DNA of 64,000 bases from an uncultured bacterium (GCA_963819815.1 CAWFXL010000001.1:288001-352000), one strand, 5' to 3'; shown: positions 1 to 64,000, counted from the first letter of the stretch. Program-made: numbers and translations. Notes: a model not told the origin generated them from the sequence alone.

Positions 1-452
1 GGTATCAAACTGGAAAAGACATTCTTTATGAGTATGCGGAGCATATAGAAGATGCCTATCTTTCTTTTTTGGTCGATATACATGATAGATCGATACGTAA
101 GGTTCGTGCTAACCCGAAAAAAATATATGCAATAGATCCAGGATTAGTGAGATCCCTTGTGCTTAATTTCAATAGAGATATGGGAAGACTCTTTGAAAAT
201 GTTATCTTTCTTGATTTGAAGCGGCTTGGATGTACTATAAGCTATTATTTTACGTCAAAACGCAACGAAATAGATTTTGTGGTGGAAACTCCACGAGGGG
301 ATAAAAAATGCTTGCAGGTAGTGTGGGAGCAAGACCATACACTAACTTTTGAACGAGAACAGCGGGCACTTGAAGAAGGCATGAAAGAATTACACGTTGA
401 GGGTGAAATAATAACACTCGATTCATACCTTGAAAAGGGATTACCTCTTTAG
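1..452 (+). CDS. AAA+ ATPase, DUF4143 family, C-terminal part (5' truncated by window edge)
   Basis: Frame open from nt 3 (YQTGKDILYEYAEHIEDAYLFF...). Motifs PKKIYAIDPGL, GRLFENVIF and EIDFVV...LQV are typical of the DUF4143/PD-(D/E)xK C-terminus. Confidence 0.85.
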   Translation, partial: YQTGKDILYEYAEHIEDAYLSFLVDIHDRSIRKVRANPKKIYAIDPGLVRSLVLNFNRDMGRLFENVIFLDLKRLGCTISYYFTSKRNEIDFVVETPRGDKKCLQVVWEQDHTLTFEREQRALEEGMKELHVEGEIITLDSYLEKGLPL

Positions 453-576
453 CCCGGAAACTTCCCGATTATTCAGTGCCGTATTCATAACACAAGATCA
501 TTTCCTTATTCTCAAAGAACGGGATTTAAGGTATACTTCACAAGTAAGTTTATATTGATTTACCAAAGGTGCACCG

Positions 577-1044
577 ATGAAAATGTTACGCGTATTCTTA
601 TTACAAGATGTCGAGAATGTTGGTATGGCTGGCGAGATTATTAAAGCGGCTGAAGGGTTTGCTCGAAACTATCTGATACCCAGAAAACTAGGCCAAGAAG
701 TAACGATGAAAAATGAAGCTTCGTTTGCTCACCGTGTAAAAACGATTGAAAAGCGTGAAGAAGTGGTTGCTACAAAGACCTCTATGCTTGCAGAAAAAAT
801 TAAAGGCGTACAGTTGGTACTCAAGCGTAAAGTCCATGATGATGATCAACTCTATGGCTCGATAAGTCCTCGTGAAATTGTTGATGAGCTTTCTGCTCAG
901 CAAAATATCACCATTTCAAATAGCCAGGTGATTATCGATAAAGCCATTAAGACTAAAGGCCTGCATACGGTTATCATTAAGTTATCCTCTAAATTGCAGC
1001 CAACGCTTAAAATAAAAATTGTTCCTGAAGCTACTACTGCGTAA
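577..1044 (+). CDS. rplI: 50S ribosomal protein L9
   Basis: VFLLQDVENVG...GFARNYLIP and LYGSIS signatures; adjacent to dnaB. Confidence 0.97.
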   Translation: MKMLRVFLLQDVENVGMAGEIIKAAEGFARNYLIPRKLGQEVTMKNEASFAHRVKTIEKREEVVATKTSMLAEKIKGVQLVLKRKVHDDDQLYGSISPREIVDELSAQQNITISNSQVIIDKAIKTKGLHTVIIKLSSKLQPTLKIKIVPEATTA

Positions 1045-1046
1045 CT

Positions 1047-2411
1047 ATGCAAAAAACTGGTACTCAAAAAAAACAGAAGAGTGGACTTGCCGAGCGTGTG
1101 CTTGGCAGGACACTTCCTTTTAGTATAGAAGCAGAACGAGCAGTACTTGGCTCTTTGCTGCTTCATGATGGCTACTTTGCTGCCATCGCGGATGTACTGG
1201 TTCCCCAGGATTTTTATAGCTTAGCTCATCAGACTCTGTATAAGAGTATGCATGAAGTAGTCGCACGCAGAGAGCGACTTGATATGATTACGCTGCAAGA
1301 TGAGCTTGAAAAAAAAGATGTGCTTACTCAGATCGGTGGGATCTCCTATCTTCTATCGTTACAAGAAGATATTGCCTCAGTAGGGCTCATTGAACAGCAT
1401 GCAAAGATTATCAAGGAAAAAGCGGTACTACGTGAGCTCATTCAGTCAGCTACCGATATCATTACCAACTGCTATGCGCAGGATGATAAAGAAATAGAGA
1501 CCGTCCTTGATGAAGCTGAGCAGACGATCTTTAGAATATCTCAAAAGCGGGCACAGCAGAGCTTTGTTAAAATCGATGTCTGCCTTAAAAAAACCTTTGA
1601 GCATCTTTCTAATATACAGTCGCACGATAAAACGATTACCGGTGTAGCAACCGGTTATAAGAAGCTTGATGAGATGACTAACGGGTTCCAACCAAGCGAC
1701 TTTGTGGTACTTGCTGCTCGGCCATCGATGGGTAAGACTGCACTTGCCATGTGTATTGCTCGACATGCAGCTGCCCAGAATCTCTCAGTAGGATTCTTCT
1801 CACTTGAGATGTCTGCAGAGCAGCTCACCTTGCGTCTGCTTTCAGCAGAGGCGGGTATTCCCCATCAAAAGATTCGTAATGCGAATATCAGCTCTGAAGA
1901 GTGGGTAGAACTTACCTACGTAGCTGCGCGGTTCGGTGCTATGAAGATGTTTATTGATGATACCGCCATGCAAACTATTATGGATATCCGCACTAAGGCG
2001 CGCAAACTCAAGGCGGAGCAAAATCTTGATATGCTTGTTATTGACTATCTCCAGCTCCTGCATGGTCACCGCCAATATGAAAATAGGCACCAGGAAGTAT
2101 CAGATATTTCACGGTCGTTAAAAGCGTTAGCCAAAGAGCTTAATATTCCGATTGTAGCCTTATCGCAGCTTTCTCGAGCCGTTGATAGTCGTGTTGATAG
2201 AAGACCGATGCTTTCCGATCTTCGGGAATCGGGAGCTATTGAGCAGGATGCTGATCTTATTATGTTCTTATATCGTGATGTAGTGTACAACCCCGACACA
2301 GAAAATCCTGCGCTTGCTGAGCTTATTCTTGGTAAGCATCGTAATGGTCCGACGGGCACCATGTACCTGCATTTCCAGAACAATCTGACACTCTTTCAAG
2401 ATATGGACTGA
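1047..2411 (+). CDS. dnaB: Replicative DNA helicase
   Basis: PFSIEAERAVLG N-terminus, Walker A AARPSMGKT, VIDYLQL, LSQLSR and SDLRESGAIEQDAD. Confidence 0.98.
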   Translation: MQKTGTQKKQKSGLAERVLGRTLPFSIEAERAVLGSLLLHDGYFAAIADVLVPQDFYSLAHQTLYKSMHEVVARRERLDMITLQDELEKKDVLTQIGGISYLLSLQEDIASVGLIEQHAKIIKEKAVLRELIQSATDIITNCYAQDDKEIETVLDEAEQTIFRISQKRAQQSFVKIDVCLKKTFEHLSNIQSHDKTITGVATGYKKLDEMTNGFQPSDFVVLAARPSMGKTALAMCIARHAAAQNLSVGFFSLEMSAEQLTLRLLSAEAGIPHQKIRNANISSEEWVELTYVAARFGAMKMFIDDTAMQTIMDIRTKARKLKAEQNLDMLVIDYLQLLHGHRQYENRHQEVSDISRSLKALAKELNIPIVALSQLSRAVDSRVDRRPMLSDLRESGAIEQDADLIMFLYRDVVYNPDTENPALAELILGKHRNGPTGTMYLHFQNNLTLFQDMD

Positions 2412-2413
2412 GT

Positions 2414-2893
2414 ATGATTATCCTTGGCATAGATCCGGGTTTATCTATAACTGGATATGCGATCATGAAGAAAGAGAAGCAGAAAACCGAAGTCTTAGAT
2501 TACGGAGCAGTCTGTTTTAAGAGTAAAAGTTCGTTAGAAAGTCGTATCGGCACCTTTTATGCTACTTTCCGTGAAAAAATTATCACAGCTCAGGTAACAA
2601 ACATTGCCTTGGAAACACCATTCCTTGGAAAGAATCCCCAAAACTTCCTAAAGTTAGGGTACATAAGGGGCATAGTCTATCTTCTTGCCGATCAGCATGG
2701 TATTGCGATTGAAGAGTTTGCTCCTCGAACCATTAAGCTGGCACTTACCGGATCAGGATCTGCTCAAAAAGAACAGGTCGCTCGGGTTATTACACGACTC
2801 TTTAAAGGAATTGAAACCCCTAAAACCTATGATGTTACCGATGCTTTGGCAGTGACGCTCTGCGGCATCTGGAAAAGCCCTCTTAGTAAGTGA
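2414..2893 (+). CDS. ruvC: Holliday junction resolvase
   Basis: ILGIDPG...TGY, GSGSAQKEQV and DVTDALAV catalytic motifs. Confidence 0.95.
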   Translation: MIILGIDPGLSITGYAIMKKEKQKTEVLDYGAVCFKSKSSLESRIGTFYATFREKIITAQVTNIALETPFLGKNPQNFLKLGYIRGIVYLLADQHGIAIEEFAPRTIKLALTGSGSAQKEQVARVITRLFKGIETPKTYDVTDALAVTLCGIWKSPLSK

Positions 2894-3005
2894 TACCCTC
2901 ATCTTGTGAAAAAACCGAGTAGATTCCTTGCCCAACTCTTGCAATTTAGCGGGGTACTTTTTATAGTACAAGATATGTGAGTAGAAAAAGAATGGAAGGA
3001 GAGCC

Positions 3006-3491
3006 ATGAAGCAGAGACTCGATATTAGTAACCTCAGAAATCTTACGCGTACCCGCAGAAAAACCGGTACAACCTTAGTAGAACAGACTATTATAAACGT
3101 TCAGCAGTACTTTCTTACGCCTGGTGTTCATTGCATTACCATTGCGACCCATGAGCAAGGAAGAAGCCTCTTGCGCGTATGTCTCGATTCCCTGGAAATC
3201 TATACCAATGTCGGTATTGTAACGGTTACCACAAAAAAAGCTCCTGCGCACTATCGTGACATGTACGAAGAGCTCGAGCATGCTCAAGCTCTCTGTTTAG
3301 GAGACGGTCGCCTAGAAGAGTTTATGTTGAGCTCTTTTCAATGTGACTTCTTAGTTCTTGAATATACTCAAGAGCTCCTTGAACAGCCCTGGTTTGGTCG
3401 TTTTGAGCAGCTCTTATCGGAATATTCTGTCGCTAAATCAATTCCGGTCATTATGTTTCTCTATGATGACCAGCAGGTCACGAGAAATTAA
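3006..3491 (+). CDS. Hypothetical protein
   Basis: 161-aa ORF with RBS AAGGAG just upstream; family not recognised. Confidence 0.75.
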   Translation: MKQRLDISNLRNLTRTRRKTGTTLVEQTIINVQQYFLTPGVHCITIATHEQGRSLLRVCLDSLEIYTNVGIVTVTTKKAPAHYRDMYEELEHAQALCLGDGRLEEFMLSSFQCDFLVLEYTQELLEQPWFGRFEQLLSEYSVAKSIPVIMFLYDDQQVTRN

Positions 3492-3625
3492 TCCACGTTT
3501 TAGGTGGAGCAGTAGTTCTCTCAGACAGCTCAGGCTGCTGAGCAGGTATACTCGATGTGTCTGTTTGGCATCATGGTGTAACCTGTGCTATCCTGAGATA
3601 CTGGCTTTTAAGAAAGGACGATCTT

Positions 3626-4895
3626 ATGCTGAATAGAGGCTATCTCATCGGGGTGCTTACTCTGTATGCAGGTTTCAATCATCTATCATGCCTAGAAGGC
3701 TCGGGTTCATATTTTGGGCAGGAAGGTGCGGTCATTATTACGGTTCCGATTGCCGATTGTCTGCTTACGGCAGCCCAGGATATTGACACATCTCTACCAG
3801 GTGAGAGCTCCGGTGAAGGAATAGAAGATTTTTATGCGCACCTTGCTTTTTCAGCTGACTCGGGACCCAATTCATGTCCGCGTGTGCATCAGTGCCTCTA
3901 CCACGAGGCAGGGATAGTCAGGGAAGAAAAGGGTGAAGAGCTTCTCATTGAATTTCCTCACTTTTATTATTATGAGGCAGGAGTAGCACGATCAAATTTC
4001 TGGGTGCACAAAGACTCTGTTCGACCTATCAAGGATGTACCGTCTTCTTTGCTAAGGTACATTCCAGAGCCTTATATCGCCAAAAAAAGTATCCAAGCAG
4101 TGCATGACGTTCTTACGTGCTTTTACCCTGGCAAGATCCCGTAACGTCCATCTGGTATTCTCCAGGTACTCGTTTTGTGCGCAATAGAGCAGCTGACACT
4201 GATTTGCACTACGGAATCTTTGTTGTTGACCATGACAATGACTACAGTACACTCTGCCCTTGTTCATCATAATGATGCTATGATAGATACCCCAAGGACG
4301 CTTGAGCAAACAAAAAAGCTTTTTGTGAGCATACTTCGGATGTGGGTATCGGATGCACAAGGAGTTATTCCCTATGTCTTTGGAGGCTGTAGCTATATAC
4401 AGCGGTCTTCAGCCAAATGACTTTTATAGATGGGAAGGAAAGCGTGGAGATGATCTGATAAGTAATTGGCAAAGACGATGCCCACGTGGAGTACAGAGCG
4501 GTTTTGATTGCTCAGGTCTTATCTTACGAGCGGCCCAGCTTGCTGGGATAACCTACTGGTGCAAAAATACGACAACTATAGGACTGACCTTTAAAGATAT
4601 ACCTCAACAAGAGTCTTTAGAAGAGGGTGATCTTATACTTATTAAAGGGCATGTCATGATTATAAGTGACATTAAAAGAAATCTCTTTATCGATGCGGCA
4701 AGTTATGCAAGTGGCTTTGGGTGCCTTCACGAAGCATCTCTTTCAGATATGTTTGTTGAAGTGGCTACCTATGACGAGTTGCGCAAATATGCCTATGCAA
4801 ACCAGCCTCTCTCGAGGAAACATGCTAATGGCGAACCCTATACAGTTACTCCAACAGTGAGAGTGGTCCGGTTAACCGATCAAGATCAGGCTTAA
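3626..4895 (+). pseudogene. NlpC/P60 (C40) peptidase, frameshifted (pseudogene or sequencing indels)
   Basis: IPYVFGG and GFDCSGLI...EGDLI...GHVMI motifs lie in different frames. Reconstruction needs about 3 shifts (near 4120, 4240, 4400). RBS GAAAGGA precedes ATG 3626. Confidence 0.8.
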
Positions 4896-5046
4896 GCCTA
4901 GAGAATGCTCTGGGCGATTCAATGGTAGTTCCTGAGATCATAGTCTCCCACCACGAAGATTTTATCGTAAAAGTTGGGTGGCCTTCATTCTCTAAGTATC
5001 TATGACAGGCTTATCTCATAACATCCGATATTTTAAGAACAAGCTA

Positions 5047-5075
5047 TTGACCGACGGTCGGTCATTGGGTATACT
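5047..5075 (+). promoter_or_regulatory. Sigma70 promoter with overlapping palindromic TetR operator
   Basis: TTGACC(5047)-17 bp-TATACT(5070). Perfect palindrome TGACCGAC-G-GTCGGTCA (5048-5064) overlaps the -35, directly upstream of the tetR-family gene. Confidence 0.85.
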
Positions 5076-5112
5076 GTACTTCATATAGTAGAGAATGTAC
5101 TTATGAGGAACT

Positions 5113-5736
5113 ATGATCAGAATAGTAAAAAAACCGGAAATACGTAGGGGCGAGATAGTTGCTGCTGCACGTCATCTTTTCCTTACAAAGGAGTATGACG
5201 TAGTAACTATGCAAAATATTATGGAATCTGTAGGCATAGCAAAAGGGACGATCTATCATTATTTCAAGTCTAAGGAAGAGCTCCTTGAGGCTGTGGTGGA
5301 AGATATCATCAATGAAGATTACGTGCGCAAGGAGCTTTTACTGAAAGATCTTAAAGGTACTGCTCTTGAAAAAATTCGTGCACTAACACAGATGGATAGC
5401 TTAGCTGTGCGCTATGATGCCCTGCTTGACCAACTCCATCAACCAGGAAATGCTGGCTTGCATGCACGATTGTTGGCAGTAGCCCTCATAAGAGAATCAA
5501 AGCTCTATGGTGAGTTGATTCACCAAGGATGCAAAGAGAAGCTTTTTTATACAGATTTCCCTCACGAATCTGCGGAATTTTTACTCACGGCAGTTCAATT
5601 TTTGACCGATAGGGGAATTTATCCGTGGACAAACGAGGATCTGGAACGCCGAGCACAAGCATTTCCTGCAATGATTGAGGCTCTTTTGAAAGCACCGCAG
5701 GGCTCCTTTACCTTCTTGCTCAAACGATTAGGATAA
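5113..5736 (+). CDS. TetR/AcrR family transcriptional regulator
   Basis: HTH motif GIAKGTIYHYFKSKEELL. Confidence 0.95.
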   Translation: MIRIVKKPEIRRGEIVAAARHLFLTKEYDVVTMQNIMESVGIAKGTIYHYFKSKEELLEAVVEDIINEDYVRKELLLKDLKGTALEKIRALTQMDSLAVRYDALLDQLHQPGNAGLHARLLAVALIRESKLYGELIHQGCKEKLFYTDFPHESAEFLLTAVQFLTDRGIYPWTNEDLERRAQAFPAMIEALLKAPQGSFTFLLKRLG

Positions 5737-5738
5737 TC

Positions 5739-6560
5739 ATGTATCACTATACCTATAAGCCCGTACAATTTTTTTTGATCGTTTTCTTGATCACGTGGAT
5801 CTTTGGATTTGCTGCTGCATATTTCAGTTACCAGGTAGGGAAAGAGAAGATTATTACTTTATGCCTCATGCTAGGTCTCCTTGCGCCCATCAGTGCGCTG
5901 AGTATCATGCTCATGAGTTCTCGTAATCAAGCACTCATGAACGACTTCTGGAATCGTCTCTCACTGCCGAGCCTAAACACAAGCTTCACATTATCACTTT
6001 GTATCATGCCGATTGTCCTTATACTTGCTACAAGCATCTCACTACTATGTGGGTATTCAGCAGATCAGTTTTCTTTCTCCAAAGAGCTTAACGTTTTACA
6101 AGGACAAGGCTTGTTGAGTTTCTGTATTCTTCTCTTAGCTCCAACGTTAGAGGAAATAGGCTGGAGAGGCTATGGCGTAGATAGTCTTCATAGCTATTAC
6201 ACAATATTTATAGCAACGATCATACTTGCGGGTCTACTGGCCCTCTGGCATCTGCCACTTTTTTTTATTAAGGGGTACTACCAATACCAACTGTGGCATA
6301 CGAACACACTCTATGCTCTTAATTTTTTCGTGAGCATAGTACCCGCTACGATCTTACTTAACTGGGTATATTATACGAATAATCGTAACATCATTGCGGT
6401 GATTATATTTCATTTTAACCTCAATCTTTTTTCAGTGCTCTGTAAAACAGAACAGTTTACAAAATGTATCCTAACCATGCTTCTATGCATCATTTCACTC
6501 ATCGTTATTCTGTACAACAAAGAGCTCTTTTTTAATAAACAGTTTGGAGCAAACCTATAA
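5739..6560 (+). CDS. CPBP (Abi/CAAX) intramembrane glutamic/metalloprotease
   Basis: EEIGWRGY, LWHLP and FHFNLN motifs; multiple TM segments. Confidence 0.92.
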   Translation: MYHYTYKPVQFFLIVFLITWIFGFAAAYFSYQVGKEKIITLCLMLGLLAPISALSIMLMSSRNQALMNDFWNRLSLPSLNTSFTLSLCIMPIVLILATSISLLCGYSADQFSFSKELNVLQGQGLLSFCILLLAPTLEEIGWRGYGVDSLHSYYTIFIATIILAGLLALWHLPLFFIKGYYQYQLWHTNTLYALNFFVSIVPATILLNWVYYTNNRNIIAVIIFHFNLNLFSVLCKTEQFTKCILTMLLCIISLIVILYNKELFFNKQFGANL

Positions 6561-6626
6561 AGGAACCTGACTATAAGCCTCGTATGGGAGCATCAACATC
6601 AGTAAACTTTTAGAAAGGAACACACA

Positions 6627-7259
6627 ATGTCTTTCAACTATCTCTTTTTTGGATTAGCCCTATGTGTCTTAATTTGGGTATCGTGGCGATTCGCATCGTA
6701 TCGTTGGGTAATTCCCTGTCCAGTTTGGCTACACTGGCTCTTAGAGTATGATAACCCGCTGACACGGGCTAATCAGACGAGCGTTATACTAAGTAATCTA
6801 GCTCTAGCTCCAGGCATGAATGTGCTGGATGCTGGCTGTGGTCCTGGACGACTTACGATCCCTCTAGCAAAAAAGATTGGCGTACAAGGGAAAGTAACTG
6901 CCCTGGACATTCAAGCAGGCATGCTACAGAAAGTCCAAGAAAAGGCTAGTAGGGAAGGTATACATACTATTCAGGTGCTTCAAGCAGGGCTTGGAGATGG
7001 TAAACTAGGCCACAATCAGTATGATCGAGCCTTACTGGTTACCGTATTAGGTGAGATTCCGCATCAAAAGGCTGCAATGCAGGAAATATTTGATGCTCTT
7101 AAACCTGGTGGTATAGTAGTAGTTACTGAAAGTATGTTCGATCCTCATTTCCAATCGCAGAGCACAGTACTTCGATTGGCTCAGGAGGTCGGTTTTCGCA
7201 AGAAAGGTGTTATGGGGAACCGTCTCGCCTACTCCATGCAACTTGAGAAACCGCACTGA
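6627..7259 (+). CDS. Class I SAM-dependent methyltransferase with N-terminal membrane anchor
   Basis: VLDAGCGPG motif I and ALKPGG. Confidence 0.92.
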   Translation: MSFNYLFFGLALCVLIWVSWRFASYRWVIPCPVWLHWLLEYDNPLTRANQTSVILSNLALAPGMNVLDAGCGPGRLTIPLAKKIGVQGKVTALDIQAGMLQKVQEKASREGIHTIQVLQAGLGDGKLGHNQYDRALLVTVLGEIPHQKAAMQEIFDALKPGGIVVVTESMFDPHFQSQSTVLRLAQEVGFRKKGVMGNRLAYSMQLEKPH

Positions 7260-7397
7260 GTATAGGTTATTCTCTTATACAGGCAAGACCCAAGGCTGGA
7301 AAGTATTTATTGAAAATTATTGACAAATTGTTTCTATTTGTGTAGTATTGATATAAAGCATACAATTGATAAAAACCACGGTATGAAAGGAACTACC

Positions 7398-7823
7398 ATG
7401 AAACAGTTTATTCTAAAAGCTTTTATTATTCTTGCCCCTCTTTGCCTATCCGCTACACATCTTTCTGCGATGAATACGGCTGCAACGACGACGCCTCAAA
7501 GACCTTCTGAGGATCAGATAAATATAGCTATGGCTGCGGCGAAAAAGGGTGATATCAAAGGTCTTCAATATTTTGTTAATCGATTTCCTGATTTTTGGAG
7601 ATACCGAGATACCTTTGATAATGCAACCTTAACCCATAAGGCTGCAGGACATGGCCAGTTAGATGCACTTCGTTACTTACTTGGAGTTGATCATGAGGGT
7701 AGATCTCTCGAAGCCCAAAATGATGATTTCCTTCGCCCAATGGATATGGCAGTTCTCTACAATCGCCCAGCAGTTGTAGCTTATTTAACAAAATTCCAAA
7801 CACAGCATGGTATTCCTTTATAA
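7398..7823 (+). CDS. Small secreted ankyrin-repeat protein
   Basis: RBS AAAGGAA, signal peptide MKQFILKAFIILAPLCLSATHLSA, and ankyrin-like TLTHKAAGHGQLDALRYLL and RPMDMAV. Confidence 0.8.
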   Translation: MKQFILKAFIILAPLCLSATHLSAMNTAATTTPQRPSEDQINIAMAAAKKGDIKGLQYFVNRFPDFWRYRDTFDNATLTHKAAGHGQLDALRYLLGVDHEGRSLEAQNDDFLRPMDMAVLYNRPAVVAYLTKFQTQHGIPL

Positions 7824-7864
7824 GAAGTGCCTGATACACACAAGAAAAAGCCATTATAATCCTG

Positions 7865-7892
7865 ATCGCGTCTTCCTCCGAAGGCGCGATTT
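7865..7892 (+). terminator. Hairpin, putative intrinsic terminator
   Basis: ATCGCGTCTTC-CTCC-GAAGGCGCGAT stem after the ankyrin gene; short T tail. Confidence 0.5.
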
Positions 7893-8014
7893 CTCGTTAT
7901 AAAGGGTAAAGTAGCTGTCTTCAGGTACTATCCTTTTACTCTCATTGTTTTTTAATATGCATAAAACTTACTTTTAAATCGATGGTTTGGAACATTTTAA
8001 ATATTTTTTGAGCT

Positions 8015-8104
8015 AAGAACAGGGGTTTTCAGTCTTCTGAGGTAAGAAACAGGGGGGGTGTTTTTGTCCTCAGGGGCAAGAAACAGGTGGGGTGTTTTTG
8101 TCCT
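8015..8104. repeat. Direct repeats AAGAAACAGG(G/T)GGGGTGTTTTTGTCCT, 34-bp spacing, plus one degenerate copy
   Basis: Copies at 8044 and 8078, degenerate copy at 8015; abut the AAA+ ATPase remnant. Confidence 0.8.
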
Positions 8105-8113
8105 TTGAAAAAA

Positions 8114-8428
8114 GATTTGCTATACTGGCTCAGACTTGATAAGGGTTCGAACGCTGAGCTAGATTATGTTATCAAACATCATACAAAAGTTATCCCGATT
8201 GAGATTAAAGCAGGAAGTTCGGGTAGTTTAAAGTCGCTGCACCTTTTTATGGATCTCAAGGGATTAACTATGGCAGTGCGGTTTCTTTCATCAGCACCCA
8301 CTAAAATACCAATCAAAATATAACGTAGTGCTAACGAAGACTACATTAGCTATGATCTTCTCTCGATTCCTTTTTATCTCATAAGTGAGCTTCATCGCTT
8401 GATAGACGATGCTTCCAAAATTAAATGA
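8114..8428 (+). pseudogene. C-terminal remnant of DUF4143 AAA+ ATPase with in-frame stop
   Basis: LLYWLR..SNAELDYVI..IPIEIKAG..LKSLHLF parallels the C-terminus of 20838..22178. After TAA at 8321-8323 the frame continues ...LLSIPFYLISELHRLI to TGA 8428. The ATPase domain is absent. Confidence 0.85.
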
Positions 8429-8451
8429 GCTCCACTTGTTTAATCAGAGTT

Positions 8452-8505
8452 TTATAGGAAGGTAAGGGTCATAAATAACCCAAGTACTTTAAATATAAAC
8501 TTCAT
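8452..8505 (-). CDS. 17-aa hydrophobic peptide MKFIFKVLGLFMTLTFL (small protein or orphan signal-peptide remnant)
   Basis: Strong RBS AAGGAG (8511-8516) 5 nt upstream of ATG; below ORF-track cutoff. Confidence 0.45.
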   Translation of the reverse strand: MKFIFKVLGLFMTLTFL

Positions 8506-8703
8506 GAAATCTCCTTAGTTGTAAAGATTTGCTTATCCGGGCTGTATGCCCTAATTACTCTTAGGGCACTCGAAAGAAAATTTCGAAACCAAGAGTTTAT
8601 GGTAGCAATGCAGGAGCGCAATCAGAATGTTCTTTTTTTTCAGCAATTAAAATGCCCCGTTTTTTACCGTTGCAATAACGGCGGCACTTTAATGAGATTG
8701 AAC

Positions 8704-9369
8704 TCAACGAATTTTTACGGCAAAGCTTTTCGATAGTGCATCATAGTCGTTTGGCGTAAGTTTACCGTTTTGTTTTCTCAAAGCAGCAAGATTATTGGCC
8801 TTTACAATGATGGCATCTACAAATTCTTGCGTATCTTGTGCGAAATTGAATTTCACTACATGCCAATGCTCCTGCAGAATGGGAGATTGCATCCACATAA
8901 GAAAAACATTTACCCAAGCGGATATCCCAGAAAGATCAAATCGTGCTGTTGATAGAAAATCTTCAATCGATTGGAAAATGCGCAATGCAGAATAAAGTTC
9001 GATCTGTCTCCTCTTTACTTCATCGTAGCTCTGCGGTAGATGTTTTTGAAGATCGCTATCCTGATTCATACTTGCGTATAAGAAATAACCTTCGGGGAAA
9101 GTGGCAATAAGTTCCTTTTGTGGCCCTAAATAGTTATTTTGTATGTTTTGTATAGTGTCGTATGCGATCCGATTCTTTTCAATCTGCTGATTGTGCTGGG
9201 AGGTTACGTATAAGTTATAAATAACGAGCAAAACTGATATACCAGCCAGATAGTCAACATACAAACTAAACCTTTTGAAACTTGGTAACTCAAATCTCTC
9301 TACAATAAATAAGCCGCCACCGAATGCTATCAGGCTGAGCAGTAATAGAATAATTTCATTTTCAAACAT
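8704..9369 (-). CDS. Hypothetical membrane protein (two N-terminal TM helices)
   Basis: Long ORF; likely start MFENEII with AGAGGA upstream. Confidence 0.7.
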   Translation of the reverse strand: MFENEIILLLLSLIAFGGGLFIVERFELPSFKRFSLYVDYLAGISVLLVIYNLYVTSQHNQQIEKNRIAYDTIQNIQNNYLGPQKELIATFPEGYFLYASMNQDSDLQKHLPQSYDEVKRRQIELYSALRIFQSIEDFLSTARFDLSGISAWVNVFLMWMQSPILQEHWHVVKFNFAQDTQEFVDAIIVKANNLAALRKQNGKLTPNDYDALSKSFAVKIR

Positions 9370-9702
9370 TATGATCCTCTGCAAAGTCATTGTATCAGCG
9401 ACAACGTCCTAGAGTGCACAGCTACTGCAAGTAAGCAACTTACTGGACGATGCTAACAAAATCCCAAGCATTCATTGTGCTATGGATATAGGTGCATGCA
9501 TAGTACACCATACAACAGAGCTTACTGAGAAATCAACAATAGAGGACGAGTGTCGCTTTAAATCACTATGACGAGCGGCTGCAGAATTTGATCTTATACC
9601 TGTTTGGTGTTCAGCGGATCTAGCGTTACGCTGTCAACACTCTCTTTGATATTCCTTGACTACAACGTAGGAAACTCAGGGCATTATGTATGTGTAGCGC
9701 AT

Positions 9703-9739
9703 AAAAAAACCCCCACATCGATTTGCATCAATGTGGGGG
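9703..9739 (-). terminator. Rho-independent terminator downstream of recF / candidate sRNA
   Basis: CCCCCACAUUGAU-GCAA-AUCGAUGUGGGGG followed by U7 on the minus strand. Confidence 0.85.
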
Positions 9740-9798
9740 AAAAAAGGAGAGTAGTAATGAAGCCTAAGTTAAAGTAAATAGTCTTATGACGATTTACA
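9703..9798 (-). ncRNA. Candidate ~95-nt small RNA with anti-SD/anti-start seed and intrinsic terminator
   Basis: Minus-strand TTGACA (9827-9832)-16 bp-CATACT (9805-9810). Contains CUUCAUUACUACUCUCCUUUU and ends in a 13-bp stem with GCAA loop and U7. Confidence 0.5.
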
Positions 9799-9901
9799 TA
9801 TCTAAGTATGTCCTATCTATTTTAAATGTCAACACCAAAAATAAGTTTTTTCCTCTGAAATGAGGGGTTTTCTGCCAAGATATTTTCTATCTGTACTGGG
9901 C

Positions 9902-11044
9902 TTATTCGTCCGGGCTGAAACTCTTTTTCTTCGATGTATTGCCCAATTTGGCAAGATCAATGCTTTGGGTGATTTCAAGAGGGAGTTTATTTTTGATGAT
10001 CCCTTCTAGAGGAGAGGTAAGTATAACCTGGGTAGATAGTTTTGTCATTAGGGGGAGTAATGCTGCAGCACGATCCTCATCAAAATCGGTCATAAAGTCA
10101 TCTACAAGCAGTATTGTGCCGGTCGATCCACGGACTTTAAGCACTTGAAGTTGAGCCATTTTCAAGAGAAAGACTACCAACTTCTGTTGGCCTCTCGATG
10201 CATAGGTCCTACAGGCTTTTCCCAAATAGGTCACCACAAAATCATCTAAATGAGCCCCAAGCAGCGAGCGTTTTTGACGAAGTTCGTTCTCTTTCAGCCC
10301 AGGATAGCGCTCTATAAGATCTTGAGCTGTCATAGTATCTTGTAAATCGCTATAGGGACGAGCATAGGCGTAGTCTATAGTCACAGGTTCCTCCTGAGAA
10401 TCAGCCATCAGAGGAAAAAGCTCTCGTATGAGAAGCTTTGCTTCGGACTCAATCTGTTTTACAGCATCCAGGCGGGCTTTTTGTATCTTAAAAGAGGTTT
10501 GCAGAAGCTGCTCCGTCCAGAGCATATAGGATTCATCATCAAAGCGACCTTTAGCAAGTAGGGCGTTTCTGTTATTAAGGATAGCGCGATATTTTTGTGA
10601 AGTAGCTGCATGAGATGGATCTAAGAGGAGGACTACAGTATCTAAGAATGACCTTCGTGCAGAGGGCGCGCCCTGAATGATCTGCAGGTCATCCTCCGTT
10701 ATCGTAATAACTCGGTAAGCTTCATATAGCTCCTTATAGGAGCCGATTCCTTGCTCGTTGAGCTTAACGGTCTTCTTACTTTTCGCAAACTGAACAGATA
10801 GGGCATCAAACCCCTGTGAAACAAGGCCAAGACCGACGCCGAAGCCTTCTGCTTGAGCTAAGACAAGCTCTTTAGGAAGGTGGGTCTTAAAGGAGCGTAA
10901 ATAGCAGGCATAATGGAAAGCTTCTAAAATTGAGGTCTTACCTGACCCATTTGGGCCATGTATCAGCACAATTGGTTTCTCAAAGTCAAGGTCTAACGAG
11001 GAGAAACAGCGAAAGTTTCGCAAACTTGCCGATACAATGCGCAC
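9902..11044 (-). CDS. recF: DNA replication/repair protein RecF
   Basis: LRNFRCF, Walker A GPNGSGKTSILEA, SRGQQK signature and LLVDD Walker B; follows dnaN. Confidence 0.95.
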   Translation of the reverse strand: MRIVSASLRNFRCFSSLDLDFEKPIVLIHGPNGSGKTSILEAFHYACYLRSFKTHLPKELVLAQAEGFGVGLGLVSQGFDALSVQFAKSKKTVKLNEQGIGSYKELYEAYRVITITEDDLQIIQGAPSARRSFLDTVVLLLDPSHAATSQKYRAILNNRNALLAKGRFDDESYMLWTEQLLQTSFKIQKARLDAVKQIESEAKLLIRELFPLMADSQEEPVTIDYAYARPYSDLQDTMTAQDLIERYPGLKENELRQKRSLLGAHLDDFVVTYLGKACRTYASRGQQKLVVFLLKMAQLQVLKVRGSTGTILLVDDFMTDFDEDRAAALLPLMTKLSTQVILTSPLEGIIKNKLPLEITQSIDLAKLGNTSKKKSFSPDE

Positions 11045-11059
11045 AAACGTTCAACCTCC

Positions 11060-12196
11060 CTATGATGCGATAGCTGCGGGAGCCGTAGGAGAGACCGGCA
11101 TAACCAAGTACGTCATCACAAATTCATCATTTTTTGACTCAAATATTAAAGGGCTAGCACTCCCCTTTAAATAGAACGTTAAGCTCTCATCCTGAAACGC
11201 CTGAATACCATTGAGCAAATAAGGAGTATAGAGCCTTATGTCGATTTTAGTGTCTTCCGACCCAGCAAAGGCAAGTTGTTCATCCAATGCACCAACTTCT
11301 TTGTTCTGGAGAGAGACCTGAACATCACGATGATTAAATGCAAAACGGGTCGCAATAAATTGATTTGATAGTAAGCATACTGAACGACGCAATGCCTTTA
11401 ACAGGCTTGAACGATCAATGGTGGCTGGACTAAAGGCATCGCGCATAAGGATAGCACGATAGTTAGGAAACTGTTCCGCAAGAACTTTCGTAAAAAAGTT
11501 AAAGAGCTCACCGGAGAATACTAACTGATTGCCACACGTTCCTAAAAATAGGGTGGTATCAGGGATTGTTTCTAAGATCTTTTTCAACTCAAAAATCGCG
11601 CGGCGAGGAAGGAGCCAATTCCTGGTCTCTTCAAAGGTTGTTTTTGAAGTTTTAACTTGAGCTAAACAATGCCCATCCGTAGTTGTCATAATAAGCTCAT
11701 GCGGAGATAGCTCAAGTAATAGGCCATTAAGGGCAACGTTCGCATTATTTTGGGGAATAAGAAAGCTGACGCTTTCAAGCATTTTCTGTAATAAAGGAGC
11801 ATCTAAAGGAAGCAGGTTCTCAATGCGTTCAGGAAAGGGGGGGAATTCTTGCGCATCTTTAATATTAAGAGAAAGATGGACACCTTGAGCTTGCAATGTG
11901 AGTTGATGTGAGCTGAGCTGACAGGTGATTGGTCCTTCGAGCTCTTTTACTACATCAAATATCCGCTTACCCGATACTAAAAATGATTCTTGTTCATCAA
12001 AGTCACTTTCAAGGAGTAAGCAACTTGACTGTAAGCTAATCTCAAGATCAGTACTCTTAAGTACAAGCTCTTTTTGACCAACTTGAAAGAGAATAGAGGT
12101 GGTTATATCAAGAGCCGTTCGCTTTGAGCAAATAGGCTGCATCGATGAGAGAATGTCAAATAAAGACTTTTGATCAACAATGAATTTTTTTTCCAT
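11060..12196 (-). CDS. dnaN: DNA polymerase III beta sliding clamp
   Basis: STDLEISL, TTDGHCLA, FPNYRAI and C-terminal YLVMPV motifs; 378 aa. Confidence 0.96.
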   Translation of the reverse strand: MEKKFIVDQKSLFDILSSMQPICSKRTALDITTSILFQVGQKELVLKSTDLEISLQSSCLLLESDFDEQESFLVSGKRIFDVVKELEGPITCQLSSHQLTLQAQGVHLSLNIKDAQEFPPFPERIENLLPLDAPLLQKMLESVSFLIPQNNANVALNGLLLELSPHELIMTTTDGHCLAQVKTSKTTFEETRNWLLPRRAIFELKKILETIPDTTLFLGTCGNQLVFSGELFNFFTKVLAEQFPNYRAILMRDAFSPATIDRSSLLKALRRSVCLLSNQFIATRFAFNHRDVQVSLQNKEVGALDEQLAFAGSEDTKIDIRLYTPYLLNGIQAFQDESLTFYLKGSASPLIFESKNDEFVMTYLVMPVSPTAPAAIAS

Positions 12197-12781
12197 CGAA
12201 TATTTCTCGCAAATGTTACTAGATCATACTTCACTTAACCAAGTATAGCATCTTCAAGGAAAGAGGAAAGTTTCTCAAAAGTATCTTGTAGAGGTGCCAG
12301 AATCTTCAAAAGTTTTCCTAATAACTCCGAGTAATTTGAGCTCATAAAAAATGCTCTGGTAAGAGAGCAATTGGGCATACAAAATGGTGAGTGACACATC
12401 AAAAATACTAAAAGAAACCAATAGGTCCACTCAGAAGAGCTTCATGTAAACGGAAAATAGTTATGTCGAGTGAGTATGGCTTTGAAAGTGAGAACTTTCT
12501 TTAAAAAAGAGAGGGCGATAATCAAATTTTAGCAAAAGCTTTACATGTCGTGAGCACATTTAAGAGAAATCTTTTCGCTAGTGGGTATAACAATTTCACA
12601 TCCCACCTCTCCCCTACAGGATACCCTCATTTGCTCTTTTTGCCAAAAAAATCTTCTTGCCCCCAAATGTTCCGCCTCGCGAAAGTACTTTGTGGCACGT
12701 GCGATACGGGCGATTAATGTTTTTCTGGACATTTCCGAGATTGTGTGTAGAATTTGTCCATGATGTGAAACGGAAAAATCA

Positions 12782-13960
12782 ATGGCACTTAAAAGATCTA
12801 TTACCTTTGACATTTTGGAAGGTGCGCAGGAGTTTCTGACTGTTGGGTTGTTGGGATCCCGACAGTCAGGCAAAACCACGCTGAGCCAACTCATTTTTAA
12901 GGACCATGCTTATGTGTCTTTGGAGGATATTGAGATGCGCACTGCGGCTACAATTGAACCGCGTACCTTTCTTAATGCCAATCGTAACGCCTCCGGTTTA
13001 ATAATTGATAATTTTCATTATGTACCGGAGTTACTTTCTTACATGCAGCCCAAGGGGGGCAGCCACACACCGGGGACATATATAGTGTGTGGTCCATATA
13101 ATAGTTCTACGCTCGAATTTCTTACGGGGTACCTTGGGGAAACGTTTTCACTCAACATTTTAGAATCGCTATCCTTACATGAGCTTACCGATAATTATCT
13201 ACTGCCTCATGCTCTTGATGTAGTTCTGTATCAAGGACTTCAACCTGCAGTTTATATGAACGGTGGTGATACCAAATCTCACTATAAAAATTTCCTTTCT
13301 ACCTATATCGATAAAGATGTGCGCTTCTATGGGCAGGTTGATAATGTAACTACATTCCATACCTTTTTAACACACTGTGCTCAGTATAATGGGCATGTGC
13401 TTAATATAACTACGCTTGCAAATGAATCTGGTATAAGTGACCATACAGCTCGGCGTTGGATATCCTTACTTGAAGATCATCGTATACTTTTCTTACTCAA
13501 GCCCTATCATACTGATTTTGGGAAGAGGCTCATTAAAAGCCCCAAGCTGTATTTTTATGATCCCGGGGTTGTGTGCAGTCTTCTTAAAATAGAAGAGCAC
13601 GAGTTACCGAAGCATCGCAACAAACAGGGCCTCTTTGAATCTCTGATCATAGGCGAGCTTATGAAATGGACGCAGCAGAGAAAGCAGAAACGGCCACAGC
13701 TCTATTTCTGGCGCGACAAAACTGAGCATGAAATCGATTGTCTCATAGAGCACGAAGGGAAAGTCATTCCCGTCTCATTGCGCGGTGACCAAAAGACTGA
13801 CGCTTTTTCACATGATCTTAAGTATTGGCAAAAAGTTAGTGGTATGAAAGACCGGGGTATATGTATTTCATCAAATTCGGGCCCCCCAGAGGAAAAAGAA
13901 GACCATCTCGATATTGGATGGCGCTTTATGCAACCCTTGTTTAAAGCGATTCAGAGCTAA
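12782..13960 (+). CDS. DUF4143 AAA+ ATPase homologue with degenerate Walker B and nuclease motifs
   Basis: GSRQSGKTT Walker A, KRLIKSPKLYFYDPG and YFWRD..EID. Has IIDNFH instead of DEIQ and IPVSLR instead of IPIEVK. Confidence 0.88.
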   Translation: MALKRSITFDILEGAQEFLTVGLLGSRQSGKTTLSQLIFKDHAYVSLEDIEMRTAATIEPRTFLNANRNASGLIIDNFHYVPELLSYMQPKGGSHTPGTYIVCGPYNSSTLEFLTGYLGETFSLNILESLSLHELTDNYLLPHALDVVLYQGLQPAVYMNGGDTKSHYKNFLSTYIDKDVRFYGQVDNVTTFHTFLTHCAQYNGHVLNITTLANESGISDHTARRWISLLEDHRILFLLKPYHTDFGKRLIKSPKLYFYDPGVVCSLLKIEEHELPKHRNKQGLFESLIIGELMKWTQQRKQKRPQLYFWRDKTEHEIDCLIEHEGKVIPVSLRGDQKTDAFSHDLKYWQKVSGMKDRGICISSNSGPPEEKEDHLDIGWRFMQPLFKAIQS

Positions 13961-14073
13961 TATTCACATCTAATCAAAACAAATAAACTTTATATAGGGA
14001 AGCTCTATACGTTCCCATTTTTATATGGTAGAGTATGGGCTATATTTAAACTTTGAAGGCGAGAAGGAGCGCG

Positions 14074-14799
14074 GTGAAGAAAAGAATTATCCCAACTATT
14101 CTAGTAGCAACGTGCACCTTAGTATCTCTACAAACTATATTGCTCTTTGCTGAAGTCCAACCAAGTTGGCAAGAATGTGGCGAAAATTGGGCTATGTCCC
14201 TCGAAAATGGCACAACCTGGCCTGACGATGATGCCCCTAAATTATACGAAGTAACGAAGGAAGGCATAAAAAGAATTTCTCATCAGAAACTACCTGAGAA
14301 CGTTACCCTCTATGGTCGAGTTCAGCTTTCTGACGTGAGTATTGCAAAAAACTTTACCTGTTATGGATTTGCTGAGGTTGCTCATGCGACAGTCGTTGGA
14401 GTTACCACGATGTATGGTCCCATGAATGCAAATCGCTGCACGTTTACTGATATGGACATCAGGTGTGCAAATGAGATGCTCGATGAACCAGGAACCGTAA
14501 ATCTTTCTCATAGTTCAGCGAGGAAGCTCTTTATTAATGGAAAATTAATGACCGAGTCTTCAACTATTAAATCGGTTACGACGTTCTCTCATGAGCTTGA
14601 GTTCTCTAATTCTCATGTCGGTGATATTACGATGATGAATGGCTTACATGGTAAAAAAAAGAAGGCGGTAATCATCCTTAATAACACGGTTGTTGAAGGA
14701 TCTATCCAGTTCTCTCAGAAGGGCGGTACTGTTATCTGCAAAGGCACATCAGTAGTCAAAGGTGAGATTATTGGAGGCACCCTCGAAAAAATTTCCTAA
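14074..14799 (+). CDS. Hypothetical exported protein, probable beta-solenoid
   Basis: RBS AAGGAG before GTG 14074, hydrophobic N-terminus and short beta-repeat-like sequence. Confidence 0.7.
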   Translation: MKKRIIPTILVATCTLVSLQTILLFAEVQPSWQECGENWAMSLENGTTWPDDDAPKLYEVTKEGIKRISHQKLPENVTLYGRVQLSDVSIAKNFTCYGFAEVAHATVVGVTTMYGPMNANRCTFTDMDIRCANEMLDEPGTVNLSHSSARKLFINGKLMTESSTIKSVTTFSHELEFSNSHVGDITMMNGLHGKKKKAVIILNNTVVEGSIQFSQKGGTVICKGTSVVKGEIIGGTLEKIS

Positions 14800-14821
14800 A
14801 CCACTACATTTCTTCTCAAGC

Positions 14822-14852
14822 AAGGGCATATTTCTCAAGGTATGCCCTTTTT
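14822..14852 (+). terminator. Putative intrinsic terminator
   Basis: AAGGGCATA...TATGCCCTT followed by Ts. Confidence 0.6.
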
Positions 14853-14939
14853 CATGCGTTCAAATATTTTCTAAATCACGTGTTAAGTTGTGTCGGCTTT
14901 GTGTGTTTAGTATACCTAAGCACTATTGACTACAATGGA

Positions 14940-15177
14940 GAAATGGCCACAAAAGTGAAAATGGCAGTATTTACGGCGAAGGATTAATATGTGCAAAAAG
15001 GCATTCCTCCTGCGAAATGCCAGGTTGTTGAATAGCTGCAAAGGAAGGACACAATAGGTAGGCTCTTTTTTAGGACCTTGGTGGAAAATACATCTATATA
15101 TTCTATAAACTCTATTGGAAACGCTGCTGAAATGGCAACAATGGTGAAAATGGCAGTATTTATGGCAAAAGAGTAAT
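14940..15177. repeat. Two ~49-bp intergenic direct repeats 189 bp apart
   Basis: GAAATGGCnACAAnnGTGAAAATGGCAGTATTTAnGGCnAAnGAnTAAT at 14940 and 15129. Confidence 0.8.
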
Positions 15178-15417
15178 TTGGGTAAATAGAGATTGACCTA
15201 GCAACTTGAAAAGGAAGGGTATACGAAAACTGGGTTGGACTGTCGTGACGAAAATTACCACTAGGTTGAGTTTCTCAAGAGAGCCTAGATGAGATTGGAA
15301 CTTATTATCTAGATCATTTTTGCGATCATGGCAATAAATTTTTACAAGTAGTGATTTTTATGGTATTCTTGAGCTATCGTTAGATGAAAAATTAGTATGT
15401 CATTGAAAGGACTTATT

Positions 15418-16836
15418 ATGAATAAGATATGGATTTTACTGTTACTTTGCGCATCAGTTGTGCCAGCTTATGGGATTGTTCCTACCCCTGCAGCGGTTAT
15501 AGCAAGCTCATCCTTCTCATCCTTAAAAAGCGAGCTACTCTCTATTTTAGAGACAAATAATACGGCGCGATTACAAGCATATATTAACAGAGGGCTTGCT
15601 GTAACCGTTCCCATAACTGATGAAGGGTATACCATCCTCCATCTTGCTGTGCTCATGGCCGGAGATAAAAGGCCAATGGTGCGATTTCTGCTAGGCCACC
15701 GTGCTCCTGTTAACGCTCATACTACGGAAGGCAATACTGCTCTTCACTATGCATGTGAAACAGGAAATATAGGCTGTGTTACAGAGCTCTTAGCAGCGGG
15801 TGCGAATCCTCATCAGGCTAACAATGACGGCATGACAGCTTTGCATTTGGCAAGTACGTATGGACGTACGTCTGTAGTGGCTTTGCTTCTCGCGCAGCCA
15901 AATATACAGGTTGATCCCCTTGAAAATAGCTGTAATGCTACACCCTTACATATGGCTAGCATCATGGGACAAGTCGAAGCTGTTAGGCTTCTGGTTGCGA
16001 AAAGCGCACAAATCGACGCACGCAATAACGATAACGCTACTCCTTTGTTTTTAGCTTGCCAAGAAGGGCACCCTGTGATTGTTCAGTTTCTTTTTGAAAA
16101 AGGTGCTTCCTTAGAGGCTCCTCTTCGTGATGGCGGTACACCACTTCACGTAGCTGCAGATAAAGGGCATCTTGAGGTGGTCAAGTTGTTGGTGAGTCTA
16201 GGTGCTACATTGCGTACCATAAAGAATAATGGAGCAACTCCGTGGTATGCAGCTGCACAAAATGGTCATGAAGAGGTCATCAAATTCTTTATTAAAAATT
16301 CTTATGATATCAATGAAAAGCACCCTGTTTCAGGGTTTACCGCTCTTCATATTGCATCACTCAGGAATAAACTTGGAGTTATTAACGCACTTCTTAATGA
16401 GCCTTCTGTTCAAATAAATGATCCTGCTACCATTGTCACCACAATGATTGATGCAGGTGAAGAGGTTGAAGTTAACTCGATTGCCATAGAGGGCATAACT
16501 CTTGATTCTCCCACGAAGGAGAACGGGTATACACCATTACATTTAGCATGCATATGGGGCTGCGAAGCTGCAGTTAAACAGCTCCTAGGACATGGAGCAG
16601 ATGGCACTATAAAGACAAAGGGAGGAAAGACAGCTCTCGATTTTGCTCAAGAAAAGGGGCACAAAAAAATTGTTACTCTTCTTGAAAAAGCAAAATATCT
16701 CTGTGCTTTCTGTTGCGAGATGCCGTCTGAAACTCTCTGCTGTGGACGCTGTAAAAAAGCATATTACTGCAATGCTGCATGTCAAAGAAAACACTGGGCT
16801 ACTCATAAACTCTCCTGTTCATCCACCGCACAGTAG
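15418..16836 (+). CDS. Secreted ankyrin-repeat protein with C-terminal zf-MYND
   Basis: Signal peptide MNKIWILLLLCASVVPAYG, about 10 ankyrin repeats (TPLH/TALH), and CAFC..CGRCKKAYYCNAACQRKHWATHKLSC. Confidence 0.93.
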   Translation: MNKIWILLLLCASVVPAYGIVPTPAAVIASSSFSSLKSELLSILETNNTARLQAYINRGLAVTVPITDEGYTILHLAVLMAGDKRPMVRFLLGHRAPVNAHTTEGNTALHYACETGNIGCVTELLAAGANPHQANNDGMTALHLASTYGRTSVVALLLAQPNIQVDPLENSCNATPLHMASIMGQVEAVRLLVAKSAQIDARNNDNATPLFLACQEGHPVIVQFLFEKGASLEAPLRDGGTPLHVAADKGHLEVVKLLVSLGATLRTIKNNGATPWYAAAQNGHEEVIKFFIKNSYDINEKHPVSGFTALHIASLRNKLGVINALLNEPSVQINDPATIVTTMIDAGEEVEVNSIAIEGITLDSPTKENGYTPLHLACIWGCEAAVKQLLGHGADGTIKTKGGKTALDFAQEKGHKKIVTLLEKAKYLCAFCCEMPSETLCCGRCKKAYYCNAACQRKHWATHKLSCSSTAQ

Positions 16837-17120
16837 ACCTCTTTAGGTGGCAACTAGCAAGATAGTTGTGTAAGAGTTTTGTGTTTGGAAGCCTGGTAGA
16901 ATGATGCTAACTTACCATGTATAATTTTTCTCAAAGTCTTTAAGATACTAGCTCTCCTAGATAAAGCAGGGGAGCTAGGTCTATTCTCATAAGCACCTAC
17001 GAAAAAGCGCTCTCAGTATGAGAGCGCTTATACAAAATCTTAGATACGGATTTCTTCACGGAAGCATGAGAAACGGCTCAATTCTTTATTGTTCTTTCTC
17101 TAAGTTGCTTCCTCAAAACA

Positions 17121-17525
17121 TTAAGGCCAGAGTGTAATAATGGCTGCCATTGCTAACATATACAAAAGTGTATATAGCGTATCTATTGCATAGACAGTAA
17201 GCGATCCGCCAGTATAGAGAGTATTCATAAACGTAATCCTTGCAGGAAATCCAAGCCATATCAGAAATGTTATTTTCAATGCCCCATAGAGGTCCGTTAT
17301 ATGCATATAAGAAAGTATCAGGCTGAGGACATACGCAGTCACCACAAAACCTATAAAGCCGATTCCTGTCGTAGTTGGCATCGTTTTTTGTAATTCGGCA
17401 GATTTAGCATCCGAAAAATTATGACCTTCTCTCCAGGGCTGCCTAAAAAGAAAGCCGTACCAGATAAACCCGATTGCTGTGGCGACTACGCCGCATACTA
17501 TAAGAGCTACTATATTCATGAACAT
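17121..17525 (-). CDS. DUF1761-like 4-TM membrane protein
   Basis: IGFIWYGFLFRQPW motif, terminal IDTLY..LYM and 4 hydrophobic helices. Confidence 0.75.
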   Translation of the reverse strand: MFMNIVALIVCGVVATAIGFIWYGFLFRQPWREGHNFSDAKSAELQKTMPTTTGIGFIGFVVTAYVLSLILSYMHITDLYGALKITFLIWLGFPARITFMNTLYTGGSLTVYAIDTLYTLLYMLAMAAIITLWP

Positions 17526-17907
17526 CTCCTTATCTTGTTAGACAAAATGAGCCAGCACCATTGCTGGCTTTCGACGAGAGTATAGTGCCAGGCTCATGAT
17601 AAATCAACTTTTGCCACTTCAAACAACGATCTGCCACACTAGTCCCTGCCTGTATCGCCTCCTTGGAACCACTTTGACGGTATTGCTAGTCGAGGTGCCT
17701 TTACCTGCAAATACTGATCGCATCGAGCAGCTTGGGGTAGGGTGTTCAATCTTCCACCTAGTCCTTGTGGATCAATATTTACAGTGCATGAGGCTACCAA
17801 TACGTGACAGCTTGGGAGGCTGTTGAATTTCACATACAGCATGCTATGCTCAAAAAAGATTGCAATATTTGTCATAACGCTATTAAAAATAATACTAGAG
17901 GGTTCAT

Positions 17908-18534
17908 ATGACTCAGGTGCACGCATACAGAGCAGCATTCGTTGTTTTTGTAACATTCACCCCTTTTCTTATGTGCAAAAAACCATTTCTTCCCTTGAGC
18001 TATACGATAGCGCTTGTAGAAAATGAGAAGAAAGGTAAGAGCATTTCAAGGATGCTTCAATTAGCCATTAATGACGTATATGTTGGTGGGATAGTTTATA
18101 CTATTCAGCTTGATATGCGCCAGCCAAGTTTCATTAACCAGCTACATATAGAACAGTCATACCGTAATCATAAAGGATATGGCAAGGTTCTCTTATACCA
18201 AGCTTTAAAAGATATATTGCAATCAGGTAGTGCTAGTGTTGAATTGGAGCGGTGTCCCTTTGATCTGCCTTCTACGGATAATGCAGAAGAACGTAATGAA
18301 CAGCTTAAAAAATGGTATAGAAGTTTTGGATTTCAGGATGATAACAACAGTAGAATTATGAGGCTTAACCCTCGTAAGCTCTTATCTACTGAAGTTGTAC
18401 CTAACTTCACCGATAATGATATTACCTTTAGCTTCCGTAAACCGGTAACTCCTGAGCGTAGAGGTGCCCAAAGAACTGCTCAGGTTGCCTCAAAGGTTCT
18501 ACCGGCATACTTCATCATGAAAAAGCAGCGGTAG
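17908..18534 (+). CDS. GNAT-family acetyltransferase with hydrophobic N-terminus
   Basis: LHIEQSYRNHKGYGKVLL (motif A) and WYRSFGF (motif B). Confidence 0.8.
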   Translation: MTQVHAYRAAFVVFVTFTPFLMCKKPFLPLSYTIALVENEKKGKSISRMLQLAINDVYVGGIVYTIQLDMRQPSFINQLHIEQSYRNHKGYGKVLLYQALKDILQSGSASVELERCPFDLPSTDNAEERNEQLKKWYRSFGFQDDNNSRIMRLNPRKLLSTEVVPNFTDNDITFSFRKPVTPERRGAQRTAQVASKVLPAYFIMKKQR

Positions 18535-18627
18535 TATTCAAGTCTATGATGATCTATCTCTCATACGAGCTGAATACTGAGGTCTAAATTTCTACACATT
18601 GAATGATCAGATTACAGAGAGGTTATT

Positions 18628-19995
18628 ATGGCGAAAAGATATATTCTTATAGGTCTAACATTCTGCATGGCTGGGGGTCTCGCAGCAAGCGATAGTACTC
18701 AGAAAACTCCGTCATCCTTTACTGCGGGCAAAGCTCTTGGAGCTCTAGGTTTTGCAGGAGCAGCTGCCTACTACGTCTATAGTCATCCTGTAGTGCAATG
18801 GGACACCGTCGGTTTAGGAATGCTAGGAACAGCTGCAGTAAGTTATCTTGGCTATAAGCTTCTTAATCGACAAAAAGAAGTTGAGAAACCGTTGATTGCC
18901 GAAAAACCCTGTCGGGAACCAGTCTTACCGGCGTTCCAACAAAAAATTACGAGTGCTCTCTTTTCAAGTGCTATTGGAGATGCTTTGGGAAGGGTAACCG
19001 AGTTTATTAAGTCACCAGAAGCGCAGTTTGAACGTTATCCTGGTGGCCTTACTTCATTTGATAAGTTTCATCCTGATGATTGGCAGGGGATCCCAAGAGA
19101 ATTTAGGCAAAAAAGAATAGCTCCTTATACGGATGATACTGCCATGGCACTACTTGTTGCTCAGGTCCTTATCGAGTCACAGCACAATAACTGGGATAGA
19201 GATAGTACTATGGGCCACATGGCTGAATCCTTTGTTAAAGATTTAGATAATGCCGACTACGGCTGGGCTGCGGGATACCGTGCTCCCGGTAATGCTTGCC
19301 TTGCGGCTGCACATGTCCTTCAAGGAAAAGCGGCTGCTGAAAAGGCCCGAGCGCGTTGGTGGGACGTTAAGGCAAGCTCTGCTGGAGGATGCGGTTCTGT
19401 TATGCGTGCATTTCCCTTTGGTCTGGTATTTTCCAAGGATCCTCAAAAAGCAAAACTGTGGGCTGTAGAACATTCAAAAATTACTCATGGAGCCCCGAGT
19501 GCTCTTGCTGCATGTGCAGCCATGGCTCTTGGCACCGCAGAGGCTCTCAGGGGAGAGAAAGATCCTCGCTCTATTGTTAACCTTATGATTGAGGCTGCCA
19601 AGGAATATGACGCCGTTACCGCTCAAAAAATGAGCAAGGCTCTTTCCTATGCATCCCAGGCACAAGATATTCTCGGGCGGACATCAGTTAGAGAAGCCTT
19701 TTTAACAAAGGAATTTTTTGATTTTCATAAAAAGGTCTTCAATGAATTTCAAGGATGGTCTGGGCAAGATGCCATAGCAGCTACTGTCTATGTATTTGCT
19801 CTCTTTCCTAAAGATATAGAGTCTGCATTGTATGTAAGCGTCCATACTCCCGGAGATAGTGACAGCATAGCAGCAATGTCTGGGGCTCTCATTGGCGCCT
19901 ATTCTGGAATCATGCCTGACAATAAGATGGTGCAGTCAATTGAAGGTGCTTCTTATATGAGAGAAATAGCTCAACGGATAAGCGATAATCGTTAG
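18628..19995 (+). CDS. ADP-ribosylglycohydrolase (ARH/DraG family) with signal peptide and extra hydrophobic segments
   Basis: AIGDALG, YTDDTAMA, GCGSVMRA, ITHG and GDSDSIAA metal-binding motifs; N-terminus MAKRYILIGLTFCMAGGLAA. Confidence 0.93.
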   Translation: MAKRYILIGLTFCMAGGLAASDSTQKTPSSFTAGKALGALGFAGAAAYYVYSHPVVQWDTVGLGMLGTAAVSYLGYKLLNRQKEVEKPLIAEKPCREPVLPAFQQKITSALFSSAIGDALGRVTEFIKSPEAQFERYPGGLTSFDKFHPDDWQGIPREFRQKRIAPYTDDTAMALLVAQVLIESQHNNWDRDSTMGHMAESFVKDLDNADYGWAAGYRAPGNACLAAAHVLQGKAAAEKARARWWDVKASSAGGCGSVMRAFPFGLVFSKDPQKAKLWAVEHSKITHGAPSALAACAAMALGTAEALRGEKDPRSIVNLMIEAAKEYDAVTAQKMSKALSYASQAQDILGRTSVREAFLTKEFFDFHKKVFNEFQGWSGQDAIAATVYVFALFPKDIESALYVSVHTPGDSDSIAAMSGALIGAYSGIMPDNKMVQSIEGASYMREIAQRISDNR

Positions 19996-20036
19996 AATGT
20001 TATCCCGAACTGGTTAATGAGTATAGAAAAAAAATA

Positions 20037-20071
20037 AGCAGGAAGGCCTTTATCAAAAGGGCTTTCCTGCT
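20037..20071. terminator. Probable bidirectional terminator between convergent genes
   Basis: AGCAGGAAGGCCTTT...AAGGGCTTTCCTGCT stem with A-rich 5' flank. Confidence 0.75.
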
Positions 20072-20118
20072 CTTTCATAAAATACGAAAATGCTCGCAAG
20101 ACAAATTAGTTCAGGAGA

Positions 20119-20559
20119 CTATTCATCTCCATAGCCTCTAAACTTAGACTTTTTGCCCTTCATATCATCGCGAAATCCACAACCCACTGTGTGCAGACGC
20201 GCTACACTCGCTTTCTTTTTGCGGTGTTTGCTTTTCTTAGGTGCCTCTTGGGTTGTATGCTGTTCGATTGCATGAGCAAGCTGCCTTCCTGAAATACGAG
20301 AAAACTGCTCCATTGAAATACCTTGCGTTATTCTTTCCAAAAATCTCAAGATGTCATGACGGTTCTGTGGATTAAGGTTCATTTGACGCATTTGGGCAAG
20401 GGCCTCATTTTCAACAGTCCGCCTTTGAGCTGGAGTAAGGCTTTCTCCTATACGCTGTGCATGCTGAAGTAATTCTTCTTCAAGGGGATCAAATGCGACA
20501 AGAAAGCTGCTTAAAGAGACCATACTCATAAGAAGTAAGGTACAGAAAAACTTTTTCAT
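20119..20559 (-). CDS. Hypothetical secreted protein with basic C-terminal patches
   Basis: RBS AAGGAG, signal peptide MKKFFCTLLLMSMVSLSSFLVA and PKKSKHRKKK. Confidence 0.75.
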   Translation of the reverse strand: MKKFFCTLLLMSMVSLSSFLVAFDPLEEELLQHAQRIGESLTPAQRRTVENEALAQMRQMNLNPQNRHDILRFLERITQGISMEQFSRISGRQLAHAIEQHTTQEAPKKSKHRKKKASVARLHTVGCGFRDDMKGKKSKFRGYGDE

Positions 20560-20837
20560 GGAACTCCTTGAAGTATGTCGAGGTATATACTACAAGTATT
20601 TAGGCCCCGACAGCTGCAATGTTTTTATTATTAATATTATATATTTAATTATATAAGAAAATATTGTTTGGTCAAGAGGTGTTAGGTAGAGTTCTTGGAG
20701 GTCCTAGCTCTACTGGGAGCTGTACAAGAAGATCATTAAGGTCAATATGTACTTGTAATTGATGTATAACCATGACTTATGGTAACCCCTTTGTAACATA
20801 CTATGCTGGTCAGCCGGCCTTTGAGTTAGAGTAAGGG

Positions 20838-22178
20838 TTATGTAGTAATTTCCATGCGTTGTGCCACCTGCCTGAAGTTCTTTAAGGCACCAGCGATCGC
20901 ATATAGGGGGTACGTATGTACTCTGGCATCTTTTTCATAGTTCAGTGTTGAAAAGCGAATGCCGAAAGGCGAGTGTGGGTGGCTATCTAAAAACATCATT
21001 AAGCTCTGGAGTCTTTTTTCAGTGCCACTTTTAACCTCTATAGGTATTATCGATTCATTATCTTGCATGAGATAATCAACTTCAGCCTGACTGTTTCGCG
21101 CCTGTCTCACCCAATAGTATAACTCAGAGTCCATATGGGGGTTTGAATACCCAAGGAGTTCTTGGCCTACAAATGATTCAACTATTTCACCTTTATTAAT
21201 AAGCGCTTCAAGTGGATTCAAAAACCAAGCACTCATATCTTTTTTTAATACTGCTTGGGCAAGTGCAACATCTAAAAAGATTACCTTAAAGGAAGCGCTT
21301 TGAGTGTGAGCTCCAAGAGGAATGCCTTGGCCCGCAGAATGCGTTACCTTATGAATTACGCCTGCTGTAGCCAGTAAGTCAAGTGCAGGAGCTAATTCTC
21401 TCTTGCGATAATCTCCTTCGATTGAGCTATATCTAAATTGTTGCGTTAAAAAACGAGGTACATTTTCAAAAATGATATCGACGTATTTTTCTTGAAATTT
21501 AGTCGCATACTTTTTAAAGTCCTGCTTGTATGCATTGATGAGATCATGTTGGATAGCAAAGCATTCAAGGGGATCTCGCGTTTCTTTCCAGTGGTGGACT
21601 ATCTCCGGCATTCCACCTAGAGCGATATACTGACCAACTGATTCAAGCAATTTCTTATGCAGAGGTTCGCTGAATGGCGCTTGGGATCTTAAAATCTCTT
21701 TTATAATGCCTTCGTGACCAATTGCATAGAGAAACTCTATAAATGTCATAGGATACATATGTAGGAAAGTTACTCTACCTACGGGAGCGCCGATTTTTTC
21801 AAGGGTAAAATCTAACAATGAGCCAGCAGCAATGATATGAATTTGGGGAATCATTTCGTAAAAATAGCGAAGAGCTAGGACAATCTGTGGAGCTGTTTGA
21901 ATCTCATCGAAAAAAAGAAGCACTTTCCCAGGGATAATTGGCCGGTTAAGCTCAAGGGAAAGGTCTCGCAGAATTCTTTGAGGGTCAAGGTCCTTTTCGA
22001 AGTAACCTTTCATCTCTGGCTTTAATTCAAAATTGATCTCTATAAAATCGTCAAAAGATTTTCCCAGTTGCCTGACTGCATAGGTCTTGCCCACCTGCCT
22101 TGCTCCTCGCAACAAGATAGGTTTGGGCCGGGGACTAAGTTTCCACTGCTTTAGGTCGTAGTCTATAAGCCTCTTCAA
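20838..22178 (-). CDS. DUF4143 AAA+ ATPase (intact ATPase plus PD-(D/E)xK-like C-terminus)
   Basis: GARQVGKT, FFDEIQ, GGMPE and AEVDYL...IPIEVKSG. Confidence 0.93.
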   Translation of the reverse strand: MKRLIDYDLKQWKLSPRPKPILLRGARQVGKTYAVRQLGKSFDDFIEINFELKPEMKGYFEKDLDPQRILRDLSLELNRPIIPGKVLLFFDEIQTAPQIVLALRYFYEMIPQIHIIAAGSLLDFTLEKIGAPVGRVTFLHMYPMTFIEFLYAIGHEGIIKEILRSQAPFSEPLHKKLLESVGQYIALGGMPEIVHHWKETRDPLECFAIQHDLINAYKQDFKKYATKFQEKYVDIIFENVPRFLTQQFRYSSIEGDYRKRELAPALDLLATAGVIHKVTHSAGQGIPLGAHTQSASFKVIFLDVALAQAVLKKDMSAWFLNPLEALINKGEIVESFVGQELLGYSNPHMDSELYYWVRQARNSQAEVDYLMQDNESIIPIEVKSGTEKRLQSLMMFLDSHPHSPFGIRFSTLNYEKDARVHTYPLYAIAGALKNFRQVAQRMEITT

Positions 22179-22198
22179 AAGATCCCTTTCATCATACG

Positions 22199-22318
22199 AT
22201 GGTCAAAAAACAAACCTAACTTTGACCTGAATTGGTCGAAATTCAAACCAATAATAACACAATTATGGTCAAAAAACAAACCTAATTTTGGCCTGACTTG
22301 GTCGAAAATCAAACCAAT
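22199..22318. repeat. Four phased repeats, exact 33-bp period (66-bp higher-order duplication), upstream of AAA+ ATPase
   Basis: GGTC(A/G)AAAnnCAAACC at 22201, 22234, 22267 and 22300. Confidence 0.9.
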
Positions 22319-22516
22319 GTAAAAAAGTCTGGAATTTGTGGAAAAAGGAGAATGTTGCAGATATGCTTTCATTAAGGACCATCCGCGGGAATGACCTAAG
22401 GAATGGTTTCGTCAAGTTTGCCTGAATGCATACAGAAAGCCCATAAGTACCTCTTGAGATAGACCACATGCTACCTAAGAGTAGGGCGGTCGGAGAATAT
22501 GATAAATTATTACAAA

Positions 22517-22544
22517 TTGACAAAAACAACTCTTTCGATATACT
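22517..22544 (+). promoter_or_regulatory. Sigma70-like promoter
   Basis: TTGACA-16 bp-TATACT upstream of the gene at 22614. Confidence 0.65.
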
Positions 22545-22613
22545 AAATTAACGAAGTAGATGTACAATCCCAAGGAATAATCTTAGGAGATTATCTTTTA
22601 ACCAAGGAATCAT

Positions 22614-23342
22614 ATGACATACACAAAAAATGCACTCTTGTACGCAATACTAGTACTCGCTAGCACATCAACTCACCTCTATGCATCGGAACCTCAGGTC
22701 AAAACTGATGCTTTAGATGAAAACGAAGAAAGAAGAGAAATTCTTATAGCCTATGCTGCTAGATTTGCCATAAACGAGGAACGCGAAGGACTTATTTCAG
22801 CAGAATCTCAGGTCGAAACGTCTTTAGATGGGAAGACACAGACCAAAGCGTTAGAAAATCCAAATAAGATCTTGATTATTTTTGATAAAAAAGAACAATT
22901 TGGACAACTTTTTGCAAAGGCCAAACCGCTCTCTTTAGAAGAGAAAAAAGCTGCACAGATTAAAAATGATATGCAGTACCATGTCGAGCTGCTCAAATCC
23001 AAAGCTTTAGGAGTTCCAAATATGGACGATACTATCCGGGCACATCGAGAACAACTTCTTGCAGAAGCCAAAACGGTAGATGATAAAACCGCTGCACTGA
23101 TTGCAGGCGGCATTAAGCGCGAAGTAGAGCTGCGTGAAGAAGAAACAAGAGAATTTCGTCAACGGGTTGCTATATTTTGTGGTAGCAATACTGATGATTC
23201 TTCTACTAATACTTCTGATACTAGCAGAAATACGCATGACGCTTCTACCAGTTCAGCTACTGATGATGTAGAACGAGAATTAGCAAGAATAGAAGCCGAA
23301 GAAGCATATAATCTATTTAGGGAGATGAGAAGCGCAAGATAA
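22614..23342 (+). CDS. Hypothetical secreted helical protein
   Basis: RBS AAGGAA, signal peptide ending HLYA and charged helical body. Confidence 0.75.
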   Translation: MTYTKNALLYAILVLASTSTHLYASEPQVKTDALDENEERREILIAYAARFAINEEREGLISAESQVETSLDGKTQTKALENPNKILIIFDKKEQFGQLFAKAKPLSLEEKKAAQIKNDMQYHVELLKSKALGVPNMDDTIRAHREQLLAEAKTVDDKTAALIAGGIKREVELREEETREFRQRVAIFCGSNTDDSSTNTSDTSRNTHDASTSSATDDVERELARIEAEEAYNLFREMRSAR

Positions 23343-23463
23343 TTATCTCGATTTCATCGAGGTACTATCTTCTAACAACTCTTGCATATCTCATTTGCCG
23401 GTAATATTACACCTGAAATAAGAAAGAGCCTGTACCTATAATGGAGTACAGGCTCTCGTGATG

Positions 23464-25761
23464 TTAGTTACGCGCAGCATGCTGCTTATCAGATCCAATA
23501 TTTTTAGGATCTTTATTGAGCATGTAATAACACAAGAGTCCGGCGCCAGCAGCGAGTGCTCCAACGGCAACCTTCTCGCCCATTGACCATTTACTAGATT
23601 TGGCATTCTTATTTGGTTTAGTAGGAGAAAGGGTTGTCCTAGAAAGCTTAAAGAGATTTGATAAGTCATCCCTATCTAGAGACTCGATTCTTTGAGCAAG
23701 CGTTATCGTGCTCACTGAATCATAGTAGATTTTACTTACATCTGCTTTGACGAAGTCTTGCCATTCCATTAAATCTGCAAATACCGATGGATCTTTTTCA
23801 TAAGCTTTAAATAAGGTCACCAGTACTGCGTCCTTGTTTGAGCGGGCTCTTTGTGCAAGCTTAGCAAAAGCTAATGCCTCTTTTCTATGCTCAGTCGGGC
23901 TTACATCCTCTCTAAAACCATCAACGGCCTTGTCTTCAGTTGCTCGGTCAACTAAGTCTCTTTCGGAAATGAAGGCACGAAGTACATAGTGTAACGCTGA
24001 GGCAAATATCCCCTTTTTAGGCGCCTTCTTTCTCTGCGGATTGATATTTAAGCGCTGGGTAATACGTTCACCAATAGTCCGGCGCCAGCTGCGAGTGCTC
24101 AACTCTGGATCTTCTGGATCATAGTCCACTTTATCTATATCTTCTCCAGCATCGAATAAAGTTTCGAACCAATATTCCCCATCCTTAAGTACTGTTGGAT
24201 CTTTTTCATAAAGTTTATACAGGGTTTGCAGTTTTGATTGACCATTTGCATCTTCAGAGTATACAATCCTGGCAACCTCTAAAAAGCCGTCGACTTCAGT
24301 GTCGGGGTCCCCAGCTAATTCTCTTTCGGTAATAAAGCAACGAAGCACATTACGTAGCGAAGTAGCTTGTCTAAGAGCTCTCCTTCTATTTGCGTTCATG
24401 CTTAAGCGCTCCACTAAGCGGTCACCAATAGCCCTGAGTCGCATCGTAGGATTATAACTTCCAAGATTAAAATACCGTGTTTCCGAGGTATTTGTTGTAT
24501 TCAGAGTGTAGTTATGATCTGTATTCCACAGAACGGATTCGGTTGCTAATGCAGCCCTATTGTGATTAAATGAAGCTCTTTCAATCTTCTCATGGAGTTC
24601 AACTATTTCTTGACGGAGCCTTCTTACCTGCCTAATTTCATAATCAGATGAAGCTCGTGCAATCCTCTCATAAAGCTCTGCAATTTCTTGATGGTGCCTT
24701 CTTATTTGCCAATTTTCAGATGAAGCTCGTGCAATCTTCTGGTGGAGCTCAGCAATTTCTTGGTGGAGCATTCTTACTTGTCTATTTCCACGATCAGATG
24801 AACTTCGAGCCAGCTTCTCATTAAGTTCAGCAATTTCTTGATGGAGCTTTTTTACTTGCATTTGCACCTGATCAGAAGAAGCTCGGGCCATTCTCTCATT
24901 GAGCTCAGCTATTTCTTGATGGAGTCTTTTTATCTGTTCATCTGACGAGTTGGGTTTCTCTGTCGAATGAGTTGTGTCTGGAATGTGTGTAGGAGTTGTA
25001 CTTGGCCGACTTGGAGAAGGTGGCTGTGGTTTATTCTCTTGCGGCTTATTTTCTTGACCTAAAGAAGGAGTAGGAAGTGGGTTAGTTGCTCCGAAAAGTG
25101 GTTCAGTTGGCTTACTCACTTGAATGAACGGAGATTCTTCTGGGGTACTTTTTTGCACAAGAGGGGCTTTAGGAGCTATGCTTGGCCAACTAAAAGTAGG
25201 TAGATGAGTGGTAATCGTTGCTCTACCGAAAGAAGAATCGTTTGTTGTATTTTGTTTTTGACCTAAAGAGGCTGCTTGAGGTGCATTATAACCACCAAGG
25301 GGTAGTTCAGTTGGCTTAGTTACCTGAACAGGCGGGGCGGCTTTCTCCGGTGTACTTGGTTTATACGTAAAAATAGGTTGATGAGATGTAGTCGTTGCTC
25401 TACCAAAAGAAGCATCATTCTTTGTAGTTTGTGTTATTGTTTGTTTTTGACCTAAGCTGGTGGTTTGAGTCATGGTCGCGCGCCCAAAAGAACTATCAGG
25501 AGTTGCACCGTGCTGACCCAAGGAGGATATCTGAGTCGTAGTGGTTCTACCTAAAGTTGAGCTGCTGATTGCCTGTTTCTGAGCAGTAATGGTTGATGCA
25601 TGTGTAGTGGTAGCTCTACCAAAAGCTAGTGGTTGTTCCACCAAAGGTTTTTGAGTCGCTTGCTCGCTACTGACCATTTGTTTTTGTACTACCATTGCAT
25701 TGAGAGGGTAGTTTCTAAAGAGTCCGCTTGATAGGAGAAGAAATATTCTAAGCTTATTCAC
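23464..25761 (-). CDS. Secreted repetitive protein: (S/A)FGRAT repeats, Pro-rich linker, 5 coiled-coil repeats, duplicated domain, C-terminal TM
   Basis: Repeats visible in the translation; GTG start with signal peptide; terminal VAVGALAAGAGLLCYYML. Confidence 0.85.
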   Translation of the reverse strand: MNKLRIFLLLSSGLFRNYPLNAMVVQKQMVSSEQATQKPLVEQPLAFGRATTTHASTITAQKQAISSSTLGRTTTTQISSLGQHGATPDSSFGRATMTQTTSLGQKQTITQTTKNDASFGRATTTSHQPIFTYKPSTPEKAAPPVQVTKPTELPLGGYNAPQAASLGQKQNTTNDSSFGRATITTHLPTFSWPSIAPKAPLVQKSTPEESPFIQVSKPTEPLFGATNPLPTPSLGQENKPQENKPQPPSPSRPSTTPTHIPDTTHSTEKPNSSDEQIKRLHQEIAELNERMARASSDQVQMQVKKLHQEIAELNEKLARSSSDRGNRQVRMLHQEIAELHQKIARASSENWQIRRHHQEIAELYERIARASSDYEIRQVRRLRQEIVELHEKIERASFNHNRAALATESVLWNTDHNYTLNTTNTSETRYFNLGSYNPTMRLRAIGDRLVERLSMNANRRRALRQATSLRNVLRCFITERELAGDPDTEVDGFLEVARIVYSEDANGQSKLQTLYKLYEKDPTVLKDGEYWFETLFDAGEDIDKVDYDPEDPELSTRSWRRTIGERITQRLNINPQRKKAPKKGIFASALHYVLRAFISERDLVDRATEDKAVDGFREDVSPTEHRKEALAFAKLAQRARSNKDAVLVTLFKAYEKDPSVFADLMEWQDFVKADVSKIYYDSVSTITLAQRIESLDRDDLSNLFKLSRTTLSPTKPNKNAKSSKWSMGEKVAVGALAAGAGLLCYYMLNKDPKNIGSDKQHAARN

Positions 25762-25841
25762 GAAATCACCTCATGCTATAGTTATTTATTTTTTTGTAGT
25801 ATTTCTAGTATGACAAAATTGTAAAGAAACTCTAGAGGTCC

Positions 25842-26471
25842 CTAAGAATTTAGAGGAATGGTACATCTAAATGGGCATAGTCCAGTCTTCTCCAAAGTTG
25901 CGTTGCCTTGTGGCGGGATATGTATTTTAAAATTCCCGAGCGAAATTATTGTATCATCATCACTGAACATTTGAAGGGCCTTCAAAATACCAATAAAGGT
26001 AACGTAGGTTACCACAATCCCATAAAAAGCCATCTGAGCCTTGTTCTTTTTAGAGATAGCGGTCTTGAGCTCTTCTTGCCATTGAGCACGGTGTTCCTTA
26101 GTATATGCTGCATTCTTTTTGGGGTGTGTACTCTGATGCGTTGGGCGGGTACCTGTAGCAGGCATTCTTGGTTGAGAAGAAGGTTCCTCGGGTACACGTA
26201 CATCATAGGCTCTGCGCTTTTGGGGATCATGAAGAACGTCATAAGCGTTGCTAATCAGACTAAACTTATCTGTAGCCTCAGGGCTTTGGTTCTTATCCGG
26301 GTGCCATTGTAAGGCAAGCTTTCTGTACGCTTTCTTAATATCTTCAACTGAAGCATCGGTTGAAACCTCAAGTGTCTGATAATAGCCTAATACGTCATAT
26401 ACTCTTGCATTGAGAGCGTGTCCCCAGAAAAGCCCGCTCACGAAGAGCAGACGTAGTACTTTAAATTTCAC
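25842..26471 (-). CDS. DnaJ (J-domain) protein with signal peptide and C-terminal TM
   Basis: YYQTLEV...[17 protein letters not shown]...AYDVL..P.KRRAYD, with HPD intact. Confidence 0.92.
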
Positions 26472-26636
26472 GAAACCCCCTTATATCAGGTATCGGTCTT
26501 ATTTTTTCATAGGTATTTCCAGTATGACAACATAGCCTAATCTTGCAAAAGGGTCGGTTTAGACGGAGTTTCCATGAAGAAAGCATCCTTGCACCTGCTC
26601 AAACGCAAAATTCAGCTATCTTAATGCACTAATTAA

Positions 26637-26765
26637 GCTCTTTAACAATCTGAGTCCCTTGGCAAACTAGCCGACTTAAGGGGCTCCAGTAGGGCATTAT
26701 AAGCACGCGAGCCCCTTGCAATGTCCTGCTATACGCCCGTGCGGCCGCCTAAGCGCCTTCAGCCC
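26637..26765 (+). ncRNA. Candidate structured RNA preceded by boxA-like sequence
   Basis: GCTCTTTAACAA at 26637, then a GC-rich non-coding island with two stems containing G-U pairs on the + strand and alternative pairings. Confidence 0.4.
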
Positions 26766-26847
26766 TTGAGAAAAATTCCCCTAATGGTATACTTGTAGTG
26801 AGTATAGAAGCTCAAAGGCTTATTTTATTACCTGAAAGGTCACACCT

Positions 26848-27579
26848 ATGTCATTTAACCCAGTAAAAGACGCATTCTCCAATAGAGAGCTATATGGATC
26901 ATCCCAAGCTATGACGCAATCGGGAACACTTGCAAAAATATCCTATCTCTTTGCTGCTCTAGCAGTTGGGGCAGGGCTTGGATGGTACCTGTTTGCAGGT
27001 CAATCATCTCTGATGGGCATAGCTCTAGGGGGCGGATTTATTCTGAGTTTGGTTTGTGGCATCATAGCAGTATTTGCGCCGCACCTGACTCCGTATGTTG
27101 CTCTACCCTATGCTTTTGGACAAGGTATAACTCTGAGCATTATGGCTCTGACATTAGAAATAGTCTATCCAGGAATACCATTAGCTGCGGTTACGCTCTC
27201 AGGAGCAACTGCTGTAGCGATGTTATTACTGTATCGTCTTGAAATTATCAAAGTTACCGAAACTCTTCGAAGCGTATTGCTTACCGCCACAGCTGCTATT
27301 GCTGTTACGTATTTGATTGTGTTTGTATCATCATTCTTTGGTATGAACACCACATCATTCTATCAAAATTCAAGTCTCTTAAGTATTGGATTTAGTCTCT
27401 TTGTCGTGGGAATTGCGGCATTCAATCTTCTCTTAGATTTTGATCTGATTGAGAAGGGTGAAGAACGAGGACTTCCTAAATTCATGGAATGGTATGCAGC
27501 ATTTAGCTTACTCGTAACGCTTATCTGGCTCTACCTTGAAATCGTTCGCTTACTTGTAAAACTTTCTCGACGCCGATAA
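26848..27579 (+). CDS. Bax inhibitor-1/YccA family membrane protein
   Basis: 7 TM; AAFNLLLDFDLIE..EWYAAFSLLVTLIWLYLEIVRLL signature. Confidence 0.92.
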   Translation: MSFNPVKDAFSNRELYGSSQAMTQSGTLAKISYLFAALAVGAGLGWYLFAGQSSLMGIALGGGFILSLVCGIIAVFAPHLTPYVALPYAFGQGITLSIMALTLEIVYPGIPLAAVTLSGATAVAMLLLYRLEIIKVTETLRSVLLTATAAIAVTYLIVFVSSFFGMNTTSFYQNSSLLSIGFSLFVVGIAAFNLLLDFDLIEKGEERGLPKFMEWYAAFSLLVTLIWLYLEIVRLLVKLSRRR

Positions 27580-27600
27580 GATACACAGTTTTGATTCCAT

Positions 27601-27627
27601 AAGAGGAGCTTAACGCTCCTCTTTTTT
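27601..27627 (+). terminator. Rho-independent terminator
   Basis: AAGAGGAGC-TTAAC-GCTCCTCTT followed by a T run. Confidence 0.8.
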
Positions 27628-27752
27628 GGTGGTTTTTTATTTTAGGAACCTTGGGATACAAGTCAGCTGAGGTACCTACTTAACAGATCATTGGCAAGGC
27701 ACCCGGCACTCAAGATTGATGACAGTAATTGAGCATGGTGAATCAGCATCCT

Positions 27753-28247
27753 TTATTTTTTGCGGGCATAGGTACCCATAATCTGGGCCGTTGCAAGTAT
27801 ATGGCCTTTCATTGCTGACTCAAGCTGTTCTTTAGTGCTGCCTGCAGGTAGAGATAGCAGAGTATCAAGAGCATACAGCTTAAAATAATAGCGATGAGTT
27901 TGCCCTTCAGGAGGGTACGGACCTCCATAGCCCTGTTTACCATAAGAATTTATGCCCTGCACACTACCCTTGGCATCAGAAGGAAGACTGGTCTCAGTTG
28001 TTGGAATATTGAAGATTACCCAATGTACCCAAGGCTGCGCCGTTGGTGCATCGGGATCATCGCAAATCAGAGCGAAGGACTTTGTTTTTTCAGGAGTACC
28101 ATTCCACGAAAGCCGGGGTACTATGTTGCCAGACTTCCAGCCACTTTCAAGCGGTAAAGGTTGTCCATCGCTAAATGAGGCGGTGAGTTTTAACGAGTGT
28201 GCCTGAGTTGATACTGTCATAAGCAAAAGTCCATAAAGTAGTTTCAT
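27753..28247 (-). CDS. YbhB/YbcL family PEBP (Raf kinase inhibitor-like) protein, exported
   Basis: DDPDAP..WVHWVIFNIP and YGGPYPP..HRYYFKLYALD; signal peptide MKLLYGLLLMTVSTQA. Confidence 0.93.
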   Translation of the reverse strand: MKLLYGLLLMTVSTQAHSLKLTASFSDGQPLPLESGWKSGNIVPRLSWNGTPEKTKSFALICDDPDAPTAQPWVHWVIFNIPTTETSLPSDAKGSVQGINSYGKQGYGGPYPPEGQTHRYYFKLYALDTLLSLPAGSTKEQLESAMKGHILATAQIMGTYARKK

Positions 28248-28424
28248 AGTTCGATCCTTTTTTTTAAGTATCTCTAAATCAGTACCAATAATCAATAGTT
28301 CCAGAGAATCCTCCTCATTGAGAATAAGCGGGTACGTGAAGAAATGTTGATTTCTTTAGGGAGAATTCCGTATACTACACATCATTATGAACGTCAAAGA
28401 AGAAACATGTAAGAGGGCGAGTTT

Positions 28425-31283
28425 ATGAAAAGGATACTCTATCTGTGCGTAGTAAGTATTACTGCACACTGTTATGCAGAAAGAGCTGTACCAAAAGAGC
28501 GAGAAACATTGCTGAGCTTACTTGAAGAAATTCCACCAGCGCCTATTCCAAAGACACTGCAACCAGAAATAAGTGCGCCCGCCATTACCCAAGAAAAAAT
28601 TGAAAAACAGCCCAAGCAACCCGAGTTATCAGAACTACCAAAGCAAGTCATTTCTCCTGTTTCTCCTGAAACAAGTACTCGACGAGAAGTACCTCAAGAA
28701 CTCACACCTCTCGTATCCCCACCGGTGACTGACATAGCGCCTAACGTGATGCCTTACGAAGGATCTTCCGCTGCGAGTACAGCACTAGTTAGCGTGGCAG
28801 AGGATGCAATAAAAGTAGCCATACAGCCAGAAGTTGTTAAGATTCAAACTTTCGCTGCATTTGACAAGCCTCTTGAAGTTACGGAATCGCGTGTTAAGAA
28901 TGCATTAGAGCAAACTCCTCTGACATCTGGAGAACCTTTAGCGCTACTACAGGAACCTGCTTCCACACATCAACTTCAGTCCATTGCCCCAATTGAGGCA
29001 GGAGTTGCTCCACACGAAATTCCTCAGATAGCAATGCAGGTAGCACCTCAAGAAGTATCTAAGGTAGAAAAGGCAGAAAGTGCAGTACCAGTACGTGCCG
29101 AAAAGCTCGTACCTGAGGTACCTACAGCAACTGAAACTGCTACCATTCAAGCAGCGGTTGGTGAACCTCTTGGAGCTAACATGTTGGTGCCTCAATATCA
29201 ACACGTTTCCCCACCATCTCAAGAACCATTAGCAACACCTACTTTGGAAAAAGAAGAGTTAGCAAAAGTCCCTCTTATGAACGCTGTAGAAAGGGGCTCT
29301 CTAGAACGAGTAAAAGAACTTCTTGAAACAGGAGCTGAAGTGAATCTTACCGATGCTGAGGGTAGGACGGCACTTATGAGCGCTACAGAAAGGGGCAATC
29401 TTGAGATTGCTCGTCTCTTACTGAAGGCCGGTGCACAGGTGGGGTTGCAAGATACAGAAGGAACTTCTGCCTTGGTCATTGCGACAGTGATAGGCAATAA
29501 AACGCTCTTTGATCTGTTGTTGGCATTCGGTGCTGATGTACATCAAAAAGATACTGGGGGTGTCTCAGTTCTTATGAAGGCAGTTGAGCAAGGGTCATTA
29601 GATGGTATAGAGTGGCTTGTGAAAGCTGGTGCTCAAGTTAATGCAGCTGACGAACAAGGAAAAACTGCACTTATCATAGCATTAGAAGTAGGTGACCATG
29701 AAGCTTCTGAAGCTTTGCTCAAAGCGGGTGCTTTGCTGAACCAAGCAGATATGTATGGTACAACACCTCTTATGATAGCCGTTGAAAACAATGATGCCGA
29801 CATGGTAAAGCTCTTACTTAAATCTGGTGCACAGATTGGGTTACAAGATGCGCTTGAGAGATCAGCGCTTACCCAAGCGGTACTGCGCCATAATAAAGCT
29901 ATGATTGACCTACTTATGCAAGCAGGAGCTGATATAAATCAACAGGATACTCAGGGAAATACACCCCTCATGCATGCCATTATAAGTGGCGCTAAAGAGG
30001 GCGCTGAGCTTCTCATTGCTGCAAAAGCTCACTTGAACAAAGCAAACCATCAAGGAGAAACGCCTCTCATCCGTGCAGTGAAACAGGGGCAGCCTGAACT
30101 TGTACAGGTACTCTTACGCGCTGGTGCTGACATGGCAGTACTTGATACTACCAACAGGACAGCCCTTGACTATGCAGTATTACAGGCACATCGCCCTATA
30201 TTTGATCTGCTTATTCAAGCGGGAGCACCGCTTCATCAAAAAGATGCTCATGGAGAAACCATTCTTATGCGCACTGCTGAAGCTGGTTTAAAGGAGGGGG
30301 TTGAACTTCTTTTACAAGCAGGTGCTCGAATACATGAAGTGGATACCGAAGGCAGAACGGTGCTTATGAAGGCTCTCAGTAATGGCTCCCAAGAGCTTAT
30401 TAAAATGCTTATTGCCGGAGGCTGCTTAGTAAATCAGACGGACAATGAAGGCAAAACGGCGCTTATAATTGCTACCCAAGAGGGTAATGTTGAGACAGTT
30501 CGCCTTCTCATTAAAGAGGGTGCTTTGATTGGCCACCAAGATCATCGGGGACGATCAGCTTTAACCTATGCAGCTTTACAAAATCATCCTGCTATCTTTG
30601 ATGTTCTTATACAAGCACGAGCTGATGTGAATCAAAAAGATGCCACTGGAAAATCAGTACTCATGCATGTCATACAAGAAGGATCTAAAGAGGGGCTAGA
30701 GCTTCTCATTAAAGCTAAGGCAGACGTCAATCAAAAAGATGCACATGGCACAACGGCACTCATGCTCGCTGCTGAAAAATTCCCCGAAGCTGTTTCCTTG
30801 CTTATTAAAGCTGGTGCAGACGTACGCGCACAAGATAACTTAGGATATTCAGCGCTTACTCATGCTGTACTCAAGCGTAACAAAGAGGCCTTTGATCTTC
30901 TTATACAGGGAGGAGCTGACGTACATCAAACAGATACCCATGGTAAAACTGCCCTTATGAGAGCAGTTGAAAAAGGTACGAAAGAGGGTATTGAAATGCT
31001 TCTTGCTGCCGGAGCACAGGTTGACCAAGCGGATACGTATGGAAGAACAGCTCTTACTCTAGCCAAAGAACGGGGCGCTCTAGAGCTTGCAAGCATTCTC
31101 CAAAAAGCTGCTCCAAAAAACGACTTGCAAGAAAGTACACCAAAGGTTGAAGACCTTCCTGTTCGTGATGAGACATCACGCTTTAATGATAAGTTTTCTT
31201 TAGAGCTTGAGAGCAATGAGGGCCCCATTCAGTTGGCGGCCTTAAGCGATGTTCTAGAAACTTTTCCAACTCGTTATATTTGA
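28425..31283 (+). CDS. Large secreted ankyrin-repeat protein with Pro/Glu-rich N-terminal stalk
   Basis: Signal peptide, ~260-aa low-complexity region and about 19 33-aa repeats (GxTALM.A...G....V.LLL.AGA). Confidence 0.93.
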   Translation: MKRILYLCVVSITAHCYAERAVPKERETLLSLLEEIPPAPIPKTLQPEISAPAITQEKIEKQPKQPELSELPKQVISPVSPETSTRREVPQELTPLVSPPVTDIAPNVMPYEGSSAASTALVSVAEDAIKVAIQPEVVKIQTFAAFDKPLEVTESRVKNALEQTPLTSGEPLALLQEPASTHQLQSIAPIEAGVAPHEIPQIAMQVAPQEVSKVEKAESAVPVRAEKLVPEVPTATETATIQAAVGEPLGANMLVPQYQHVSPPSQEPLATPTLEKEELAKVPLMNAVERGSLERVKELLETGAEVNLTDAEGRTALMSATERGNLEIARLLLKAGAQVGLQDTEGTSALVIATVIGNKTLFDLLLAFGADVHQKDTGGVSVLMKAVEQGSLDGIEWLVKAGAQVNAADEQGKTALIIALEVGDHEASEALLKAGALLNQADMYGTTPLMIAVENNDADMVKLLLKSGAQIGLQDALERSALTQAVLRHNKAMIDLLMQAGADINQQDTQGNTPLMHAIISGAKEGAELLIAAKAHLNKANHQGETPLIRAVKQGQPELVQVLLRAGADMAVLDTTNRTALDYAVLQAHRPIFDLLIQAGAPLHQKDAHGETILMRTAEAGLKEGVELLLQAGARIHEVDTEGRTVLMKALSNGSQELIKMLIAGGCLVNQTDNEGKTALIIATQEGNVETVRLLIKEGALIGHQDHRGRSALTYAALQNHPAIFDVLIQARADVNQKDATGKSVLMHVIQEGSKEGLELLIKAKADVNQKDAHGTTALMLAAEKFPEAVSLLIKAGADVRAQDNLGYSALTHAVLKRNKEAFDLLIQGGADVHQTDTHGKTALMRAVEKGTKEGIEMLLAAGAQVDQADTYGRTALTLAKERGALELASILQKAAPKNDLQESTPKVEDLPVRDETSRFNDKFSLELESNEGPIQLAALSDVLETFPTRYI

Positions 31284-31416
31284 GAGTGGTCGTGACTAGG
31301 GGAAAACAAGAGCCTCGTTATGCCTAGTTAAAAAAATTGAAAAAAATACCATTATTGCTATGCTGTGATCAACATCAATGGCTGTTCACTTACTACTATT
31401 CATTAGGAAAGAATCT

Positions 31417-32747
31417 ATGAAAATGTTCTATCATAAGGTCCTCGCGTTTACGCTGAGTTGCTCAGTTTTTTCCCTATGCGCTTCTGAAAGTCTTTATAAA
31501 GAAGTTCTGAGTGCTACACCCATACGAGAAAGCATTCCCGCTCATGATATAGTTCTCTCAAAAAAGCTTACGAATTTAATAGTGCGTCAGCAGTTCTTCA
31601 AAGAATACAGGGTAATGAGTATGTTAATTCTGTCTCATTTAATAAAGACGGTTCGCTGATTTTCATTGGATCAGGTAACACAATCAGAACATTGTTTGCG
31701 GATGATGGGGCCCTCATAACTGAAATTCAAAACGGTAGCGGTGTTGAAACAGTTTCATTGAGCCAGGATGAATTCCACATTCTTGTAGGTTCGTGCGATT
31801 CAAAAGCAAGGCTTTGGAATGCTTTCGACGGTACCTTAAAGTTGGAGTTTCCTCATGAAAAAGGTCATGTGTTTGCTACCTTTAGCCCCGATGGTGAACG
31901 GGTTCTTACAGGATCACATGATGGTACCGTTAAGATGTGGAATGCAAACACCGGTAAACTCATTTGGTTGTATCGTGATACTAAAACTGTTCCACAAATT
32001 GTCTACAGTCTCTATGGCAACCAAACGGTTGTGGACGCAGTTCCCGGATTCCTCTCAATTGCCTATAGCCCTGATAGCACTTGTGTACTCGCAGGTACAG
32101 CCGATGGTCGAGCTCTCGAATTACATCCCAATACCGGCAAACTAGTGCGCGAGATTACCCATGACGACTTTAGACAAGTTTGGGTGGTAGGTTTTAGTCC
32201 TGACAGTAAGCAACTACTTTCAGGAGGCGGTGATGGCATCGTTAAGCTTTGGGACCGAGAAACGGGTGAAGAAGGTATTAATCTAGTTCATCGGAATCGT
32301 GTAACAGGACGAGCCGATGTAACATCAGCCTGTTATAGTCCCGATGGTAGCTATATTCTTACCGGATCAGTCAATAAAAAGGCAACGTTATGGAATGCAA
32401 AAACGGGCGCCGAGATGCAAGCTTTTTCAATCGATGCGGTATTATATGATGTTGCATTTAGTAACGATGGAACAAAGATACTTGGAGGGTCGAGCGGTAC
32501 AACCGCAACTCTCTGGGATCTCTTTATGGCGCAAGCAAATATCGACCAAGCTGAGTTACTTAAAGCATTTAGCGTAGCGTCATTTAATGAAGACTCTGAC
32601 TCAGTTGGACGTATACATGCTAACCATGCGCAAGGGCGGACTTTTAACTCGTTTCCTACCTATTTGAAAGATAGATTACAGCGACGTATTAAGGCGCCCG
32701 ATAAACGCTACCAAAAAGGCGTCCTCATCGATCAGCTTGAAGACTAA
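31417..32747 (+). pseudogene. Secreted WD40-repeat protein split by a single frameshift near 31605
   Basis: Signal-peptide ORF joins the frame IQGNEYVNSVSFNKDGSLIFIGS... if one A is added at gaa(a)tacag. WD40 motifs FSPDG..VLTGS.DGTVKMWN. Confidence 0.8.
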
Positions 32748-32782
32748 TTTCCTTATTGGAGCATAGAGCTCAGATAGAGGGC

Positions 32783-34064
32783 CTAAAAGCTTTTTAAGCT
32801 CGTTACATGTGAGAGAGCAAAGGTAAGTCTGGTCCCCAATATGCGCTGTATACCGGGCCCAAAGGTGAAATGTCGGTACGGATTAAAAAATTCATCTAGC
32901 TCTGAACGGCCATCTAATAGCACATCTGCTGCATATGATCCTAGTGCCGCTGCCCAAGGAAGTCCCGCTGCCGCAGCAACATAATACCGAGATGCATCAT
33001 GAGTATCGCGTCCTGCAAGTGGCATAATATCTTTGCTTACTCCAATAAGACCTGGCCACATATACCTAAATTGAGGCTTCACTTGGGGAAATTTTGCCGC
33101 CCAGTAGGAGGTAAGCTTAGCATACATAGTGGTGTTATCATGATGAGCCTTAGATGCATACGTCTGTGTAAGTGTAGCGCCCCCCAGTAACATTCTATTA
33201 TCTCTGGTAATGCGATAATATTGGTAAAGAAGATCAGTGTCCCAGATCATATAGGGTTTCTGTGGAAAGATTGATGCTCTTTCTCGATCGGTGAGCTGAT
33301 CTGAGGCCATAAGAAACGTTTGTACATGGTAGATCTCTGTACTCAAAGCTCCAAGATCAGGCGTAAAACGATCCATGCACAACACGACATACTGTGCTTT
33401 AACCTGAGCATACGGAGTAATCACCAGCTGTTTCTTAAGCTCAAGAGCAGGCGTTTCTTCATAGATCATTACCGACTGGTCGGTGAGTGTCTTTTTGAGT
33501 GCTTGCAGATACTGGTAGCCATTGATCCCAAAGGTATCGCCATAGCTTATTCCACCGTGATAGTGTTCTGAATTAAGAACTCCAGAAAGATCGGGATAGA
33601 GGACGGTGTCATACCCTAAGTGCATGCGGGCAGTATATTCAGGCACGAGGATTTTTTCATAATCTTGCTTTGTCGAAGCAACAACCAACGTATCCTGGAC
33701 TGCATAATTGCATGCTATCTCGTAGTTTTCTATAGTATGCTTGATATGGGTAACTCCAGAAATTACAAACTCCCATAAGAGTCGTGCTTCTCACAGGGCC
33801 ATATCGTTCAACGAATGAGCCTAGGGAGAATTCAGAATCTGGAGTAATGAACCCAGAGCTTTTACCACTTGCTCCAGCTCCACAAAAGCTTTTTTCAAGT
33901 ACGATGACTGAGCAGCCCTTTTTTGCAAATGCTTGTGCAGCAGTAAGTCCGGCCATCCCACCACCAATAATTACAACGTCAGCAGATACATCAGATCGTA
34001 ACTGCTTAATGTGATGAGGAGGTAAATACCACAATACCTCATCTAAGGGTGAGTATAATCCCAT
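32783..34064 (-). pseudogene. FAD-dependent oxidoreductase (DAO/PuuB-like) split by a frameshift near 33790
   Basis: DVVIIGGGMAGLTAA...GAGASGKSSGF in the first frame. The downstream frame reads EARLLWEFVISGV...LVVASTKQD from ~33790. Confidence 0.85.
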
Positions 34065-34263
34065 AGAGAACCTCTTAATCGATAGGAATCATCTTAATGA
34101 GCATATACGAAGCGCACGAGTAGGTGCAAGGATTTTGTGTGAGGCAATCTGGTGCTTACTATAAAAATAATGAAAAGTGTATAGATGCTTTAATTCATGT
34201 CCAAGCACAACCCTTATTCAATTCTCCAAGAGAGTATTGTGTTGCTGGCAAAAAAAAGCTATC

Positions 34264-34302
34264 ATGTGTCCAAACTATCAAAAAATGACAGTTAAGGCAC
34301 AT
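34264..34302. promoter_or_regulatory. Imperfect inverted repeat, probable AbiEi autoregulatory operator
   Basis: TGTGTCCAAACTATCA-5 nt-TGACAGTTAAGGCACA (12/16 match) between -10-like TATCAT and the start codon. Confidence 0.5.
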
Positions 34303-34305
34303 GGC

Positions 34306-35109
34306 ATGTTTTCCGATTATCTTAAAAAAGTTCGTGCAAATGGGAGAGTGTATTTCACTCTCGAGCAAGCTTTTACGGATCTAAATGTAACTAAGGCTAG
34401 TCTATATGCTGCCGTTTCACGCTATAAAAAACGTGGAGAGCTTATCAGTCCCGCAAAGGGATTATACGTGATTATTCCGCCGGAATACAAAAGCTTAGGT
34501 TGCTTGCCAGCTGAGGAATTAGTTCCTATACTTATGGCGTACCTTAAAGTCACCTATTATGCAGGGCTCTTAACCGCCGCTTCCTACTATGGTGCATCTC
34601 ATCAGAAACCTGGAGCCTTTCAAGTTGTCTTAAGTAAGCGATTTAAGGATAATTTACATTTTGGGATGGTTCGTATAGATTTTATTTATAAAAAGATCCT
34701 TTCAAACCTACCCATCAAGAAAATTACTGTTACAACAGGATATCTATCTATCTCCTCACCGGAGGTAACCGCAATGGACCTATTTCTTTACCCGCACGAA
34801 AGTGGCGGTATCAATCATTCTGCTACCGTATTATCTGAGCTCGTTGAAGCACTTGACCCAAATGAACTTATTGTACTCGCAAAAAACTCGCGACAATATG
34901 CATGGGTGCAACGCTTGGGCTATGTGCTTGAGCATATTGATTCTCTCGTACCTGAGCATCAAAAAGTTATTATCGATACGTTAGCTCGATATATAGCATC
35001 AAAAGATTTTAAGTATATTCGTCTGGAATCAGGTTTACCAACAAAGGGATGCGCGCGATCTAAGAGGTGGAAAATTATTGAAAACACCACTGTAGAAAGT
35101 GACTTATGA
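34306..35109 (+). CDS. abiEi: Type IV TA system antitoxin, AbiEi family
   Basis: N-terminal wHTH (FTLEQA...KGLYVIIPPEY), YYAGLLTAASYYGASHQ, SSPEVTAMDL and QRLGYVLE; start codon uncertain. Confidence 0.88.
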   Translation: MFSDYLKKVRANGRVYFTLEQAFTDLNVTKASLYAAVSRYKKRGELISPAKGLYVIIPPEYKSLGCLPAEELVPILMAYLKVTYYAGLLTAASYYGASHQKPGAFQVVLSKRFKDNLHFGMVRIDFIYKKILSNLPIKKITVTTGYLSISSPEVTAMDLFLYPHESGGINHSATVLSELVEALDPNELIVLAKNSRQYAWVQRLGYVLEHIDSLVPEHQKVIIDTLARYIASKDFKYIRLESGLPTKGCARSKRWKIIENTTVESDL

Positions 35110-35894
35110 TTTCACAAAATTTTATTGAGTCATGGAAAGCGTATGCTCCATGGCAAGAATTAGCTATGGTCGAGCAGGACCTTATTATTAAAAGAGCTCT
35201 TATCGAAATGTACCAAACTACGATAGTTAATAAGGCCTTAGTATTTCGAGGTGGTACAGCTCTTAATACGCTATACCTATCTCCTGCACTTAGATATAGT
35301 GAAGACCTTGATTTCGTGCAACTCAGAGCCGAACCGATTGGGGATACTTTGAATGCTATTCGAGATAAGTTGGATACTTGGCTTGGAGAACCACTTTGGA
35401 AAAAGACTCCCCAGAGTGTTAAGCTTATCTATCGCTACACGTCGATCAACAATAAACCGATGCGACTTAAAATCGAGATAAATACACGCGAGCACTTCCA
35501 AGTGCAAGATCTTCATTACAAGATATTTTCAATGAATAACGAATGGTACAGTGGGTTTGCGACCATAACAACGTATTCATTGGAAGAGCTCATGGCCACA
35601 AAAATACGCGCGCTATTTCAACGAAGGAAAGCAAGGGATCTCTTTGATGTGCATCAAATTTTTAGTGAGGGTCAGGCTGATTTAGAGCTTAGTCTTGCCA
35701 TATTTCATAGATACTGCGCACATGAAGGTACCCAAATTAGCGGAAAAATATTTGAGCAAAATATGAAACAAAAGCGTGCCCATAAAGACTTTCAAACGGA
35801 CATGATAAAGCTGTTACCAGCAACAGCGAGTAACTGGGACTTTGAGGAAGCTTTTGAATTTGTACAAAAAAGTATTATTTCAAAAATTCCTTAA
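35106..35894 (+). CDS. abiEii: Type IV TA toxin, AbiEii nucleotidyltransferase
   Basis: LVFRGGTAL...RYSEDLDF, KIEIN and KIRALFQRRKARDLFD; ATGA overlap with the antitoxin. Confidence 0.92.
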   Translation: MISQNFIESWKAYAPWQELAMVEQDLIIKRALIEMYQTTIVNKALVFRGGTALNTLYLSPALRYSEDLDFVQLRAEPIGDTLNAIRDKLDTWLGEPLWKKTPQSVKLIYRYTSINNKPMRLKIEINTREHFQVQDLHYKIFSMNNEWYSGFATITTYSLEELMATKIRALFQRRKARDLFDVHQIFSEGQADLELSLAIFHRYCAHEGTQISGKIFEQNMKQKRAHKDFQTDMIKLLPATASNWDFEEAFEFVQKSIISKIP

Positions 35895-36008
35895 CTAATA
35901 CGACAATCTGAGAAGGTTTAGAATAAGGATCATAGTTACTGCCTAAGCTCATATGACCCCGATATTCTAACCTGCTTTCTCTATCTTAAGCGCCTATGAA
36001 ACAAACTT

Positions 36009-37007
36009 TCACTTCCAGAAAGCCTTATATATCATAGCTCCCTCAGCATTGTTGACATCCATAACAGATAGTTGCTTAATGCCCAATCCCTTCATAAATC
36101 CAAGAACCAGCAGGGCATTAGAAACTTCAATACAAGCATAATCACCACCACCTAATTCATCATCCTTCTTACCAATAAGTGAGTCAACGACTGACTCAAG
36201 CTCCTGGGTGGTGAATGAATCTTTTTTATTCATAAGAACAAAAAGACCTTTTCCAAGCACGCTGCCAACACCTACGAGGCTAGTGCCTGATTGGTACAAT
36301 TTATTTTTAAGAATAGGGTGAACCTTTGTGGAAAGCTTAGAAGCATGTTCTACCGCCGCATGAGCATGGACAGAAGATAGTGGATTAGGACTTTTACAAT
36401 CTTTTAGATCCTTCCTTTGGATGGATGAAATGATATGATCTCTAAATGGTCCCGATCCCTCATTACTTGCGTCGATTATATAGAACCCATCCTGAGTCGT
36501 TCCCACAAGTTGTGTACTTCCACCACCAATGTCCCACATAATAAGATGATTAGCGTCTACCTCTGCTTTTGCCAAAACTGAATGAAATGCTAACTTACCT
36601 TCAAGATCTTGATCTAAGATATGTACTGGCAAACCGGTTTCTTTCAGGATCTTGGAGGCAAACTCATTACCATTAATCGCATTACGAAATACCGATGTTC
36701 CGATGAGGACAATTCCTTCAGCTCCGTGGGATTTTGCTAAATCAATAGCATTCTTGATTGCCACGAGGCCTTTTAGCATGATTTCAGGGCTCAGCGTTCT
36801 GCTCTGGGCTATACTTTCGTAGAATATGACAGGGTACTGCTCACTGTGTACTAGCTTGACCTTGCTTATAGTCAAATCCACTTCCGCAACTCGAAGCTTC
36901 GGCCCTCCGGATCCTATATCGATAGCAGCACGAATTACCTGCGCTTCTTGCGCCTGTGAGAGAGAAAAGCAACTAATACACAGTAAGATTTTGATGAATA
37001 CATTCAT
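36009..37007 (-). CDS. Ppx/GppA-family (ASKHA) phosphatase with signal peptide
   Basis: AAIDIGSG, GTSVFRNAING, EGKLAF and DIGGGSTQ; N-terminus MNVFIKILLCISCFSLSQA. Confidence 0.88.
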   Translation of the reverse strand: MNVFIKILLCISCFSLSQAQEAQVIRAAIDIGSGGPKLRVAEVDLTISKVKLVHSEQYPVIFYESIAQSRTLSPEIMLKGLVAIKNAIDLAKSHGAEGIVLIGTSVFRNAINGNEFASKILKETGLPVHILDQDLEGKLAFHSVLAKAEVDANHLIMWDIGGGSTQLVGTTQDGFYIIDASNEGSGPFRDHIISSIQRKDLKDCKSPNPLSSVHAHAAVEHASKLSTKVHPILKNKLYQSGTSLVGVGSVLGKGLFVLMNKKDSFTTQELESVVDSLIGKKDDELGGGDYACIEVSNALLVLGFMKGLGIKQLSVMDVNNAEGAMIYKAFWK

Positions 37008-37094
37008 GGTTTCTCCAAGCTCGGAAGATTTTTTTTGCTCTAAGTGTACTTGATACAAGGCTGAGCTCAAGTATTTTTCGGCAAAAAAGCGATT

Positions 37095-37234
37095 TTTTTC
37101 CGCCCTTATCTCTGGATTTTGATGTGGCGAAATCTATTTTTAACCAGGGCATAATTTTAATTTGTTTGACTGGGAAGGCTAAACGCAGGCAAAAGATTCC
37201 GCCTCCATCTCCTCACTTTGATGCGGCGAAATCT
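37095..37234. repeat. Two ~40-bp units 99 bp apart, each an inverted pair of AGATTYCGCC-like sites
   Basis: TTTGATG(T/C)GGCGAAATCT at 37118 and 37217; TTCCGCC at 37098 and 37197. Confidence 0.65.
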
Positions 37235-37389
37235 TTCTAAATCGCAATCTTAAGTAGTCTACTTTGGTCCGCATGAATTGTTTTAAACCATCTAGAAATC
37301 AATCAACTTGTGCAAGCTAACTTGCATTTACCCAACTCTTTGGTACTCTTTCATGCACATCTTAACAACCTCTAAAAAAGGAGACTCTT

Positions 37390-38058
37390 ATGTTAGAAGC
37401 CTATCAACAACACATGCGAAAATATGTTACCGAAGCGTTGGGAACTTTTTTTCTTGTATTCACTATCGGTTGCTGCACAATGTTTGGAGCCTCTACCGGC
37501 ATTGCGGCTGCAGTTATCCTAGCTGCTTTTGTCTATGCTGGGGCACCCCTATCAGGTGGTCACTATAATCCAGCGGTATCTCTTGGTGTATGGATGCGAG
37601 GACAACTGAACACTCTATCGGTACTTCCCTATATGCTTGCTCAATCACTAGGCGCAGTTATAGCGGCAGTTCTTGTTCGCTTTCTGATCGCCCAAAATGA
37701 AATCATTCTTGAGCTTCTGCAAAGAAAGCTTCAATTTCCAAGCCCATTTTTGTCACATCATATGCTCTTGGTCGAATTTCTCTTTACCTTTGCATTGGTG
37801 TTTGTCGTCCTTCAAGTAGCAACAAGTCCAGCAAGCCGTGGTAACTCCTACTTTGGAGTAGCGATCGGGTTTACGCTCCTTGCAGGAATTCTTGCAGTAG
37901 GAGCTGTATCAGGAGCAGCACTCAATCCTGCTGTTGCCTTGAGTTTGCCAATTATGGGACTTACTGCATGGTCGAATTTATGGGTTTATTTTGTGGCTAA
38001 TTTTGCGGGGGGAGCTGCAGCAGCTTGGATGTACGATTATTTAAATCCCCAAGCATAA
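37390..38058 (+). CDS. Aquaporin (MIP family)
   Basis: SGGHYNPAVS and GAALNPAV (two NPA motifs); 6 TM. Confidence 0.95.
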   Translation: MLEAYQQHMRKYVTEALGTFFLVFTIGCCTMFGASTGIAAAVILAAFVYAGAPLSGGHYNPAVSLGVWMRGQLNTLSVLPYMLAQSLGAVIAAVLVRFLIAQNEIILELLQRKLQFPSPFLSHHMLLVEFLFTFALVFVVLQVATSPASRGNSYFGVAIGFTLLAGILAVGAVSGAALNPAVALSLPIMGLTAWSNLWVYFVANFAGGAAAAWMYDYLNPQA

Positions 38059-38061
38059 ATT

Positions 38062-38490
38062 TCATTCTTCAAATTTCTTATGGCGGAGCCGTTTAATACT
38101 GCTCCGCTCTTTTTTTTCATGCATGCGGGATTCTTTTACGCTTTTTGAAACAGTCGATTTGAGGCGTTTTTTCGGTTTTTTTAACGCTGCTTTGATACGC
38201 TTTGCTAACTCTTTGAGAGCCTTCTCTTTGTTGATAAACTGACTGCGAGATTCACTTTGGTTTATAAGGATATCACCATGCTCAGTGATCTCACTTTTGA
38301 GGTTAGTCATTACCAGCCTCTTTTGCTCTTCAGTCAGTGCCTGAGTTTCCTTTACATTCCAACGCACCGTGATTCGAGAGCTCACTTTATTTACATTTTG
38401 ACCACCGGGACCACTGGCTCTACTAGCTGTTATTTCAAGCTCATTGCCAGGAATCGTAATGCCATCTTGTACTAGTACATCTTCTTTCAT
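38062..38490 (-). CDS. arfB: Alternative ribosome rescue peptidyl-tRNA hydrolase
   Basis: SRASGPGGQNVNKVSS, RSQFINK and basic C-terminal tail. Confidence 0.94.
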   Translation of the reverse strand: MKEDVLVQDGITIPGNELEITASRASGPGGQNVNKVSSRITVRWNVKETQALTEEQKRLVMTNLKSEITEHGDILINQSESRSQFINKEKALKELAKRIKAALKKPKKRLKSTVSKSVKESRMHEKKERSSIKRLRHKKFEE

Positions 38491-38712
38491 CGTCTTCTTT
38501 CTGCCGCATGGTGTCTTCTGCTAGGATATCCCAAAGACACAAGCAATGACAATAGTTTATGGCTTATGCCTAGCGACTGAGTTACCCAAGGCCGATGATC
38601 TTAAGCTTTCAGGTGATAGTCTACCCTCCGAGTTAGATCCATTGCAATTTCGTTGGTAAGTATGGTAAAGATACATAGACGAATATACACACAAAAAGAA
38701 GTCAGGAAGACG

Positions 38713-39510
38713 ATGAGAGCTGGTGCACATCGGACAGGCATGATCATTCTCTATGCATTGGGATCTCTGCTTCTTGCATGGTTTCTCATAATCTTTTTTT
38801 ATCAGTATATTATCGCGATACAGAAGATTGATAAGATACTCCCCATATTTGCAAACCCACGAATATTGAGTGCCTTATGGATAAGTGTCTCATCCTCCTG
38901 TGTTACCGCACTGCTTTCAATTCTCTTTGGCGTTCCTCTTGCCTATATATTTGCCATAAAAAACATTAGGTACAAGTCTCTTCTTGAGACGTTAATGATT
39001 GACGTACCTCAGACATTCCCACCAGTCGCTGAAGGTATCATCCTCTTTATGATGCTTGGACCAGATTCACCGTTTGGGATTAATATCGCCTATACATACC
39101 TTGCAATTGTGCTCGCAAAAACGTTTGTCTGCACTCCCTTTGTCGTCTCTTTTGCTGCACGAAAATTTAGAGAGACACAAATTTCGGGGGTTGATATTAC
39201 CGCAAAATCCCTCGGTGCATCTGAATCACAGGTTTTTTGGACCATCTTTGTACCGATCGCGTTCAAAGATATTATTGCGGGAACGGCCTTATGCTGGGCC
39301 CGTGGGATGGGTGAACTAGGTGGGAGTCTTATCTTTGCAGGAATTATACCCTTTAAGACTGAAGATATTCCTACCTTCATTGCAGTGAATTCATCAGCAC
39401 TGTTTCCAGCACTTGCGGCTACGATTCTTGCAACGACTGCTTCTCTACTGGCATTATTATCATTTAAAGCTTTTACCAAGGAAAGAACCACATGGAAGGG
39501 CTTTTTCTAA
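38713..39510 (+). CDS. ABC transporter permease, ModB/CysT-like (molybdate/tungstate/sulfate)
   Basis: GVPLAY, PQTFPPV, AKSLGAS (EAA loop) and WARGMGELG. Confidence 0.85.
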   Translation: MRAGAHRTGMIILYALGSLLLAWFLIIFFYQYIIAIQKIDKILPIFANPRILSALWISVSSSCVTALLSILFGVPLAYIFAIKNIRYKSLLETLMIDVPQTFPPVAEGIILFMMLGPDSPFGINIAYTYLAIVLAKTFVCTPFVVSFAARKFRETQISGVDITAKSLGASESQVFWTIFVPIAFKDIIAGTALCWARGMGELGGSLIFAGIIPFKTEDIPTFIAVNSSALFPALAATILATTASLLALLSFKAFTKERTTWKGFF

Positions 39511-40220
39511 GAAACATAACGGCAGGGTACGGCGATTATGACGTACTTACCAACTTGCAGCTGGAAGTTCCTGCTCGAACGACTCTTGTGTTGTTAGGCG
39601 TGTCAGGGAGCGGAAAAACCACCTTATTAAAAACGATCACGGGTATTATTAAGCCCAAGAAGGGCGACATCATACTTGCTGGAAAGACGATCACACAGCT
39701 TCCCATTGAGCAGCGCAACATAAGTTACCTCCCTCAAAACTACGGACTATTTCCGCACTTGAGCGTGGCAGGCAATATTGCCTATGGTCTGCGAGTGCGA
39801 GGAGTATCAGCAGAAGAGCAGAAAAAGACTGTCGCCGACTTACTTGAGTTCATGGAGCTTTCTGGTTATGAAAAAAGATCAGTAACAGAACTTTCTGGTG
39901 GCCAGCAGCAGCGCGTCGCCTTGGCGCGAGCGCTTGCAGTCAAGCCAAAGCTCATGCTTTTGGACGAGCCGCTTTCAAGCATAGATCAGGCAACGAAATT
40001 TGAGGTGGCAACTCACTTAAAAAATCTTTTTTCAGCGTTAGAGATTCCGATTATCCTCGTAACACACCAATATGAAGATGCTCAATTCTTTGGTGCACAC
40101 GTTGCCGTAATGGTACAGGGTGTGATTGAACAGGCAGGAAGCTATGACGAGCTTCGTGCACATCCTAAAACTCCCTTTATTAAGAAGCTTCTCATACCTT
40201 TCACAGCGGAAATCGAGTAA
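39492..40220 (+). CDS. ABC transporter ATP-binding subunit
   Basis: GVSGSGKTT, LSGGQQQRVALARAL, LLDEP and VTH. Confidence 0.93.
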   Translation: MEGLFLRNITAGYGDYDVLTNLQLEVPARTTLVLLGVSGSGKTTLLKTITGIIKPKKGDIILAGKTITQLPIEQRNISYLPQNYGLFPHLSVAGNIAYGLRVRGVSAEEQKKTVADLLEFMELSGYEKRSVTELSGGQQQRVALARALAVKPKLMLLDEPLSSIDQATKFEVATHLKNLFSALEIPIILVTHQYEDAQFFGAHVAVMVQGVIEQAGSYDELRAHPKTPFIKKLLIPFTAEIE

Positions 40221-40269
40221 TATCCAAAAAAGAAGGCCCCCTTGCGGAGGCCTCTTGTAAACGTTCTTT

Positions 40270-41022
40270 TTAAATAGGGTTTGATTCTAGTTCAACCCAC
40301 TTATTTTGTGCATCTTTATAACGTGCAGCTATTTTAAGCTTGCGCTGATATGCTCTACCTGTAAAGCGCAACTCGACGTCAGGAATGGCCTTGCGAGGAG
40401 CAGTCTGAATTTGTATCGGAACTGCTACTGGTGCGGAACCTTTGGGTGTCATTGCTACACTTATATGCGGCACCATCGAATAGCCGTAAAAGCTCCAACT
40501 ATTTGGATAGAGATCGAAAAATTCTCGGATAATGTCACCATATACTCTATAGAAAGCCTTCTTCCCTACGCGCTCATACATGGCAGCCAAGAACTTAGGC
40601 CCGATGGATGAAAGCTCTTTAAATTTGAACTGTACGCCGGTAAGCCGTGCAAGGTGTTTATTAATGATTGCTTCTAGCGCATCAAGAGCATTTTGTGCAT
40701 ACTGTGCTGAAAATCTGCCATTGGGAAATGGTACCGCCAAAATTATCACCGACAAATGCCAGTCTTTGGGGTCCACTTCAGAGGTATCGTATCCTGCAGC
40801 TCGTATAGCTCTTTGCTCAGCTTTTAGATGATCAGCCAGATTAGTATAACCTGTTGTGTCTTGCAATACTGCTAAAGTAAAGAAGGGCTGCTGTTGAAAT
40901 GCCTGTTGGTTTGCATCTGATTGGACTTGGTTTTGTCTTCCAACAGGAATCGCTGGTGCAGCTCCTTGTAGAGATACCGTGAGAAACGATAGTGCAATCA
41001 CTATCAAGTTACGTAATTTCAT
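40270..41022 (-). CDS. Secreted 2H phosphoesterase (LigT/AKAP7-like)
   Basis: Two HxS motifs, WHLSVI and PHISVA, ~100 aa apart; signal peptide MKLRNLIVIALSFLTVSLQG. Confidence 0.7.
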   Translation of the reverse strand: MKLRNLIVIALSFLTVSLQGAAPAIPVGRQNQVQSDANQQAFQQQPFFTLAVLQDTTGYTNLADHLKAEQRAIRAAGYDTSEVDPKDWHLSVIILAVPFPNGRFSAQYAQNALDALEAIINKHLARLTGVQFKFKELSSIGPKFLAAMYERVGKKAFYRVYGDIIREFFDLYPNSWSFYGYSMVPHISVAMTPKGSAPVAVPIQIQTAPRKAIPDVELRFTGRAYQRKLKIAARYKDAQNKWVELESNPI

Positions 41023-41418
41023 GGTTTATTTCCTTATGTTACGTTGTTATTATTATTCTTACTATACCATAGACCGGCCATTGTGTCAATTTTATCATAT
41101 TATAAATCTATTTTCTTTCATATCTGAAACATTTGCGGCCTTCATATCTCAGTGTACTAGCACTGATGCTCCTCGACAAAAGGGCCTATGAAATCGATAT
41201 AAACTGAAGAATCCCTGCACCACCGCCACATTCTTTTGGTGGTATTCGAGGCTAGGACGTATTTTGGCTATTCTCGGCAAGATAGAGCCCAAGAAGGTGA
41301 AACGAAGCCCACAGAGCCTCTTTTTGCAAGAAAGAGCTTGTTATATTTGAAAAGCAGCGATCAAAGCCGGAGAAGGTAGCTATAGAGCAATAACCTTGAA
41401 GCGGAAAAAAATTATCAA

Positions 41419-41451
41419 TTGACAATTTTGTAAAAAGCGATATACTATAAT
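41419..41451 (+). promoter_or_regulatory. Sigma70-like promoter
   Basis: TTGACA-16 bp-TATACT(ATAAT), ~290 nt upstream of the ankyrin-MYND gene. Confidence 0.6.
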
Positions 41452-41739
41452 CTCACATCATTGATGTAGACCTACCCCCTAAAATAGACCGCTATATAGG
41501 GAAAAATCAGACAAAAATAATTCTCGTGGGGTTTTTAACGGGATCGACTCTCTTTCTTCGACTGAGGTGGTACAACAAGTTGTACAGGAATATTTACAGC
41601 GGGCCAAACCGGGCAATACACCTCTAAAATTAAATCACCGAGCAAGGTAGCTTTCCAAGAAAAGTAGGCCATTGCGCTGTACATGCTCAGGTATAAGAAA
41701 AAAATAGTTTTTAACACTATACGATCTCAAGGAACTATT

Positions 41740-43137
41740 ATGAAAAAGCTTTGCATACTTCTTTTTCTTTGTGCACCCATGCTTACGGTTAAAGGGTATC
41801 ACCTTACACGAATTAACCTGAGTTCTCCTGTGATAAGAGAAATTATGACGATTGTTAACAATCTTGTTGCATTGCAGGAACATATTAATCGGGGGATCGA
41901 TGTAAATGCCTCTATTAATGAACAAGGTGTTACGCTTCTTCACGTTTTCTGCCTATCTAATGGAGATAGAAGACCATTTGTGCGACTGCTTCTTGAAAAT
42001 CGAGCTGATAGTAATGTTCGAGATACAAGTGGATGTACGCCTATGCATTATGCCAGTCAAGCCGGCAATATAGGTTGCATGCAAGAACTCTTGGCGGCGG
42101 GAGCACGGTATAATGAACCGGATGATAAGCGTCACAATCCCTTACATATAGCATGTCACAATAATCAAGCTTCAATTGTAGCATTACTATTAGATCAACC
42201 GAATATTGAGGTTGACCCAATTGATCAGGATAATGCCACGCCTCTTCATGTAGCATCTTCTAATGGGCATCTTGAGATAGTGAAGCTTCTTGTCGAAAAA
42301 AATGCTCAGGTAAACGCGCGTACCAAGAATCAATCAACTCCATTCTATTTAGCATGCCAAGAAGGTCATGTCGATGTAGCGCGATACCTTTTTGAAAAGG
42401 GTGCTCTTTTAGAGGCTCTCTATAATGATGGCAGCACAGCGCTTTATATCGCTGCTAACGAAGGGCATCAAGATGTGGTTAGTTTTCTGCTAGAGAACAA
42501 TGCACAGGTGATGGCCCGGGCTTCTAACGGCATGACTCCACTTCATGTAGCTGCTTACATCGGGAATTTAGGAGTCGTCAAGCTTCTGGTAGACAAGAAA
42601 GCAGATGTTAATGCTCAAGATAACAATCAATGTACTCCATTCTATTTAGCATGCCAGGAGGGACGTGAAGAAGTAGCTCGGTACCTTTTTGAAAAGGGTG
42701 CACTCTTAAAAACTCCGGGTGAGACAATTGCCAGACCTCACCTACACTTTGCAGCTATTAAAAATCATGCTGGGGTTGTTCAATTCTTATGCGAGAAAGG
42801 TGTTCCCGTCAATGGTATTATGGGAGATAGCGGTGCAACCGCACTTCATATGGCTGTTACACAAGGTCACGAAAAAGTTGTAAAAGTGCTGCTTGCCCAG
42901 GGAGCCAACCTAACAAAAAAAACAGTTAGTGGTGAGACAGCTCTAATGCTTGCTCAAGAATATGGGCATCAGCATCTTGTAAAAGTCCTTGAGGAGGCAC
43001 ACTATAGATGTGCTTTCTGTTATAAGATGCATAAAACTTTTCGTTGTGGGCGCTGTAAAGCAGTATATTACTGTGATGGAGAATGCCAAAGAAACCATTG
43101 GTCCACACACAAGCTTAGGTGCAAAGCAACAATCTAA
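41740..43137 (+). CDS. Secreted ankyrin-repeat protein with C-terminal zf-MYND (paralogue of 15418..16836)
   Basis: Signal peptide MKKLCILLFLCAPMLTVKG, ankyrin repeats and CAFC...CGRCKAVYYCDGECQRNHWSTHKLRC. Confidence 0.93.
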   Translation: MKKLCILLFLCAPMLTVKGYHLTRINLSSPVIREIMTIVNNLVALQEHINRGIDVNASINEQGVTLLHVFCLSNGDRRPFVRLLLENRADSNVRDTSGCTPMHYASQAGNIGCMQELLAAGARYNEPDDKRHNPLHIACHNNQASIVALLLDQPNIEVDPIDQDNATPLHVASSNGHLEIVKLLVEKNAQVNARTKNQSTPFYLACQEGHVDVARYLFEKGALLEALYNDGSTALYIAANEGHQDVVSFLLENNAQVMARASNGMTPLHVAAYIGNLGVVKLLVDKKADVNAQDNNQCTPFYLACQEGREEVARYLFEKGALLKTPGETIARPHLHFAAIKNHAGVVQFLCEKGVPVNGIMGDSGATALHMAVTQGHEKVVKVLLAQGANLTKKTVSGETALMLAQEYGHQHLVKVLEEAHYRCAFCYKMHKTFRCGRCKAVYYCDGECQRNHWSTHKLRCKATI

Positions 43138-43408
43138 GTTTTATAAGCAGAAACAGCGGGCAACTAACTTGTACTAGCATGAGCATTTCGAAGCAGCTCA
43201 TATCCTTTTGTAAATCGTTCTCATTTCCAGTGCACCGCTACAATTGATCTTAGATAAAGATCTATTTTGCCTGTGATTACTCTATACAGTGTCACTGATA
43301 TCTCCGTGCTGGAGGTCTCGAGAAGCGCTCTCAACATTGACGAACTCGGAGCTTTGCCGTATATTCTTTTTCATGAGAAGGAATACAAAATAATGCAAAG
43401 GAAGTCTC

Positions 43409-44014
43409 ATGTTACACAAAATTCTCGCACTAGTTCTTGCGTGCTCTCTATCATCTATCAAAGCCCACGAAGTATTCTTTGCTCCCTATGAAGGTCCTTT
43501 CCCCGTTTCTATTGAATCACGATTTGATGGTTATGTATGGCATGATTTTGATTCTAGGCCAACTCATTTAGCTCACACCTCATTTGCTTTCAATGGCTAT
43601 GTACGTTACCCCGATACAAACTATCTGTTTAAATTCGGAACATTTATTGAAGGCTGGTCGCGCTCTGTTAGACGAGTAGGTATAGATCTTCAGTTTGGAA
43701 AGTATTGGGAAGATACAGGAGCACTTAGGATTGGATTGATGTATGATGGGATAGGAATTGGTGGGGACTATTGGCTCGTGTATAAAGATCGCTTTAAGTT
43801 GCTTACAACCCTTGAAGGAGGCACTCTTCTTCCTAATGATTGCGATTACTACTTTTACGGTCACCGTTTCAAGCCTTTTATTCGATGGTCGAATCGACTG
43901 TTTGTCTTTAGTACGCTTTATTTGTCGTTTGGCATTGATCACATTCATTGCTCAAGTGAGCATTCACCATTTTCATTTACCCAAGGGTTTATTGGGTTTG
44001 GAAGTACTATATAA
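43409..44014 (+). CDS. Hypothetical exported protein, probable outer-membrane beta-barrel
   Basis: Signal peptide, aromatic/Gly-rich alternating strands and terminal GFIGFGSTI. Confidence 0.6.
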   Translation: MLHKILALVLACSLSSIKAHEVFFAPYEGPFPVSIESRFDGYVWHDFDSRPTHLAHTSFAFNGYVRYPDTNYLFKFGTFIEGWSRSVRRVGIDLQFGKYWEDTGALRIGLMYDGIGIGGDYWLVYKDRFKLLTTLEGGTLLPNDCDYYFYGHRFKPFIRWSNRLFVFSTLYLSFGIDHIHCSSEHSPFSFTQGFIGFGSTI

Positions 44015-44447
44015 TATCAGTGCCGCAAAGTCTTTTGATTACTCCTATGATAGTGAGGATGGCTTCATTCTGAAGTGTTCGTTGCTTAACATGGCTGAGC
44101 AAGCTTCTGATACGTAATGCTTCTTCTTTGTAAGTGGCGCAGAAACTATCAGTGTCAGACGGTCGTTGCGAAGCTGCTTACTCAATGCCAAGAATGCCAC
44201 GGCTATTAAGCCGTTTGGATGAATTGAAATCAATTGAGTGAGCGGAGCTTTTTTTAATAGCGAAGCAAGACTTATGTTCAATAAACATTATATGCAAGCC
44301 GTTATATACCTCTTGGGAAGTTTTTCTTTGCATCATAGTATCTATATAAAGCAGCGAAATCTATAAGGCCAGAATCTTGCAGCTCTGTTGCCCATTTTGA
44401 TAGCCTACATGAGATGCCTTGCACTTAGGTAAGAGAAAGATACACCA

Positions 44448-45482
44448 ATGCCTAGAAAAAATGTCTTTGCAGATTGTTCGTCCCAAGAGCTACAAAAACG
44501 AAGAAAGCTGGCGGAGCCCTCTTTTGTTGATCCTATGCTCGCTACCCTAACGGATAAATATTTTTCAAGCGATGACTGGATATTTGAGCATAAGTTCGAT
44601 GGAGAAAGGTGCCTCGTATTTAAAAAAAATGGCAAAGTTACCCTCAAATCACGTAATAACAAAATTAAAAATATTGCATATCCTGAACTCGTGAAGGCTT
44701 TTGAAGAACAGGAATCTGATAATTTTATTATAGATGGCGAGATCATCTCAAAGAAGGCTGGTCTCTCAGATTTCCAGCTCCTACAGAAGCGCATTAATCT
44801 TACTAATGAGTCACAAATCAAAACGCTCGAGAAAACGATAAAAATCAGCTTCTGCATTTTTGATGTGATGTATGCTGAGGGCTATGATGTGCGCACTTTG
44901 CCCCTCCTTGCTCGCAAAAAAATACTCAAGCGACTTTTAGCTTTTAATACTATGCTTGTCTACACGGAGCATAAAACCGGTGATGGGCTATCTTTTTTTA
45001 AAGAAGCATGCAAAAAGGGGTGGGAGGGTCTCATCGCTAAAAAAAGCTCGAGCATCTATGTTGGGGTACGATCTCCCAATTGGCTCAAATTTAAGTGCAT
45101 TATGAAGCAAGAGCTCGTTATTGCAGGCTATACCGATCCTAAGGGCACAAGACAGGGCTTTGGTGCGCTCTTAGTTGGCTATTATAACGGCAATAAACTT
45201 ATGTTCGCAGGTAAAGTAGGTACCGGCTATACAGAAGACGTCCTCGCACTGCTCAGCAAAAAATTGTACCCTCTTGAAATCAAGAAGTGTCCATTTGCTG
45301 ATTATGATGATGCAACTCAAGGTATCCACTGGGTAAAGCCGCAACTTGTTGCTGAATTCCGTTTTGCTAACTGGACAAAAGCTGGTAGGCTGCGGGTAGG
45401 CCGCTATAAGGGATTACGCGATGACAAAGCTGCAAAAGATGTGGTCAGAGAAGTTCCCAAAGCGATCAGCGATAAAGACTAA
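44448..45482 (+). CDS. ATP-dependent DNA ligase (stand-alone LigD-type ligase domain)
   Basis: FEHKFDGER adenylation motif, IDGEI, FDVM, WEGLIAK, WLKFK and GKVGTG OB domain. Confidence 0.93.
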   Translation: MPRKNVFADCSSQELQKRRKLAEPSFVDPMLATLTDKYFSSDDWIFEHKFDGERCLVFKKNGKVTLKSRNNKIKNIAYPELVKAFEEQESDNFIIDGEIISKKAGLSDFQLLQKRINLTNESQIKTLEKTIKISFCIFDVMYAEGYDVRTLPLLARKKILKRLLAFNTMLVYTEHKTGDGLSFFKEACKKGWEGLIAKKSSSIYVGVRSPNWLKFKCIMKQELVIAGYTDPKGTRQGFGALLVGYYNGNKLMFAGKVGTGYTEDVLALLSKKLYPLEIKKCPFADYDDATQGIHWVKPQLVAEFRFANWTKAGRLRVGRYKGLRDDKAAKDVVREVPKAISDKD

Positions 45483-45530
45483 ACCACTTCGGCACTTCCA
45501 TGACGAGAGTCTATTTCTCTGCAGTTGTTA

Positions 45531-46577
45531 TTATTGTGCAAAATGAACTTTGCGCTCTCTTGCAGCTGCCAATTTTCCAGATCTTTCTATGAGACCTTCT
45601 CTCACGAGCTTTTCAAGCTTATGTGCGTCCTTAAGCAGTTCCTCACATGGTGCACAATAACTTAGATTGGCGATAATCTGCTTAAGCTTTGTTAGAAAAT
45701 AACGAACAGCGGCATCTTGTGCTCCTTTTAGTGCAATAGAAGCAGACTTTTTTCTTTCTTCAATCTGATCAAGAGAAAAAATTATCAGATCATCTTGAGT
45801 TTCTTCGTACCAGTTTAAATTTTCAAAATCTAAGGTTGCAGATACCAGGTCGGCAAGCAGCTGTTTATTGATTTCATCAGTAGGGACCAGCAAGTAGCTG
45901 TATTTTATAAGTACTTTTATGCAATCAATATGACCGCGTTGAAAGGCTTCGCCGAGAACATGAGGGGGAATAGGTGCCTTAACGCGTAGTACTACTTCAT
46001 CAACAATAGTCTGTAAGCAATCACTTTTGCCGTCTCTAGCGGCTATGTAAAGCAATGGCGTTAAGTCGTTAAAAACATTCTGCCCATTATTATAATCTTT
46101 TGCGGCAAGAAAAATCTTGACGCACTCATTGTGTCCCCTTGCAATGGCAAGTTGGAGAGGTACTTCGAGGTTAAAAGACATTGGTCTACCATTCTTACCA
46201 TTGTCAAGGCAAGCTTTTAAAAGCACCCTTACGCAATCACTATGACCATTTGCTGCAGCTTCATGGAGAGCACTGAGACCGGTTGCCGGACTTCCTGGAT
46301 TTATGTCAGCCTTCATATCAACAAGAGCCTGAACTGTACCGCTATGGCCATCACCAACTGCTAAATGAAGAGCTGTATAACCCTTATCATTGCGAGCGTT
46401 CATATCGGCACCTTCTTTGAGAAGATGGATCATTGCATTAGTTAAGCCTGCTTTTGCAGCATCAAGAAATCTTGCATTTAATGCAACTGTCTCATGTTGA
46501 TACTTTGCTTGAGGTCCTGCGGCAAAGCTACTTGAAAATGCCAGCGGTACGAGAATATAGGCGAATTTAGCGTTCAT
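45531..46577 (-). CDS. Secreted ankyrin-repeat protein
   Basis: Signal peptide; TALHLAV, SALHEAAANGH and PLQLAIARGH repeats. Confidence 0.9.
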   Translation of the reverse strand: MNAKFAYILVPLAFSSSFAAGPQAKYQHETVALNARFLDAAKAGLTNAMIHLLKEGADMNARNDKGYTALHLAVGDGHSGTVQALVDMKADINPGSPATGLSALHEAAANGHSDCVRVLLKACLDNGKNGRPMSFNLEVPLQLAIARGHNECVKIFLAAKDYNNGQNVFNDLTPLLYIAARDGKSDCLQTIVDEVVLRVKAPIPPHVLGEAFQRGHIDCIKVLIKYSYLLVPTDEINKQLLADLVSATLDFENLNWYEETQDDLIIFSLDQIEERKKSASIALKGAQDAAVRYFLTKLKQIIANLSYCAPCEELLKDAHKLEKLVREGLIERSGKLAAARERKVHFAQ

Positions 46578-47025
46578 GAGTCTTCCTTGTTGTATTTATT
46601 TGATGTCCAAATAACGATATTTATTTCTTAATTGTAACAAATTTCATAGATTTGTCAATTTTTGAGGACCTGCAACTAGGAAATCTCATTATGAGGGAGT
46701 ATAGGGAGAAAATGGTGATATTGGTATACTATTTTGACCTGAAGATAAGATGCATGAGGAGCTTCGCAATAACATCTGCCACAAATACCTTTGAGTGAAA
46801 AAATGGCTTTGCTCTAAAAACAGGTGATTTCGACTGTTTCTAGAATATCTCGTTCAGGGATAGTCGCTAGGTTAATGTAAAGACAACGCCAGGAGAAAAC
46901 TCAGGTAAATCGCTATGGAAGTAAGGAACTGAAAAGGGGGGCTAAGAGATCCCACAATGGTTGTGATTGCTACGCCCGTCCCATCAGCACTTCTTGATCT
47001 ACCAGTACTTAACAGAAGTAAGTAC

Positions 47026-47649
47026 TTACGCTAACTCATCTTCTGTCTGTCCAGCACTGAGAAGCTTTTCAAAGAGGACATAATCTTTTTGATCCAAGAG
47101 GACGAAACGAATCTCCGTTAGACTGGTCTCATTTTGGGCGACAAAATTGCGGGCTGCTGTAACTGCTGCCTCGGCTGCAAGCTGATGGTCAACATGGTAG
47201 ATACCGCTACTAATAAAAGGAAATGCTATAGTTTTAAAGGTACCATCGCTTGCTAATTTTAAACTGTTTGTATAGGCCGATTCAAGAAGAATGCGCTGTT
47301 GTGTGGGGTCTTTGATGACACGCGCATCTGGTCCTACCGCATGAACTATTTTTATGATACCTATTTTCGTTAGCTTAAAACTATCGGTAATGCGAGCGTC
47401 ACCCACAGGACAGCGGATCCCTTTTTTAAGAGGATATTGATTACATGCCTTTTGGAGCTGGGCTGCACCCGCGGCCCTGTAAATAGCACCACAGACACCA
47501 CCACCCATAACGAGCTGTGGATTTGCTGCATTTACGATAACATCAACCTTCTGGTCAGTAATACTCCCAAGCACTGCATCAATAGTGGTTACTGCATGCA
47601 TCTGATAGACTGAGAGAGTAAGCATAAGTATTAGCGTATTTTTCATCAT
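47026..47649 (-). CDS. Macrodomain (MacroD/YmdB-type) ADP-ribosyl hydrolase with signal peptide
   Basis: GSIT..VDVIVNAAN..L..GGGVCGAI..AAG, VHAVGP and IAFPFISSGIY; N-terminus MMKNTLILMLTLSVYQMHA. Confidence 0.93.
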   Translation of the reverse strand: MMKNTLILMLTLSVYQMHAVTTIDAVLGSITDQKVDVIVNAANPQLVMGGGVCGAIYRAAGAAQLQKACNQYPLKKGIRCPVGDARITDSFKLTKIGIIKIVHAVGPDARVIKDPTQQRILLESAYTNSLKLASDGTFKTIAFPFISSGIYHVDHQLAAEAAVTAARNFVAQNETSLTEIRFVLLDQKDYVLFEKLLSAGQTEDELA

Positions 47650-47899
47650 AAGGTTCCTCTAAAATAGGTTGTTCAAATTTCTTACCTCAAACTACTTAAA
47701 TTTGGCATCATAAATCAAGGGTTTGGCGCTACTCATTGCCTAGGATCTTTGTTGTTGCATCTATGTGATTGATGTGGATGGTTTCTCAAGTTAGAAATCG
47801 ATGGCTACTGCTAATATGATGTACCGAATACAACTTTGCAAACAAGCTTAAAAGCTTGAAAAAGATCACATTTTTCACTGGTTGTTCCTGAGTTGCTAA

Positions 47900-48050
47900 C
47901 AACTTTTTTCCCTGCTAAGTTGACATACTCGCCCATACATTCCGGGGATTCTGGGATCAAACAGCGATAGCCAACAAAGTTGGGCTTACATCACCTACCC
48001 CAAGAGTTGATGCCCCAACTCTTTCGATATTTTTTGCAGCATTATAGTCT
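47900..48050 (-). ncRNA. Predicted TnpB omega/reRNA (scaffold overlapping tnpB 3' end plus flanking guide)
   Basis: Position follows established TnpB biology; guide predicted as CUUAGCAGGGAAAAAAGUUG; 5' boundary approximate. Confidence 0.6.
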
Positions 48051-49303
48051 CTATCATGAGTGGTTCTACACAGAGCACAGGTCCATATTCGATCTTGTAA
48101 ACCAAGATCCTCATGAAGTTCAAAGCACCTATGACATTGTTTTGAACTTGGATAGAATCGGTCTATCATGATAAGCTTTGTTCCTGATTTTTCACAATGG
48201 TGCTTTACTATGCTTACAAACTTTGTGAAAGCAAGATCGGAGACCTTTCTCCCCCAAAGCCTTTTCATTCCTGCTATATTAAAGTCTTCAATACAGATTA
48301 CATCGTACTTTTCTGTAAGCTCTTTGGCTAACTTATGAAAGAAATCATGTCGCTGGTTGCTTACTTTCTTATACCTGCGACAAAGCGTGTAATAGGCCTT
48401 TTCTTTGTTATGAGAGCCCTTTTGCTTGGTCGAGAATTCCTTCCCAGCCTTTCTGAACTCCTGTAAGCCCTGTGTATAGTATAATGGTGCGGTATAGACT
48501 GTTCCATCACTCAGTGTTAAAAACGTTTTCAAGCCAAAATCAATGCCCACAATGTTACCTGATGTGACCGATTTTTTAGCAGGAGCGTCTTCCACTGTGC
48601 AGGTGATGAACAGATAAATATCACCAAGTTTATCACGCTTTATGGTTACTGTATTAATGTCTCCTTTTATTTCCCGAGATTTATGATACTGATATACTTT
48701 ATTACCGATCCGAATTTTATTACCCTCTAGAAGTTTATAACCAGCTTGCTTAAGAGTTAGTGACTTATATTTTTTAATCTTTTTAAAAGATGGGGGGGAG
48801 GCTTTCATTCCCTTTTTGCGTTTCAGAAAGAATTGACTATATGATAGGTATATCCTATCAGTTATATTCTGGATGGCTTGAGATCCAACCTGAGCCCAAT
48901 GCACGTAAGGTTCTTGTTTTTTTATCAGAGTGAGATGTCTTTGTAGATCATATTTAGAAATGAGCTTGTTGTGTTGCTCATAGTAATGATTAATATAGCC
49001 TATACAATAGTTCCATATCTCACCACACGTATCAACAGCGCGATGAAGAGTTTTATTTCTCGAAGCATTGTAGAGTTTAAAAACGTATGTTATTCTCATT
49101 GGGCTTTTAAATCACTTAGTACAAAGGAGAGACTCCTCTGACACTATTTTGATCATTAAAAACCACTACAATTCACATGTGATATTATCAGCAAATGAGA
49201 TACATGCAAGAGTTGTTAGAAGATAGTACCTAGATGAAATCAAGATAATATCTTGTGCTTCTCATCCCAATGAATAAATTTAGGGGCCTTCTCAGCGCAG
49301 AAG
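47920..49303 (-). mobile_element. IS200/IS605-family element carrying tnpB only (IS1341-like, non-autonomous)
   Basis: Minus-strand right end ...GAATCCCC...GAGTATGTCAA ending at 47920. Left end with hairpins CTTCTGCGCTGAGAAGGCCCCTAAATTTATTCATTGGGATGAG, preceded by TTTAC (49304-49308). No tnpA. Confidence 0.75.
47957..49099 (-). CDS. tnpB: RNA-guided endonuclease TnpB
   Basis: RuvC-I GIDFGLK, RuvC-II CIEDFN, Zn finger CHRC/CALC and RuvC-III DRDYNAAKNI. Confidence 0.96.
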   Translation of the reverse strand: MRITYVFKLYNASRNKTLHRAVDTCGEIWNYCIGYINHYYEQHNKLISKYDLQRHLTLIKKQEPYVHWAQVGSQAIQNITDRIYLSYSQFFLKRKKGMKASPPSFKKIKKYKSLTLKQAGYKLLEGNKIRIGNKVYQYHKSREIKGDINTVTIKRDKLGDIYLFITCTVEDAPAKKSVTSGNIVGIDFGLKTFLTLSDGTVYTAPLYYTQGLQEFRKAGKEFSTKQKGSHNKEKAYYTLCRRYKKVSNQRHDFFHKLAKELTEKYDVICIEDFNIAGMKRLWGRKVSDLAFTKFVSIVKHHCEKSGTKLIMIDRFYPSSKQCHRCFELHEDLGLQDRIWTCALCRTTHDRDYNAAKNIERVGASTLGVGDVSPTLLAIAV

Positions 49304-49349
49304 GTAAATTCCTGGCTAGAAGCGATACATATAAACAATGGAGCAAGCG

Positions 49350-52300
49350 ATGAGTTTTAAGTACTATCTTACCTTTTGTCTTATTTTTCAAATGCCTATT
49401 TTTGCAGCCTCAGTTTCGGTTAAATCAGCACCACTAGAAGCTGTTGGGATCATTCACTGTTTAAGCTCAGATTCTAAAAAGCAAAGGCTCGAGCTAGATG
49501 CGACGTGGCTGCAAGAATCGGGATTTATTCAAAGAGCATACTCTGAGAACAATGGTGGCAGGACGAAAGAAGCGGCAATTCAACTGCCACTGAAATTTCA
49601 AGAGATGGAGAAAATCATCAGACTATGTATGAGGAGTCAGGGTGGTGCCCAAGTCAAAATTGAGATGATGGATCTTGCAGGTAGCAATAACGATGCAGAG
49701 GATGATCTCGTAGAACTGGTAAAAACTATCGAAAAACTATTGAAATTCTGGAAAAGCGTTAAAGCAATGGAGATGCGAAAACTGGAACCTATTTTAAGGG
49801 ATAGCATTTTTGATCTCTTAAAGAGAGATCTCATTCTGACATCTTTCTTACAAGATCCACGATTTCTTGAAGCCCTACCCAAGGGTATTAAAGAATTATC
49901 ATTCCAGCTATCAAAGGAAGACCAACAGTTTCTTCGTACTCAGCTCCGAATGGTTATAAAAAGTAAGAAAACTCCCCAGTGTATAGATGTAAGTGGTAAT
50001 TATGCCGTAACCTGTGGTACCCAGAAAAACAGAGCTACCTTTGTGGTCTGGGATATCAAAAAATGTATAGAGGAACGTCGGGTTGAGACTCAGTATCCTG
50101 TTCATACAGTACAGTTTTATAATGGCAATAAAATCATCGCCTGGAGTGAAAAGACCATTGAGCTCTATGATTTATTAGGGAGTACAAATTGTACTCCTCT
50201 TCCCCTGCAAAACCTTCTTGAGGGTATTAATAAGGTCACATCAGTTGCGTATGGAGCTAAGCAAAATAAGCTCGCGATTGCAGCTGATGAAAAAATATTT
50301 ATGGTTGACTTGACTGCCCCTTATCACTATAAGACGCTTAAGGCTCCAACTTCTGAGAAAACGGATAAGAAAGAGAAGTCAAAAAAAAGGGCCGACTCAG
50401 TTGTTCTTTTTGCTGATGAGGATAGGAGTGTCGTTGAAGTGCGACTTAGTGGAGAACTCACGTTTTATCGTCTTGATTCAGATACTGCTATCGAAAAGAA
50501 CTTAGAGGACGTGATAAGCTATTTTTATGTAAATGGTTCAAATCTCGTTACCATTGTATCTAAAAGCAAAGCATGTAACTGGGATTGTCGCGATGGGAGT
50601 CCTTTGGGAGAAGGAAGGGAAGACCAGGTTTTTGTTCCACGCGGACAGCTTGTGGAAGTAACCAAAGATAAAACAATGATTTTTTGTGATATATCGGGTA
50701 AGGAGTTTATGAAAACCTATGAATTTTTAACAGGTAATCGCATGAAAAATGCGATTCAGGTTAAAAATGGTCTTTCTACGGTGATTCCGGATAGCTCCTT
50801 AGGCGAGGTAACTTCTTTCTACATGAGTCCCGATGGAGCATTCTTTATAGGCATAAGCAAGAAGGGATTTCATATTTGGCCCTATAATAGTGAATCGATC
50901 ATGGAGTTTCTTTCGTCTGAAATGTCTCTTGATGTGTGGCTCTGTATGCAACTTTTAATTAATCAGCTACGATCCGGCAAAATGAGCCTTAAGGATACTG
51001 CTTTTTTACAGCAGCCTCATATAGTAGATATTATCAAGGACCTTAGTTTGGATTTGCTTACTCCCTTATTAAACCTATTTCCCGGTTTTCGCAAGGCCGT
51101 TGGTAGTGAATACAACTCTTTTGTCGATGAGGTTTCCTATGAAGCTTCGGAAGACGTTGATTACATCCCGGCAGCAGCTTCAGCTAATCGTGTGCAGGCA
51201 ACATCCGCAGACAGCCCTTTGGGTCAACCAAGGAGTTTTGATCGCCGAAATTCTCTCAAGCGGACAGCGCTATCTGGTGAAGAAGCCAGCAGTAGAGTGG
51301 GAGCCACATCTTCGGGCAGTCCTCAGACTCAACCACGCAAAAGCTCTCTCAGGCAGGCAGCTCATGTGGGCGAAGGACTGTCTTCCCAGAATGGTAAAGC
51401 TGCAGTAACATCTTCAGATAGCCCAGCAACGCAATCCAGAGGCCTTAGTCGCCCAAGCTCTCTCAAACAAATTAATCAAGCAGGCCAAAAAACGGCTACT
51501 TCGGACGGTGATGATCCTCTGGTTTCTCATGATGCCAGCGCAAAAACGGATAAGGGGGTAGAGGTTACTTCAAAAGATAACTCTTTTGATAAGCCGAAGA
51601 GATACTCTTCCCAGCAAAGCTCCCCAAGACCTTTATCTGATAGTAATGGCGGAAGCTCTGCTGTTAGCACTAGTAAGGGTTCTCTGGCAACAAGTTCTTC
51701 TACAGAAAGTCGTCTGCGAAATTCTCCGGTGGTTGCGGCTAGACTTCATGCCGTGCAGGTGGCTGCTGTTAAGGCGGGTTGGAAAGGATCCTCCTCAAGC
51801 ACCAATGTGGGCGCAACTAGCAGTACTATTCAGACAACTTCCTTGAGCACGGAGATTGCGAGTACCTCCAAAGAACCTATAGTTAAGAACGATGTTCCAA
51901 AGAGAACTGCGAGCACTCCGCCCATATCCACAAATGTGTTGACTGCATCAAGTAGTTTAGCAGTGCCGGCTACAGAAAAAACACCAAAAGATCCTTCGGT
52001 TCCCAGCATGTTTGGCACACTCAGTAAAAGCACCTCTGCACTGCAAAGAAGCAGTTCTTCAATAAGTCCTCAAGATACCTCAGAACTGTTTCAAGCTATT
52101 GAATCTGGACTTGCATTGCATAGAGAACGAAATGATCAAGATGCTGAAGAAAGCCTCTTGACCAAAGCAAGTAAAGTTCAAAATGCATTATCAGCATACC
52201 TTCTTGGAGAACTATGCGTGCGAGGATATTGCGGTATTTTTGATCCAGCGGCAGCTGTTAAGCATTTTGAGAGAGCTATGCAGTCCAATATCAATCCAAA

Positions 52301-53402
52301 TTTTAAGGCAGCAGCCCTTTGCCGCCATGGTGAGCTCTACTATTATGGCCTTGGCGTAAAGCGCTCCCAACGGTGGATATTGGACTTAGATACAAAGAAA
52401 CCCGCCGGTAGTACAGGTCCTGAAATCTTCTTTTTACTGCGAGATGATGATGCAGAAGGGAGCAAAGCAGAACTTAGTGAGGTACTTAAGCTTATATGTA
52501 AAGATATGGCTAAAAAAGATGCTCTCTACTCGCTCCTGCAAGGTAGAATACTGTTAGCAACTGCTACTAGTGAGGCACATTATAAAGAGGTGGCCAAGCT
52601 CTTTACAAAAGCTGCTGATTCTGAAGATTTCTTTCTCAAGGCTGAAGCGTACTATAGGCTTGGATTACTCAACGAGCGTCATTTGAAATCAGCTGCAAAA
52701 GCTCAGGGATATCTAGAAAAGGCAGCCACACAAGACGATAATCTCTGGATTAAGGCTCTGGCGGAACTCCAACTTGGACATAGGTGCAGAGATAGGAAGA
52801 ATAAAGAAGGTACTGCACAAGCCAAAGTGCATTATAAAAAGGTAATGACTCAAGAGCACCATATGATTGCGAAAGCTGAAGCTGAGTTCCAATACAATCT
52901 ACTGCCTAAGGAAGATGATGCTCAAGACCTTGCAAACTTAGCCGTTGATTCCTGTTTTAATCTTGCCATGCAGTACTATAATGGAACTGATCCAAGTGTC
53001 CCTATAAACCTTCAGCGTGCATATACTTACTTTCAACGCGTCGCTCAAGAAAGTACGGTAGGTGCACAGCTCGATGAGTCATGGTTTCGTCTAGCACTTA
53101 TGGCAAAGAAAGGTGGCTCCGGTCTAAAAAGAAATACCAAATTTGCCATGGCCTGTTGTGAGCAGCTGAGACAGAGAGGACACGATGGAAAATATAGACA
53201 TAGAGCGCTTCTTATGCTGAGTGTTCAGGCATTACGTGATAAAGAAATCGCCCACGCAAAAGAGCTCATCGCCGAGGCCATAAAGCTTGATCATGATCCA
53301 GAATGTCAAAGAGAGGCTAGGATGCTGCGAGATGAAAAGCTCTCAACACTCGAGAAAAAAGAAGGCCAGGAAAGTGGATCTGAGGGTAACGATTCAGAGT
53401 AG
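49350..53402 (+). CDS. Large secreted multidomain protein: SKP1/BTB-like N-terminus, WD40-like propeller, Ser-rich linker, Sel1/TPR-like repeats
   Basis: Signal peptide; LSSD...LD...QES.FI...IQLPL...MEKIIRLC; VVWDI and CNWDC blades; A.Y.LG..Y.YG.GV Sel1-like motifs. Confidence 0.8.
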   Translation: MSFKYYLTFCLIFQMPIFAASVSVKSAPLEAVGIIHCLSSDSKKQRLELDATWLQESGFIQRAYSENNGGRTKEAAIQLPLKFQEMEKIIRLCMRSQGGAQVKIEMMDLAGSNNDAEDDLVELVKTIEKLLKFWKSVKAMEMRKLEPILRDSIFDLLKRDLILTSFLQDPRFLEALPKGIKELSFQLSKEDQQFLRTQLRMVIKSKKTPQCIDVSGNYAVTCGTQKNRATFVVWDIKKCIEERRVETQYPVHTVQFYNGNKIIAWSEKTIELYDLLGSTNCTPLPLQNLLEGINKVTSVAYGAKQNKLAIAADEKIFMVDLTAPYHYKTLKAPTSEKTDKKEKSKKRADSVVLFADEDRSVVEVRLSGELTFYRLDSDTAIEKNLEDVISYFYVNGSNLVTIVSKSKACNWDCRDGSPLGEGREDQVFVPRGQLVEVTKDKTMIFCDISGKEFMKTYEFLTGNRMKNAIQVKNGLSTVIPDSSLGEVTSFYMSPDGAFFIGISKKGFHIWPYNSESIMEFLSSEMSLDVWLCMQLLINQLRSGKMSLKDTAFLQQPHIVDIIKDLSLDLLTPLLNLFPGFRKAVGSEYNSFVDEVSYEASEDVDYIPAAASANRVQATSADSPLGQPRSFDRRNSLKRTALSGEEASSRVGATSSGSPQTQPRKSSLRQAAHVGEGLSSQNGKAAVTSSDSPATQSRGLSRPSSLKQINQAGQKTATSDGDDPLVSHDASAKTDKGVEVTSKDNSFDKPKRYSSQQSSPRPLSDSNGGSSAVSTSKGSLATSSSTESRLRNSPVVAARLHAVQVAAVKAGWKGSSSSTNVGATSSTIQTTSLSTEIASTSKEPIVKNDVPKRTASTPPISTNVLTASSSLAVPATEKTPKDPSVPSMFGTLSKSTSALQRSSSSISPQDTSELFQAIESGLALHRERNDQDAEESLLTKASKVQNALSAYLLGELCVRGYCGIFDPAAAVKHFERAMQSNINPNFKAAALCRHGELYYYGLGVKRSQRWILDLDTKKPAGSTGPEIFFLLRDDDAEGSKAELSEVLKLICKDMAKKDALYSLLQGRILLATATSEAHYKEVAKLFTKAADSEDFFLKAEAYYRLGLLNERHLKSAAKAQGYLEKAATQDDNLWIKALAELQLGHRCRDRKNKEGTAQAKVHYKKVMTQEHHMIAKAEAEFQYNLLPKEDDAQDLANLAVDSCFNLAMQYYNGTDPSVPINLQRAYTYFQRVAQESTVGAQLDESWFRLALMAKKGGSGLKRNTKFAMACCEQLRQRGHDGKYRHRALLMLSVQALRDKEIAHAKELIAEAIKLDHDPECQREARMLRDEKLSTLEKKEGQESGSEGNDSE

Positions 53403-53435
53403 TTGTAGAAACATCTCTCATCATATTCAAAGTTT

Positions 53436-54215
53436 TTATGAGAACATAGATGCACGTGCTAAGCTATGATGAGAATCCCATTTTTTTTTCGAAATTCCGC
53501 CCAGGATGAGGTACATGCTACACCAAAAAAGAACTGAGAGAAGCGGCAAAGGCTGCATCAGGAGTAATGTAGGCAAGGTATAATTTACCAAATTTGAAGC
53601 TGCATGAAGAAGAAGGGTGAGCTCTATTCTTTGTGATTTGTACACAATGATACCTAACATGAAGCTGAACTGAAAATGTCCATTAACTAAGAGCGCATAG
53701 AGGGTTGGTGCTGGATTTTGAAAGCCTGCATGCATCAAAGTAAATGCGAGTGAGCTCACTAAATTGAAAATAATAAATCCCACCGAAGACAAAGAGTATT
53801 TAGCAAGGATAGATCGAGCAGCAAGCTCTTCTACACAGGCTGATGCACAGACGCCAAAAACCAAGCTATGTACTATAGGTGAAAAGTTCACCCCAAAAAA
53901 TCGTGAAGCTATGAAGTAAGCAGTGAGGATACAAAGGGTACCTGCTATGAGATATATCCAGCGTGGTATTGTTATCGGAATATCAAAAAGAAAGGGGTGC
54001 GTCTTTAAGGAACGCGCCATTAACGGCCTATAAAAATACCCTGCTGTGAGAGCAATAGCATAAGCATAGAGAGGAGCCTGCCGAAGGATATTCTTCCCCG
54101 GCCCAAATGAAAAGAACCAGATACATGCGCCCCAGAGCAGCTGAGCCATAGCCCAGAATACTATTTCTATATAGTCCTTTTTAGAACGAGCAGTTAGTGC
54201 CGTATTATTTTTCAT
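53436..54215 (-). CDS. CPBP (Abi/CAAX) intramembrane protease
   Basis: VEELAAR, FTLMH and LHAASN motifs; multi-TM; SD GGAGG before ATG 54215. Confidence 0.82.
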   Translation of the reverse strand: MKNNTALTARSKKDYIEIVFWAMAQLLWGACIWFFSFGPGKNILRQAPLYAYAIALTAGYFYRPLMARSLKTHPFLFDIPITIPRWIYLIAGTLCILTAYFIASRFFGVNFSPIVHSLVFGVCASACVEELAARSILAKYSLSSVGFIIFNLVSSLAFTLMHAGFQNPAPTLYALLVNGHFQFSFMLGIIVYKSQRIELTLLLHAASNLVNYTLPTLLLMQPLPLLSVLFWCSMYLILGGISKKKWDSHHSLARASMFS

Positions 54216-54435
54216 TGCCACCTCCATCAAGACTACTCCAATCCTTAATCACTTCAAGACGGTCTGGATCTTGGCTTGCAAGCTCATATTCTCTACGCAA
54301 ATCCTTTATCTTCTGATCGAGTGCACTGTGTAAGGCTTGAGCAGCAAAAGCACTTAGCTTCCTTTTTCCAATGAGTCCATTCATAAGATCGACTGTCTCT
54401 TTAGGAAGAGATATGGTAACTTTTGCTTTCCTCAT
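54205..54435 (-). CDS. Small RHH/CopG-type DNA-binding protein resembling type II antitoxins
   Basis: KVTISLP beta strand, then helix and KLSAFAAQAL helix, with acidic tail LRREYE...KDWSSLDG; RBS AAGGA. Confidence 0.75.
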   Translation of the reverse strand: MRKAKVTISLPKETVDLMNGLIGKRKLSAFAAQALHSALDQKIKDLRREYELASQDPDRLEVIKDWSSLDGGGNEK

Positions 54436-54714
54436 TCAGATAATCCTTTATCAAGGTTGATACTCTATGCTTTTACACGGTATTATGCTCCAGAAAAGAT
54501 AAAACCTCAAGCAAAAACCCTAGTTCATTCTGGTGTTTAAACGATAGTAAGGGTTGTTTGAGAAGCTAACAATAGCCAATTGTCACACTGGTTCTTCAAA
54601 CAACTGCTAACTGTTCATGTATGTCTAACCTTCGGGGGAGCTTTTGCGGTTATATTGGGTTCATATACATTTAATACATGACAAATAGGTAAACCAATAA
54701 CTCGGAGAAATATC

Positions 54715-55599
54715 ATGACGAGTACAACAGTACTACTGCCTATTCTTGCAGCACTTACGGTCGCACAGGAAAAATTCTTAGGATTCAAAGAGACGTGGCA
54801 GCCGACCAATAATGCGCAAACGCTCTTTTTAGAACGGTATTACGCTAAAGCAGATGAGCTTAAAAAGCTATCTCATGAGGAAATGCGTTCTTGTGCCTCC
54901 AAAGATATAGAGGTTGTTAACAAATTTTTGAGCGATAATGGTTTTACGATTCAGCTTGAACAAGCAAAAGGAGATTGCTTTGCAGTGGCATCCATCCTTG
55001 ATATTTTGTGTAAGTGGACAGTAAAAGGGCAGAAAGACTTTATTACTTTTGATAATGCAGGCAACTCAACAAAGAAAACCTACCCAGCTGTTCGCATGAA
55101 AGAAGGATATACCATCAGACAAACCGAAACAGATAATCCTCTACTTGTGATCGACACGGAAAATGGTGATAAAGTCTTTATGACGATCGCTGAAAAGCCG
55201 CTAGAAGGCTTTGAGCTTGTAGAAAGGGTACAGGAGCTCTCATCGACTTCCAATGAAGATATTACCTGTAGATTTGAGGACGTGCTTTTCCCGATGGTTG
55301 ATATCGATCAGAAAGGCTCTATTGACTGGCTCATTGGATTGAGGTTTGCACCAGACTGGTTTATTTCACAAGCACTTCAACAAACTCGTTTTCAGATGAA
55401 TGAAGAGGGTGCAGCTGCACAAAGCGCTGTGGCTATATCGATTGAAAAATGCATAAACCGACATAGGCCTCCGACGCTTCGGATAGATAAACCATTCTAT
55501 GTATGGATTGAACGACCAGGTATGACATTACCATTATTTGCTGCATATGTAGATTTTGCCGATTGGAAGGAGCCAGCACGTCTAGGCTGTTCAAAATAA
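54715..55599 (+). CDS. Serpin-like protein (shortened)
   Basis: ISQALQQTRFQMNEEGAAAQSAVA hinge followed by LRIDKPFYVWI serpin-signature-like strand. Confidence 0.7.
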   Translation: MTSTTVLLPILAALTVAQEKFLGFKETWQPTNNAQTLFLERYYAKADELKKLSHEEMRSCASKDIEVVNKFLSDNGFTIQLEQAKGDCFAVASILDILCKWTVKGQKDFITFDNAGNSTKKTYPAVRMKEGYTIRQTETDNPLLVIDTENGDKVFMTIAEKPLEGFELVERVQELSSTSNEDITCRFEDVLFPMVDIDQKGSIDWLIGLRFAPDWFISQALQQTRFQMNEEGAAAQSAVAISIEKCINRHRPPTLRIDKPFYVWIERPGMTLPLFAAYVDFADWKEPARLGCSK

Positions 55600-55742
55600 C
55601 TAAAGCCTCACTGTAGCTGTTTGTACGCAACTATATATAATACAGATGCTGTCGCCGTGAGTATGCCCACAATGGTCCTAGAGGTGCTCGTATCTGCAGC
55701 ACAGAAGCCCTGTAAGGTTTATGCAGAAAAAGAATAAACAAA

Positions 55743-55772
55743 TTGACAGGCTGTATTGATTTGTGGTATAAT
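55743..55772 (+). promoter_or_regulatory. Consensus sigma70 promoter with extended -10
   Basis: TTGACA-18 bp-TATAAT with TGn; upstream of the NADAR gene. Confidence 0.75.
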
Positions 55773-55852
55773 GGCTCTATAAACAGTATAATGTTGGAAA
55801 ATTACGAAATCTCCAACAAACTATGTAACCACTACTAAGAAAGTGATAAATC

Positions 55853-56755
55853 ATGAAAAAACAGTTTACAGCCCTGTATGGCATTGCAATGATTCTGGGA
55901 ATCTTTGGATACACTGTATCTACAAGCGCAGCGAGTTCAAGTATGTCAGCCTCGGCAACGTCTGCAACTCGCCCTACGATTAAAAATACCTGGTTTGACC
56001 AGAGGATAAAAAATCGAGGATTCATATATTTTTATGAAAAACCCGATCCTTCTTTGTCAAATCAGGAAAAGAAAGAATATTATTATGAATTTACTAATTT
56101 TTTTGAGGCACCTATAACAATCGATAAAGACGGCCAAGGCAATGATCTTGTCTGGCCGACTACAGAACAATACTACCAAGCAGGAAAGTTTGATGTAGGA
56201 ACCCCTAAGAATCCCAACGTGGTGGGCAGGGCGATCAGAGGATTAATTAGAGAAGGACAAAGCAAAAACCCTCTCTTTAAAGGAGTTGTGAAGGGTTCAG
56301 GAAAAGACTGGGGTGCTTGGGCTTTTTATGTAGGGAATGAGTCCCAATTGCAGGAAAAAAGACCTGATCTCAATCTCGGAGCATACAGGAAACCTGCTTC
56401 AGTATGGACCAAACCGGACTCACATACGCAAGGTATGCCAACGAATATGTTTAGAATGCTGACGGCGCTGCGTGCAAAATTTAGGCAGAATCCCGCGCTT
56501 GGGAAGATGCTTCTTGCAACCTATCCAAAAGTGCTTGTTGAAGATTCACCAAAAGATGGAACTTTTGGGGCAAGCGATCCAGCGAAGGGTGTTGCACCAG
56601 GAAAAGGCCAAAACTTATTAGGACGCATGCTCATGCATGTCAGAAAAGAACTCTTCCTAGAGTTTGTACAGAAAGATCCAAATTTTGAAAGACCTTTTGA
56701 TGTGGATAAGAGTTTCAGTTTAGACTATCTTTTAGACCCAACTCATAAGATCTAA
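55853..56755 (+). CDS. NADAR (YbiA-like) family hydrolase with signal peptide
   Basis: FTNFFEAP, WPTTEQYYQAGKF, ALRAKFRQNPALGKMLLAT..LVEDSPKD..FG and GQNLLGRMLMHVR; N-terminus MKKQFTALYGIAMILGIFG. Confidence 0.9.
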   Translation: MKKQFTALYGIAMILGIFGYTVSTSAASSSMSASATSATRPTIKNTWFDQRIKNRGFIYFYEKPDPSLSNQEKKEYYYEFTNFFEAPITIDKDGQGNDLVWPTTEQYYQAGKFDVGTPKNPNVVGRAIRGLIREGQSKNPLFKGVVKGSGKDWGAWAFYVGNESQLQEKRPDLNLGAYRKPASVWTKPDSHTQGMPTNMFRMLTALRAKFRQNPALGKMLLATYPKVLVEDSPKDGTFGASDPAKGVAPGKGQNLLGRMLMHVRKELFLEFVQKDPNFERPFDVDKSFSLDYLLDPTHKI

Positions 56756-56774
56756 ATCGCACATAGTTAAAATA

Positions 56775-56814
56775 GGGCTCTTGGTAGAAAATTACCGAGA
56801 GCCCGCTTCTTTTT
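56775..56814 (+). terminator. Rho-independent terminator
   Basis: GGGCTCTTGGTA...TACCGAGAGCCC followed by a T-rich tail. Confidence 0.75.
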
Positions 56815-57038
56815 AGGACCTCATAATACAATGGCATCTTCAGAACGCTCTCATAGACTATCGCAAGAGACGCATGAAGGGCCATTTGTTGCTCCAAAAT
56901 GGCAACACCTTTTTTTTGCTATACTGTGTACGTGGTATACCTCTAAAAATGAGAGGATGCTTTTGCAATGTTAAACTACAGTCAACAAGTCGAAATTGGC
57001 ATGACTTTTTAACCCCTGAAACCCACCAGTGAGCAGGC

Positions 57039-57668
57039 ATGGCAAAACTATTCTTAAGTGCCCTTGTAGTATGTTTCGCTACATGCAAGCCTATGGATAA
57101 ACGCTTACATGCAGATGCTCAGGCATTAGATATAAAAGTTAAACTCGAAGAGCTACCTATTGAACCGGAATGGAAAACCGAGCATAATTTGGCGGAATCG
57201 TTGAGCGAGTTACAACGAATATGTACTCTTTTTCAACAAAGATTCGAGATCATAACCTATGGTTATACAGTAGCCGAAGAGAAAAGTCCTGAAATATATC
57301 TAACATTGTATATTGTGTGTTTTAATGAGATAAAGCTACTATGGGATACATTACAAAAGATGCATAACAAAAAGGCTACTCGAATACTCGGCGGTGCTAA
57401 AGAAACTCGTGCATTTCTTGAAAATCTGGTTTCACTTTTTGAGCAACTCCATAAACTGCTGATTTTGATACGCACTAAATTGACGCACACAAAAGCAACT
57501 TCCCTAGCTGAATATGTATTCATATCGAAAACCCATGAACGCTTTATGCAACGAGCAATGTACAAATTTGCTCCAGAGTGGTCCTTAGCAATTGTTTTCA
57601 ATCGTATGAGAAGGTTTGAGGCAAAAAGTTTCAGGTCACGCAATACTCAGATAGGAGCCGCAGAGTAG
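57039..57668 (+). CDS. Hypothetical exported helical protein
   Basis: 209-aa ORF with short hydrophobic N-terminus. Confidence 0.7.
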   Translation: MAKLFLSALVVCFATCKPMDKRLHADAQALDIKVKLEELPIEPEWKTEHNLAESLSELQRICTLFQQRFEIITYGYTVAEEKSPEIYLTLYIVCFNEIKLLWDTLQKMHNKKATRILGGAKETRAFLENLVSLFEQLHKLLILIRTKLTHTKATSLAEYVFISKTHERFMQRAMYKFAPEWSLAIVFNRMRRFEAKSFRSRNTQIGAAE

Positions 57669-57933
57669 GTTCTAGTCCCTATGCCTCTATTTTCTTTTGA
57701 TTGATCAAGGCTCATCCTTCAAAGCAACTCACTAGTGATACAACACGAACTATGACGCAAGGTGAATCTTTATCGGGCGCATTCAATTTGTCTACTCTGC
57801 TTTCTACATCTTGATACAAAAACGGTTCCCGATTGCATGAAAAGCTAACTATACAAAAGAGTTTAATTGTGGCTTACTAATAGCCGTAAGCAAAACATAT
57901 GAAGCATAAAGTTAAAATAAACGAGATAGATGT

Positions 57934-60900
57934 ATGAACATCATTATTCTTTTTCTCTGTTTGTTTTGTGCCATTCCTCTGCAAGTGATGAATGCAGCTT
58001 GCCTATCTAGTTCCACAGCAGAAAAAAGTAGTTCCCCAAAAGATCTGCTCAAAACAACATGCCGTACGATCCTGACCAATTTACAGGGTACTCCGGATTC
58101 GCAGGCTCTAGAGACAGCATTTTCGCTCATTAGATCATCTATGCAACAATTGTCTCCTAACTTCGCTATAGCTCTTTTTAATACATGTGGAATATGGTCA
58201 GCTCTTAAACCACTTGCTGATCAAGGAAACTGTGAGGCAAGCTATCTCCTTTGTTGTTTGCTTGAAGATAAACAAAACAATCAAGACAAGCTCCTTTCCT
58301 ACTTACGGATTGCAAGTAAAACTGAGCTTGCGGCCAGCATGTGGCTCCTTTCCCTGGAGAAAGATTCTGCTGCAGTAGTATCTGTTGTAGATTCTTGTAA
58401 ACAGCATGTTCAAAACATGACCACTGATCAGAAGAAAAAAGTCTTAACTGTCTTGGGCAACTTATGCACACAAGAACAACCTGGAACATTTCCTCGTCTC
58501 TTAGAATGGTCACTAAGCACCGACCAATCGGACGATTTAGTAACTGCGCTTGCTCCTTTTATCCAAAACCAGAGGGTTTTTCCTGAAGTGACGCAAGAAC
58601 TTCATCGCATGCATGATGAGCTAACTCCCTATTGTACACGTCACTCAGCCTTTGCCAATAGCCTTCTTGCTTACTTGCGAGTTGCAAGAAACGCTGACCT
58701 TGAAGCCTGTCTATGGCTTCTCTCCCTAGAGAAAGATTCTACTGCAGTAGTATCTGTTATAGATTCTTGTAAACAACGCACACAACAGATGACTCCTGAT
58801 CAGAAGAAGAAAATAGTAACTGTCTTGGGCAACTTATGCACACAAGAACAACCTGGAACATTTCCTCGACTAGTAGAATGGTCTTTAAGCACAGACCAAC
58901 CAGACGAGTTAGGTGCTGTGCTAGCTACCTTCACCAAAAAACAAAGAGCTTCCCATGAAGTGACGCAAGAACTTTATCGTACATACGATGAGCTTACTCC
59001 TTATTGCACACGTCACTCAGCTTTTGCCAATAGCCTCATTGCTTACTTACGCGTTGCAAGCAACACTGAGCTTGTAGCCTGCCTATGGCTCCTTTCCCTG
59101 GAGAAGGATTCTGCTGCACTAGTATCTGTTGTAGATTCTTGTAAACAACGCACACAACAGATGACTCCTGATCAGAAGAAGAAAATAGTAACTGCCTTAT
59201 GTACCTTATGCATACAAGAACATCCAGGAGCATTTCCTCGACTAGTAGAATGGTCTTTAAGCACAGACCAACCAGACGAGTTAGGTGCTGTGCTAGCTAC
59301 CTTCACCAAAAAACAAAGAGCTTCCCATGAAGTGACGCAAGAACTTTATCGTACATACGATGAGCTTACTCCGTATTGCGAACGTCATTCATCCACGGCT
59401 AAAGGCCTCATAGCTTACTTGCGGATTGCAAGTAAAAAGGAGCTTGAAGCTTGCCTATGGCTCCTTACATTGGAGAAAGATGCGGTAGCGGTGGTATCAG
59501 CAATAGATTTTTGTGAAAAGCATGCGGAACAGATGACCGCAGAACAGAGGAGAAAAGTCTTAGCTGCCTTACATACCTTGTGCATGCAAGAGCAACTGGG
59601 AGCATTTCCTCGTCTATTAGAATGGTCTTTGCGAGTACAGCAATCTGATGAGCTTGTTATGATGTTAGCTACCATCATGCAAAAAAATGATGTTCCTCAC
59701 GATGTTATGCAAGCACTTCATCGCATGCATACGAAGCTTATCCAGTTTAGTTTGCGCTACCCAGCTGTTGCCTATTACCTTGGCTGGCTCTATTTTAAAT
59801 ACTCTCGCACTAATCCCAAAACCGCGCGAAAGCTAAATGAGAGGGCGCTCGAATTTTGGAGAGCGGCACATACTCGTGGGTATACGTCCGGTACCTGGAG
59901 ATGTATTACACAAGGCGTACACGATGGCATACGGAACACTCACGACCATGTTGCCCGCTTTAAAGCAGCAGTAGAGAAGACACGAGAGCAGGTGAGTGGC
60001 AAAGAAAATGCAGCTGCGAGTAATCAGAATGGGCGCAACAAACTACACGAGCTTGCTCTTGTGACCGAAGCACGCGCAGGTATAGAAGCATTTGAAAAAA
60101 ACTCACGCACCTCTGAGGAACTGTTTGCAGTAGCAGATGTCTATCTAAAGGGCCTTCCAGGTGTTATCTCCGCAGATGAGCAGCGAGCGGCCTTATGTTT
60201 TAAAAATGGCTACACCCGTTCTTTCCTTGACACCCAAAAAAAGGGGGTCTCTTCGATGGTCGCTGCGTGCGGGATCTCTTTACAAACACTCGAAGGAGTT
60301 ACATCCGCGGATGCTGCCTGCAAACGAAAAGCCCTTATTTCGATGCTACAAGGTTGTAAGGCACGAAGCCTGGAAGCGGTAATTCTCCTAACCCGCATCT
60401 ATGCCTATGGACTGTATGGAATACCACAAGATACTAATGAACTGTTGAATGTCTGCAAGCTCTGGTACGGTCGATCGCCTCACATCGCCGACTTGCATGT
60501 ATTTTTGGCTGAGACGAAACTATACCAATTGCTTGATGACCAAGGTCCTCAAGTGTCACAGCAAGAAGGTACCGTTCTCAAGCCTCATTACCCCGTACAT
60601 TACTTCGTTATAGGCATTCTTCTAGCAACTGCTGAAATTGAACCTTCTTTGCTTGAAGAGCTTAAAAATGCGCTTGTTACGTTAGAAGAAACCTATGATA
60701 AGGATCCAGACTATGGCGAACTACTTCATCTTCTAGGTACCCTTGATTATGCAATACAGCGCATTGGCCACAACCCAGAGCAGGTTGACGTGGCGATGTT
60801 TTTTGCAAGCCTTGCTCTGAAGCATGTGGAAGATAACGGTATTGAGCAAGCAACAGAACTTCAAAGGAAGGGGGCTCGTTCCGCACTTGAAATGCTTTGC

Positions 60901-61854
60901 TCAGTGCTTACTCACCGATGCTTAGTGCACGACGTACCTTTTCTCTCATCTGATAGGTATGGCCAAGAACTCTATAGGTCCTTGAGAAGTATTGTTTTGC
61001 GGAGATCACAAGATTCTGACACAGAATTGCGCACTACCGTATTAAGAACATATGGACTATGTGAGCTCCTTGTAGATGCTGACTATCTATCAACAAGCTT
61101 TCGCCATGGACTTGAAGTACTTGGTCAGTTAGCATTGGAAGGTGACGAGATGAGCAGAACAGTCATAACCCACCTTCATAATAGTTTGGTAACACAGCTT
61201 TCTTTTTCTCCCTTGATGACGCAACCGTTGAAGAAATTGCAATGCTTGTTCTCTCTGATATTAGTCGACCTTCATAATGTCAATAGCCAGCGTGGAGCCA
61301 TCAATTATTTAAGGTTAGTGATGCAATATGTTCGGGAAAGACAGATTGATGAATATGAATCATTTTGTGAGAAGTATGACCCTCTTGAGCTGTTTGCACC
61401 CTATCTAAACATACCTACCGATGAAAATGAATTACTGCCGCTCCAACTGCGTTGTTTTGTGTATCTCGCTTTTCACTATACGTTACTGGTATCTCGGACA
61501 ACTGACAAAGAAAAGGCTAGAGTGATGGAAGGAAAAGCTAAAATACTCTTGCAGCGGGCATCTAACCTAAACGCCTATCTTCTGCACTATCTTCTCGCTC
61601 TTGAATATTTGCAAGGGATAGCGATCGGTAGGAATATAGCAGAGTGTGAACGCCATTTTACTGAAGTGATCAGGATAGCACAAGCCCAATCTACTGTGTT
61701 GAGACCATGTGAAGCTAAATTAGGGGATGATCTGAGGGCCCTCCTTTTACAGAAGATAGCATCCGGTATGGATGGATTGAGTGAACAGTTTATACAGGAA
61801 CTGAATCGTCCTCCAGAAAAAATTGTCGAGAATAGCTCAGGAGATTCTCAGTAA
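57934..61854 (+). CDS. Large secreted alpha-helical protein with four 124-aa tandem repeats and Sel1-like segments
   Basis: Signal peptide; repeats visible in translation; AVADVYLKGLPGV and LALEYLQGIAIGRN Sel1-like motifs. Confidence 0.85.
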   Translation: MNIIILFLCLFCAIPLQVMNAACLSSSTAEKSSSPKDLLKTTCRTILTNLQGTPDSQALETAFSLIRSSMQQLSPNFAIALFNTCGIWSALKPLADQGNCEASYLLCCLLEDKQNNQDKLLSYLRIASKTELAASMWLLSLEKDSAAVVSVVDSCKQHVQNMTTDQKKKVLTVLGNLCTQEQPGTFPRLLEWSLSTDQSDDLVTALAPFIQNQRVFPEVTQELHRMHDELTPYCTRHSAFANSLLAYLRVARNADLEACLWLLSLEKDSTAVVSVIDSCKQRTQQMTPDQKKKIVTVLGNLCTQEQPGTFPRLVEWSLSTDQPDELGAVLATFTKKQRASHEVTQELYRTYDELTPYCTRHSAFANSLIAYLRVASNTELVACLWLLSLEKDSAALVSVVDSCKQRTQQMTPDQKKKIVTALCTLCIQEHPGAFPRLVEWSLSTDQPDELGAVLATFTKKQRASHEVTQELYRTYDELTPYCERHSSTAKGLIAYLRIASKKELEACLWLLTLEKDAVAVVSAIDFCEKHAEQMTAEQRRKVLAALHTLCMQEQLGAFPRLLEWSLRVQQSDELVMMLATIMQKNDVPHDVMQALHRMHTKLIQFSLRYPAVAYYLGWLYFKYSRTNPKTARKLNERALEFWRAAHTRGYTSGTWRCITQGVHDGIRNTHDHVARFKAAVEKTREQVSGKENAAASNQNGRNKLHELALVTEARAGIEAFEKNSRTSEELFAVADVYLKGLPGVISADEQRAALCFKNGYTRSFLDTQKKGVSSMVAACGISLQTLEGVTSADAACKRKALISMLQGCKARSLEAVILLTRIYAYGLYGIPQDTNELLNVCKLWYGRSPHIADLHVFLAETKLYQLLDDQGPQVSQQEGTVLKPHYPVHYFVIGILLATAEIEPSLLEELKNALVTLEETYDKDPDYGELLHLLGTLDYAIQRIGHNPEQVDVAMFFASLALKHVEDNGIEQATELQRKGARSALEMLCSVLTHRCLVHDVPFLSSDRYGQELYRSLRSIVLRRSQDSDTELRTTVLRTYGLCELLVDADYLSTSFRHGLEVLGQLALEGDEMSRTVITHLHNSLVTQLSFSPLMTQPLKKLQCLFSLILVDLHNVNSQRGAINYLRLVMQYVRERQIDEYESFCEKYDPLELFAPYLNIPTDENELLPLQLRCFVYLAFHYTLLVSRTTDKEKARVMEGKAKILLQRASNLNAYLLHYLLALEYLQGIAIGRNIAECERHFTEVIRIAQAQSTVLRPCEAKLGDDLRALLLQKIASGMDGLSEQFIQELNRPPEKIVENSSGDSQ
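58291..59778 (+). repeat. Intragenic tandem repeat, 4 x 372 bp
   Basis: Unit starts (LL/I-S/A-YLR) at 58291, 58663, 59035 and 59407. Confidence 0.95.
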
Positions 61855-62001
61855 GCGTAATCAATGTTGTGCACTCGATACCATCATCTCTACGTCATTA
61901 TGCCCTCCAAAAAAGAATATACAGCAGTTTGCCAACTTTGTATTTTGCTGATATGGTACAATAATTGCTATCATTCAGATATTTTAGAAAGGAAGAATGC
62001 T

Positions 62002-64000
62002 TTGAAGATTCGAATAATTCTTATTTTATGTCTTTTGTTTTCAATGCCTGTCTCTGCATTATTCCACACAAAATCGGATGCGGTAGCATCTTCACAACTG
62101 TCTCCTGGCAGCAGATATGGCATGAGTGTTGACAATGAAGAGCTTATACTCGATGCCACTTGGATAAAAGAAGCCACATGGCTCAATGAAAAAGTTCAAG
62201 GAAACGATGCTGTAGGGCGGACAAAAAAGGAGTCGGTGCTCATTCCTATCACTAAAAATGAGTTTAATGATATCGCACCATTTTTGAAACTGCTTGGGAA
62301 GAAAGATTACTTGAGGCTAGACAAAGAACTGTTGGGTTTTGCTGGGTTGGTCGTGGACAAAGAGTCTGATCTTAAATCGTTGAAGCCTTCCGTTGAAAAG
62401 GTAAATGCACTGTACACAAATCTCAAAAAAATGGAAATTACAGGTTTGGAACCTTATGTTAAGAAGGTCTTTTTTGCCTTGCTAAAAAAGGAAGCTATTC
62501 TCGCCGAGTTTAGCCGTAACGAAAAGTTCCTCGATGCCTTTGAAATAGTAAAAGATATCGCCGGCCAGAACGCTCAGCTGGTGAGCCAGGAAGATCAGAA
62601 ATATCTGGCGGCACGTCTGCTGGTCGTAGCACAGCTTCATAAACAGCCAAGCTGTTATGACGTAAGCTCAAATGGACGCTACTTTGTGATTTGCACAGAA
62701 GAAGATGCGAAGAAGAGCAGCTTACTTGAGGTCTATGATCTTAAAACCGGTTTGCGCGGATGGAGCACAATGGTTGAATATCCTGTGCAGGGTGTACAGT
62801 TTTATAATGAGCGGCAGGTCATAACCTGGGGCAGAAGAGAGGTTCTTGGTGAACGTACTAGTAAGACGGCAACTCTCGATATGCTTGAGCTATCAGAAAA
62901 CTCTCAGACCCTTAAGAATGAGACCCCAAACTTGTGGAAAGAAATGCTCAAAGGAGCTAAGAAAATTTGGGGTGTTGTTTTGGGTGATTATAAGAATATC
63001 ATTGGGGTAGGCGTTGATGAACAAATTCTCTTAATAGATATGGCTTCAGATCGAACCTGTAAGACTATCCCCCTCGCACCAAGCGGTATTAAAAGAACAT
63101 CTAGTTTAGTATTGCAATTTGCTGATGAAGACAGAATCATTGTAGAACTCTCACTGCACGGAGTTCTCTGTTTCTATCAATGCGATACCGGAACATATAG
63201 TGGCCCTGAGCCAACAAGTAGGATAAGACAATATTACGTGAACGGTCCCCATCTTATTACTATTTCTGCTAATCATGACCTGTGTATCTGGGATTGTCGG
63301 CAGGGTAAATGTATCAGACAAGAGAAGGTTCCTCAAAATACAGCTTTGTTTGTCCCCCGAGGGAGGCACATCAAAGGCGCCCAAGCTCAAGAAGGAAGAG
63401 AAATAATTTTTTGCGATACTGCCGGCCAGGAGTTTATGAAAAGGCTTCCCGTCTTAGATGGCAGCACCATGCCTCATTGGATTAAATTAACGAGTGTTGG
63501 TACTGTTACCATACCCATAAAATCTGATATGTCCTATGAACCGATAGTGCTTGCACCAAAGGAAGCATTGACCTCCTTCTTTATGAGCAAAGATGAAGGC
63601 GTATTTGTTGCCCCCAGCACTACAGGTAAGGTATATGCATGCCATGCGAATAACTCTAACGTCAACGCTTTTCTTACATCTGATATGCCACTTGTAAATA
63701 ACCTATGGATACAGCTGTTAATTAACCAAATTAAGATGGGAAAAAAAAGAGGCCCCAACTTTGATTTTGCAAGCAAGCCCCATATGCAAAAAATATTTCA
63801 AACCTTTGAAGATGACGTGCGCATACTCTTACGCCATTCTTTTCCCGAATTGGACAAGCTGTTAACAGACCAGCCTACTGACGCTACTTCTTTTCGATCA
63901 GAAGGTTCTCAAGAAGCAGCAACGTCAAGCACAAGCGTTCGCGGGGGGACCCCCTTGAGTAATTCACCCAGGAGGGTTGTTGCCGAGGGAAAACCCTTAC
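62002..64000 (+). CDS. Paralogue of 49350..53402 (signal peptide, SKP1/BTB-like, WD40-like), 3' truncated by window edge; absent from ORF track
   Basis: RBS GAAAGGAAG and TTG start MKIRIILILCLLFSMPVSA. Shares LDATW..E, GRTK, YPV..VQFYN, FADEDR..VE, YYVNG, WDCR.G and QLLINQ motifs with the paralogue. Confidence 0.88.
   Translation, partial: MKIRIILILCLLFSMPVSALFHTKSDAVASSQLSPGSRYGMSVDNEELILDATWIKEATWLNEKVQGNDAVGRTKKESVLIPITKNEFNDIAPFLKLLGKKDYLRLDKELLGFAGLVVDKESDLKSLKPSVEKVNALYTNLKKMEITGLEPYVKKVFFALLKKEAILAEFSRNEKFLDAFEIVKDIAGQNAQLVSQEDQKYLAARLLVVAQLHKQPSCYDVSSNGRYFVICTEEDAKKSSLLEVYDLKTGLRGWSTMVEYPVQGVQFYNERQVITWGRREVLGERTSKTATLDMLELSENSQTLKNETPNLWKEMLKGAKKIWGVVLGDYKNIIGVGVDEQILLIDMASDRTCKTIPLAPSGIKRTSSLVLQFADEDRIIVELSLHGVLCFYQCDTGTYSGPEPTSRIRQYYVNGPHLITISANHDLCIWDCRQGKCIRQEKVPQNTALFVPRGRHIKGAQAQEGREIIFCDTAGQEFMKRLPVLDGSTMPHWIKLTSVGTVTIPIKSDMSYEPIVLAPKEALTSFFMSKDEGVFVAPSTTGKVYACHANNSNVNAFLTSDMPLVNNLWIQLLINQIKMGKKRGPNFDFASKPHMQKIFQTFEDDVRILLRHSFPELDKLLTDQPTDATSFRSEGSQEAATSSTSVRGGTPLSNSPRRVVAEGKPL

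Follow-up and report, generated by a model that had tools for sequence, protein, structure and literature searches.

Three open reading frames of the window, by which we mean the whole 64,000-nucleotide stretch of Dependentiae DNA analysed here, encode ADP-ribose hydrolases of three different folds, each behind a signal-peptide-like leader and none with a recognisable ADP-ribosyltransferase next to it. Dependentiae are obligate parasites of protists, and on balance we favour the reading that these leader-bearing orphan erasers are exported and remove ADP-ribose written by the host, acting as independent effectors and not as a dedicated system.

Three hydrolase genes and their families

Pfam profile searches assigned the three ORFs to the ADP_ribosyl_GH, Macro and NADAR families. 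The features of the genes, hereafter ARH, Macro and NADAR, are as follows.

18628..19995, + strand: ARH gene, ADP-ribosylglycohydrolase family, 455 aa (Pfam PF03747, E = 2.3e-51)
18619..18622, + strand: GAGG ribosome-binding site, 5 nt 5' of the ARH ATG (upstream sequence)
18628..18687, + strand: ARH residues 1-20, signal-peptide-like leader (MAKRY + ILIGLTFCMAGGLAA; heuristic rule, hydropathy; conserved in the orthologue of genome G001)
18730..18861, + strand: ARH residues 35-78, two moderately hydrophobic Gly/Ala-rich segments (Kyte-Doolittle, 15-residue windows)
18955..19911, + strand: ARH catalytic domain, residues 110-428, di-metal motif set intact (Pfam, homologue motifs)
47026..47649, - strand: Macro gene, MacroD-type family with GxGxC loop, 207 aa (Pfam PF01661, E = 2.1e-29)
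47655..47659, - strand: GAGGA ribosome-binding site, 5 nt 5' of the Macro ATG (upstream sequence; no such site before Met17)
47593..47649, - strand: Macro residues 1-19, signal-peptide-like leader (MMKNTLILMLTLSVYQMHA), the domain's first strand following directly (heuristic rule, hydropathy)
47164..47535, - strand: Macro domain, residues 39-162 (Pfam)
55853..56755, + strand: NADAR gene, YbiA family, 300 aa, with a ~90-aa insert inside the fold (Pfam PF08719, family profile, Foldseek)
55853..55966, + strand: NADAR residues 1-38, signal-peptide-like leader (~1-26) and Ser/Ala-rich linker (heuristic rule; pLDDT < 50 for 1-38)
56021..56668, + strand: NADAR fold, residues ~57-272, invariant E105, E230 and D235 (homologue alignment, structure model)

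An earlier note on this DNA had placed ORFs of these families, with their motifs, at these positions, and the profile matches confirm both placement and family, all three lying above the Pfam cut-offs: 175.6 bits against 26.2 for ARH (profile positions 2-281 of 287 covered), 102.3 against 22 for Macro, and 80.1 against 35.1 for NADAR (E = 2.9e-22, match in two stretches). The same note's names ARH/DraG and MacroD were right as to family and too specific beyond it, since the NCBIfam cut-offs for DraG, Tri1 and YmdB equivalogs were reached by none of the three.

The relatives of ARH in the PDB are MJ1187, ARH3, ARH1 and DraG, and its motifs GDALG..TEF, YTDDT, GGCGSVMR, TH and GDSDS are near-invariant among 114 homologues. 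We take the YTDDT- and GDSDS-type motifs to form the binuclear metal site, as do TDDT and GDxDT/S of ARH1, ARH3 and DraG. A second ARH paralogue of the same genome has lost the YTDDT, GDSDS and GDALG..TEF motifs. Assignment of ARH as an equivalog of DraG or Tri1 was rejected (TIGR02662, 50.1 against 337 bits; NF041672, 39.7 against 490 bits; no DRAT, PF07357, in the genome). DraG, Tri1 and ARH3, the closest named or solved relatives of the domain, are cytoplasmic and without a leader, whereas ARH carries an N-terminal extension of ~100 aa.

The top PDB match of Macro, and its closest solved or named relative, is E. coli YmdB (E = 4.7e-30), a cytoplasmic protein without a hydrophobic leader whose residue 3 aligns opposite Macro residue 21. 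NAAN and the Gly-rich loop (GGG) are present, the latter reading GGGVCGAIY where YmdB has GGVDGAIH, so that Cys replaces Asp and Tyr replaces His. The MacroD1/2-YmdB subgroup is characterised by a GGGxDx3H Asp/His dyad and the alphavirus macrodomains by the GxGxC type, according to the sections of PMC11490716 that deal with these loops; as the dyad is absent from Macro and its best equivalog score is 137 against 200, we did not place it in that subgroup. Its Cys loop also occurs in cytoplasmic Firmicutes homologues and is therefore a feature of the subfamily, not a hallmark of viruses.

The family profile of NADAR matches YbiA at E = 4.9e-41, and its structure model retrieves 2b3w and 8bau with Foldseek at a probability of 1.00, so that it is predicted to share its fold with YbiA and with the NADAR of P. 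nicotianae. E105, E230 and D235 are invariant in 15 homologues. E230 lies in an LVE that falls opposite the LVE of YbiA; in our reading of the alignment it would be the last-strand Glu that, according to PMC11125620, sets YbiA-type NADARs apart from those of the BC4488 type, with Asp, and of the phage type, with His. E. coli YbiA, the closest solved relative of the domain, differs in being cytoplasmic and in lacking both the leader and the ~90-aa insert. A role as the antitoxin of a DarT1-NADAR (DarTG1) pair was rejected on account of the YbiA-type Glu in place of the BC4488 Asp, with no DarT (PF14487) in the genome and no ART domain beside the gene or its homologues. To judge from the conserved residues, ARH, Macro and NADAR are all apparently catalytically active.

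The genes are dispersed, as the earlier note had it: 27 kb and 8 kb separate them, and each stands alone and is predicted to be separately transcribed. Among 151 Dependentiae genomes, the ARH, Macro and NADAR families occur in 23, 51 and 25, respectively, and all three together in 6; their distribution is thus patchy and their co-occurrence modest only. Neither the window ORFs nor the 125 neighbours of homologues include uptake or downstream salvage genes linked to the hydrolases, and no neighbour gene is conserved among those 125. Dispersal, predicted separate transcription and patchiness together point to independent effectors, and the description of the three as a toolkit or system is not supported.

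N-terminal leaders

A protein exported by Sec would show N-terminal n-, h- and c-regions and a cleavage site with small residues at -3/-1. All three N-termini satisfy a simple signal-peptide rule of our own, a crude one in that 63-82 of 958 internal control segments pass it too. None of them contains a 19-residue Kyte-Doolittle window of at least 1.6, and short h-regions are therefore more likely than membrane anchors. The Sec-type N-terminus ascribed to each enzyme is thus predicted by rule, and it recurs in diverged homologues. A hydrophobic leader precedes the domain in 18 of 21 Macro, 18 of 22 ARH and 8 of 13 NADAR ORFs of 41 related genomes, counts that include the present copies, two pseudogene pieces, one duplicate and two short cytoplasmic-type NADARs. 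In protein-database homologues, the figures are 82/90 for Macro (ranks 1-90), 99/120 for ARH and 13/15 for NADAR, the leaders being divergent in sequence yet hydrophobic. Macro homologues of ranks 91-120, mostly Firmicutes-type proteins of ~330 aa whose domain begins at the very start, have leaders in 3 of 30 cases.

A Sec leader alone takes a protein to the periplasm only. In this genome, 588 of 1469 ORFs (40%; range 29-40%) pass the leader rule, as do 48 of 89 neighbours of homologues, so that, of the earlier claim that a leader had been added to these enzymes as to the neighbouring ankyrin/WD40 proteins, the leader itself stands and the special addition does not. Three leaders out of three would arise with a chance of ~6% if independent, which is mildly unusual only. 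In the cultured Dependentiae member C. destructans, signal peptides are found in 44% of CDS, a share that rises to 78% among ankyrin proteins (PMC6561590); taken with the ~40% found here, this makes a leader the phylum default for accessory proteins. A signal peptide carried by ~40% of a Dependentiae proteome says little, alone, about any one protein.

The topology of ARH is ambiguous given its extra hydrophobic segments, which reach Kyte-Doolittle values of ~1.4 at residues 36-51 and 60-75 (15-residue windows); residues 35-78 may possibly form a hairpin membrane anchor. An unrelated ORF of the same genome, 343 aa long, carries this N-terminal module too. Some ARH homologues combine a leader with one membrane segment followed by Lys/Arg, an arrangement that, in the bacterial inner membrane, would leave the domain in the cytoplasm. 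The nearest non-identical relative (54% identity, genome G006) has a long hydrophilic N-extension without a leader.

Search for a writer and comparison with known systems

The earlier note had recognised no ADP-ribosyltransferase beside the genes, and wider searches agree. No ART-type Pfam domain was found among the other 52 window ORFs scanned or among the 125 neighbours of homologues. Eight Pfam families, namely PARP, ART, ADPrib_exo_Tox, DarT (PF14487), SIR2, DRAT (PF07357), Enterotoxin_a and RES, gave no match in the genome, which is 88% complete, the control genomes being unmatched in 5 of the 8 as well; ART and PARP were likewise found in 0/151 Dependentiae genomes in both searches, with control genomes unmatched too. 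Given the unmatched controls, these searches may be of limited sensitivity, and divergent ART folds could have been missed.

Among RNA viruses, erasers that strip ADP-ribose in the host are well documented; to our knowledge, the bacterial examples are chiefly Legionella effectors reversing what Legionella's own transferases have done. In Legionella pneumophila, the macrodomain effectors Larg1/Lpg0081 reverse Ceg3, and MavL reverses ubiquitin ADP-ribosylation (PMC9191684, PMC10989772 and PMC11668277). Legionella is an intracellular bacterium of amoebae and the bacterium studied here a parasite of protists, and both have a macrodomain-fold ADP-ribosylhydrolase, delivered into the host in the case of Legionella and predicted to be exported in ours. 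Legionella differs in using Dot/Icm type IV delivery and in undoing a modification made by a paired Legionella transferase, whereas the Dependentiae enzymes have a Sec-type leader, no bacterial writer that we could find, and the ARH and NADAR folds besides. Also related in logic are the signal-peptide-bearing erasers of Dependentiae, namely the ubiquitin C-terminal hydrolases and Ulp1-like desumoylases of Babela, alongside the leader-bearing ankyrin proteins (PMC4378268 and PMC6561590, in their accounts of these families); the former share with ARH, Macro and NADAR the phylum, the leader, the presumed Sec and type II route and the erasing of a eukaryotic modification, and differ in acting on ubiquitin or SUMO and not on ADP-ribose. 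Viral macrodomains (alphavirus nsP3, coronavirus Mac1) resemble Macro as orphan erasers without a cognate writer, thought to remove host-written ADP-ribose, and the alphavirus type shares its GxGxC loop (PMC11490716, same sections); they are, however, made inside the host cell within a polyprotein, whereas Macro is a free-standing bacterial protein with two bacterial membranes to cross. No literature linking Dependentiae to ADP-ribose erasers was found, and the string 'ADP-ribos' does not occur in the main text of three Dependentiae genome papers, among them PMC6561590 and PMC4378268.

Proposed site of action and origin of the modification

From these features we infer cleavage of the leaders, passage beyond the periplasm, the enzymes' activity and substrates, and a host origin of the modification. 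In the favoured course, Sec would move each protein out of the bacterial cytoplasm, and type II secretion or outer-membrane vesicles would hand it over to the host, as for the leader-bearing ankyrin proteins of the phylum; the genome has 4-5 secretin matches, and the type II route would follow the analogy drawn in part of PMC4378268. Within the host, ADP-ribose put on proteins or nucleic acids by host PARPs/ARTs would be hydrolysed by ARH via its di-metal site, by Macro via its GxGxC loop and by NADAR via a YbiA-type Glu/Asp site, with ARH perhaps staying tethered to a membrane through a hydrophobic hairpin.

Export to the periplasm or envelope only, for the bacterium's own use, such as the liberation of free ADP-ribose, from NAD metabolites that come from the host or from ADP-ribosylated material, as a step in nucleotide scavenging by an energy parasite, strikes us as rather unlikely, though it has several points in its favour. 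The periplasm is where a Sec leader alone leads, and many of the 29-40% of ORFs with leaders are necessarily envelope proteins. Nudix enzymes process ADP-ribose; some relatives fuse a leader and a Nudix-fold domain to NADAR, and a NUDIX protein is among the neighbours of one Macro homologue, but the Nudix box of the fusions looks degenerate on inspection. NADAR scores 67.9 bits with a riboflavin-intermediate N-glycosidase model, just below the 73.7 cut-off. No salvage or uptake genes linked to the hydrolases were found, and the ankyrin fusions suggest host targets, as does the presence of such leaders on ankyrin proteins, on deubiquitinases and on Ulp1-like proteins (PMC4378268).

It is improbable that the three serve as conventional antitoxins or immunity proteins, countering ADP-ribosyltransferase toxins of the bacterium itself or its rivals, on the logic of DraT/DraG, DarT/DarG, DarT1/NADAR or Tre1/Tri1. 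All three folds do serve in this way elsewhere (PMC11125620 and PMC11543638, in the portions concerned), and NADAR weakly matches anti-phage NADAR models; against this stand the absence of PADLOC hits for ARH and Macro, the lack of matches to the eight transferase families in the genome, the zero conserved genes and zero ART domains among 125 homologue neighbours, and DraG and Tri1 scores far under cut-off (50 against 337, 40 against 490). Immunity to NAD-dependent toxins would, moreover, be needed in the cytoplasm, a location that fits poorly with an export leader that is conserved. Very improbable, finally, is that the leaders are annotation artefacts, with true starts downstream (Macro Met17, NADAR Met31) and cytoplasmic enzymes. 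A Macro started at Met17 would begin just where YmdB does, and the NADAR frame contains further Mets at residues 13 and 31, its ribosome site being weak. The annotated starts of ARH and Macro, however, have Shine-Dalgarno-type sites ahead of them, which the internal Mets lack, contrary to the downstream starts that the earlier note had named as a refutation; Met17 of Macro is Val (GTG) in the G001 orthologue, the ARH frame offers no Met from residue 65 up to its domain, and most homologues lack a Met near the domain start yet all carry a hydrophobic leader of unrelated sequence.

If host-directed export is correct, leader-bearing ARH, Macro and NADAR proteins across the phylum, for which we could detect no transferase of bacterial origin, would suggest that bacteria parasitising protists target the ADP-ribosylation made by their hosts, and would supply candidate enzymes and natural fusions for finding what protist PARPs/ARTs modify in infection. 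More tentatively, we propose as a possibility that orphan erasers of the three folds, whether single, arrayed in tandem or fused (ARH-Macro, ankyrin-Macro, Nudix-NADAR), would leave the bacterium by Sec and the type II route and remove ADP-ribose written by PARPs or ARTs of the protist itself, as a bacterial counterpart of viral macrodomains; ADP-ribosylation, including the nucleic-acid kind reversed by NADAR, would then rank among the first lines of defence of unicellular eukaryotes against bacteria. Fusions speak for a functional coupling: a second Macro of the same genome begins with a hydrophobic N-terminus and is joined to ankyrin repeats, and the homologue set holds two leader-bearing ARH+Macro fusions, P0211 and P0238.

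Three leader-bearing ADP-ribose hydrolases

The earlier note had read three genes of the window as secreted ADP-ribose hydrolases (erasers), forming a toolkit exported against host PARP/ART signalling or the toxins of rivals. ORF calling recovered the three eraser-fold genes at exactly the coordinates claimed, and the Pfam profile search confirmed their families as ADP_ribosyl_GH, Macro and NADAR:

18628-19995, + strand: ARH, 455 aa; ADP_ribosyl_GH at residues 110-428 (Pfam E 2.3e-51)
47026-47649, - strand: Macro, 207 aa; Macro domain at residues 39-162 (Pfam E 2.1e-29)
55853-56755, + strand: NADAR, 300 aa; NADAR domain in two stretches with an insert between them (Pfam E 2.9e-22)

That the products are exported is a plausible reading for which the comparative sequence evidence speaks. 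We consider it highly probable that the three proteins leave the bacterial cytoplasm, and lean slightly towards their acting on ADP-ribose written by the host.

The claim of signal peptides held in so far as the hydrophobic leaders of all three proteins are backed by start sites, composition and conservation, but the ribosome site of NADAR is weak and the topology of ARH ambiguous. Ribosome-binding sites (GAGG for ARH, GAGGA for Macro) lie 5 nt before the ATG, and no comparable site was seen ahead of the internal methionines, including Met17 of Macro, from which a YmdB-like N-terminus would be produced; the NADAR start is preceded by a weak GAAAG only. Each leader consists of K/R residues, an uncharged hydrophobic core and small residues at -3/-1, and none of the three contains a 19-residue hydropathy window of the membrane-anchor type. 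Residues 1-38 are unstructured in the AlphaFold model of NADAR, which we count as support for its leader.

Using a simple heuristic of our own rather than a dedicated signal-peptide predictor, we found a hydrophobic leader ahead of the domain in 18/21 Macro, 18/22 ARH and 8/13 NADAR ORFs from 41 related genomes. By eye, the misses at loci L016, L019, L024, L055 and L061 were due to failure of the rule or to a non-ATG start. True exceptions are the ARH of G006 (54% identity), whose extension is hydrophilic, two fragments of pseudogenes and a pair of short NADARs that resemble YbiA. In a database of 5.8 billion proteins, leaders were borne by 99/120 ARH matches (several misses being truncated gene calls), 13/15 NADAR matches and 82/90 Macro matches at ranks 1-90, and by 3/30 Macro matches at ranks 91-120, which are largely Firmicutes-type proteins of ~330 aa, most of them beginning at the domain itself. 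Named matches were few and mostly labelled 'Candidatus Dependentiae' or 'Babeliales'; the closest named relative of the source genome, at 95% identity over the ARH protein, is a 'Candidatus Dependentiae bacterium' metagenome-assembled genome. Across homologues, the leaders thus compared appear to keep their hydrophobic character and not their sequence.

Behind the ARH leader lie two moderately hydrophobic Gly/Ala-rich segments (~residues 36-51 and 60-75) that could form a hairpin membrane anchor. Because some homologues carry instead a leader and a single membrane segment followed by Lys/Arg, the topology is not uniform across the family. The N-terminal module of ARH (leader plus both segments, window 18628-18861) is also present in the related genome G001, and recurs within the source genome, G000, on an otherwise unrelated 343-aa ORF with a Lys/Arg-rich C-terminus (C1:677763-678794, - strand; 48% identity over residues 6-52), for which no Pfam family was found.

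Catalytic domains and their relatives

The labels DraG-type and MacroD-type were sound as to family membership but not as to orthology with the named enzymes, as no NCBIfam equivalog cut-off was reached: ARH scored 50 against DraG (cut-off 337) and 40 against Tri1 (cut-off 490), and Macro scored 137 against the YmdB-type model (cut-off 200). NADAR reached 68 against the riboflavin N-glycosidase domain model (cut-off 74). By these scores, the three proteins are best described as family members and not as orthologues of named enzymes. The sole PADLOC match among the three proteins was a weak one for NADAR, with none for either ARH or Macro, and so PADLOC lends no support to a defence-system reading.

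The solved relatives of ARH are M. jannaschii MJ1187, human ARH3, ARH1 and DraG. In an alignment of 114 homologues, ARH has all of the near-invariant motifs (GDALG..TEF, YTDDT, GGCGSVMR, TH, GDSDS); in ARH1, ARH3 and DraG, these motifs build the binuclear metal site. A second ARH paralogue of G000 (C1:1093217-1094338, - strand; L002/L047) has a signal-peptide-like leader and has lost the conserved TE, DD, H and DSDS motif residues; it may be a pseudo-enzyme or may serve to bind ADP-ribose.

Of the solved relatives of Macro, E. coli YmdB ranks first (E 4.7e-30). Macro retains both NAAN and the glycine loop, the latter reading GGGVCGAIY versus GGVDGAIH in YmdB. Of the loop classes given in a review of macrodomains (GGGxDx3H in MacroD1/2, HGGG in coronaviruses, GxGxC in alphaviruses; PMC11490716), GxGxC is thus the one to which Macro belongs. 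Since nearly all of the 120 best database matches share the Cys loop, cytoplasmic Firmicutes proteins included, it is a conserved subfamily trait and not a sign of decay. A Zn-dependent macrodomain was ruled out, as no Cx4HxC loop is present. G000 encodes another Macro domain (65% identity with that of the window) at the C-terminus of a 620-aa protein (C1:593378-595240, + strand; L025) that also has a hydrophobic N-terminus and ankyrin repeats, and hence is an ankyrin-Macro fusion; its N-terminal half is not assigned as a kinase, the APH/ABC1 kinase-like matches (E 0.004 and 0.028) being below threshold.

A profile built from 15 NADAR homologues matched the P. nicotianae NADAR (8bau) and, across the full length of the domain, E. 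coli YbiA (E 4.9e-41). The same two proteins provided the only strong Foldseek matches to the AlphaFold model (pLDDT 84, pTM 0.81; residues 1-38 below 50). Invariant residues are E105, E230 (in LVE) and D235; a Glu in the last strand is described as the defining mark of the YbiA family (PMC11125620). Many relatives (L054, L055, L056, L057, L058, L059 and L061, in G005, G002, G009, G008, G014, G038 and G040) share an architecture of leader, ~150-aa domain and NADAR. The middle domain has no Pfam match; its AlphaFold model (pLDDT 80.6) matches Nudix hydrolases, with 183 Foldseek matches at E <= 0.001, including NUDT7, CoA pyrophosphatase and NrtR. In the sequences of the relatives, the Nudix box looks degenerate.

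Leaders in the phylum, the missing writer and the question of a system

The leader is not a special addition to the three erasers. Our rule flagged 588 of the 1469 greedy ORF calls of G000 (40%), 428 of which (29%) lack a further membrane segment, and passed 82 of 958 internal segments used as control. It was satisfied by 22 of the 58 window ORFs at their longest start, by several more from a downstream start, and by 48 of the 89 neighbours of homologues in related genomes. Published values are of the same kind: signal peptides are reported for 44% of CDS and 78% of ankyrin proteins in C. destructans (PMC6561590), and in Babela for 79 of 126 ankyrin proteins and also for secreted ubiquitin hydrolases and Ulp1-like peptidases (PMC4378268). 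The core gene set described for the phylum includes two gspD copies (PMC4776705). G000 yielded 4-5 secretin matches; a stretch of 8 kb (C1:1178086-1185459) holds three genes with a secretin domain, and at a fourth locus (C1:22164-22663) the match is split by a TGA. ARH, Macro and NADAR are thereby part of the very large leader-bearing accessory proteome of the phylum, which is generally read as host-directed, and their putative export would be an example of a strategy already known from Dependentiae. The leader-bearing erasers resemble the macrodomain effectors of Legionella. New are ADP-ribose as the target modification, the fact that three folds are employed, ARH and NADAR among them, and a bacterial writer that is apparently lacking. 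Our literature searches found no account of ADP-ribose erasers in Dependentiae, although the supplementary tables of Dependentiae genome papers could list such genes, and no bacterial case of a secreted or signal-peptide-bearing macrodomain ADP-ribosylhydrolase.

That no ADP-ribosyltransferase (ART) stands beside the erasers was borne out, none of the 52 other window ORFs scanned having an ART domain. Searches of G000 (1.64 Mb in two contigs, 88% complete) for cognate ARTs with PARP, ART, ADPrib_exo_Tox, DarT, SIR2, DRAT, Enterotoxin_a and RES were all negative, and the ART and PARP families were found in 0/151 Dependentiae genomes; 14 control genomes were also blank in five of the eight G000 searches and in both phylum searches, so the negatives of those searches do not prove sensitivity. 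Moreover, ART folds have often diverged too far for Pfam to recognise. In related genomes, the 125 genes neighbouring homologues included neither an ART domain nor a recurrent partner.

The notion of a toolkit fared less well. Distances of 27 kb and 8 kb separate the genes; both strands are used, and each gene is flanked by gaps of its own (94-448 bp). Within the phylum, ARH occurs in 23/151, Macro in 51/151 and NADAR in 25/151 genomes, and all three together in six (G000, G005, G009, G071, G131 and G150) versus ~1.3 expected if independent. We dismissed this excess as evidence of a system: because a single genus accounts for three of the six genomes and all six rank with the larger genomes (1.5-1.8 Mb), we take co-occurrence to reflect a shared tendency of effector-rich genomes and not linkage. 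Links between folds are found in relatives as leader-bearing ARH-Macro fusions, a five-Macro array and leader-Nudix fold-NADAR fusions, and in G000 as the ankyrin-Macro fusion. Two metagenomic database proteins, P0211 (701 aa) and P0238 (666 aa), combine leader, Lys-rich linker, ARH and Macro in a single chain. The array in G005 (C1:6040-11161) comprises five Macro genes or fragments in tandem, with its own hydrophobic leader on each complete ORF.

Surroundings of the three genes

Besides housekeeping genes (ribosomal protein L9, DnaB, RuvC, DNA polymerase III beta subunit, RecF-like), the window (C1:288001-352000 of G000) encodes five ankyrin proteins, two of which have MYND fingers, one WD40, one Sel1 and one serpin-like protein, and large family-less ORFs, a repertoire typical of host interaction, together with an AbiEi/AbiEii pair and an IS605-type TnpB. 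The TnpB gene (OrfB_IS605 plus Cas12f1-like TNB; 47957-49099, - strand) lies 307 bp upstream of Macro. Similarity between G000 and the 95%-identical G001 breaks off ~85 bp ahead of the Macro start (window 47650-47735), which places the gene at a rearrangement boundary; as a test of coding versus non-coding constraint in the leader, the same comparison was uninformative, ~95% similarity being too high. One DNA run and no RNA run among public sequencing data matched window 46900-56850, the former with a 0.10 share of sampled words. The gene 5' of ARH (17908-18534) gave GNAT matches below threshold only.

The MYND zinc finger, typically a eukaryotic domain, ends two ankyrin-repeat proteins (15397-16836 and 41683-43137, + strand); a signal-peptide-like leader is present in one of them at the start as called, and in the other from a downstream start. 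An AAA_14/DUF4143 ATPase family is present in three copies (3-452, 12782-13960 and 20838-22178), of which one immediately follows the ARH region. The WD40 protein (31692-32747, + strand) lacks a leader where it is called to begin; the signal-peptide-like segment MKMFYHKVLAFTLSCSVFSLCAS is found in a 93-aa ORF (31378-31659, + strand) whose end lies 33 bp upstream. Either the gene may have been split or its start mis-called. A DAO-family FAD-dependent oxidoreductase (32783-34064, - strand) is divided into two overlapping ORFs, one of 135 aa with the Rossmann part of the N-terminus and one of 301 aa with the remainder, which suggests a frameshift or a pseudogene.
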